The notes under the pieces are model-generated. The model worked only from the letters and a program-made list of their open reading frames with translations. It was not told the origin of the DNA and did not search any database. Of a DNA stretch of 38,395 bases, positions 1-38,395 are shown one piece after another. Every line of letters begins with the position of its first letter. Position 1 is the stretch's first letter. The position numbers and the translations under genes were made by a program. The DNA is from Candidatus Kerfeldbacteria bacterium CG_4_10_14_0_8_um_filter_42_10 (GTDB taxonomy: Bacteria; Patescibacteriota; Patescibacteriia; UM-FILTER-42-10), in contig PFMD01000028.1 of NCBI GenBank assembly GCA_002784945.1, positions 1 to 38,395 of the forward strand, read 5' to 3'.

Positions 1-77
1 TTTATTTCACCCAATGATTACTTAATTAAAACGTTAAAGCCTGTTCCAACTTGTTAAGATTACCCTCAATCATGGCC

Positions 78-106
78 TTGACAAAAATATCCTTTTGATG
101 TATTAT
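78..106 (+). promoter_or_regulatory. sigma70-type promoter for the orphan ORF
   Basis: TTGACA (78-83), 17-nt spacer, TATTAT (101-106). Confidence 0.75.
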
Positions 107-152
107 GACTGGAAAAACAAAAATCGCTCTAGTCTAAATTGTGAGGCAAGTC

Positions 153-581
153 ATGAAAAAAGGTACCGCAATACCAGCACAAACAGTTGACATCGAGGTC
201 TCGGTTGTTCTTTTTCCCACGACCTATGACCTCGAAAAACTCCCGCCTGGCTTCAAATGCGAAAAGGATGTGACAGGAGTCAGACTAGGCTACTCCATTG
301 GTCCGTTTGAATTTCCTGAACTCACCGAGGATGATTCGCAACCCGGCGACGGAGTCCGGCACCATCTGAAGCCTGGCGTTTGGGATGAGAAGCTGAAACC
401 GGTTTGGCTAAACGCATATGCCGACGCCAAGCGGAAAGCCTCGGAACTCGCCCCCGCCTTTCAAGGATGGAGTATATCCAGTATCTCACTCTCGGTCCAG
501 GGGAATTTATCAGCGATCGTGGCTGCATCCACGTTCGATTCCCAACACATGGGAGAGAAGTTCCCAATCATCAATTTTTAG
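153..581 (+). CDS. hypothetical protein (orphan)
   Basis: ORF 141..581; ATG at 153 preceded by GAGG; own promoter and terminator; AYADAKRKASELA is only weakly reminiscent of SIMPL/DUF541. Confidence 0.6.
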   Translation: MKKGTAIPAQTVDIEVSVVLFPTTYDLEKLPPGFKCEKDVTGVRLGYSIGPFEFPELTEDDSQPGDGVRHHLKPGVWDEKLKPVWLNAYADAKRKASELAPAFQGWSISSISLSVQGNLSAIVAASTFDSQHMGEKFPIINF

Positions 582-612
582 CCTCGTGTTTCAAGGCTAC
601 CTGTTCTTAACT

Positions 613-650
613 CCGGATGTCAGCTTAATCGAGTCGGCATCCGGTATTTT
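613..650 (+). terminator. putative intrinsic terminator
   Basis: CCGGATGTC...GGCATCCGG stem followed by TATTTT. Confidence 0.55.
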
Positions 651-661
651 ATTTAGCAGGA

Positions 662-776
662 GTTAGCTTGTAGCTTTTTAGCTTATTAGCAGGCTTCGTT
701 GTTCTATTATTTCATGGCTTTTATTTCAACAATGAAGTAATGAACATCTAAAAAAAGCTACCACCTACAAGCTAAC
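662..776. repeat. inverted short-period (TAGCTT-type) array
   Basis: GTTAGCTTGTAG (662-673) pairs with CTACAAGCTAAC (765-776); 27-nt segment 663-689 recurs exactly as reverse complement at 26943-26969. Confidence 0.75.
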
Positions 777-777
777 C

Positions 778-2586
778 TCACTCCCATTCAATTGTCGCGG
801 GAGGTTTATTCGTAACGTCATAGAAAACCGCGTCAATTTCTTTTAGCTTCATTATTTTATTGGCCATTGCTTTGACATGTTTTAGCGGAAGCCTGGTAAA
901 ATTGGCGGTCATGGCTTCGGTGGAATTTATTGGGCGCAGGACAATGGATTCTCCTCCCCCAAAAGACAGCGGAATTAATACTACGGGAAACTGCCAAATC
1001 GATTCATAGAGCTTATTTTTACGGAGATAATCATTTACCAGAGCATCCGCTTCTCTTAACAAGTCCAATCGCATTTTGGTTAAATATGATTTTTTCAGGC
1101 GGAATTTTGAAATAGCGGTTTTGGTTAATAACCAGATGACCCGGTTAATCTCCCTGATATTATTGGTTATGTCGGTAGATGCTTTTTCTAAAGTTTTAAA
1201 ATTTGTATTTCCCGCCAAAACGCACGGGTGAGCATAGGTTCGCGAATCGCCTTGCACTCCTACTGATTTTATAGGAAGAATTTTAACTTTAAGCTTATAT
1301 TGCCGGGCAATCCCGTTGATTTTCCCTAACGGCTTGGGACCAATAGGATATTCCTTGTCGGCGCAAAGGCAGCGAATGCCTAAGCCCGGCCCAGGAAAGG
1401 GATGGCGATAAACCAAATTATGCGGCAAGCCCAGCATCTCCCCGACCTGCCTGACTTCATCTTTGTACAGTTCTTTTATCGGCTCAATAATTTTCCCCTG
1501 GTTAATCATCTTTTGGACGGCTTCTACCCGATTATGATGAGTTTTAATTACCGCGGCATGCTTGGTTCCACCGGTCTCGATAGTATCTGGGTAGATTGTC
1601 CCCTGCCCTAAAATCCATTCTTTTGGATTCAACCTTAACTTTTTCGTTTCCTGATCTTGGACCGTAATAAATTTCTGGCCAATGATTTTTCTTTTATTTT
1701 CCGGATCAAAAACTCCCGTTAATGAATTTAAAAATTCTTCCGAAGCGTTAATCCTATGAAAATTGGTGAAACCGTTCTTCCTAAAAACAGATTCGATTTC
1801 TTTTTGTTCGTTCTGGCGCATTAAACCGTTGTCGATATTCAGGCCATAGACTCGGCTCGGCCCTAAAGCCTTATTTAATAAGGCGAAACAAACGGTGGAA
1901 TCAACGCCGCCGGAAACCAAAAGAAAAACTTTTTTGCCTTTTAGCCGCTCTTTGATTTTTTTGGTTTCTTGGGTAATAAACGTTTTCATATCCCAGTTTT
2001 TTCCGGCTCGGCATACCTTATAGATAAAATTGTCCAGAATTTTCATTCCGCTTGAGGTATGAGTAACTTCGGGATGAAATTGCAAACCAAAGATATTCCT
2101 TTGGTAATCGGCCACGGCGGCAGTGGGACAATCAACGGTAGTAGCAATTATCTCAAAACCAGGCGCCAGTTTGGAAACATAATCGCCGTGGCTCATCCAT
2201 ACCGTTTCCTGATCCGAAAGACCGCTGAATATCCCCTTCTTCTGCTTAAGATAAACGATTGCTTTGCCGTACTCTTTGGTTTTTCCTCGGGAAACTTTGC
2301 CGCCTAAAATATGACTGATCAACTGGTGGCCATAGCAAATTCCTAAAACAGGCGTTCCTAATTTAAAAACGCCGGAATGACATTTCAAAGAGTCATCCTC
2401 GGAAATATTTTGAGGACCGCCTGAAATGATTATTCCCTTAAATCCTTTTAATTGCCGAGGAGCAACGTCATTCGGCAGAATTTCGGAATAAACTCCCAAG
2501 CGCCGGATCCGATTAGCAATCAGATGAGCGTACTGACCGCCGAAGTCTAGGACGGCGATTTTGTTTTCATTGTTCCATTTTTTCAT
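778..2586 (-). CDS. guaA: GMP synthase (glutamine-hydrolysing), long form
   Basis: LDFGGQY, GICYGHQ, QFHPEV glutaminase motifs; SGGVDS; IKTHHN; HPFPGPGLG; KPPATIEWE C-terminus; start taken at ATG 2586 (ORF extends to 2610). Confidence 0.97.
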   Translation of the reverse strand: MKKWNNENKIAVLDFGGQYAHLIANRIRRLGVYSEILPNDVAPRQLKGFKGIIISGGPQNISEDDSLKCHSGVFKLGTPVLGICYGHQLISHILGGKVSRGKTKEYGKAIVYLKQKKGIFSGLSDQETVWMSHGDYVSKLAPGFEIIATTVDCPTAAVADYQRNIFGLQFHPEVTHTSSGMKILDNFIYKVCRAGKNWDMKTFITQETKKIKERLKGKKVFLLVSGGVDSTVCFALLNKALGPSRVYGLNIDNGLMRQNEQKEIESVFRKNGFTNFHRINASEEFLNSLTGVFDPENKRKIIGQKFITVQDQETKKLRLNPKEWILGQGTIYPDTIETGGTKHAAVIKTHHNRVEAVQKMINQGKIIEPIKELYKDEVRQVGEMLGLPHNLVYRHPFPGPGLGIRCLCADKEYPIGPKPLGKINGIARQYKLKVKILPIKSVGVQGDSRTYAHPCVLAGNTNFKTLEKASTDITNNIREINRVIWLLTKTAISKFRLKKSYLTKMRLDLLREADALVNDYLRKNKLYESIWQFPVVLIPLSFGGGESIVLRPINSTEAMTANFTRLPLKHVKAMANKIMKLKEIDAVFYDVTNKPPATIEWE

Positions 2587-2625
2587 AGTTTCCTCGCTTC
2601 CTTGTTTCACGGTTTCATGGTTTTT

Positions 2626-2832
2626 ATATTGTTGTATTGTTTTATTGTTGTATTGTTTTGGATATTAATAACAATTTAACCATATAACAATATAGCAATA
2701 CAACAATAAATGCTTGATATAATTCTAAATTATCTTTACAATAAAGACAATAAGATTAGCTTATTAGCTTATTAGCTTATTAGGTTATAAATTATTAGCG
2801 TTCTAAAAAGCTAAAAAGCTAAAAAGCTAATT
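2626..2832. repeat. two inverted octamer arrays in the guaA/guaB divergent spacer
   Basis: (NTATTGTT)n followed by (AACAATNN)n at about 2626-2710; (TTAGCTTA)n followed by (CTAAAAAG)n at about 2755-2832. Confidence 0.75.
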
Positions 2833-2840
2833 CCTAAAAA

Positions 2841-4313
2841 ATGTTTACCCAATTCGAAGAAACCCTAACCTTTGACGACGTCCTTTTGGTTCCCATGAAA
2901 TCGGCTGTTCTTCCTAAAGAAACTGAGATTAGCACCCGTCTCACGAAAAAAATTTCCTTGAAAATTCCCTTGCTTTCTTCTCCCATGGACACGGTTACCG
3001 AATGCAAAATGGCCATCGCTTTGGCTTTACAAGGGGGAATCGGAATAATTCATAAAAACCTTACTCCCGAAAATCAGGCGAAGGAAGTAACTTACGTAAA
3101 GCGTTTTGAAAACGGATTTATTGAAAATCCGGTCACTTTGCAGCCGGAGGACAAAATTTCCGAAGTGGCCGAAATTAAAAACACCAAGGGCTACAAGAAA
3201 ATTCCAATAGTCGACGGAAAGAACAAACTGGTCGGTTTAATCACCGAGTTGGATTACTTTCTGCCGGAAGATGAAAAGCTGCCCGTTAAGTTCCGAATGA
3301 AACCGATAGAAAAAACGGTAGTCGGCCGGCAAGGCATTACTTTGAAGCGCGCCAATATCATAATTCGCGATAACAACCTTTCCGTTCTGCCGATCGTTGA
3401 TAAAACCGGCCGATTAGTCAGTATGGTTACCAGAAGCGATTTGGAAAAAAATGAGTTGTACCCCAACGCCTGCAAGGATGAAAAAAAACAATTGAGAGTG
3501 GGCGCGGCCATTGCCGTCGGTAACGAAGCCCTAGAACGGGCGCGCTTGCTCACCGGAGCGGGCGCCGACGTTCTGGTAATCGACACCGCCCACGGCCATT
3601 CCCAAGGAGTGTTGGATACGCTGCGCGCTTTAAAAAAAGATCGCCTTTTTTCCAAGATTGAAATAATTGTCGGCAACGTCGCCACGGAAGAAGGGACGCG
3701 CGACTTGATTAGGGCCGGCGCCGATGCCATTAAGGTGGGGGTCGGGTCAGGCTCTATTTGTACCACCAGAATAATCGCCGGTGTGGGCGTTCCCCAGATA
3801 AGCGCCATTAAAGCGGCGGTTAAAGGAAGAGGAAAAAACAATGTACCGATAATCTCGGATGGCGGCGTCAGATACTCCGGCGACATTGTTAAGGCATTGG
3901 CCGCCGGCGCTGATTCCGTTATGATTGGCGGTCTGTTTGCCGGCTGCGACGAAACGCCGGGCCGCGTCGAATACGAAGGCGGCCGAATGTATAAGAGCTA
4001 CCGCGGTATGGGCTCGCTAGAAGCCATGACTCACGGTTCTAAAGACCGTTACGGCCAAGCCGACCAAAAAGATGCGACCAAGCTGGTTCCAGAAGGAATT
4101 ACCGGCAAAGTCCTTTATAAAGGGCATCTCGCCGATTATGTCTATCAAATTATTGGCGGCCTGCGCTCCGGAATGGGATACTTAGGAGCAGCCACAATCA
4201 AAGAATTGCAGCAGAAGGCCCACTTTATTAAAATCAGCAACGCCGGCTTGAAGGAAAGCCACCCCCATGATATTTCCATTGTAAAGCATCCGCCGAATTA
4301 TCCCGTTGATTAA
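2841..4313 (+). CDS. guaB: IMP dehydrogenase with CBS pair
   Basis: LTFDDVLL, SSPMDTVTE, DTAHGHS, catalytic GSGSICTT, YRGMGS, VPEG, LKESHPHD. Confidence 0.98.
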   Translation: MFTQFEETLTFDDVLLVPMKSAVLPKETEISTRLTKKISLKIPLLSSPMDTVTECKMAIALALQGGIGIIHKNLTPENQAKEVTYVKRFENGFIENPVTLQPEDKISEVAEIKNTKGYKKIPIVDGKNKLVGLITELDYFLPEDEKLPVKFRMKPIEKTVVGRQGITLKRANIIIRDNNLSVLPIVDKTGRLVSMVTRSDLEKNELYPNACKDEKKQLRVGAAIAVGNEALERARLLTGAGADVLVIDTAHGHSQGVLDTLRALKKDRLFSKIEIIVGNVATEEGTRDLIRAGADAIKVGVGSGSICTTRIIAGVGVPQISAIKAAVKGRGKNNVPIISDGGVRYSGDIVKALAAGADSVMIGGLFAGCDETPGRVEYEGGRMYKSYRGMGSLEAMTHGSKDRYGQADQKDATKLVPEGITGKVLYKGHLADYVYQIIGGLRSGMGYLGAATIKELQQKAHFIKISNAGLKESHPHDISIVKHPPNYPVD

Positions 4314-4443
4314 AAAACAGAAGGGTATTAGCGTCATTCTGACCCGAGTATGCGAGGGGAAGAATCCCGTTGATAATACAACGGGATCCCTCGTCCCGCG
4401 TAACGGGACTTAGGATGACGGCGTTTTCACCCTTCTGTTTTTT
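4312..4443. repeat. GTCATTCTGA...TTAGGATGAC palindromic element nested in a bidirectional terminator-like stem
   Basis: outer arms AAAAAACAGAAGGGT (4312-4326) / ACCCTTCTGTTTTTT (4429-4443); inner element 4332-4420 with internal hairpins. Confidence 0.75.
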
Positions 4444-4446
4444 TGT

Positions 4447-5880
4447 TTATCGCTTTCTCAATTTAATATGCGCTTCTTGAAGTTGGAGCAATAGCTCGCT
4501 TTCATCGATTAAATTATTCATTCGATTGGAAATAACAAAATCACCGTTAATCATCAAATCGCGGACATTCCTACCGCCATGGGTAATCATATTGCTCACT
4601 AAAGTCAGCGGCTGATCCGGATCGTATGGCAAAAAACCGCGATCTTTTAATTTCCAGAAGGCTAGATCCGCTCTGAACCCTGGAATAATTTTTCCGGTTT
4701 TTGGCAACCCGATAATTTTGGCGCCTTGGCCGGTTATCATATTGAAAAGATCTTCGTAGGGCACGATTCTTTTTTCCTGGTGCATGGTTTTAGTCTGGAG
4801 CGCCTCCGTTAATAAATCCAGTCTGCTTTTACTGACCACGCTGTCGGTACCTAAAGCAATGCGGTCCGTTGCCTTGAGCTCATGAAAAAGCGGATAGTTG
4901 AAATGCCCGCTTTTATGCAGAAGATTGGAGGTAGGCAGATGAATCACGCCGGCCTTTCTTTTTTTTATGAGCAGAATTTCTCTTTTGGTCAAATGGATGG
5001 CGTGCGATAAAAGAGTCAAATGATTCAATAATCCGTATTTTTCTAGAACCAGAACGGGCAAATCATGATGCCTTTCGTAACAACGTTCGTTCGATTCTTT
5101 GGTTTCGGCCAGATGGAGAGTAAACAAAGCGCGGTATTTTTTTTGCAGCTGGGCGATTCTTTTTAAAACCGAGGGTGATGCTTTGGCTAATTCGTGAATC
5201 GCCATGGCCGGCTGGGTATAACAATGATTTTTGTTTTTTAAATATTTTTCCACTAACGCCGGCGAGTTTTGCGGATGGGAATTACTGACCGCGCTTAAAG
5301 CATTTATGACATTCTGTTTGGTCGCTTGGGCGGCCTGATCAATCGGTTCAAAAACTCCGTAATGGCTTAATGTAGTAGTGATTCCCGAGCGCTGCTGTTC
5401 GGTAAAATCTCCTAGTGCTCCTAGTAAAAAATCCTCTTCCTTCATTTTTCCTTCCAGCTGAGCCATTCCTTTTAAGGTTTCGTCCAGATTGTCTTCGGAA
5501 AACGTCAAAGTTGATCTTAAAAGATACATGGGCGGATGAGCATGCGTATTGACAAAGCCAGGAGTCACGACAATACCGCCCCTAAGTTCGGCATCATAAA
5601 TCAAATCAATTTTCTTAAGCAGAGCGCCCGAAAACTTTTGGGAATCGAAAATCTCGCTGATTATGCCATCTTGAATTAAAATGGATTTCCCCTTAAGCAC
5701 CTGCAGCTTGTCTTTCCCGTCGATAGTTATCAAAAAAGGAATACCGTGAATCAGAATTTTTTTAGGCATCCCTTCTCTTAAAATTGAATAGCGGCTTTTG
5801 TTTTCCCAGCGCTTGACGAACAAACCGTCTTTATGGCGATTTTTGACCTTATCGAGGATTTCGGAAAAGCCGGAATTCAT
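4447..5880 (-). CDS. metal-dependent amidohydrolase, MTA/SAH or guanine deaminase-like
   Basis: PGFVNTHAH, LHLAET, SHAIHL, LGTDS, GKIIPGFRADL motifs. Confidence 0.85.
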   Translation of the reverse strand: MNSGFSEILDKVKNRHKDGLFVKRWENKSRYSILREGMPKKILIHGIPFLITIDGKDKLQVLKGKSILIQDGIISEIFDSQKFSGALLKKIDLIYDAELRGGIVVTPGFVNTHAHPPMYLLRSTLTFSEDNLDETLKGMAQLEGKMKEEDFLLGALGDFTEQQRSGITTTLSHYGVFEPIDQAAQATKQNVINALSAVSNSHPQNSPALVEKYLKNKNHCYTQPAMAIHELAKASPSVLKRIAQLQKKYRALFTLHLAETKESNERCYERHHDLPVLVLEKYGLLNHLTLLSHAIHLTKREILLIKKRKAGVIHLPTSNLLHKSGHFNYPLFHELKATDRIALGTDSVVSKSRLDLLTEALQTKTMHQEKRIVPYEDLFNMITGQGAKIIGLPKTGKIIPGFRADLAFWKLKDRGFLPYDPDQPLTLVSNMITHGGRNVRDLMINGDFVISNRMNNLIDESELLLQLQEAHIKLRKR

Positions 5881-5909
5881 GAGATTGTTGAAATAATTTT
5901 AAAACGCTC

Positions 5910-5976
5910 TCATCCCGAGCAAAGCGAAGGATTTAATTTAACTAACTTTAGAGACCCCTCATTTCATTCAGGGTGA
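5910..5976. repeat. degenerate copy of the GTCAT...ATGAC palindromic element
   Basis: TCATCCCGAGCAAAGCGAAGGAT...GAGACCCCTC...TTCAGGGTGA has the same layout as 4332-4420. Confidence 0.5.
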
Positions 5977-6001
5977 AATTGTTGAATTATCAACAATTTC
6001 A

Positions 6002-7057
6002 TTATAGCAGGATTTGTTTTTTTGCCCAAAGGGCGTGGGATTTTATTATAGGATCAGAATTATTCAGCAAACACTCAACTCCCTTCAAGGCCGGCTTGCT
6101 GCCCCAGTTTCCTAACGCTATCGCTACATTACGCATAAAGCCGCCGTACTTTGCCCGAAGCATTGGTTTTCCCCGGAACCGCTCTTGGAATTCAACTTCT
6201 GACAATTTAGCCAGTTCTAAAAGCGACGGAGCAATTTGATCTTCAAGTAGGTGAGGATACATATCCTTACCTACGGTTCCAAAAAACAATGCTGGTTCCG
6301 CTTTACTGTTCCAGGGACAAACTTCTTGGCAGATATCGCAGCCGAAAATCCTATTTTTCATCAGGGGCCGGAATTTTTCCGGAATCTCCCCTTTTAATTC
6401 AATGGTTAAATAGGAAAGGCATTTGCGGGCATCCAGCAATTTTTTATCTACCAGCGCTTTGGTCGGGCAGCGATCCAGGCACCGCTGGCAGGTGCCGCAT
6501 GACCCCACAATTTTTGGTGAATAGGACGGCAAAGCAACATCTAAAAATATTTCTCCCAAAAAAAGGTAGGAGCCCAGTTGGTAATTTATTAAATTAGTGT
6601 TATTGCCGATAAATCCCAATCCGGCGCGGTAAGCCAGTTCCCTTTCTAAAATAGGGCCGGTATCAACATAAGATTTAGAATTGACTTTTTGCTTCAAAAT
6701 TCCGGAAAGCTGGCCGGCAAATTCTTCCAGTTTTTTCACAACCAGTTTGTGGTAATCCTCATGCCAGGCATAGCGGGCAATGATTCCGCGCGAAGGATCG
6801 TTTTTGATTTCATCGGGCAAATCCTGCAAGTAGTAGTTGATTCCAGCCAAAATAACGGACTTTGCTTCAGGAAATATTTCTAGAGGATTAAGTCTTTTTT
6901 CTTTACCCTGCCTGATCCAATCCATTTCTCCGGCATAGCCACGCTTGAGCCATGCATTCAGATTTTTGGCATACTTACTTGATTCAACTGGAATAATCCC
7001 GATTAAATCAAAACCTAGCTGTTTTTGCAGTTCGATTATCTCATTCGTTAAAGCCAT
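6002..7057 (-). CDS. queG: tRNA epoxyqueuosine(34) reductase
   Basis: GYAGEMDW, IARYAW..DYH, YVDTGPILER, CGTCQRCLDRCPT and GCDICQEVCPWN 4Fe-4S motifs, RNVAIALGN; ATG 7057 lies 6 nt after TGcTACAAT. Confidence 0.95.
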   Translation of the reverse strand: MALTNEIIELQKQLGFDLIGIIPVESSKYAKNLNAWLKRGYAGEMDWIRQGKEKRLNPLEIFPEAKSVILAGINYYLQDLPDEIKNDPSRGIIARYAWHEDYHKLVVKKLEEFAGQLSGILKQKVNSKSYVDTGPILERELAYRAGLGFIGNNTNLINYQLGSYLFLGEIFLDVALPSYSPKIVGSCGTCQRCLDRCPTKALVDKKLLDARKCLSYLTIELKGEIPEKFRPLMKNRIFGCDICQEVCPWNSKAEPALFFGTVGKDMYPHLLEDQIAPSLLELAKLSEVEFQERFRGKPMLRAKYGGFMRNVAIALGNWGSKPALKGVECLLNNSDPIIKSHALWAKKQILL

Positions 7058-7218
7058 AATGTCATTGTAGCAAAGCTGGGGGTTAAAATTCAAAAAGCAA
7101 AAGTCAAAAGTTCAAATCAAAATTTAAAATTATAAAATAAAAGTAGACTTTTTACTTATTACTCGCAATGCGGTCCTTTTAGGATCGCTAAGGAAAATCC
7201 TTCGGTTTATGTGAGAAT

Positions 7219-7495
7219 AAAAAAAAGTTCCCCGCCTTGATATGATCAAAGCAAAATGGCGGGGAACCCCGGACACGCCTATGCCAGCGCGATCTACTGC
7301 AACCAAAGGAGGTATGTGTGCTATTCTTCGTCACTGAACTGCTCTTCTGCTTGCAAATGCCGATCTCTCAAAGAGACCTGAACTACTGCCCAAGAAAGGC
7401 CGCGCTGGACTTCGGCAGCCCTTTCGTGTCCAATAAAGGACTGCGTTTGGTTTACCCTTCGGCGGACAATAGGCAAGAATCCCGGATTGATCAGC
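7219..7495 (-). ncRNA. candidate free-standing structured RNA, about 277 nt, family unknown
   Basis: minus-strand TTGACA(7530-7525)-17-TATTCT(7507-7502); 10-bp terminator stem 7227-7267 plus U8; end-to-end pairings and internal hairpins. Confidence 0.55.
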
Positions 7496-7616
7496 AAGAA
7501 TAGAATATCTCGAAATTTTTCCCTTGTCAACAAATAGGTAACCCCATGGCTCCGCGGGCGCGGCGTTGCCTGCGGGATCAATAGCATTTAATAGGCCAAA
7601 CGAATTGGGGATAAAA

Positions 7617-7644
7617 TTGATGTTTTTAGGGCATTGTGTATAAT
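7617..7644 (+). promoter_or_regulatory. sigma70-type promoter
   Basis: TTGATG-16-TATAAT with TG extension. Confidence 0.55.
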
Positions 7645-7674
7645 AAAGAATAATATTATTAACAAAAATAAATT

Positions 7675-8061
7675 ATGGAAGAAACAAAAGCCCATTCCTC
7701 GTCAGTACGCCTTTTTTATTTTTGGACCGGTATTGTGGCCACTTTTACCTACCGGGCCATTATTATTCTCAATAACTACAGCGCTCTTTGGGTAAAGGTA
7801 TTTTGGTATATCGGTACGGTCGGCTTTGTCATCTATTTTGCCCACCGCTACCAAATTTCCGAAAAGCGGGCGAGACTGATTAAAGAAAGCGGATTGGTGG
7901 AAAAAATTAACGGCTTGCCGGAATTGAACCAGACTGACCGAGAAGCAATGAAATACATCTTCGGCACATTGACTACTTCTAAGGAAAAATGGAATTATAT
8001 CGCAATTTTTGTTTTATCCGGTCTATCTTTGATTATCGGACTGTACCTGGATATTTTTTAG
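7675..8061 (+). CDS. hypothetical membrane protein (about 3 TM)
   Basis: 128-aa ORF with three hydrophobic segments and a promoter upstream. Confidence 0.8.
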   Translation: MEETKAHSSSVRLFYFWTGIVATFTYRAIIILNNYSALWVKVFWYIGTVGFVIYFAHRYQISEKRARLIKESGLVEKINGLPELNQTDREAMKYIFGTLTTSKEKWNYIAIFVLSGLSLIIGLYLDIF

Positions 8062-8131
8062 AATCTCCCTGCTCTTTTAGATTAGATTCTTTTCTGTTAA
8101 ACTTAAGTTAATTTAAGAATTAAATAGAGCA

Positions 8132-8605
8132 ATGAGAGAATCGTTTCGAACCGGCTTAAGTTTTGGCCTAACTTCCGGCATTATTACCACTTTGGGATTG
8201 ATGGTGGGTTTAAATTCCGGTACTCATTCCCGAATAGCGGTGCTGGGAGGAATTTTAACTATTGCCATTGCCGATGCCTTATCCGACTCCTTGGGGATTC
8301 ATACTTCCGAAGAGGCTGAGAATCACCATACCCATCATGAGGTTTGGGAATCAACTTTCTCTACTTTTGTCGCCAAGTTTTTATTTGCCCTGACTTTTGC
8401 CGTTCCTATTCTGCTTTTCAGCCTTTCTACCGCCGTAATCGTCAGTATCGCCTGGGGATTATCAATGCTGATTCTCCTCAATTATCGTATCGCTAAACTC
8501 CAAAAGATTACTCCCTGGAAAGTCATTTTGGAACATTTAACTATTGCCGTTGCGGTAATCATCACCACTTATTTTGTCGGAATTCTGCTCTCTTACCTTT
8601 CTTAA
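8132..8605 (+). CDS. VIT1/CCC1 family Fe/Mn transporter-like protein
   Basis: FGLTSGIITTLGLMVG and AIADALSDSLGIHTSEE motifs. Confidence 0.85.
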   Translation: MRESFRTGLSFGLTSGIITTLGLMVGLNSGTHSRIAVLGGILTIAIADALSDSLGIHTSEEAENHHTHHEVWESTFSTFVAKFLFALTFAVPILLFSLSTAVIVSIAWGLSMLILLNYRIAKLQKITPWKVILEHLTIAVAVIITTYFVGILLSYLS

Positions 8606-8619
8606 ATCCAAGTTAATTT

Positions 8620-9132
8620 ATGTCGGAAAAAATAATTATCATTGACGAGGGGGATAATGAGATTGGTAGTGAAGAAAAAATAAAGGTGCATCGGAATGGC
8701 TTGCTGCACCGCGCCTTTTCTATTTATATTTTTAATCAGCTGGGCCAGCTTTTAATTCAGCAACGGGCGCTGGACGCCTACCACTCGGAAGGACTATGGA
8801 GCAATTCGTGCTGCAGCCATCAGCGGGAAAAGGAAAAACTGGCAGAAGCGACTCACCGCCGGTTGCAGGAAGAATTGGGGTTTGATTGCTCCTTGGAAGA
8901 ATTATTTACCTATTCTTACCGGGTGGAATTTGAGAACGGCTTAGTGGAAAACGAACTGGTCCACGTTTTTTTCGGGGAATATGATGGAAAAGTGAACCCC
9001 GACCCAAAGGAAGTCGCCGATTGGAAATGGATTGATTTGGATGAAGTCAAAGAGGATGTTAAGGAAAATCCGGACCAGTATTCCTATTGGTTTAAAAAAT
9101 CACTCAAGCGAATTATCGCCGAGCGAAATTAA
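8620..9132 (+). CDS. idi: type 1 isopentenyl-diphosphate Delta-isomerase (NUDIX fold)
   Basis: LHRAFS, WSNSCCSH, RRLQEELG, ENELVHVF, YSYWF. Confidence 0.92.
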   Translation: MSEKIIIIDEGDNEIGSEEKIKVHRNGLLHRAFSIYIFNQLGQLLIQQRALDAYHSEGLWSNSCCSHQREKEKLAEATHRRLQEELGFDCSLEELFTYSYRVEFENGLVENELVHVFFGEYDGKVNPDPKEVADWKWIDLDEVKEDVKENPDQYSYWFKKSLKRIIAERN

Positions 9133-10019
9133 TGAATAACCGTTTCATTCTTTTTGTCGGGGGCGGCTCTTTGGCCGGTGTTTTTGGCGCGGGCGCGGTA
9201 ACGGCTCTGCAAAAAATGGATTGCTATAATCAGATTGAAGCGGTTTACGGAGTTTCCGTCGGTGTATTCATTGGAGCCTATTTCTTAACCAGACAAACGG
9301 AGCTGGGATCATCCATATTTTACGAAGATTTAACCCATGATTTTGTTTTTCCTAAACGGATCCCCAAAGGATTGATTCAACGACTGTGGCATGGATACGT
9401 GAAGCCGTTCGCCCCGGAAAAAATATTGAACGCCGTTGATCTAAACTACCTCTTTGAAGTGGTGAAGCACCGAAAGCCTTTGGACATTCCTAGGTTAAAA
9501 TCGCAGGGCACTCCCCTTTTTGCCAAGCTTTTGAACCTAAAAACGGGAGAAGTAGTTTACCAGCGCGTCGATAATAGCAATGATCCCCTGACGGTGATAG
9601 AATCGGCAGTAAGCATTGCTCCTTATTATTTTTCTTATCGGAATACTTACGGCCATATCGATGCCGCACCCAAAGAGCCGATCGGACTCAAGTATCTTGT
9701 GGAAAAATATCCTGGCCAAAAAATTGTAATGATTTTAAATCAGTCCTTGGACCGGAAATTCCGGCATCATCTTAAAAACGTTTTAGAAGGGATTGGAGCC
9801 AACCCCATGTATGATCTGCCCTTTTTTGACTATTTGACCAATAAAGAGAAATCCTTAAGAACGGATCTGGCGCTCGCGAAAAATAATTCAAACGTGCTGA
9901 TTATCAGCCCGCCGGAAGGCCAGCACAGCCTCACCTTCACCACTAATCAGGCCAAGCTGCTTTCGACCTATGAAGCGGGTAAAAAAGAGGCGGAAAAAAT
10001 TAGTGAATTTGTTAATTAA
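9132..10019 (+). CDS. patatin-like phospholipase family protein
   Basis: GGGSLAG, GVSVG nucleophile elbow, IDAA at the DGG position; start overlaps the idi stop. Confidence 0.8.
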   Translation: MNNRFILFVGGGSLAGVFGAGAVTALQKMDCYNQIEAVYGVSVGVFIGAYFLTRQTELGSSIFYEDLTHDFVFPKRIPKGLIQRLWHGYVKPFAPEKILNAVDLNYLFEVVKHRKPLDIPRLKSQGTPLFAKLLNLKTGEVVYQRVDNSNDPLTVIESAVSIAPYYFSYRNTYGHIDAAPKEPIGLKYLVEKYPGQKIVMILNQSLDRKFRHHLKNVLEGIGANPMYDLPFFDYLTNKEKSLRTDLALAKNNSNVLIISPPEGQHSLTFTTNQAKLLSTYEAGKKEAEKISEFVN

Positions 10020-10029
10020 AGCTCAAGGT

Positions 10030-10710
10030 CTAATCCGTTTTCTTTTTAAATCCGAACGCCTTGAGCATTAAGACGGTAATGATCCCCTCTCCGATTCCTA
10101 CAATTATGTGAGTGAGAATAAAATTATTATTCCAACTAGAACCAGCGATTACCGACTCTAAGGAATAGGCAAATGAAGCCAAAACAACACTGCTTCCGGC
10201 AGCAATAAATATTGCTGTTTTTATTCTCCTTAAATATTTTTTGAGAAAGTAATAAATATAATAACCGCCGATCGCTCCGACCACAGCCATATTGAATATA
10301 TTTGCTCCTAAAGCAACCATTCCGCCATCACCCAAGAACAAGGCTTGGATGATTAGAACTGCCGATAGTACGATCATTCCTTCTAAAGGACCAAGCAATA
10401 TTGCCGCTAACGCTCCTCCTAAAAAATGACCCGCCTCACCACCCACGATGGTAAAATCAATCATCTGAGCGGCAAAAATAAAAACTCCCACTAAAAACAT
10501 ATCCGCAAGAGTATTTTTTCCGTATTTCGTTATGGTAGTGGTTTCTCCCCCACCCATAGTGATGCCTTCCGGCGTAGCCAAAACCGGATTTTTTTGTCTG
10601 GCAAAAAAACTTTTTTTGATTTTTCTGACAGCCACTGCTCCCACCGCCGCCGTAAAGGCCATTAGCGAAGCGGAGGTGCCCGGTCCTAAAAATCCGTCAG
10701 GGAGATGCAT
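10030..10710 (-). CDS. cbiM: CbiM/NikM-type ECF metal substrate-binding (S) component
   Basis: N-terminal MHLPDGFL, FIFAAQM, GHFLGG, QALFLGDGG..ALGAN. Confidence 0.85.
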   Translation of the reverse strand: MHLPDGFLGPGTSASLMAFTAAVGAVAVRKIKKSFFARQKNPVLATPEGITMGGGETTTITKYGKNTLADMFLVGVFIFAAQMIDFTIVGGEAGHFLGGALAAILLGPLEGMIVLSAVLIIQALFLGDGGMVALGANIFNMAVVGAIGGYYIYYFLKKYLRRIKTAIFIAAGSSVVLASFAYSLESVIAGSSWNNNFILTHIIVGIGEGIITVLMLKAFGFKKKTD

Positions 10711-10719
10711 TTCGTAATT

Positions 10720-11469
10720 TTATTCTATTAAAAGAAGCAGGGCCATTATGCCAATCCCCGCCAACAATGAAAGTAACTGCAGAATTGACCTGCCCAGTTT
10801 ATTTTCTTTGACTAACTCCGGGATCAAGTCGGCTGTGGCAATGTAAATAAATCCGCCAATGGTAAAGGGAATCAGGAATTCATTTGACTTGGTAATAGAA
10901 TTTCCGATCATCAAAGTCAGCACCGCTCCAATCACCGCGGTAAAAGCGGAAAGATAGTTAAAAAATAGCGCTTTTTTACGGGAAAACCCCGCGTGCAGCA
11001 GTATTCCAAAGTCTCCGATCTCTTGCGGTATTTCATGTAAAATCACTGCCACGGTAGTAGCTAATCCCAAGGGAAAACTCACTAAATAACTTCCGGCGAT
11101 AATCATGCCATCGATAAAATTATGGGCGCCATCACCAATAATATTATTGATAGCCATGGGGTGAGGATGCTCTTCTGAGGTGGGAATATGGCAGTGCCGC
11201 CAGCATAAAATCTTTTCAATAATAAAAAAAGAGACTATCCCCAGCAAGATAAGATAAGGAATCATTTCGATGTTTTCAATCTCGTCATAGGCTTCGGGCA
11301 AAAGATGGATAAATGCTCCGCCCAAAAGAGATCCGGCGGCAAAACTGACTAAAAAAAGAAGAATCTTTTTTAGCCGTTCCAGGTTAAACGAAATTGTCAG
11401 CACTCCGATTAAGGAGATGCTGCTTACAATGAATACGCTAACAATCGTGTAGAGCCAAACTTGAGTCAT
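10720..11469 (-). CDS. ZIP family metal transporter
   Basis: FAAGSLLGGAFIHLLPE, His-rich loop WRHCHIPTSEEHPH, DGAHNFIDG, LHEIPQEIGDF. Confidence 0.93.
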   Translation of the reverse strand: MTQVWLYTIVSVFIVSSISLIGVLTISFNLERLKKILLFLVSFAAGSLLGGAFIHLLPEAYDEIENIEMIPYLILLGIVSFFIIEKILCWRHCHIPTSEEHPHPMAINNIIGDGAHNFIDGMIIAGSYLVSFPLGLATTVAVILHEIPQEIGDFGILLHAGFSRKKALFFNYLSAFTAVIGAVLTLMIGNSITKSNEFLIPFTIGGFIYIATADLIPELVKENKLGRSILQLLSLLAGIGIMALLLLIE

Positions 11470-11616
11470 AATGACTAATTATATCATATAAAGAATATTT
11501 CCTCCATTTTAACGAAATACTCCCGAATTCAGGTCAACTTGTAACATCTTAAGATATGCAACTATGAATAGAAAAATAGGTATATTATATGGAATGAACT
11601 TAAAAAAAGAATCGGA

Positions 11617-11699
11617 GGGGGTTTGGGGGCAACATTAAGCCCCAGAAAAACAAAACACGCCAAAATTGGCGAATCGGCGCTTTGTTGCCCCCAAAACTC
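11617..11699. repeat. GC-rich inverted-repeat element
   Basis: TTTGGGGGCAACA ... TGTTGCCCCCAAA arms with internal CGCCAA/TTGGCG hairpin in an AT-rich spacer. Confidence 0.6.
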
Positions 11700-11811
11700 T
11701 TTGGCACTTTCTGGTTACAGAAAGTGCAATAAATATTTTATTATGACTAAAAAACTCTCTTTCAAAATTTAAGTTAACTATCTGACTCCCAATGAGGCCT
11801 TAAGCGTTGCG

Positions 11812-12432
11812 CTAAATTCCTGAATTCAAAACTATGCGTCGTGGCGAAGGAATGCGCTCAATCCGATAGACAAAAATTTTATCTTGTTCGGCAATCGGCT
11901 GCCAGTGCGGAAACCGGAAATAGTTGCTGATTATCAGGGCGCCCGGACGGAGTTCGTTTTTCAGTTTTTGCTCCAGCCGATCCATCATATAGAATACGCC
12001 GAACAGGACGATAATATCGTATTCGCTTAAATTTACTTTTAGATAATCGGCACGGTGAATAAAAGCATTTTCTGGCCCGGCCTTTTTTACTTTCCTCCGC
12101 GAATACCAAACTAAAAAAGGATTGATTTCTAATCCGTGCGCTTCTAAACCGTTGGCCGCCAAGGCCAAGACCAGCCGGCCGTCACCTGATCCTAAATCCG
12201 CTGCTTTAGCCCGAGGCCGGTCGCCGAGATAGCGCTTAACCAGCTCCAGCATTTTTTTGGTTTTTCCGGGAGTGGATACGGCAAAGGGCGCTCCCCGGAC
12301 AAAAGGAATGCCAAAATAGATGATAAACAACAGTAAAACCAGAATAAGAATCAGTTCTATAGTAACGATAAAATAAAACAAAGATTGTTCGTCTATAAAT
12401 AATTGAAGAGAATTCAAATCAGAGAAATCCAT
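11812..12432 (-). CDS. class I SAM-dependent methyltransferase with N-terminal TM helix (FAM173-like)
   Basis: TM helix then GAPF, DLGSGDGR, GLEINP. Confidence 0.85.
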   Translation of the reverse strand: MDFSDLNSLQLFIDEQSLFYFIVTIELILILVLLLFIIYFGIPFVRGAPFAVSTPGKTKKMLELVKRYLGDRPRAKAADLGSGDGRLVLALAANGLEAHGLEINPFLVWYSRRKVKKAGPENAFIHRADYLKVNLSEYDIIVLFGVFYMMDRLEQKLKNELRPGALIISNYFRFPHWQPIAEQDKIFVYRIERIPSPRRIVLNSGI

Positions 12433-13277
12433 TTCCTGATTTGGGATACCACTGGCCCCTCTTGGCCTTGCAAAGAATGCAAGGATTTAGAGACAATAAT
12501 GGTTTCGCTTTTAGGATTACCGGAATTTTTTTGAAACCAAACCGCAATTTGTTTTATCGGCCGATCGCGGTACTCGTCTTTCTCTGCCAAAACAACCAAA
12601 CAAGGATTCTTTATTTTTTTCAGAACAGTCGGTTTAGCACTGCCATCATAGGGAAAAAGGTTTTCTTTGCTTTTAGCGGTACACAGGCTTAAAAAGCGCT
12701 GAGCGTCGTCATATTCCGGCCATAAATCGAGCGGTAAAAGTCGGTGCGCCTGCTTTGACTTTACTAATCGGCGGGCCAGCTTTCCCACCGCCTTCAGCTT
12801 GGCTGTTCCGTATTCCTTAACCGCTCCGGCATAATCGCTCATGGGACATAACAGCACCGCTCCCTTGATTTTCACTTGGGTTTTTGCCAAATAATAGACG
12901 ATTTTCTGACAGCCGGTGGAATGACCCACTAAAATTATTTCTCGCACTCCCCTCTTTTTCATGAAATTAACGGCGCCGGTCAAATCATCGGTGCATTCCG
13001 CAAAAACTTCGTGCGCTCCGCCGGCCTGGATTGAGCGGTATCCTTTTTTACTACGCGTATCCAGTTTTTGAATCCGGGTTACTTTGTCGTGGCCACGGTT
13101 GTTAAAGGTTAAAACTGGCCCGACTTTAGCCAGTTCTTCTACCAGTTTTAATTTAGAGAATAAGGAGCTGGAAAGCCCGTGTACCAAAATAAACCCGCGC
13201 CGGGCTTTTGCAAATCCAAACAGCAGGCCGTTTAGCAAAATTTTTTTAGGAGTTATAATATCAGCTACTTCGGGCAT
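12414..13277 (-). CDS. alpha/beta hydrolase (DUF1749-like)
   Basis: LVHGL, NNRGH, GHSTG nucleophile, C-terminal D and H of the triad. Confidence 0.85.
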   Translation of the reverse strand: MPEVADIITPKKILLNGLLFGFAKARRGFILVHGLSSSLFSKLKLVEELAKVGPVLTFNNRGHDKVTRIQKLDTRSKKGYRSIQAGGAHEVFAECTDDLTGAVNFMKKRGVREIILVGHSTGCQKIVYYLAKTQVKIKGAVLLCPMSDYAGAVKEYGTAKLKAVGKLARRLVKSKQAHRLLPLDLWPEYDDAQRFLSLCTAKSKENLFPYDGSAKPTVLKKIKNPCLVVLAEKDEYRDRPIKQIAVWFQKNSGNPKSETIIVSKSLHSLQGQEGPVVSQIRKWISLI

Positions 13278-13336
13278 ATTCCCATTCTACCAAAAAATCG
13301 CCTTTTGGGCGATAAAATATAAATTAGAGGTAGTCT

Positions 13337-13380
13337 TGAATATAGTGGATGGCAGACTAATCAGTCTGTTATCCCAATTA
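13337..13380 (+). repeat. 44-bp hairpin-containing direct repeat, copy 1
   Basis: 42/44 identical to 14053-14096. Confidence 0.92.
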
Positions 13381-13424
13381 GAAACAAAGTTGCCTTTAGA
13401 AAATCACCTTTTGGGCGATTGAAA

Positions 13425-13808
13425 CTATTTTCCTCTTTTGATAATAGGAGAGGAAACGGACAATTGTTTTATAATTTTTTCGATAACCCCGTCAATACTT
13501 TCGTAAATATCTTTATTCGTAAATCTAATAATGTTTATTCCCAGTTTATTTATCCATTCACTTCTGACTTGGTCATGTTTTATCGCTTTAGTTTCGTAAT
13601 GCGAATCGCCGTCAATTTCTATGGCTAGTTTATATTTAGGGCAATAAAAATCCACCACGTATTTTCCAATGCTTACCTGCCGTTTAAATTTATATCCGAT
13701 TCCTCTATTCCTTAAATGTCTCCACAATATCTGTTCAGCATAAGTCATGTTACGTCTTAACTTCCTTCTTATAATTAACTCCGTCGTTTTATTGATATAA
13801 TCCGCCAT
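13425..13808 (-). CDS. DUF559 (Vsr-like) endonuclease domain protein
   Basis: LRRNMTYAEQILW, FKRQ, VDFYC, IEIDGDSH, IIRFTN. Confidence 0.92.
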   Translation of the reverse strand: MADYINKTTELIIRRKLRRNMTYAEQILWRHLRNRGIGYKFKRQVSIGKYVVDFYCPKYKLAIEIDGDSHYETKAIKHDQVRSEWINKLGINIIRFTNKDIYESIDGVIEKIIKQLSVSSPIIKRGK

Positions 13809-13819
13809 ACTTTTACCTC

Positions 13820-13890
13820 ACCTTTCCTCTCCTTTTCAAGGAGAGGTACCTTATACTCCCCTCCTTGCGAAGGAGGGGCTGGGGGCGGTA
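13820..13890. repeat. REP-like hairpins next to the DUF559 gene
   Basis: CCTCTCCTT-TTC-AAGGAGAGG and CCCCTCCTT-GCG-AAGGAGGGG; degraded copy at 13429-13457. Confidence 0.75.
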
Positions 13891-14052
13891 GATTAAACAC
13901 AAAAGCTCCCTTTTCGAGGAAGCCCAATGAAATAATGTTACGACGATTAAATTGTGATGTCAATTAACCAAAAATCGTTATAAAAGCTCCTTTAACAATA
14001 TCCAATTAATTGATTATTGTTAAATAAATATGAATTGGCTGTGGTATTCTTC

Positions 14053-14096
14053 TGAATATAGTGGATGGCAGACTAATCAGTCTGCCATCCCAATTA
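14053..14096 (+). repeat. 44-bp hairpin-containing direct repeat, copy 2
   Basis: TGAATATAGTGGATGGCAGACTAATCAGTCTGCCATCCCAATTA. Confidence 0.92.
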
Positions 14097-14103
14097 AAAC
14101 AAA

Positions 14104-14496
14104 CTAAATTTTTGTTCGGGATTTTCTTCTTTGTTCCCAAAGCCGGACCTGGGCTTCGCTCATGCCGAAGTAGTGCCCGACCTCATGATAAATGACTTCT
14201 TGAATCAGCGCTTTTATCCGTTGATCGTTATGGCCGGCTAGCTGCTCAATTGATTTCTTGAATAAAGTAATTTTATCCGGCAAAACCAAGGAGTAATTTA
14301 CCCCTCTTTTAGTTAAAGGTACTCCCTGATACAGCCCCAGCAATATTCCGCGGTATCTAATCCCCCGTTCTTTGAGTTCGGCCGGCCGGGCTTCTTTTTC
14401 CACCACAAAACCGACGTTTTCAATCTTCTTTCTAAATTTCTCCGGCAAAGCACTAAACGCATCAGCGGCGGCTTGTTCAAATTCCTCTTGATTCAT
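14104..14496 (-). CDS. zincin-like metallopeptidase family protein
   Basis: LLGLYQGVP, LPDKITLF, HEVGHYFG. Confidence 0.88.
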   Translation of the reverse strand: MNQEEFEQAAADAFSALPEKFRKKIENVGFVVEKEARPAELKERGIRYRGILLGLYQGVPLTKRGVNYSLVLPDKITLFKKSIEQLAGHNDQRIKALIQEVIYHEVGHYFGMSEAQVRLWEQRRKSRTKI

Positions 14497-14541
14497 GGGA
14501 ATGTTTTTTATTCGCCGCCGTCATGCGCGAAGAATCCGCGA

Positions 14542-16692
14542 TTAGATGAATAACGGCGCTAGGACTAAGGTAATAGTAGAGAGTAATTTAATGAGAACGT
14601 GTAAGGATGGACCGGCCGTATCTTTGAACGGATCGCCCACTGTATCGCCCACTACCGCTGCTTTATGAGTATCCGATCCTTTGCCGCCCAAGTTGCCCGC
14701 TTCAATGTATTTTTTGGCGTTATCCCAGGCGCCGCCTCCGTTATTCATGAAAAGCGCCATTAAGATTCCACCAATGGTACCGACCATTAAAAAGGCGGCT
14801 ACTGCTTCCGCTCCAATATCTAGAAACCGAAATATAATTCCCACTGCTACTGGCATAAGCACAGCTAGCAGACCGGGCAAAGTCATTTCTTTTAACGCGC
14901 CTTTGGTAACAATATCCACGCACCGGCCGTAATCGGGTTTTTTGGTGCCCTGGAGGATTTCCGGGCTTTCTTTGAACTGGGCGCGCACTTCGTTGATTAC
15001 ATAGTAAGCGGCGCGGCCAACGGCTCGAATAGCAAAAGCGGAAAATAGAAAAACCAGCATCGCTCCCAGCAGACCGCCCACGAACACGGCCGGCTTGGCA
15101 ATATCCACGCTGGTTAAATTCAATCCGTAATTCCTTACTTCGTCGAGATAGGCGGAAAAAAGCAGAAAGGCGGCCAACGCGGCTGAGCCAATCGCGTAAC
15201 CTTTGGTTAAGGCCTTAGTGGTGTTGCCCGCCGCATCCAGTTGATCCGATACTTTGCGTACTTCTTCCGACTGTTTGCTCATTTCCACAATGCCGCCGGC
15301 GTTATCGGCAATCGGGCCGAAGGTATCCATTGCCAGAATATAAGCGGCAGTAGCTAACATGCCCATGGTGGCCACGGCCGTACCAAACAGGCCGGCGTCC
15401 GGAAAGCCGGAAGCCTTGCCTAAGTAGTAGGCTCCTAAAATGGATAGTGAAATAACGATAACCGGCAAAGCGGTGCATTCGAATCCTACGGACACGCCCG
15501 CAATAATATTAGTGGCCGGTCCAGTTTTAGAAGCTTCAGCAATAGAAAGTACCGGACGGTATTTGTATTCGGTGTAATATTGGGTGATGAAAACGAAAGC
15601 TACCGAAGCCAGAACTCCGATAATACCGCAGCCAAAGAAATACAACCAAGCGTTAGGCGCATAATCATTGAAAAGCAGCCAGCGGCTGGCAATGCCAAAA
15701 CCGATCAGGGCCAGAATCACCGATATATGATAACCGCGGTTCAAGGCCTTCATGGGCCGTTCTTCATTTTTCACCTTAACCAGCATAATTCCGACAATAG
15801 AGGCGATAATTCCAAAAGCGCGGGCGACGAGAGGAAACATCATTACTCCTAAAATCCACATGGGGCTGGCGTTCGGCAGTTTTAAGGCCATTACCGCTCC
15901 TAAAATCATGGCTCCGATATTTTCCGCGGCGGTTGACTCAAATAAATCCGCTCCACGGCCCGCGCAGTCACCCACGTTATCGCCGACTAAGTCCGCGATC
16001 ACGGCGGGATTTCTCGGATCATCCTCCGGAATGCCCGCTTCTACTTTTCCTACCAGGTCTGCCCCCACATCCGCGGCTTTGGTATAAATTCCGCCGCCCA
16101 GCTGGGCAAAAAGCGCCACAAACGAAGCGCCAAAACCGTAACCGACGATTAAAAAGGGAATTCGGGTTACTTCAACATCGGTGGTCAAACGGACCAGGGA
16201 ATAAAGACCGGCCACGCCCAATAAACTCATTCCTACCACCACTAATCCCGAAACCGCGCCCCCGCGGAGCGCTACTCTTAATCCTTCATTGATATTTTTC
16301 ATGGTGCCGGCCGCGGCCCGAATGTTCGAGCGAATAGAAATCCACATGCCGATGTATCCGGCCACTAAGGAGCAGGCCGCTCCCAAGACAAAGGATAATC
16401 CAACCCAAAAAGCCAATCCTAAACTGGAATCTATTGGGTCAAAGGCCTGATGATCCCGAATAAAACCGTAGCCAACAAAAAGAACCAGGGTGACGATTAC
16501 TGCTAAAACTATGATTGTTTTGTATTGGCGGCGCATAAATGCTTCCGCGCCTTCTTTGATTGCGCTCGAAATGGCCTGCATGGCTTGATCACCTACTCCT
16601 CTTTTCAAGACCCAGCGGGCAATAAGATAAGCGGCAATTAGGCCGATTACACTGATTCCTAGGATAATTCCTAGTAGTAGCACTTCGCTCAT
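14542..16692 (-). CDS. hppA: membrane-bound pyrophosphatase, predicted K+-independent H+-translocating
   Basis: GGGIYTKAADVGADLVGKVE, EDDPRN, DNVGD, GDTVGDPFKD; GNTTK (Lys) marks the K+-independent type. Confidence 0.95.
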   Translation of the reverse strand: MSEVLLLGIILGISVIGLIAAYLIARWVLKRGVGDQAMQAISSAIKEGAEAFMRRQYKTIIVLAVIVTLVLFVGYGFIRDHQAFDPIDSSLGLAFWVGLSFVLGAACSLVAGYIGMWISIRSNIRAAAGTMKNINEGLRVALRGGAVSGLVVVGMSLLGVAGLYSLVRLTTDVEVTRIPFLIVGYGFGASFVALFAQLGGGIYTKAADVGADLVGKVEAGIPEDDPRNPAVIADLVGDNVGDCAGRGADLFESTAAENIGAMILGAVMALKLPNASPMWILGVMMFPLVARAFGIIASIVGIMLVKVKNEERPMKALNRGYHISVILALIGFGIASRWLLFNDYAPNAWLYFFGCGIIGVLASVAFVFITQYYTEYKYRPVLSIAEASKTGPATNIIAGVSVGFECTALPVIVISLSILGAYYLGKASGFPDAGLFGTAVATMGMLATAAYILAMDTFGPIADNAGGIVEMSKQSEEVRKVSDQLDAAGNTTKALTKGYAIGSAALAAFLLFSAYLDEVRNYGLNLTSVDIAKPAVFVGGLLGAMLVFLFSAFAIRAVGRAAYYVINEVRAQFKESPEILQGTKKPDYGRCVDIVTKGALKEMTLPGLLAVLMPVAVGIIFRFLDIGAEAVAAFLMVGTIGGILMALFMNNGGGAWDNAKKYIEAGNLGGKGSDTHKAAVVGDTVGDPFKDTAGPSLHVLIKLLSTITLVLAPLFI

Positions 16693-16835
16693 AAATAAAT
16701 TCCTTATTAATAATTAATCAAAAAACCCGGCCTTTTTATCGGGCTTTTTTAGAATTTTATTGATTTTGATAGTTGTTTTTCAAATCGAGAAACGACTTAT
16801 CACCAGTCTTCAATTTAAATCTCGTTCGCCCTTAC

Positions 16836-16864
16836 AGTATATGGGAAAATCTAAATTAATTCAA
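16836..16864 (-). promoter_or_regulatory. sigma70-type promoter about 140 nt upstream of hppA
   Basis: TTGAAT-17-TATACT on the minus strand. Confidence 0.6.
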
Positions 16865-16986
16865 GGCATTATTATTAATTGGTTTTTTTGGCCAAAAAAA
16901 ATCCCCCTAAAGGGAGAAAATTTGATAAAATTAAATATTTGAGGTAAGGTGATTTGACCAGTTATCGACTGCTCTGTGGAGGAAAA

Positions 16987-17091
16987 ATGGACTTTGAAGA
17001 TCGGGAACGACTGAAATTCCTGGTAATTGCCGTGATCGCAGGAATAATTATGGTGGTCATTTTTAAGTGTTGCGGACCAATCGTCCCTTAG
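16987..17091 (+). CDS. 34-aa single-TM small protein (not in ORF track)
   Basis: GGAGG SD then ATG; MDFEDRERLKFLVIAVIAGIIMVVIFKCCGPIVP; terminator immediately after the stop. Confidence 0.6.
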   Translation: MDFEDRERLKFLVIAVIAGIIMVVIFKCCGPIVP

Positions 17092-17132
17092 GCCTTTAGC
17101 CAATCAATTTTTGATTCCGCTGAAGGCTTTTT
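17092..17132 (+). terminator. intrinsic terminator
   Basis: GCCTTTAGC...GCTGAAGGC followed by TTTTT. Confidence 0.6.
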
Positions 17133-17173
17133 ACTTTACCTTTTTCGCAATTTAAACTGATGTATTTCCAATC

Positions 17174-17217
17174 TTCCGTAAGAAAGCGCGAATACGTATT
17201 CGCGCTTTCTTACGGAA
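17174..17217. repeat. perfect 44-bp loop-less palindrome
   Basis: TTCCGTAAGAAAGCGCGAATAC|GTATTCGCGCTTTCTTACGGAA. Confidence 0.95.
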
Positions 17218-17269
17218 ATTTATGAGTAATCAACCCGATACACTTTCTCTCGAAAGTGTCCGGATCAAC

Positions 17270-17462
17270 AAAAAAATTACCCCGGGCCGTAAGGTTGTAA
17301 CCCGGGGGTGTCCGATCAAGTCTCCGTGAAAGTGCAAGGACACGGCCCACTTCCAGGATATCCCTGTCTAACCCTTATGAGACCGGGAAACGTCTTTCTG
17401 AGTTCCTCCCTGGCTGCGGCAGGAACTATACTTACCAGAAGCCCGCTAGGCCGACTCGGTGA
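17270..17462 (-). ncRNA. candidate free-standing structured RNA, about 193 nt, family unknown
   Basis: minus-strand TTGACA(17497-17492)-17-TAGTAT(17474-17469); CCCCGGG terminator stem 17280-17307 plus U tract; multi-stem fold; no credible ORF. Confidence 0.55.
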
Positions 17463-17609
17463 TTGTTAATACTATTAAATGCGGTGAATTATGTCAATAG
17501 TAGATGATTTTATATCCCTAATATTTTGACATTATTCGTAAAAGGTATAAATTGGAATAATCATCAATATCAGTTCGTTAACAAAAACCCATATAAATTG
17601 AGGTCTGCC

Positions 17610-18872
17610 ATGAAAATCACCGTCCTGCGATTGATTGCGGCAATACTACTTATTACCGCCACAAGCTCCTGTAATAAAAACCCTGAAAATCCAATTGACG
17701 AACCGGTTATTCCCGGCTTCGGCAATTTGGTAATTCAAAGCCAACCTCTAGGAGCGCAAATCTGGATAACGGACTGGCTGAGCGACAGCCTGGCCGGAAT
17801 CACACCCGACACTCTGTTCAACCTGGCCAGCGGCGCCTGCGACCTTAGGCTGACCATGCCCGGCTATCTGCCCATTGATTTTACAGCGGTGGTTGTCGGC
17901 GATGACACCACCTTGGTAAACATTTCCATGGAAAACGCCCCTCCCTACAAAATCTTCTACATTAAGGGCGATTCTATGTTTACCATGGCCATGGACAGTC
18001 TTTACCCCGTGGTATTCGATACCGGCGGCTATACCAGCTCTTGGGCTTTAACCACCCAAATCTACAGTTCACCGGACAACAGCATGCTTGCTTACAGCAA
18101 CCAGGGCGGCATCGGAATGGTAATCAGGAATGTTAGCGGAAGTCTTGTTTCCTCGTTTCAGTACGGTTCGCGGGCCAATTCGTTCAATTGGTCGCACGAA
18201 GGAAACAAAGTCGTCAATGGCGTTTACTATGATGGCCTCTACGTTTATGACCTGGCAACAAACCAATCAACCAAAATTTACGACACTCCTGGTCAAACCT
18301 ACGACCATTGCCCGTCCTACTCGCCCGATGATAGCAAAATCGCCTTTGTCAACCATTCTTACGGTGGCTATAACAGCTGGGTGAGAATGATTAACTCGAA
18401 CGGAAGCAATGCGCAATCGTTAATCTGGCATTCCGTTACCGGTCAAACGATTTACGATGAAGAGCTGGACATTACCTGGGTTGCGGCTAATAAAGTACTG
18501 TACAAAATTTACTACCTCGGAATTTTCCAGGTAACCATCAATCCGGGTGACACAACCGAGCAACCGGTCGGACCTGAATACGCCATGTACTTGCGCGTTT
18601 CTCCCGATCAGCAGCACTATGCCTTTTACCGATCCTACCAGACAACGGAATGGGGTCTGTATCTTGGCGACATCCAAAATTGGCAGGCAACGCTTTTGGT
18701 CCAACGGCCAGTCAAAGGCATCGCCTGGTCTCCGAATAGTGATGCCATTGCCTTTACCAATGACGATGGCATTTGGTGGTGCAAGCTGGACGGCACGCTT
18801 TACCACTTGGTCAAATGGCCACTTCCCCACCCCTATTATTTTGGTTCGTTCAGCATTTGCGTTGTACCTTAA
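17610..18872 (+). CDS. lipoprotein with PEGA domain and TolB/PD40-like beta-propeller
   Basis: GAGGT SD; signal peptide ending TSSC; GNLVIQSQPLGAQIW..G.TP PEGA pattern; repeated SPD/WSP motifs. Confidence 0.8.
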   Translation: MKITVLRLIAAILLITATSSCNKNPENPIDEPVIPGFGNLVIQSQPLGAQIWITDWLSDSLAGITPDTLFNLASGACDLRLTMPGYLPIDFTAVVVGDDTTLVNISMENAPPYKIFYIKGDSMFTMAMDSLYPVVFDTGGYTSSWALTTQIYSSPDNSMLAYSNQGGIGMVIRNVSGSLVSSFQYGSRANSFNWSHEGNKVVNGVYYDGLYVYDLATNQSTKIYDTPGQTYDHCPSYSPDDSKIAFVNHSYGGYNSWVRMINSNGSNAQSLIWHSVTGQTIYDEELDITWVAANKVLYKIYYLGIFQVTINPGDTTEQPVGPEYAMYLRVSPDQQHYAFYRSYQTTEWGLYLGDIQNWQATLLVQRPVKGIAWSPNSDAIAFTNDDGIWWCKLDGTLYHLVKWPLPHPYYFGSFSICVVP

Positions 18873-18896
18873 ATCACAAATCACAAAATGCTATAC

Positions 18897-18922
18897 CCGG
18901 GAATCCCCTTTCCCGGTTTTTT
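18897..18922 (+). terminator. intrinsic terminator
   Basis: CCGGGAA...TTCCCGG followed by T tract. Confidence 0.7.
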
Positions 18923-18977
18923 TATCTATAAGAAACTATGATGACTGGTTGTAAATCCACAGCAAATTGCCATTTTA

Positions 18978-19077
18978 TCCCCACACCCTTCCGAATACCC
19001 TGTCCCGTTAAGCGGGAACGAAAGGATCATATTAAGCCTTTCCTTTGGAACTAATACCCCACCAGAAGGTGTGGGGA
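18978..19077. mobile_element. 100-bp MITE-like element at the typA stop codon
   Basis: TIRs TCCCCACACC / GGTGTGGGGA; TTTA on both flanks (18974-18977 and 19078-19081). Confidence 0.65.
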
Positions 19078-19078
19078 T

Positions 19079-20872
19079 TTATTCATCCTGGCGTTTGTGC
19101 CGGGTTCTTTCGAGAGCGGATAAATATTTTTTGCACAACCTAATGCTCTTGGGCGTAACTTCTAGATATTCATCATCATGTATAATGCTTAAAGCGCTTT
19201 CTAGGGTCAGCTCTACGGGAGCGGTCAGCCTAATGGCATCATCGGAACCAGAAGCTCGCATATTGGTTAAGTTCTTACCTTTGATCGGATTCACCACTAA
19301 ATCATTGCCTTTGGCCACATTACCAATAACCATGCCTTCGTAAACCGCGACGTTGGCTCCCAGATAAAGCGTGCCCCTCTCTTCCAGATTAGCCAGGGAA
19401 TAAGCGGAGGTCTTGCCGTTAAAGCCGGAAACCATGGAACCTAATTCGCTTTTTTCTATGGCGCCGGCATAGGGTTTAAAACCTAAAACATGCGTGCATA
19501 AAATGCCCTCGCCCCGGGTATCCACCACGAATTCATTGCGGTAGCCTAAAAGACCTCTGGTGGGAATTTCAAAAATCAAGCGGGTCGTACCCTGGTGGGC
19601 TTTGATGCTTAAAAGCTGGCCGCGGCGTTTGGATATTTTTTCAATAACCACGCCGGAATTTTTTTCCGGCACATCAATGGTTAATTCTTCAAAAGGTTCC
19701 AGCTTAACGCCGTTTTCTTCTTTGATGATTACTTGGGGCTGGGAAACTTGCAGTTCATAGCCTTCGCGCCTGATATTTTCCAGTAAAATGGCGATATGCA
19801 ATTCGCCCCGGCCACAGACTTTATAATAGGCCGTTTCGGAAAAATCGATTTTCAAGCCGACATTGACCTCTAATTCCTTGCGCAGGCGCTCCTTAAGCTG
19901 GCTATTGGTCACGAATTTGCCTTCTTTTCCGGCAAAAGGAGAATTGTTCACCAAAAAATTCAAAGAGATGGTCGGTTCATCAATGCTAATGGCCGGCAGC
20001 GGAGCTTGGCTTTCGTTCTCGGCAATGGTTTCGCCAATATCAATATCGGGCATGCCCGCAATCATCACAATGTCTCCGGCCGAAACTTCGGATACTTCCT
20101 TGCGCTCTAATCCATGAAAAGTGAATAGCTTGGTGATTTTACCCCGGCGCGGCTCAAGGCCTTTAGAACTGAGCACTCGGACTTCTTGAGCGGATTTGAC
20201 CTTTCCGGAATAAACGCGGCAAATGGCCAAACGCCCTAAAAAATTATCATAAGCCAAATTAAAAGGCTGGGCGGCAAACAATTCGGAGGCTGACTCCTCG
20301 GGCACGGCCGGCACATGTTTCAAAATAAGATCCAAAAGCGGATTTAAATCGGCCGATTCGTCTTCCAGATTCATTTTAGCCAGACCTAATTTGGAAGCGG
20401 CGTAAATTACCGGAAAATCCAATTGCTCGTCGCTGGCTCCCAAATCCAAAAATAATTCGTAAACCATTTCCGCCACTTCTTCAGGGCGTGCCGCCGGCTT
20501 GTCAATTTTATTGATTACCGCAATCGGTTTCAAGCCCAGTTCCAGCGACTTCTTTAAAACAAACTTGGTCTGGGGCATAGGGCCTTCTTGGGCATCCACC
20601 AAAAGTAAAACGCAGTCAATGGAACGCAAAATGCGCTCCACTTCGGAACTGAAATCGGCATGGCCGGGAGTATCCACGATATTAATCTTGGTGCCATTAT
20701 AAAACACTGAGGTGTTTTTCGAATAAATCGTAATGCCCCTTTCCTTTTCCAGGGTGTTGCTGTCCATGGTAACAGTACCGTCAGTCATGCCGGTCTGTTT
20801 CATTAAAGCGTCCGTTAAAGTTGTTTTGCCATGATCGACATGCGCGATAATGGCGATATTTCTTATTTCCAT
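19079..20872 (-). CDS. typA: translational GTPase TypA/BipA
   Basis: IRNIAIIAHVDHGKTTL, ERGITI, DTPGHADF, NKID, GRGELH, KNLTNMRASGSD. Confidence 0.97.
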   Translation of the reverse strand: MEIRNIAIIAHVDHGKTTLTDALMKQTGMTDGTVTMDSNTLEKERGITIYSKNTSVFYNGTKINIVDTPGHADFSSEVERILRSIDCVLLLVDAQEGPMPQTKFVLKKSLELGLKPIAVINKIDKPAARPEEVAEMVYELFLDLGASDEQLDFPVIYAASKLGLAKMNLEDESADLNPLLDLILKHVPAVPEESASELFAAQPFNLAYDNFLGRLAICRVYSGKVKSAQEVRVLSSKGLEPRRGKITKLFTFHGLERKEVSEVSAGDIVMIAGMPDIDIGETIAENESQAPLPAISIDEPTISLNFLVNNSPFAGKEGKFVTNSQLKERLRKELEVNVGLKIDFSETAYYKVCGRGELHIAILLENIRREGYELQVSQPQVIIKEENGVKLEPFEELTIDVPEKNSGVVIEKISKRRGQLLSIKAHQGTTRLIFEIPTRGLLGYRNEFVVDTRGEGILCTHVLGFKPYAGAIEKSELGSMVSGFNGKTSAYSLANLEERGTLYLGANVAVYEGMVIGNVAKGNDLVVNPIKGKNLTNMRASGSDDAIRLTAPVELTLESALSIIHDDEYLEVTPKSIRLCKKYLSALERTRHKRQDE

Positions 20873-20976
20873 AATTATTCGCTATTTAAAAAAATTACCG
20901 TCTCTTGTAATTTTTCAAACAAGTATGATACATCATTATAATTTAATTTTTATTTTTAATCAAGTATTGATGGTAT

Positions 20977-21015
20977 AAAAAAAGCCCGATGGTATCGATA
21001 CATCAACCAGCGGGC
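20977..21015 (-). terminator. terminator of pepT
   Basis: GCCCG.TGGT...ACCA.CGGGC stem with a 7-nt U tract on the minus strand. Confidence 0.55.
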
Positions 21016-21067
21016 GGGTAATCCAGATAAATTTGAAAGACTCTTTTTGTAAGGAGCATGCTGATGT

Positions 21068-22315
21068 TCAGCGCGTCATTTGCGCGTAGCTGGTGATCGC
21101 GTCGAGAAGGACAGTTACGGTCGTTTCCATCTCCTCCTGGATCAGGTGCTCGTGCACGCCGTGTATGCGTCGGCTGCCGTAACCCAGGTTCGGCGATGGA
21201 ATATCCGAATAAGCCATGCCGAACATGGCGCCGTCGGTTCCGGCGCGGACGCGGTGTTCCCGGGGAGTGAGCCCGTTTTTCCGAAGAGCGTTGAAAATCG
21301 GGTCGAGCATTTCCGGGTGGGCCTTGATGGCCGGTTCGATGTTGATGTACTGCACCTCCGGCTCCCCTACCGTGAACGCGACGTCGTAACGTTCGGCCGC
21401 GATCTTGGCCAGGCGGGCCACCGTACCGTGAAGCAACGAAATTTCATCCCGCTCGAAGGTGCGCGGGATCACCGTAATCTGGGCCAGGGCAGCCGTGAAA
21501 GGACGAGTCGCGGGAACGTAGAGGAACGACTGGGCGCCGCTGCTCTGAGTGGGCATGACTTCGTTACCCAGCCTGTCCACAAAGCAACTACCCGCGTAAT
21601 GGGCGCAACGCAGATGCCCGCCGTCTTCCCCGGGATGGGCATCGACGCCTTTGAATTCAACATCCACACTCACACCGATGAAACACGCGGTGTCCACGGC
21701 TTCCGGTTCCTTGCCGTCCACGGTCAGGAAGAGCTTCCACTGGTCAACCACTTCCTTGGGCAGGAATTTGACGCCGACTTCGCCGATTTCTTCGTCCACG
21801 CAGACCCAAACCCAGATGGGGCCGTGCGCCATGCCGCTAATGAGCATCTCCTCAATGGCGGTGACGGTCGCGGCCGCGCCACCTTTGTCATCCGCGCCCA
21901 AAAGCGTCGTGCCATCCGAAGTAATGATGTGCTTGCCTTCCAGACCAACGAGTTCACTGGCCGGAATAATCACGCCGTTGTTGGGCAGAACGATGTCTCC
22001 GCCCTGGTAGTGGTGAACGATGGGCTTGGCCAGTCCTTCGCAGCCGAAATAGGTATCGACATGAAAAACCAGCGCAATTCCCGGCGTATTCTCGAAACCC
22101 GGCGTGGCCGGAATCTCGATCAGCTTGGACCCGTCGCCGAGACGGACCATCTGCGTTTCCAGAATGCCCATCTGGATGAATTCCCCGGCGATTTTTTCCA
22201 CCAGCACGAGTTCATTGGGATTACTCGGGTGAGGCGGATCAACGCCGGGCGTGGGTTGCACCGATCTGGTGTCCATCTGGACGTACTCCAGAAATCGGTC
22301 GTTTACACTTCTCAT
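21068..22315 (-). CDS. pepT: peptidase T-like M20B metallopeptidase
   Basis: RFLEYVQMDTRS, HVDT, SDGTTLLGADDKGG, DEEIG, RAGTDG, IHG; visibly higher GC than its neighbours. Confidence 0.85.
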   Translation of the reverse strand: MRSVNDRFLEYVQMDTRSVQPTPGVDPPHPSNPNELVLVEKIAGEFIQMGILETQMVRLGDGSKLIEIPATPGFENTPGIALVFHVDTYFGCEGLAKPIVHHYQGGDIVLPNNGVIIPASELVGLEGKHIITSDGTTLLGADDKGGAAATVTAIEEMLISGMAHGPIWVWVCVDEEIGEVGVKFLPKEVVDQWKLFLTVDGKEPEAVDTACFIGVSVDVEFKGVDAHPGEDGGHLRCAHYAGSCFVDRLGNEVMPTQSSGAQSFLYVPATRPFTAALAQITVIPRTFERDEISLLHGTVARLAKIAAERYDVAFTVGEPEVQYINIEPAIKAHPEMLDPIFNALRKNGLTPREHRVRAGTDGAMFGMAYSDIPSPNLGYGSRRIHGVHEHLIQEEMETTVTVLLDAITSYAQMTR

Positions 22316-22427
22316 CTGGACAACTCCAATGGTATGAACATCCTTGAGCTTCTTTATCTCAAGGTTTGTGGCCTTATCTAAACATAATGATGAAAAACGG
22401 TCAATATTATTTAGAAACAGTTTACCA

Positions 22428-22457
22428 TTGACAATAAATCATTTTTTCGACTATACT
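22428..22457 (+). promoter_or_regulatory. sigma70-type promoter of the DEAD-box gene
   Basis: TTGACA-18-TATACT. Confidence 0.65.
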
Positions 22458-22497
22458 TGATGCTTATTAATAACGGATAACCAATCCAACCAATCAC

Positions 22498-23784
22498 ATG
22501 ACTTTATTAACCAACGAAAACCAGAGTTTTGACGGCCTAGGGATAGCGCCGAAAATTTTGGAAATACTGGATAACCTAAAATTCATCACCCCGACCCCCA
22601 TCCAGCGCCAATCCATTCCGGCGGCCTGCGAAGGCAAAGATATTATGGGCGTAGCCCAGACCGGCACCGGCAAGACGCTGGCCTTTGGCATTCCCATGAT
22701 TCAGCGGCTGGCTCAAATGAAGGGCTCAAAAGGACTGGTTATTCTACCCACTCGTGAACTGGCCATTCAGGTTAATGAGAGCTTACTGCAAATCGGCAAA
22801 AGCATCGGATTAAAAACCGCCATTCTAATCGGCGGCGAATCACCCAACCGGCAATTGCAGGCCTTAAGAAAAAACCCTCACGTTATTATTGCCACTCCCG
22901 GTCGGTTAAACGATCATCTGGAGCAAAAAAATATTAAGCTTGATCAGGTTAAAATTTTAGTGCTGGATGAAGCCGACCGCATGCTGGATATGGGTTTTGT
23001 TCCGCAGATTAACCGGATCGTCCAGCACGTGCCCCGCAACCGTCAAACCATGCTGTTCTCGGCCACCATGCCAAAGGAAATAATCAGTTTAGCCACCAGT
23101 TACATGAAGCTTCCGATTCGGGTAGAGGTGGCGCCTTCCGGCACGATTTCGCAAAAAGTCACCCAGGAACTATTTTTTGTCGGCAACAGCTCTAAATTGC
23201 CGCTGTTGGAAAAAGTTTTGAGCGAGTACCGCGGCAGCGTTTTAATCTTCAGCCGAACCAAATTTTCCGCCAAAAAAATCGCCCGCTCCCTAAGGAACGT
23301 CGGGCACAGCGCCACGGAAATTCATTCTAACCGCTCGCTTAACCAGCGGATCGAAGCCATGTCCGGCTTTAAGCTGGGCAAATACCGCATTATGGTCGCT
23401 ACGGATATTGCCTCGCGCGGCATTGATGTGGCGGGCATTGAACTGGTAATCAACTACGATTTGCCAAAAAATCCCGAAGATTACGTGCATCGCATCGGAA
23501 GGACCGCCCGCGCCGGCCACCAGGGACACGCCATCTCTTTTGCCACTCCGGACCAATCAAAAGACGTCCGAAACATTGAAAAACTGATTAAGACCCAGCT
23601 GTTAGTTTCGCCTTTGCCGAAACTGGCGGCAAAACAGGCTGCGCCAAACCAAGAAAGGCCTTTCCGGGAATTCCAGCCGTCGGCCAAACACAGACCTTCA
23701 CGCCGTTTTAATGACGGATACTCATCGCGAGAGGGTTCAAAAAAATTCTTCCAAAGAAAGCCGAGAAAATATAAAAGATTTTAA
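22498..23784 (+). CDS. DEAD-box RNA helicase (RhlE-like)
   Basis: Q motif, AQTGTGKT, PTRELA, TPGR, DEAD, SAT, HRIGRTAR; basic C-terminal tail. Confidence 0.96.
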   Translation: MTLLTNENQSFDGLGIAPKILEILDNLKFITPTPIQRQSIPAACEGKDIMGVAQTGTGKTLAFGIPMIQRLAQMKGSKGLVILPTRELAIQVNESLLQIGKSIGLKTAILIGGESPNRQLQALRKNPHVIIATPGRLNDHLEQKNIKLDQVKILVLDEADRMLDMGFVPQINRIVQHVPRNRQTMLFSATMPKEIISLATSYMKLPIRVEVAPSGTISQKVTQELFFVGNSSKLPLLEKVLSEYRGSVLIFSRTKFSAKKIARSLRNVGHSATEIHSNRSLNQRIEAMSGFKLGKYRIMVATDIASRGIDVAGIELVINYDLPKNPEDYVHRIGRTARAGHQGHAISFATPDQSKDVRNIEKLIKTQLLVSPLPKLAAKQAAPNQERPFREFQPSAKHRPSRRFNDGYSSREGSKKFFQRKPRKYKRF

Positions 23785-23806
23785 AAACCGGTAAAATCAA
23801 TCAGCC

Positions 23807-23833
23807 AAAAAACCGCCTTTCAGCGGTTTTTTT
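23807..23833. terminator. bidirectional intrinsic terminator
   Basis: AAAAAACCGC-CTTTCA-GCGGTTTTTTT between convergent genes. Confidence 0.8.
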
Positions 23834-23865
23834 AATAAATCGAAATCCTGTTTGAATCAGTCTCG

Positions 23866-24453
23866 CTATTTTTTCGCTTTTTTGGCCGACGTTTTTTTAA
23901 CCGAAGGTTTTTTAGCCGTTTTTCCGTTGGCGGCAGATTTACCCTTGGCGGATTTTTCTATTTTTTTAACCGCTTTTGGCGCAGCTTCTTTTGGCGCCGA
24001 CTTTTTTTCCGAAGCCGGGACCAGCACTTTTAGAATTTGATCTAGTTTGCTGTTCAGAATGTCGAACTGTTTACTGGACTGTTCGCCGCCACCGCCCCTA
24101 TTTTTTTTACCGCCTTTTTTTTCAAAACAATCATTGCAGTAAACCGGTTTTCCTGCAGTAGGTTTAAAAGGAACCTCACAGGCCTTGCCGCAGATGTCGC
24201 AGGTTGCGGCGAACATTCTTTTTTCTTCAAAGCTGGGCCTGCGGTAATCTTCCTTTCGACCCCTTTTATTTTCAAAACAGCTGCTGCAGTATACCGGTTT
24301 ATCCCCACTGGGTTTAAAAGGAACTTCGCATTCTTTGCCACATTCCGCGCAAGTTGCTTGGTACATCTGTCTGTCATTATCTCTGCCCCCAAAACCCCGC
24401 GTGTTAAAACCTCCTCCTCTGCTTAATTTGCCACCTCGATTGAAATTTTTCAT
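23866..24453 (-). CDS. CxxC-x17-CxxC domain protein (two zinc ribbons, Lys-rich tail)
   Basis: ATCAECGKECEVPFKP...PVYCSSCF present twice; minus-strand promoter TTGATT-17-TACTAT upstream. Confidence 0.92.
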   Translation of the reverse strand: MKNFNRGGKLSRGGGFNTRGFGGRDNDRQMYQATCAECGKECEVPFKPSGDKPVYCSSCFENKRGRKEDYRRPSFEEKRMFAATCDICGKACEVPFKPTAGKPVYCNDCFEKKGGKKNRGGGGEQSSKQFDILNSKLDQILKVLVPASEKKSAPKEAAPKAVKKIEKSAKGKSAANGKTAKKPSVKKTSAKKAKK

Positions 24454-24759
24454 GGTTTATTATCGTTAGTAAATGAATTTTGACACTTGTATAGTACTTC
24501 TTCCTCGCTTAAAAATCAATTACTTTATGCTGGCGCTAGGAATGATTTGCACGGAGCGGGTAATGGGCTAAGGAATGAAATGTGGGGATCAGGGTTTCAA
24601 GACACACTCCTTTTTCCCATTCCGAAACGCACTGCGCACTCCCACTTTCCTTTTTGTAAATTCCAAACCCTGCTTCTTTAGACTTTCCTATTAGAAGAAT
24701 AAACCCTCCCCGAGGTGCTCTTTACTTGTTAAAAAATAATCCTGGATTTATTCCAGGTT

Positions 24760-24945
24760 TTACCATTCCGTATCCTTTTTCCGATTGGCTTTTTGGGCTG
24801 ATATTCTTGCTTTAAACATCTTATCACCGATCGAAGCCGAGTCTAATACTCCGATGGCGGCCATGATCGCCTCTTTTTCTTCTTGAGAAAAAGAATGCTT
24901 TTCCATTGCCTTCGATAAAATCTCGATGGCTCTTTTGTATTCCAT
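24760..24945 (-). CDS. small hypothetical protein
   Basis: 61-aa helical-looking ORF with host-like composition, downstream of the tRNA. Confidence 0.6.
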   Translation of the reverse strand: MEYKRAIEILSKAMEKHSFSQEEKEAIMAAIGVLDSASIGDKMFKARISAQKANRKKDTEW

Positions 24946-25035
24946 TTTTCGTCTGTTAAAAACGATGTACGATTAATAATCCGAGCAATGGCTTCAATCG
25001 CCGCCGCTTTCAAAAATTCGCGAGATATTACTGTA

Positions 25036-25109
25036 TGGCTGGGGAGGTAGGATTCGAACCTACGATCATGGAGCCAGAATCCATTGCCTTGCCGCTTGGC
25101 TACTCCCCA
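25036..25109 (-). tRNA. tRNA-Gln(CTG)
   Basis: 74-nt cloverleaf TGGGGAG...CTCCCCA-G-CCA; anticodon arm ATGGA-TTCTGGC-TCCAT; TTCGAAT loop; U1-A72 pair. Confidence 0.96.
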
Positions 25110-25167
25110 ATATCTAAACCTTACAATTACCAGTTTTAATTTTCAATTACTAATTACTAATTACCAG

Positions 25168-26763
25168 TTATTCAACCACTTCTCCCCCAAAAGCGTCAAG
25201 GGCATCTTTTAAGGAATCATCCGCTGGATTATCTTTGAGTTCTTTTATCTTAGGCGCGATTTTAGTTCTTAATTCTTCTTGTACGACACATTTAATTTTA
25301 AGCGGCGAACCGAACGTTTTCTCCAATGCCTCTTCGATAATGATTTTGTTCTTTCGCTCCCACACCAGGTCTAAATGAAACCGGTAACCGAACCCCAGAG
25401 TCAACACATCAGCCTCTAGACTTAGAATCTCGCTAACGCGCAAGGTTAAGGCTAAGGAATGGTTATATTTTCTTAATTCATTCAACAACTGATTCCATTT
25501 CTGCTTTATTTCAGAGAGTTTGATTACGGTCGCTGCTTTTTGAGCCGGTTTTTCCTTAACCGCAACGGGGCTTTTAAGAATTACTTTTGTTTTAATTTCC
25601 GGTTTTTTTGAGTTACTGATTTTAGGGGGTGGCGTCGGCTTAGCCAAAGAAGGCGGGGTTTCCGGAGATTCGATTATTTCTAAAACGGCTATTTCTAAAG
25701 GTAACTGAATGATTTCGGAATTGGTTTTTAAAAGCGGCTCTTTGCTTAAAAAAACGTTAATCCATTTCAAAAGCTGATTGGCGCTGGTCTTTTCCACAAT
25801 TTTATTCAACCTTTTCACCTGCTCCGAATCAAGCTCAATAGAAGAAAACTCCTCCAAAAGCGGGGAAACTTTCAGCAAAATCGCTTTTCTCAATATCTCA
25901 ATCACATTTTTAGTAAAATGCTTTATGCTAATCCCTTCTTCTACTAAACGATTGAGTAAACTTAAGGCTTGGGCCGCGTCATTGATAAACAGGTATTCTA
26001 ACAGCTCAATGACCAGCTTGGCATCAGAATGAGGAATAACCAGTTCGGCCAGATCAAAAGTGATTTCCTTTTCCCCTAAGGAAAAAATCTGGCCCAGCAT
26101 GCTCTCGGCGTCACGGACGCTTCCCTCAGATGATAAAGCAATTGCTTCCAGCACTTTTTCATCCACTTTAACTTTTTCCGCCTGGGCGATTCGGGAAAGG
26201 CGATCGATAATATCTTTCACTCCTACCTTTTGGAAATCAAAGCGCTGGCAGCGGGAAATAATGGTAGAAGGAACTTTATGCAGTTCGGTGGTGGCTAAAA
26301 TAAATACTACGTTTTCCGGCGGCTCTTCTATAGTTTTAAGCAGGGCGTTAAACGCCGAGAGGGAAAGCATGTGTACTTCATCAATAATGAACACTTTGTA
26401 TTTGCTGGAAACCGGCACCACGCGGGAATTATTAATAATGTTTTCCCGCACATTGTCTACGCCGGTATGCGAGGCGGCATCAATTTCAATCAGGTCCAAC
26501 GAGCGACCATTGTTTATTTCGGTACAAGAAGGGCACTGGTTACAAGGCTCTGCTTTTCCGGAGGCGCGTTTTTGACAATTCAACGCTTTGGCCACAAGGC
26601 GGGCTATAGTGGTTTTGCCAATGCCGCGCGGGCCGCTGAATAAATAAGCATGGGCAATCCGGCCGCTTTCCAGTTCATTGGTCAGCGTTATTTTAATGTG
26701 ATTTTGATCGACTATCTCACTAAAGGATTTCGGCCGATATTTTCGATAAAGTGTTGAGGGCAT
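25168..26763 (-). CDS. dnaX: DNA polymerase III subunit gamma/tau
   Basis: LYRKYRP, GPRGIGKT, Zn cysteines, EIDAAS, IDEVHML, SRCQ. Confidence 0.97.
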   Translation of the reverse strand: MPSTLYRKYRPKSFSEIVDQNHIKITLTNELESGRIAHAYLFSGPRGIGKTTIARLVAKALNCQKRASGKAEPCNQCPSCTEINNGRSLDLIEIDAASHTGVDNVRENIINNSRVVPVSSKYKVFIIDEVHMLSLSAFNALLKTIEEPPENVVFILATTELHKVPSTIISRCQRFDFQKVGVKDIIDRLSRIAQAEKVKVDEKVLEAIALSSEGSVRDAESMLGQIFSLGEKEITFDLAELVIPHSDAKLVIELLEYLFINDAAQALSLLNRLVEEGISIKHFTKNVIEILRKAILLKVSPLLEEFSSIELDSEQVKRLNKIVEKTSANQLLKWINVFLSKEPLLKTNSEIIQLPLEIAVLEIIESPETPPSLAKPTPPPKISNSKKPEIKTKVILKSPVAVKEKPAQKAATVIKLSEIKQKWNQLLNELRKYNHSLALTLRVSEILSLEADVLTLGFGYRFHLDLVWERKNKIIIEEALEKTFGSPLKIKCVVQEELRTKIAPKIKELKDNPADDSLKDALDAFGGEVVE

Positions 26764-26872
26764 ATTTTTGGTTAGTAAACTAATCCTAGTTTAGCCTTTA
26801 TTTGAATCTTCTGCAATCCTGATTTAGCGTAATAAAAAAACCCGGTTAAGGATTATTTGCCTAATTAATTAG

Positions 26873-26969
26873 AAATTGTTTTATTGTTATATTGTTAAAT
26901 TGTTGGAAAATACCAGTAAAAAACAATAAAACAATTTAAAACCTAATAAGCTAAAAAGCTACAAGCTAA
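26873..26969. repeat. inverted octamer array plus TAGCT array
   Basis: (NNATTGTT)n...(AACAATNN)n then CTAATAAGCTAAAAAGCTACAAGCTAA. Confidence 0.75.
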
Positions 26970-26981
26970 TCTCCTAACTTC

Positions 26982-27665
26982 CTAAATCCCAATATCCTCC
27001 AGTTTTTCCTTTTCCTTATCTTCTTCTCTGCTAGGTTCCAGTTTTTCCTCTTTTTTCTCCAGATTATCTTCGAGCTGTTCCAATTCTGTAACTATCACCG
27101 ACTCTGCTCTATTTTCAATCGCTCCTCCGCCTTTGACCACATTCTCTACGGCCGCCCAGTTAGACTGCTTATCCTTGGGGACTAAAATGACCACTTCATC
27201 TCCGGCTTCTCCTTTAAAATAAGTAATGCTGGCTAAAAGCACCTTATAGCCCTTCCCGCTGGCGACTACTCGATATTCGCCGGTTTGCTCGTCTTGGATC
27301 AGGCTTCCGATCAGGCGCCGTCGTTCTACCGGACCGATTTGTTTATAAACAAAAGAACCATCGTCAGAAATGGTTAATTTCAGCACATCACCCTCTACTA
27401 ATTTAGATTTAGAGGCGTAATTTGCCGGTACGTTGTATTGTTTTTCATCCGGGCCCACCATATTCAGCCCGTCAAATATTCCTTCTATTATTCTTCCGCC
27501 CCCCGCCACCTTTCCTACTATTTTTGCTTTGGAGGCCGGTGCGTCATTGACTTCAAAAAGATCGGCTCCTGCCGCTTCGCTTAACATCTGCTTGGCGGAA
27601 CGGATGGCTTCTTCAGCCGAATCGATCATTTGTTTTATTTGCTCTAATTTATTTTCGTCGATCAT
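26982..27665 (-). CDS. conserved hypothetical protein
   Basis: 227-aa ORF; N-terminal helix, VPANYASKSKLVEGD..KQIGP core that I recall from CPR genomes, acidic tail. Confidence 0.8.
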   Translation of the reverse strand: MIDENKLEQIKQMIDSAEEAIRSAKQMLSEAAGADLFEVNDAPASKAKIVGKVAGGGRIIEGIFDGLNMVGPDEKQYNVPANYASKSKLVEGDVLKLTISDDGSFVYKQIGPVERRRLIGSLIQDEQTGEYRVVASGKGYKVLLASITYFKGEAGDEVVILVPKDKQSNWAAVENVVKGGGAIENRAESVIVTELEQLEDNLEKKEEKLEPSREEDKEKEKLEDIGI

Positions 27666-27860
27666 TTTTATTTTCCTCCCAGAATTTTATTATTTGTTAT
27701 ATTTTGATATTTTTTTGTTTTAATTTGTTTTTTATTTTATATTATTTCCGAACTGTTTTATTTTTATTGTGAATCTATTTTATCATACCTTAAAAATTAG
27801 TCAAAGAAAATTAAAAAGGCCCGCTGCGACAGGCTCGAAAAATGGCTCAATTTAGCCGTT

Positions 27861-28409
27861 TTAAAAACGGTAGCAATAGATCGAATTACTGGTTTCGGTC
27901 GGTTTACTAACCACGGCCGGTGTAAAAGCTTTTATCGGAAAAACATACGAGACAATTCGGCTATCCTTTTTCATTTCTTTTTTGAATTTTGATTCCAGTT
28001 TTTTTAGGCCATACGGGGTAAGGAAAAAAACAATAACATTCGCCTGACTGAAATCAGCTCGAAAAAAATCTTTGTATAAAATTTTTACTCGTCCCTTCAG
28101 CCTATGAACAAAAAAATTGTTCAAGAAGAAAAGTCTTATTCTAGAAACCAAATAAGGAATAAACGAGATTTCATATCCGATAAACTGAGCATCATAGCGT
28201 TTAGCCAGTTCCAGGGTCACTCGACCGTCGCCGGAACCCAATTCATATACTACTTCGTCTTTTTTTATTCCGGCCAGTTCTGTAATTCTCAGCAAATCTT
28301 TTTTTCGCGCCGGAACCCAAGGAGCGGCCCGATAGCTGGCCAAGGCCATGGTGCCAAATACCAGTAAGATTAACAAAAGTAAGCCAAAATGAAAAAATAG
28401 TTCAGACAT
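27861..28409 (-). CDS. class I SAM-dependent methyltransferase with N-terminal TM helix (FAM173-like)
   Basis: TM helix then APWVP, ELGSGDGR, GYEIS. Confidence 0.85.
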   Translation of the reverse strand: MSELFFHFGLLLLILLVFGTMALASYRAAPWVPARKKDLLRITELAGIKKDEVVYELGSGDGRVTLELAKRYDAQFIGYEISFIPYLVSRIRLFFLNNFFVHRLKGRVKILYKDFFRADFSQANVIVFFLTPYGLKKLESKFKKEMKKDSRIVSYVFPIKAFTPAVVSKPTETSNSIYCYRF

Positions 28410-28411
28410 TC

Positions 28412-28497
28412 CTATTGCTTTATTGTTATATTGCTAAATTGTTTTATTGTTTCTAAAAAATAACAATTCAACAATTTAGCAATATAACAATTTAACT
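28412..28497. repeat. inverted octamer array
   Basis: TATTGCTT TATTGTTA TATTGCTA AATTGTTT TATTGTT followed by AACAATTC AACAATTT AGCAATAT AACAATTT. Confidence 0.8.
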
Positions 28498-28523
28498 ATG
28501 CGACAGTTAAAATAACGATCGAG

Positions 28524-31055
28524 CTAAATTTTAATTTCCGTTGTTTCTTTCTTTTTAGATCGCTCTAAGATTTCCGATTCAATAATGTTTCTTTCCCTTC
28601 CGTATTTCAATCGGGAGAGTTCTTTAATCGCCGGCACCATTTCGGGATTGCCTTTAGGCAGAGTTCTTCCCTTTACGTTAAAGGGCCGCGCATGGCTGTT
28701 ATCGATCAAAAGCTTCAGATTAAAGGTATATTTGTCGACATTCATAACGTCATATTCATTGAATACCGGATCGAACTGCTTAGCAAAAAGCTCGGCGTCC
28801 TCCACTCCGACCCGATAAGCCGCAATGGTCCCCACATTGCCGAAAACAGCGTCTTTAATGCTGGTATCGGTACCCTGGACCAGCTGCCCGACATATTGAT
28901 GCGCCATGGTCAGGGAAAGCTTGTATTTACGGGCTTCCGAAAGGATTACCGCAATGCTTTCCGTAACATAGTTTTGGAACTCATCGATGTAAAGATAGAA
29001 CGGTTTGCGCTGTGATTCAGGGAGATCGACCCGGCTTAAAGCGGCCATCAAAATCTTTCCCACTATTACCAGCCCCAGAAGTTCCGCGTTTAAGTCTCCG
29101 ATCCTTCCTTTCGACAGATTGATCAATAAAATCTTGCCTTGATCCATTGCTTCCCTAAAGTTGAATCCGCTTTTCTGCTGGGCAATAATCGGGCGCATAT
29201 AGTCATTGGAGATAAAGGTGTTCAATTTGCTGGTGATGTAAGGAACCATATTGGCCAACGCCGCTTCACCGCCCGCTTTTTCTGCTTCTTCTTCCCAAAA
29301 TCTCTTTACCACAATGTTAGTGGTTTTAGTAAGTTTGTATTTTCGGTATTCCTTGTCGGCAAGGACGCGGGGAATTTCCAACAAGGTGGCACCGCTTTCC
29401 GGATCATCCATCACCAAAAGCATGGCATTGCGCATGTACTGTTCAAACATCGGGCCGCCGGTTTGAGCCAGATTATACAACTTGTCAAAAATCTTGATCA
29501 TCTCGTTAATCACAAAAGTTTTCTGTTCCGGGTATTTGGGATCATACTCCATCAAATTCAGCCCAATGGGTCTTTGCAAATCCGCCGGATCAAAATAAAT
29601 TACGTCTTCGGCCCTACTTTTAGGAACATTAGGCAAAACATATTCATCAATCAATCCGCCATGCGGATCGATTAGGCAGCAGCCGTCGCCATTCTGAATA
29701 TCCTGAACGGCCATGTTCGCCATGGTATAAGATTTTCCTGAACCCGTTTGTCCAATTATATAGATGTGTCTTTCCCGATCGTCTTTTTTGATTCGTACTT
29801 CCGTTTTTTGGCCGCGGTATTCGCATTCACCCAAAATCACTCCGGTTTTAGGTAAATTGTTTGGCGGGGGCGCTTTTTTGGCGCCGAGCCAGCGAATGTT
29901 GGGAGTTTCGGTGTAAGGCAGCGGCAAATGGTAAAGGCTGACCACTTCTTCGGTGTTTAAAATGAATGCGCGCTTTTCGTTAAAATTGCGATAAATAAAA
30001 TCATGAATCAAACGGGGATTATTGCCCACTTGCACCGCGTTAAAACCATTGCCGTATTCGTAGCCGGAATATTGGGAAAAGGAATCAATGATATTTCTAA
30101 GATATGCTTGCGCCTGATCTTTTCGTTTGGCCGAGACCACGATCCGGATATTCACATCGAATCCGGCCTTGCTGGTTTTTTCTTCCAGGGATTTTACGAT
30201 CTCTTCTTCCATGGGTGAAAGCTGATGCAGCTGCTGTTTTTGAAGCAGGTCGTCTTCTTTGGATTTATGAATAAAGAACATTTTAAACATTCCGCTTAAA
30301 AATCCGAGAAAACCGCGGCCGCCCGCCGCATTCAGTGCTTCTTGCAACTTTTTACCCTGTTGCATTTCGGAAGCGACTTTGGCCGGCCAAGCATGCCACG
30401 AGGCTCTGGCCGAGCGAAGAATGATTTGAATCGCTCCGCCTTCATCCGTTTGGAATTTAGAAAGCGAATTGGTAATGGCGTTCAACGGATCGGATTCCAA
30501 TTTTTGGTAAGTTCGAATTGGGAAAATATATTTTTTCTTGAGTCTCAGGTAGGCCGCCTGAATTATCCCTTGGGGCGTGAAAATATTGTAATCTTCCACC
30601 GGATCAATTTGCGCTTCAGGATAATGGGCGTGCAGCTGCTGTTCTAAGAAGCGCCGGAAATACTTGGGGCAGGTAACGTAAAAGGAAATCGCATTATCTT
30701 TTTCCTTAACTATTTCCAAGGCGAAGTGGTCTTGACGGCCATATAAAAAAGTCCGTAGTCCGCTTTGGGGTTTTAGGCCTCCCAAATTAGCGTATAAGTT
30801 TTCCGCCATGCCGATTAACTGTTTAAGCTCTTTTTCTTTATCCTCTTCTCTGGAAAATTCTTTCGGCACCATCACCAATAAAGTAACGTTATGAAACTCC
30901 TCTGGCAAATTATACTGCTTTCTTAAAATTTTCCTCACAATAAAAATTACGGCGGCAACTGCGAAAACGATTGCCGCAAAAATAATCAATCCGATCACTA
31001 CCGGATTAGAAAAAATTGATTCTCCCGTAACGGGATTAGGCAAAGTATTCGACAT
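28524..31055 (-). CDS. VirD4/TrwB-like (HerA/FtsK superfamily) ATPase with N-terminal TM anchor and long N-terminal domain
   Basis: RHIYIIGQTGSGKS Walker A, IDPHG, LYIDEFQ Walker B, SEARKY, AHQ, GNVGT. Confidence 0.88.
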   Translation of the reverse strand: MSNTLPNPVTGESIFSNPVVIGLIIFAAIVFAVAAVIFIVRKILRKQYNLPEEFHNVTLLVMVPKEFSREEDKEKELKQLIGMAENLYANLGGLKPQSGLRTFLYGRQDHFALEIVKEKDNAISFYVTCPKYFRRFLEQQLHAHYPEAQIDPVEDYNIFTPQGIIQAAYLRLKKKYIFPIRTYQKLESDPLNAITNSLSKFQTDEGGAIQIILRSARASWHAWPAKVASEMQQGKKLQEALNAAGGRGFLGFLSGMFKMFFIHKSKEDDLLQKQQLHQLSPMEEEIVKSLEEKTSKAGFDVNIRIVVSAKRKDQAQAYLRNIIDSFSQYSGYEYGNGFNAVQVGNNPRLIHDFIYRNFNEKRAFILNTEEVVSLYHLPLPYTETPNIRWLGAKKAPPPNNLPKTGVILGECEYRGQKTEVRIKKDDRERHIYIIGQTGSGKSYTMANMAVQDIQNGDGCCLIDPHGGLIDEYVLPNVPKSRAEDVIYFDPADLQRPIGLNLMEYDPKYPEQKTFVINEMIKIFDKLYNLAQTGGPMFEQYMRNAMLLVMDDPESGATLLEIPRVLADKEYRKYKLTKTTNIVVKRFWEEEAEKAGGEAALANMVPYITSKLNTFISNDYMRPIIAQQKSGFNFREAMDQGKILLINLSKGRIGDLNAELLGLVIVGKILMAALSRVDLPESQRKPFYLYIDEFQNYVTESIAVILSEARKYKLSLTMAHQYVGQLVQGTDTSIKDAVFGNVGTIAAYRVGVEDAELFAKQFDPVFNEYDVMNVDKYTFNLKLLIDNSHARPFNVKGRTLPKGNPEMVPAIKELSRLKYGRERNIIESEILERSKKKETTEIKI

Positions 31056-31057
31056 TC

Positions 31058-31549
31058 TTACTCTCCTTTTTTCTTTTTGATTATCTCCAAAATCCGATCA
31101 GTCTTGATTTTGGTTTCTTGCTCTAAAAAGAATTTGTTTACTCCGGGAATCAATTTCAGCCAGTCGCCAATAAGCTGAATTACCTTTTTAGCCGTAGCTT
31201 TGGCGGTTTGGATTAGATTCTCAATCAGCGTAGCGGTTTCTTCGCCCTTTTGCCGAAAAAGAAGCTTCTGATTGGCATCCATGCTTTGATAAATATCAAC
31301 TAAATCCTCCGAGAGGATTTTTTCGATTTCCCTTCTAGTTTCGGACTTGGGAACAGCTATTGGGGTAGGAGTTGTGGCGGCGGGAACCGGTTGAGCCGAG
31401 GCCGCTTTTTGTTCTTCCTTAGCTATCTGTTTTTCCAGCTCGGCTAGATCCTTTTCCAATTCCACTTTTTTTTCGTCAGTTTCGGGAATAATTGGTCTTT
31501 CCGGAATAATTTCAGGCTTAGGCTGCTGTTCAAATTGTTGTTCAGGCAT
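31058..31549 (-). CDS. conserved hypothetical protein co-transcribed with the ATPase
   Basis: 163 aa; low-complexity N-terminus; IPGVNKFFLEQE..IK core; 2 nt from the ATPase start. Confidence 0.8.
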   Translation of the reverse strand: MPEQQFEQQPKPEIIPERPIIPETDEKKVELEKDLAELEKQIAKEEQKAASAQPVPAATTPTPIAVPKSETRREIEKILSEDLVDIYQSMDANQKLLFRQKGEETATLIENLIQTAKATAKKVIQLIGDWLKLIPGVNKFFLEQETKIKTDRILEIIKKKKGE

Positions 31550-31710
31550 GATAAAAAATTAAAGCTCAAAGCGAAAAAAATTGAGATAATCTGCCGTTCT
31601 AATCTTTAAATTTAAACTTTTAACTCTAAACTTTGCACTTTTATAGTATATCATATTTTCCCGTTTTTTTCAACTTATTTCCTAAAATACCCCCTACCTA
31701 CTTAGTGGGA

Positions 31711-31739
31711 TTGACAAAAATTGAGATTAGGTATATATT
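31711..31739 (+). promoter_or_regulatory. sigma70-type promoter
   Basis: TTGACA-17-TATATT. Confidence 0.7.
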
Positions 31740-31783
31740 TATCTGTTAAAATTAAGCTGCTAAGTACCAAGTACTAAGAAGGA

Positions 31784-31904
31784 AAAAGCGACAGATATTT
31801 GCCGTCTCTTGATAGCAGACCCCGCTAGAAATCGGGTAGCGGAAAAAAGCCTGTTGGGATGAATACAACGGTGTTTTCTAAAGGGGTAAATATGTGTCAC
31901 TTTT
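31784..31904 (+). promoter_or_regulatory. candidate structured 5' leader (four-way junction)
   Basis: 20-bp closing stem (2 mismatches) enclosing three hairpins, between the promoter and the lipoprotein ATG. Confidence 0.5.
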
Positions 31905-31966
31905 AATGGGAAGATCATTCGAAAAAAAATAGACCAAAAATAGACCTCTGAAAGGGGGAAAGTAGC

Positions 31967-32908
31967 ATGAGAAGCTGGATTCTTCTGCCTCTGCTGGCAA
32001 GCGTCTTACTGCTGGCCGGTTGCGGAGCGCACAGTCACTTGGAGCGGATTGATCATAATACCTGGAATTTCCACTGGGAAGCCTACCGGATCGCCGATCC
32101 GCAAATCCTGGTAGACGTTTATCGCGCCCAGGAAAACATCACGGAAGAGGATTGGATGTTGTTCGACAACACCGCCTATTTCACGGTAATTCCAGGACAC
32201 CCGAAATTTGACGGCAACGTCACTTCAGTAAAGGTGTATCTGGACAATAACGGACCGGTTTTCGCCGCTAAAGGAGGTGCGGGATACCAATTTGGTATCA
32301 CCACTGCTTGGAGCGTAGGCGAAAATTTGTTCTACAACGTTATGCCCGGCAAACACACCGTGGTGGTTCAAGTCGAATGGCAGTCCTGGAAACCGTTCTG
32401 GTTTAAAGGACAACAAACCCGAGACCTGACCACCTGGACCTACGCCATCATTGACGTAGACCAATCGTATCTGGCCCGAATGGATACCGATCCCGGGCTG
32501 TTCCGTGCCGCTAAAAAGGATGAGCCGCAATTGCTGGTTACTTACCTGGGCCGGCTGATTAACGTTACGGAGAAAAAGCGAACTATGTTCGAAAACTCCG
32601 AGACGTACCTGGTAGCGGTTGGGAATGACGACGATGGATACGTCAAGGACGTCATCGTATATCTCAACAATGTCCGGATTCCGGTTCACAAAGAAGGCGT
32701 CCATTATACCTTCGGCGTGACTACCGGGTATGGCAGCGGCGGCAACTACTATTACAACATCGGTTCCGGTAATTACAAGTTCCGGATCGAAGTAGTAAAG
32801 GTCAAACCGCCGAAGCCGGTGGCCCAGCCGCCTGGACCAGATGGAGAGGTCTATTCGCAGTTCGTACATTCCGAACTTGAGGTGGATCCGACCTATTTAG
32901 GTTGGTGA
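31967..32908 (+). CDS. lipoprotein with two internally repeated beta-rich (Ig-like) domains
   Basis: LAGC lipobox; DG.V..V.VYL.N...Y.FG.TT...N..YN..G repeated twice. Confidence 0.8.
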   Translation: MRSWILLPLLASVLLLAGCGAHSHLERIDHNTWNFHWEAYRIADPQILVDVYRAQENITEEDWMLFDNTAYFTVIPGHPKFDGNVTSVKVYLDNNGPVFAAKGGAGYQFGITTAWSVGENLFYNVMPGKHTVVVQVEWQSWKPFWFKGQQTRDLTTWTYAIIDVDQSYLARMDTDPGLFRAAKKDEPQLLVTYLGRLINVTEKKRTMFENSETYLVAVGNDDDGYVKDVIVYLNNVRIPVHKEGVHYTFGVTTGYGSGGNYYYNIGSGNYKFRIEVVKVKPPKPVAQPPGPDGEVYSQFVHSELEVDPTYLGW

Positions 32909-32924
32909 TCTGCTTCGCTTACCA

Positions 32925-32973
32925 AGAGGGCGTGCATCTCTATAATCTATAAATAGAGATGCCCGCCTTTTTT
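32925..32973 (+). terminator. intrinsic terminator
   Basis: GGCG.GCATCTCTAT...ATAGAGATGC.CGCC followed by T tract. Confidence 0.75.
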
Positions 32974-32999
32974 CTTTATGGGATATCGCGCCTTCTGCC

Positions 33000-33031
33000 G
33001 GGTAGGCGGAGCGACGTCGCTCCGCCTACCC
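33000..33031. repeat. perfect 32-bp palindrome with GTAG/CTAC near the ends (REP-like)
   Basis: GGGTAGGCGGAGCGAC|GTCGCTCCGCCTACCC. Confidence 0.92.
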
Positions 33032-33107
33032 TTTATTACTTTTGACAGAATTGAATTATTGCGGTAGTTTAAATATAAGATTAGATCTTTTTCCTGGGAG
33101 GCGGCCC

Positions 33108-33278
33108 ATGTCAACAACAGGCTTGATAGTACTGGGGGTTATTTTCGCAGCACTTATCGCGGTGGCGCTCTGGGCGATCAAAAAACTCCCTAAGACAGAG
33201 GAGATGACTTCTGAGGACAGAGAAATCTGGGTCCAGGCTATGATGGTAGATCCGTTCCTCAACTATCCTGTACTCTGA
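33108..33278 (+). CDS. 56-aa single-TM small protein
   Basis: TTGACA-17-TAGTTT promoter (33042-33070), GGGAGG SD, N-terminal TM helix, terminator at about 33302-33329. Confidence 0.65.
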   Translation: MSTTGLIVLGVIFAALIAVALWAIKKLPKTEEMTSEDREIWVQAMMVDPFLNYPVL

Positions 33279-33346
33279 TTATCTCTAAGGTTCTTCATGT
33301 CAGGCAGTTGCCCGCGCGACTGCCTTTTTCTTTATCAAATAATGAC

Positions 33347-33375
33347 TTGCAAAAAATCGTAAAGTGTGCTACAAT
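33347..33375 (+). promoter_or_regulatory. corA promoter
   Basis: TTGCAA-17-TACAAT with TG extension. Confidence 0.7.
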
Positions 33376-33413
33376 ATAACCATAAAGTGCTAAAACAAAC
33401 ACAAAAAAATGAA

Positions 33414-33612
33414 TCCCGTTAGAAAAAACAAATTTTGGTTTACCTATAATATCCAACGCTTAGAAAATAAACACCGGCATACCGATTGCACTGCTTATTT
33501 ACGGAAGCGCTCTACGGAAAACAATCATTATTTTTCAATTTTCAGCAAAGGTCGAGAACTATTTTTTATTTATTTTGAAGCGTGTTTAAAGCGCTTCTTT
33601 TTTCTAACGGGA
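33414..33612. mobile_element. 199-bp MITE-like element inserted in the corA start codon
   Basis: 15-bp perfect TIRs TCCCGTTAGAAAAAA / TTTTTTCTAACGGGA; TGAA on both flanks (33410-33413 and 33613-33616). Confidence 0.8.
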
Positions 33613-34538
33613 TGAACATCCAGGAAATTAAATCCAAGGATATGAGTTGGGTTAACATTATTAACCCCACTCAAGAAGAGATTGAACATCTCCGAAAAAC
33701 TTATAAATTCCACCCGCTGGATTTAGAAGATTGTTTAACGGTAACCCAGCGACCTAAGATTGATGAATACGAGAAGTATCATTTTATGGTGCTTCTTTTT
33801 CCGATTTACCACACGAAAACCCGTGAAATTACTCCCGAAGAAATCCATTTTTTTATCAGCAAGCACTACCTGATTACTATTCATAACAATGTGCTTTCGC
33901 CCGTCACCAATTTTTTTCACCTCTGCCAAAGCAGCCAAGAGGTACGAAAAAAGCATTTCGATGGCTCCGCCGAAAAACTACTGTATCACGTTTTAGATAA
34001 ACTGCTTACCTCTATTTACCCGATGCTGGATCATCTTAGCGTTGACATCAGCCAGGTGGAAAAAGGGATTTTTGCCGGTGACGAAAAAAAGATGGTTAAA
34101 GAAATTCTGGTAACCCGCCGGAATATCACCGACTTTCGCAAAATTATGCAGGCTCACAAAAAGACTTTGCAAAAGTTAACGGCCGGCCTGCAGGAAAGCG
34201 ACTTATTTCAAATCCAAAAAACTGACCGCTATTTCGACAACTTAGTGGATCACACTAAGGAGATTTGGGATGCCCTCGAAGGATACAAAGAAGCCATCGA
34301 AGCATTGCAGGAAACCAATGAATCGCTGATTTCTAATCGCATTAATGAAATAATGAAAACATTAACGGCTATTTCCGTGGCTATTCTGCCAGTAACATTG
34401 ATTGCCAGCCTGTTTGGCATGAACACTCCCAATTCTCCCTTTAGCAATCAGCCTCATGCCTTTTGGATAATAACCGCCATGAACTTATTGATAATGGCCG
34501 GCTTGATATTTTTCCTTAAAAAGAAAAGATGGATTTAA
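33612..34538 (+). CDS. corA: CorA family Mg/Co transporter
   Basis: HPLDLED, QRPKIDEY, NEIMKTLT, FGMN signature, two C-terminal TM helices. Confidence 0.93.
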   Translation: MNIQEIKSKDMSWVNIINPTQEEIEHLRKTYKFHPLDLEDCLTVTQRPKIDEYEKYHFMVLLFPIYHTKTREITPEEIHFFISKHYLITIHNNVLSPVTNFFHLCQSSQEVRKKHFDGSAEKLLYHVLDKLLTSIYPMLDHLSVDISQVEKGIFAGDEKKMVKEILVTRRNITDFRKIMQAHKKTLQKLTAGLQESDLFQIQKTDRYFDNLVDHTKEIWDALEGYKEAIEALQETNESLISNRINEIMKTLTAISVAILPVTLIASLFGMNTPNSPFSNQPHAFWIITAMNLLIMAGLIFFLKKKRWI

Positions 34539-34582
34539 AACAGCTGCTTTAAAAGCAGGCGGAAATAAGTTATAATTCGATT

Positions 34583-34744
34583 ATGAGCAAAACGAATCAA
34601 AAAATCACTACTGAGGTAAAAATAGTTCCCAAAATAACCGAAAAAGTCGGAGAACTTATTGTTTTACTGGTAGCCTGCGTTATTTTAGGATCGGCTTTTT
34701 TGGCCGCAATCATTATCAGTTCAATTAAACTGACTAATTTATAA
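34583..34744 (+). CDS. 53-aa single-TM small protein (not in ORF track)
   Basis: [53 protein letters not shown]; ATG 6 nt after TATAAT; 11 nt upstream of the Clp-like gene. Confidence 0.65.
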
Positions 34745-34755
34745 TAATTGCGATA

Positions 34756-35733
34756 ATGGAAATAACTACCCTTCCCTACTTTTTTATTGCTACCGTAATT
34801 ATTATTGGCATTGGGATCGCCGTCTGGCTTAACCAAAGAGCTTCTTCCGGAAACAAGGGATCAATGCTTGAGAAGTACTCCCGCGATCTTACCAAGCTTT
34901 CCGAAGAGGGCGAGCTTGATCCGGTAATCGGACGCTTTCACGAAATCAAAAGAGTGATTCAAATTTTGTCGCGCCGGACCAAAAACAATCCCGTTTTGAT
35001 CGGAGTTTCGGGAGTGGGTAAAACCGCCATAGTCGAGGAACTGGCCAATCAAATTCAACACGGCAATGTGCCGGATTCTTTGAAAAATAAGCGGGTTCTG
35101 GCTTTGGATCTTTCGGGACTAGTGGCCGGCACCAAGTACCGCGGAGAATTCGAACAGCGCTTGAAAAGCGTGGTGGATGAGATTAAAATAGCTAAGCGGA
35201 ATATTATTCTATTCATTGACGAGCTGCAAACTTTGGCCGAAGCCGGGGAAGCCACTGGCGCCATTGACGCTTCGGATATTCTTAAGCCGGCCCTGGCGCG
35301 CGGAGAGCTGCAGGCCGTGGGAGCGACCACTGAAGAAGAGTACAATAAATTCATCAAGACCGATCCGACCTTAGAAAGAAGATTCCAGCCGGTAATGGTA
35401 AAGGAACCGACTTACAACGAAACCCTGAAAATTTTAAAAGGAATCAGAAGAAAATATGAAGAGCACCACCGGGTTAAGATAACGGACGAAGCCATAAACG
35501 CTGCCGTTAAGCTGGCCGATGAATATCTTAAGGACCGCTATTTTCCCGATAAGGCAATCGATTTAATGGATGAATCGGCGGCGAAAGTACGCCTTTCCGT
35601 CGTTACTAATCCAGAAGAATATGAGGATAAGAATCCGACGGTAACGGGCAAAGATGTTGAAGAAGTAATCAATGAATGGACCAATGAATTGATCAGTTAC
35701 TCTTCTAAAAAACCTGAATCCAAACAAGCCTAG
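34756..35733 (+). CDS. ClpA/B/C NBD1-only AAA+ ATPase with N-terminal TM helix
   Basis: [62 protein letters not shown]; no NBD2. Confidence 0.88.
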
Positions 35734-35752
35734 GTATTAAAATCCCCTTTCT

Positions 35753-35782
35753 AAAAAACAGCATGGCAATTCATGCTTTTTT
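35753..35782 (+). terminator. putative terminator
   Basis: AGCATG-GCAATT-CATGCT followed by T tract. Confidence 0.5.
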
Positions 35783-35811
35783 ATTACTCCGAATTGTAGT
35801 AAAATAAACCC

Positions 35812-37194
35812 ATGACTGAAATATGCTTTTACAATACCCTCGCCCGCAAAAAAGAAGGGTTTAAACCAATTAAAAAAGGATTGGTTGGTTTATATACTTG
35901 CGGTCCTACCGTTTACAACTACGCTCATATTGGAAATTTAAGAACCTATGTTTTTGAAGATGTGCTGCGAAGGACTTTGGAATACAACGGATTGAAGGTA
36001 AAGCACGTCATGAACATCACGGACGTCGGTCATTTAACTTCTGATGCCGACACCGGCGAGGATAAAGTGGAAAAAGAAGCACGAAAAGAAAATAAATCAG
36101 CCTGGGACATCACTGATTATTACGCCGGCGTTTTCAAGAAGAATTTGCAGGAACTGAATATTAAACCTCCCGCGATCTGGTGCAAAGCGACCGATCACAT
36201 CAAAGAACAAATTGCCCTGGTAAAAAAGCTGGAAAAAAAAGGATTCACTTACCGCACTGGCGACGGCATTTATTTTAATACCGCGAAACTGAAAGACTAC
36301 GGCAAGTTGGCCAGGCTCGACGTAAGAGGCTTAAAAGCCGGCGCGCGCGTTGCGTTAAAAGACGAGAAAAAGAATTTGACTGATTTTGCCTTATGGAAAT
36401 TTTCACCGAAAGATTCCAAAAGGCAAATGGAATGGGATTCTCCCTGGGGATTGGGCTTTCCGGGCTGGCACCTGGAATGCTCCGCTATGTCCACTAAATA
36501 CTTGGGCCAGCCGTTTGACCTTCATACCGGCGGAGTGGATCATATTTCCGTGCACCACACCAATGAAATAGCCCAGAGCGAAGCCGCTAATGGAAAAACT
36601 TTGGCAAATTACTGGCTGCACGGAGAGTTTTTAATCATCCAAGACCAGAAAATGGCCAAATCGGAACAGAACTTTATCACTTTAGCTACCCTAAAAAATA
36701 AGGGGATCAATCCTATCGCCTATCGCTATTTGATTTTGACTTCGCATTACCGCTCCAAGCTGAACTTCAGCTGGAAAAGCTTGGCCGCGGCGGAATCGGC
36801 CTTAAAAAGCATTTACCATCAAGTGGAACAGTTCGATAATCCTAAAGTGGGTTGCGCCGAGCTGGAACAGAAATTCATTAAGGCGATTAACAATGATTTG
36901 GACACTCCTCAAGCAGTGGCGATCCTCTGGGAACTATTGAAATCAAACTATCCCACCAGCGCCAAAAAGAAAACTTTACTGGAGTTTGACCGCGTATTGG
37001 GCTTAGGATTAGACCAAATTGAGAAACAAAAGTTATCCCTTCCGAAAGCGGTAAGCAAGTTAGCCCAAGCTCGGGAGAATGCCCGAAAAAAGCAGGATTT
37101 TTCCAGGGCCGATTCCTTAAGGAAAGAGATTGAAAAACTGGGGTTTAAGGTTGAGGATACTAAAGACGGATTAACCATCACTAAGAAAGATTAA
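35812..37194 (+). CDS. cysS: cysteine--tRNA ligase
   Basis: [34 protein letters not shown]. Confidence 0.98.
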
Positions 37195-37754
37195 TGCTAT
37201 CAGTCGATCACCTTATTTTTTGGGGATTTTACAACGCCTTACCCCACCTTCCGATTTTTAATGCTTTCTTTACTTTCATTTCTTATTTAGGATACCCCAA
37301 CTTGATCTGGGTTCCTTTAGTGATCGGTTTTCTTTTGTTTCACCATCAAAAAAGAGGATGGATCTTGCTGGAAGCGGTTTTTGCCATAGGGATCGGCGTG
37401 GTGTTAAATGAATACCTGATTAAGGAGATTTTTGTCCGACTGCGTCCGTTTGAAGTTTTTGCTAATCTTTCATCGCTGGATCCGACGGCAGCCGGGTTTT
37501 CTTTTCCCTCTTCCCACGCCGTGGCCGCTTTAAGCTTAGCCACGGTAATCGCCTTGTCCACCAAGAATACTAAGATCCAGGCACTGGCGGCAATTTATGC
37601 CATCTTGGTATGCTTTTCCCGAATTTATTTGGGTGTTCATTTTCCGCTGGATGTAATCGCCGGAGCGCTGTTGGGAATATTATTGGGCTGGCTTTCTTCT
37701 TACTTTCTTCCCCATTTCTATAAATCCCTTTTTCACAAAGAAGGGCATTTCTAA
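37194..37754 (+). CDS. PAP2 family phosphatase (undecaprenyl-PP phosphatase-like)
   Basis: K......RP, SFPSSH, SRIYLGVHFPLD. Confidence 0.92.
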   Translation: MLSVDHLIFWGFYNALPHLPIFNAFFTFISYLGYPNLIWVPLVIGFLLFHHQKRGWILLEAVFAIGIGVVLNEYLIKEIFVRLRPFEVFANLSSLDPTAAGFSFPSSHAVAALSLATVIALSTKNTKIQALAAIYAILVCFSRIYLGVHFPLDVIAGALLGILLGWLSSYFLPHFYKSLFHKEGHF

Positions 37755-37762
37755 ACAAAATT

Positions 37763-37794
37763 AAGAAGGCGCGATTCGCGAATCGCGCCTTCTT
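37763..37794. repeat. perfect 32-bp palindrome, probable bidirectional terminator
   Basis: AAGAAGGCGCGATTCG|CGAATCGCGCCTTCTT between convergent genes. Confidence 0.9.
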
Positions 37795-37800
37795 TTGGTT

Positions 37801-38370
37801 TTAAATATCGTATTTGAATTTTTTCTTATTGGAAGCTCCCCCTTTAAGCAGAATCATCAAAAGAATCGGTGCCACAATCCAGATAAAGCGGCCCACTTCC
37901 GAAACAAAAATGGTTTGGGTGGACGGAGCCAGGTGTCCGGCGGCCGATTCGGGTAAAAACGACAAGGTAATGCTGATCAGCAACCCGACATGCAGAATAC
38001 TAAAGACAATCACCTGCCACCATTTGCCTCGATCATCTGAACTGGCCACGGTAGCGAGTAGTGCGGACCGGGAAAGCAAAAAGAATAGAAACACGAAAAT
38101 GGCCACAAAGGCGGTAATCCGCACGACAAAAAACTGATTGATCCCTACTTCGGTGTTCACATCATTAATGTAAGGCGCGGTATTGACCACGGCCAGGGCC
38201 ATATAAATACTGACCAAAATTACGATAATCCGGTCTCGGCCCAAGGACATGCCGTAAAGCAAAGCGGCGACCACAAAAAATAGGATAATAAACATATCCC
38301 AGGTGGGTTTTGACCAGTCAAAATTGGCGATCCAGGTACCGGTATTGGCGGCAACTGTAGCAAAAATCAT
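37801..38370 (-). CDS. hypothetical multi-pass membrane protein (about 5 TM)
   Basis: 189-aa hydrophobic ORF. Confidence 0.8.
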   Translation of the reverse strand: MIFATVAANTGTWIANFDWSKPTWDMFIILFFVVAALLYGMSLGRDRIIVILVSIYMALAVVNTAPYINDVNTEVGINQFFVVRITAFVAIFVFLFFLLSRSALLATVASSDDRGKWWQVIVFSILHVGLLISITLSFLPESAAGHLAPSTQTIFVSEVGRFIWIVAPILLMILLKGGASNKKKFKYDI

Positions 38371-38395
38371 TTGTTTCCTCCGTTATTTATCTTTA

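Follow-up and report, generated by a model that had tools for sequence, protein, structure and literature searches.

Two short elements that share the terminal bases TCCC and GGGA lie on gene boundaries in a 38,395-nucleotide stretch of DNA (the window), and this raises the question of what kind of element can settle in a stop codon or a start codon and leave the gene intact. The window belongs to a 1.36-Mb Patescibacteria-like genome (G000) of an ultra-small groundwater bacterium. A first-pass annotation had described the elements, here called e1 and e2, as gene-less miniatures inserted with duplication of T(A/G)AA. Both are present at the described places as members of related families of mobile elements, and their host genes, with complete TypA and CorA ORFs, are intact as claimed. 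The observation is thus confirmed, and the two elements are part of a much larger family. We consider it probable (roughly three chances in four) that e1 and e2 belong to a Patescibacteria superfamily of very small mobile elements with hairpin ends, whose autonomous form is a putative cassette driven by a GIY-YIG nuclease. The features of the window are as follows:

18974..18977, minus strand: distal copy of the e1 flank, TTTA as read and TAAA on the minus strand.
18978-19077 (100 bp), no strand assigned: e1, a gene-less hairpin element with the ends TCCCCACACC...GGTGTGGGGA.
19078..19081, minus strand: proximal copy of the e1 flank, TTTA as read and TAAA on the minus strand; the typA stop codon occupies its first three bases.
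19079..20872, minus strand: TypA/BipA GTPase gene (597 aa), intact, host gene of e1; Pfam matches GTP_EFTU (E 6.5e-54) and BipA_C (E 2.2e-39).
33347..33375, plus strand: putative promoter-like TTGCAA, 17 nt, TACAAT, read from the sequence upstream of the CorA leader.
33409..33615, plus strand: relic nuclease ORF (68 codons) that extends from an ATG in the left flank to a TGA in the right flank, overlapping the corA start as ATGA.
33410-33413, plus strand: left TGAA flank of e2, with the preceding A33409 the original ATGAA start of corA.
33414-33612 (199 bp), plus strand: e2, with arms at 33414-33431 and 33595-33612 (TCCCGTTAGAAAAAACAA and its complement).
33613-33616, plus strand: right TGAA flank of e2; A33612 and TG rebuild the corA ATG, and TGA at 33613-33615 stops the relic ORF.
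33612..34538, plus strand: CorA magnesium transporter gene (308 aa), intact, host gene of e2; Pfam CorA (E 8.7e-63).

The search for further copies revealed 27 non-nested e2-type and 12 non-nested e1-type copies in G000, in addition to cassettes in public genomes. Inverted repeats of the TCCC...GGGA type (at least 11 nt, arms 40-450 bp apart) number 61 in the genome versus 5 in the reversed genome. TRAATCCCGTTAGAA occurs 24 times, compared to no occurrence of the backwards control pattern in G000 and one in total across the 31 genomes searched, and the paired pattern TCCCCACACY...RGTGTGGGGA is present at 11 places, every one matched on both strands, versus 0 for its backwards control. Identical 4-nt flanks border 25 of the 27 e2-type copies (TGAA 13, TAAA 10, TGAG 1, TCAA 1), and the arrangement ATGAA, element, TGAA is found at 13 sites. 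The orientation relative to the flank is variable (16 same, 7 opposite), which does not favour a strictly strand-specific mechanism.

Empty alleles are found in G001, a genome of the same genus, where the element and exactly one copy of the flank are absent at nine of ten assessable gene starts (8/9 orthologous starts by protein comparison, with C57 added by DNA synteny); the elements are therefore insertions. At two exact empty sites, G001 contains AAGTAAATCT where G000 reads AAGTAAA[105 bp]TAAATCT, and TTGTTCATAT where G000 reads TTGTTCA[96 bp]TTCATAT; in addition, TCCCGCGGACGCGGGA is present in G001 at the site of a 44-bp copy. G001 has elements of its own with the same flank on both sides (TGAA, TAAA, TCAA, CAAA, TGAG or TGGG). 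The cassettes at the end of contig C4 and on C51 are identical except for a 45-bp hairpin and a TGGG duplication, and the breaks of contigs C44, C51 and C4 lie inside near-identical cassettes. C47 and C57 each have one site that is occupied by a tandem pair of elements, and both sites are empty in G001. Thus, the 4-nt T(A/G)AA direct repeat of the e2 family and of an e1 sub-family is a true insertion footprint. As a general feature the proposed duplication does not hold, because only 2 of the 12 e1-type copies have directly repeated flanks, while six have inverted TTTA|..|TAAA flanks. As the other ten e1-type copies and many public cassettes with CCCC..GGGG ends have no directly repeated flanks, no single rule applies to all lineages.

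Long copies with the same type of ends, which the first-pass annotation had proposed to look for, exist and encode a GIY-YIG nuclease. The arm-bounded unit is uniform in length (mostly 273-284 bp), with about 275-285 bp for the autonomous cassette, and its sole gene encodes a single-domain protein of about 86-94 aa (83-94 aa in alignment A2) that contains no DNA-binding domain besides the catalytic one. PF01541 scores above cut-off at 12 places in G000, including the cassette on C75 (54.8 bits) and a 602-aa frame that we take to be UvrC. Alignment A2 contains 5 invariant and 11 nearly invariant columns; in the related nuclease SsnA, the main text of Chenal et al. reports loss of cleavage for the mutants Y6A, Y17A and E64A (PMC11893778). 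The left flank provides the start codon of the cassette ORF, the host ATG, and the right flank its TGA stop; the N- and C-termini of the nuclease are encoded by the inverted repeats. In the TCCCGTTAGA lineage, the left arm encodes N-P-V-R and the right arm holds the end of the ORF, ..F-L-T-G. The best explanation is that the TCCCGTTAGA-ended cassette brings neither a start codon nor a stop codon of its own. Arm type tracks the nuclease sub-family, as judged outside the arm-encoded stretch.

Within the class, 122 of 151 genomes have nuclease homologues. Relatives with 62-78% identity, more than 304 in number, are found in Patescibacteria, Omnitrophota, Planctomycetota, Elusimicrobiota, Desulfobacterota and a Woesearchaeote, and 70 of the 80 public loci kept have both arms around the nuclease gene alone, although the loci and relatives counted are not phylogenetically independent. 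Near-identical cassettes have spread across phyla.

Within G000, a pair of arms encloses a GIY-YIG ORF, a tRNA or nothing, and no other content. This bears on the analogy to piggyBac, IS1380 and IS982 drawn in the first-pass annotation, by which the elements would be ordinary miniatures of a DDE insertion sequence whose parent is located elsewhere or lost. Terminal inverted repeats and a 4-bp direct repeat are indeed present, and CCC/GGG ends with a TTAA-like target recall piggyBac. However, the partner of the arms is a single-domain GIY-YIG nuclease, both here and at the public loci, the single DDE_Tnp_1 gene of the genome has unrelated ends, and no DDE transposase gene sharing the ends of the elements is present in G000. 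A DDE parent is therefore very unlikely. PF13843 has no match in G000 either, a search that says little because the control genomes were silent as well.

GIY-YIG nucleases are classic homing enzymes, and the cassette could be a free-standing homing endonuclease gene that makes a double-strand cut in the empty allele and is copied by repair from the filled one, with incidental hairpin ends. The corA site, filled in two genera, would agree with this. Homing produces no target duplication and requires homologous flanks, however, whereas the elements hit unrelated genes, duplicate 4 nt and multiply as gene-less miniatures, and the encoded protein is small and restricted to its catalytic domain; we give homing hardly any chance.

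The ends of e2 are TCCCGTTAGAA, with arms of 18-19 nt that are 95% complementary. Its relic ORF matches the GIY-YIG copy on C75 (E 4.2e-13, identity 47%), but in alignments A1 and A2 it shows a gap of about 25 columns, which takes in the conserved REK Glu, and has lost the Tyr and Gly of YIG and the H of EHN. At conserved columns of A2, it contains H for Y24, D for G26 and N for H38, while D65, R69, E70, K74 and R85 are absent. At the level of sequence, this homology identifies e2 as a decayed copy of the approximately 280-bp nuclease cassette, an autonomous form, and not as the non-autonomous gene-less miniature initially assumed.

CorA orthologues of four further genomes, G002-G005, align from residue 1 (identity 61-64%), and the upstream block cttgccaaaa..gtgtgctacaatata is conserved in all four. 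G002, G003 and G005 contain a 78-82 bp element at the same site, whereas G004 retains a right-arm remnant; the element is old, being found in four of the five genomes with a corA orthologue (G000, G002, G003, G005). Its arms are nearly invariant across genomes and its interior has diverged, so that a host function rather than mobility is conceivable.

On this reading, the window elements would now be immobile and retained by the host for their RNA or DNA hairpins, which might, for example, influence corA translation initiation or the 3' end of the typA transcript, and the nuclease would be domesticated; the main text of Chenal et al. proposes domestication of NTS-SsnA in Neisseria (PMC11893778). 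In addition to the conservation at corA, it would account for the e2 ORF staying open over 68 codons down to the ATGA overlap despite a dead nuclease, which has a chance of about 1-2% (estimated by hand with roughly 6% stop codons), and for the observation that both window elements are unchanged in four other groundwater DNA runs. Yet most sites are empty in the sister species, and corA is intact in G004 although the left half of the element is missing. In miniatures, the upstream frame terminates after 6-19 codons, which means that translational coupling is no general feature. Nested insertions, near-identical copies and spread across phyla characterise a selfish element, and we regard maintenance by the host as unlikely.

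In e1, the arms TCCCCACACC(C)TTC and GAAGGTGTGGGGA pair over 10 perfect bases, or 12 with one mismatch, and as single-stranded DNA they close a stem of -20.1 kcal/mol versus -11.5 +/- 2.3 for shuffled sequences (z -3.7). The TAA stop of the TypA/BipA ORF (19081-19079, minus strand) lies inside the proximal flank. A sister copy (C38:8192-8294) is flanked by TTTA/TTTA as well, and its site is empty in G001; no e1-like element was found 3' of the stop codon in the typA orthologues of G002-G005 (n=4). Other genomes of the class contain full-length cassettes in which CCCCACACC-type ends enclose a GIY-YIG gene. e1 is best explained as a gene-less miniature of a sister lineage with TCCCCACACC ends, inserted at a TAAA that happens to include the TypA stop.

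The proposed enrichment at codons held for starts and not for stops. In G000, 9 or 10 of the 13 TGAA-flanked copies occupy start-like ATGAA sites. The expected share is 8.5% if all ATGAA sites are considered (p 1e-7) and 36% if only tolerable ones are (p 0.016-0.003), the excess over the latter being modest and based on a crude, ORF-based gene model. In G001, five of six elements with TGAA on both sides are on starts. The first-pass annotation had noted that the terminal A and TGAA rebuild ATG, and this feature matters: among public full-length cassettes, T...A (TCCC..GGGA) ends are linked to position on gene starts (35/41 versus 2/29 for other ends). TAAA-flanked copies are found on stop codons in 4 of 12-14 cases versus 18% expected among tolerable TAAA sites (p 0.17-0.25), and targeting of stop codons is not supported. 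The excess at starts may reflect targeting as well as survival bias.

Based on these features, a cassette would insert behind ATGAA, and the nuclease ORF would open at that ATG, read through the left arm, close in the right arm and terminate at the TGA within the second TGAA. Together with the TG that follows, the final A of the element would restore the host ATG, generating the ATGA stop/start overlap. e2 would represent such a cassette after decay, with nearly invariant residues lost and about 25 codons missing from a frame that is still open. Possibly, arms folded on single-stranded DNA are recognised by the nuclease, which would cut in the adjacent T(G/A)AA, as SsnA cuts next to the NTS hairpin. 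As a consequence of the cut, the hairpin may be copied or moved to another T(G/A)AA, and host repair or ligation would complete the insertion; GIY-YIG enzymes hydrolyse DNA and, to our knowledge, are not known to join it. Start codons may be favoured because ATGAA is the target word, because such sites are harmless and because only there the start-less nuclease gene would be translated.

Alternatively, the hairpins could be REP/REPIN- or PATE-like and moved in trans by Y1 (HUH, IS200/RAYT-like) transposases, with the GIY-YIG gene as a passenger or in another role. Y1 enzymes work on hairpins in single-stranded DNA, with insertion 3' of a fixed tetranucleotide, and an element with a fixed T(G/A)AA at the hairpin foot is the expected IS200/IS605-type outcome, with the same cleavage word at both ends. 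G000 contains eight PF01797 matches, whose frames span 175-216 aa and include HxH and Tyr motifs. One of these Y1 genes, on C57, is directly adjacent to an e2-type element, and of 5 other cassette-holding genomes, 3-4 have a Y1 gene. However, for seven of the eight Y1 genes the adjacent 160 to 200 bases that were read contain no TCCC-type hairpin, no Y1 gene was found in G053 (100% complete, with a cassette on a start codon), and G122 has only a sub-threshold fragment. Furthermore, the arm-bounded unit holds the GIY-YIG gene alone, in uniform size and in several phyla, and arm type goes with the nuclease sub-family. Mobilization by Y1 enzymes is thus doubtful, and we prefer the nuclease-driven cassette. 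By eye, some Y1 genes have other hairpin-like G+C-rich stretches alongside.

We found no description in print of this kind of element, a nuclease-only cassette of about 280 bases that sits on start codons and restores the ATG. Correia/NEMIS, RUP, MITEAba12 and other bacterial MITEs are of similarly small size, carry terminal inverted repeats as well as a short direct repeat, are located between genes and can form nested or tandem arrays. They derive from DDE insertion sequences, and we know of none reported exactly on start codons with rebuilding or with a 280-bp parent. IS200/IS605 with PATE, and REP/REPIN with RAYT, share with the elements described here, whose genome contains Y1 genes, the dependence on hairpins, insertion beside a fixed tetra- or pentanucleotide and abundant gene-less hairpin derivatives. 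Different from these systems, the arms enclose a GIY-YIG gene instead of an HUH/Y1 gene, the orientation to the target word is variable, and the arms, which are terminal, base-pair with one another, while IS200/IS605 has two separate sub-terminal hairpins. Both systems are discussed in the main text of PMC11893778. The same host group and nuclease superfamily are encountered in CPR rRNA genes, where GIY-YIG genes reside in non-intron insertions (J Bacteriol 2024, PMC11270868). According to the authors, these insertions are unlike either intron class and homing spread seems absent; unlike here, the passages around 'GIY-YIG' in that paper contain no inverted-repeat ends, target duplication or start codons of protein genes (PMC11270868).

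Judging from its main text, the closest published relative is the pairing of Ssn nucleases with hairpin repeats (Chenal et al., Nat Commun 2025, PMC11893778). Each flank of the Ssn gene has its own compact 20-50 nt hairpin, whereas here the terminal arms close one long hairpin around the gene. The elements do not match the SRM motif, and the corresponding search yielded 5 matches in G000 versus 6 in the reversed genome, none of them inside an element. The 4-nt footprint, the empty sites and insertion at start codons with a rebuilt ATG are absent from that main text, in which 'start codon', 'Patescibacteria' and 'CPR' have 0 occurrences. Nonetheless, both systems combine a single-domain GIY-YIG protein of about 90 aa, a gene flanked by hairpin-forming repeats (NTS/dRS3/SRM in the Ssn system), many gene-less copies of these repeats and conserved bases immediately 5' of the palindrome. 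The cores look alike as well, with ATTCCC-N8-GGGAAT in dRS3 and TCCCGCG..GCGGGA in NTS versus TCCC...GGGA here, and Chenal et al. themselves remark that NTS-ssnA-NTS resembles an insertion sequence (PMC11893778).

Two elements had been described in the window by the first-pass annotation, as inverted-repeat units with TCCC and GGGA ends and a 4-bp T(A/G)AA repeat on both sides. Both were re-read, and the description is right at these coordinates:

18978-19077: element e1, 100 bp, with arms TCCCCACACC(C)TTC and GAAGGTGTGGGGA
19079-20872, minus strand: complete ORF for a TypA/BipA GTPase, assigned by Pfam
33414-33612: element e2, 199 bp, with arms of 18-19 nt and TGAA on either side

Element e1 is bounded on both sides by TTTA (TAAA on the minus strand), and the TAA stop codon of TypA falls inside the flank copy at 19078-19081. 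Its arms form a stem as single-stranded DNA (-20.1 kcal/mol, z -3.7 compared with shuffles). In e2, the terminal A33612 and the adjacent TG make up the ATG of corA, a gene of 308 codons whose orthologues align from residue 1. At the gathering score, Rfam returned a tRNA-Gln as the sole match in the whole window, and neither element matches a curated RNA family. Both elements are identical in contigs of four other DNA runs, and no RNA run was listed as a carrier. No sign of excision was observed, with none of the 15 contig joints listed skipping either element, although this is a weak check. Contigs from other groundwater runs differ from the window at 26904-28473, where 1.57 kb, containing ORFs 26982-27665 and 27861-28409, are swapped for 24-38 other letters. 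This region is flanked by ATTGTT-rich inverted repeats (26853-26957 and 28419-28510) and looks like a strain-variable cassette adjoining a VirD4/TrwB-like ATPase gene (28524-31055).

In the source genome G000, which comprises 1.36 Mb in 83 contigs with 42% G+C and is rated 98.5% complete, the window corresponds to contig C48; genomes of its kin have 0.7-1.4 Mb. A census of TCCC...GGGA inverted repeats in G000 yielded 61 pairs, compared with five in the reversed genome, and revealed four arm groups.

Arm groups of the TCCC...GGGA inverted repeats in G000
TCCCGTTAGA (e2 type): 29 entries, 27 of them non-nested
TCCCCACAC (e1 type): 12 entries
TCCCGCAC: 4 entries, two around a tRNA gene, one around a GIY-YIG ORF and one a bare 44-bp hairpin
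TCCCACACC: 3 entries, one of which adjoins a conserved GAGGAAAGTCCG stretch

Further copies of both elements thus exist in the genome, and their flanks differ between the two families. Identical 4-nt flanks are present in 25 of the 27 non-nested e2-type copies (TGAA 13, TAAA 10, TGAG 1, TCAA 1), and in the remaining two they differ by one base. A direct repeat is found in only two of the 12 e1-type copies, e1 itself and its close relative C38:8192-8294; six copies have TTTA on the left and TAAA on the right, which is an extended palindrome and no duplication, and four have other flanks. The shared architecture suggested in the first-pass annotation therefore applies to the e2 family and to a small e1 sub-family, but not to the main TCCCCACACC family. 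Likewise, the terminal inverted repeats plus duplication that characterize a MITE are seen in 25 of 27 e2-type copies, together with empty sites in a related genome, and in two of 12 e1-type copies.

Long copies with the same ends were found, and the protein that they encode is a GIY-YIG nuclease. A copy of 277 bp at C75:65659-65935 (MSPVRENKAWYTYLIQS..WYTGCTIDLRKRFKEHN, TGAG flanks) matches the Pfam GIY-YIG family with 54.8 bits, and e2 aligns with this cassette, a hairpin-ended unit of approx. 280 bp with one GIY-YIG gene, at E 4.2e-13 and 47% identity. The contigs C44, C51 and C4 end within further near-identical cassettes, two of which abut the ATG of a host gene, and ten short frames of G000 (74-183 aa), open or with a single stop, match PF01541 with 48.9-63.9 bits. 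Element e2 carries an ORF (33409-33615) with its ATG in the left flank and its TGA in the right flank. Pfam detected no GIY-YIG match in this ORF, but I-TevI_ZnF alone (E 0.1), and NCBIfam had no family for e2 or for an intact nuclease; the homology between e2 and the nucleases is based on the genome search and on alignments. The solved structure nearest to the nuclease by sequence is 1ZG2, the UPF0213 protein BH0048 (E 1.9e-8).

An alignment of e2 with 14 intact relatives, proteins of 83-94 aa, revealed five invariant residues (Y13, L31, R34, Y56, E58) and 11 further columns that are nearly invariant, including Y24, G26, H38 and E70. At these latter columns, Y24 is replaced by H, G26 by D and H38 by N in e2; about 25 residues are also missing from it, including D65, R69, E70, K74 and R85, while Y13 is retained. 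In SsnA, cleavage is lost when either of the motif tyrosines or the cofactor glutamate is replaced (Chenal et al. 2025, PMC11893778), and by position these residues would correspond to Y13, Y24 and E70. In size and in their catalytic residues (Tyr, Tyr and Glu), the intact copies agree with the single-domain GIY-YIG proteins of the Ssn family (approx. 90-100 aa), and e2 does not. With Y24 and E70 lost, the e2 nuclease should be inactive by analogy to SsnA, and its sequence marks e2 as a presumably dead copy of an autonomous element. The arms are themselves coding: in the left arm, AATCCCGTTAGA encodes N-P-V-R at the N-terminus, and in the right arm TTCTAACGGGA followed by TGA encodes (F)-L-T-G-stop at the C-terminus. 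Cassettes of the e2 lineage are therefore without a start codon of their own and, if the flanks are read as a duplication, also without their own stop codon.

Empty alleles of the elements were identified by protein comparison and DNA synteny in G001, a genome of the same genus that was covered almost entirely. For eight of the nine host genes with a G001 orthologue that aligned from residue 1 (77-85% identity), no element is present at the G001 start, which reads ATGAA in five cases, ATGGA in two and ATGCA in one; at the ninth, a glycosyltransferase gene, both genomes carry an element. The C57 site is likewise empty by DNA synteny, so that nine of ten assessable starts are empty in G001. Three sites in exact synteny illustrate the change.

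Empty sites in G001 and filled sites in G000
C27 28861: G001 ..TTGTTCATATG..; G000 ..TTGTTCA[96 bp]TTCATAT..
C75 12277: G001 ..AGATTTACTTAATT..; G000 ..AGATTTA[105 bp]TTTACTTAATT..
C47 7673: G001 one TTCA; G000 TTCA[118 bp]TTCA[second element]TTCA

On C38, the e1-like copy is located on the stop codon of a 1456-codon ORF, and its G001 site is empty. TypA was not found in the part of G001 that was covered, nor by genome search, which precludes a same-genus comparison for e1 itself. Four TypA genes of the sister genus (G002-G005) have no element after the stop codon, but their C-terminal tails differ from that in G000 and the sites are not alignable base by base. A filled and empty pair is also present within one genome: the cassette at the end of C4 and the C51 copy are identical except for a 45-bp hairpin and a TGGG repeat. 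Thus, each event adds the element and 4 nt that are equal to the target word. On C47 and C57, two elements are found in tandem at a single site, which suggests that a filled site stays a preferred target.

For the location of the elements relative to genes, the pre-insertion sequence was rebuilt by a script, and a site was considered start-like when ATGAA opens at least 100 codons and a stop is found within 25 codons upstream. Nine of the 13 TGAA-flanked copies are located on start-like ATGAA and a tenth on a GTGAA that opens 407 codons, while the start-like share of all ATGAA sites in G000 is 357/4185 (8.5%; p ~1e-7). A fairer null, restricted to tolerable sites (start-like, or outside a crude gene model), predicts 36%, which results in p 0.016 for 9/13 and p 0.003 for 10/13. 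Of the remaining three copies, two have short frames (C27 18545 and C64), and one is located three codons ahead of a stop codon (C4). In G001, five of six elements with TGAA on both sides are on starts, and CCCC..GGGG variants there rebuild GTG instead of ATG.

Public genomes were scanned with one intact nuclease as query, and the best 80 of more than 304 relatives were kept. Within these 80 loci, the nuclease gene is enclosed by both arms in 70, as it is in the C75 and C58 cassettes of G000, and the cassettes are mostly 273-284 bp long. The 41 TCCC..GGGA cassettes among these best 80 include 35 on starts, where the rebuilt ATG opens at least 90 codons or exits the locus, and 30 with identical flanks and the left ATG; for CCCC..GGGG or other ends, only two of 29 are on starts. 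These public-genome counts are the strongest evidence for the use of start codons, and the loci, which are not independent, were drawn from several phyla. The start-codon habit is real, and the terminal T...A pair goes with life on start codons, in line with the role that had been assigned to the terminal A. Targeting of stop codons, which had also been proposed, is not supported: four of 12-14 TAAA-flanked copies occupy the stop of an ORF with 60 codons or more, compared with 18% expected among tolerable TAAA sites (p 0.17-0.25). The location of e1 at the end of TypA therefore fits a TAAA target word in a harmless position.

How a host gene is read behind an element was approached with loose motifs. 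A Shine-Dalgarno word (GGAG/GAGG/AGGA, 3-16 nt upstream) precedes 14% of the start-like ATG sites in G000 and is not depleted at element-carrying genes (0/11, p 0.38). A TANNNT box at the spacing of leaderless transcripts is found at approx. 22% of start-like sites; a -10-like box at leaderless spacing precedes six of 11 element-carrying genes versus 22.5% (p 0.02), which given the loose motif is only a hint. In e2 alone, the upstream frame is open up to an ATGA overlap. In the other 15 copies examined, it stops 44-328 nt before the rebuilt start, after 6-19 codons in 14 copies and after 71 in the C75 cassette, and general translational coupling was consequently rejected. Host genes may be read by coupling (for e2), by re-initiation or with the folded stem as a bridge. 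At the corA site, elements are present in G000 and in the sister-genus genomes G002, G003 and G005, with conserved arms and unrelated interiors, and a right-arm remnant is found in G004; no likeness to the e2 interior was found in the sister-genus elements. Independent insertion, replacement or decay may each account for this site.

The interpretation given in the first-pass annotation is supported in part. It had drawn analogies to the DDE-type elements piggyBac, IS1380 and IS982, and these are not supported. The single DDE_Tnp_1 gene of G000 has ends that are unrelated to the elements, and the long copies encode GIY-YIG proteins only; PF13843 (piggyBac family) has no match in G000, but control genomes were silent too. 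Between the arms, a GIY-YIG ORF, a tRNA or no gene is found, and nothing else. Of the 151 genomes of the class, 122 contain homologues of the nuclease, with as many as 12 matches in a single genome. Public cassette relatives are mostly labelled Patescibacteria, and cassettes of 62-78% identity, among the more than 304 relatives, are found in Patescibacteria, Omnitrophota, Planctomycetota, Elusimicrobiota, Desulfobacterota and a Woesearchaeote; arms and gene therefore travel together as a unit. The arm type tracks the nuclease sub-family, CCCGTTAGA occurring with ..KSGMGKRY.. and CCCCACACC with ..LKLRSRAF.., stretches that are outside the arm-encoded part. The elements are mobile hairpins that are tied to a minimal GIY-YIG cassette. 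The enzyme and the chemistry of movement are inferred. On a further-reaching reading, less likely than not (probability about 0.35), no known autonomous DNA transposon would be smaller than the ~280-bp cassette: the ~90-aa GIY-YIG nuclease would be its sole encoded movement protein, promoter, translation start and stop codon would be borrowed from the host gene, and the host ATG would be returned via the last base of the element.

The main rival explanation is that Y1 (IS200/RAYT-like) proteins move the hairpins. G000 contains eight Y1 genes of 175-216 aa (on C4, C12, C25, C32, C49, C57, C73 and C81), one of which ends in the same TGAA that an element used. Just one Y1 gene adjoins an element and none is located inside the arms, the Y1 genes are flanked by other hairpins, and no Y1 gene was found in G053, a complete genome with a cassette. 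An IS200/IS605-type reaction would be strand-specific, 3' of a fixed word, in one orientation and without duplication. A fixed word, T(G/A)AA, is seen at the insertions, and the 4 nt that are added may belong to the end of the element itself. Relative to the flank word, the elements are found in both orientations (16 same, 7 opposite), by which a strict orientation is rejected and a strictly strand-specific reaction is not favoured. G+C-rich, hairpin-like stretches are visible by eye beside at least two Y1 genes (C25 and C57), and the hairpins next to Y1 genes may constitute a separate REP-like system. A free-standing GIY-YIG homing endonuclease of the Seg or I-TevI type, in which a DNA-binding domain would be joined to the catalytic one and spread would be into one cognate site with no duplication, does not agree with the data: the proteins have 83-94 aa and no second domain, and the cassettes occupy many unrelated sites with 4-nt footprints.

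Several of the rarer hairpins are associated with RNA genes. At C23:190-450, a tRNA-Ala(CGC) gene (248-323) is located inside a TCCCGCAC...GTGCGGGA hairpin (233-334), which appears to interrupt another tRNA (5' half ..GCGGCATTCG, 3' half CCGAGACCCGGGTTCAATTCCCGG..CCA), followed by a third piece that resembles a tRNA and by an outer stem rich in GC; ARAGORN reported the inner tRNA and a weak tRNA-Thr only. TCCCGCAC arms also enclose a tRNA-Arg(TCG) gene at C6:8042-8144 and a 319-bp GIY-YIG cassette at C58:25810-26128, whose GGGA-TGAA end is located on the ATG of a 406-codon ORF, and hence these arms can carry different cargo. A 106-bp TCCCACACC hairpin (C42:146-251) is found directly 5' of a conserved GAGGAAAGTCCGAACAC stretch, and we take both this stretch and the GAGGAAAGTCCG stretch beside a TCCCACACC element to be RNase P RNA. 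The matching place in G001 (C34, ~18295-18519) contains a different, longer GC-rich hairpin, and a full GIY-YIG cassette occupies this position in two other genomes of the class (L039, L040). In place of the 44-bp TCCCGCACC hairpin of G000 (C56:23453-23496), G001 (C1, ~26849-26883) has a 16-nt palindrome, TCCCGCGGACGCGGGA, which nearly equals the core of the NTS/dRS3 repeat in Neisseria. Further small GIY-YIG genes without TCCC-type arms are located between or beside tRNA genes (C55:22240-22837, C27:15482-15700, C76:4123-4335 and C58:1673-1885).

If the nuclease moves its own hairpin, the cassettes would represent a new mechanistic class of prokaryotic transposons, and a very compact one, consisting of a gene without its own start or stop codon within a pair of 11-20 nt arms. 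A GIY-YIG enzyme would then serve a prokaryotic DNA element as its transposase, and streamlined genomes would provide selfish genes with a specific niche at start codons. A seat on the start codon leaves the gene unharmed, which provides a rationale for the persistence of a parasite in genomes that are ~87% coding. The cassettes also account for many puzzling short ORFs that are annotated as 'GIY-YIG family' in Patescibacteria and for many intergenic palindromes there, and they raise the question of how a gene is translated across a stable hairpin of 80-280 nt between its original initiation region and the rebuilt ATG. Ssn enzymes are being developed as sequence-specific cutters of single-stranded DNA, and the cassettes would provide hundreds of naturally occurring pairs of nuclease and hairpin, each with its recognition arm next to the gene.

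A full-text literature search retrieved no account of GIY-YIG cassettes at start codons, and the supplements of PMC11893778 may list homologues from Patescibacteria. A study on rRNA genes of CPR bacteria describes GIY-YIG genes in non-intron insertions that seemingly do not spread by homing (PMC11270868). Among published systems, the Ssn family comes closest (PMC11893778). It is described there as a family of single-domain GIY-YIG nucleases that are specific for single-stranded DNA, bind the NTS/dRS3 hairpin (core TCCCGCG..GCGGGA) and cleave a few bases 5' of it; ssn genes are often found between such hairpins, and the authors liken this arrangement to an insertion sequence. The protein type, the TCCC..GGGA core, the conserved 5' word and a gene between hairpin repeats that are also present as many short copies (27 and 12 here) are common to both systems. 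In contrast to Ssn, the published SRM motif does not fit the present elements: HGTCWY..RNCYNB has five matches in G000, all of them more than 10 nt away from any element, compared with six when the genome is reversed. Also different from the Ssn arrangement described there, the arms are located at the ends of the elements and form one hairpin around the gene, and the elements leave a 4-nt footprint with corresponding empty sites and make use of start codons.
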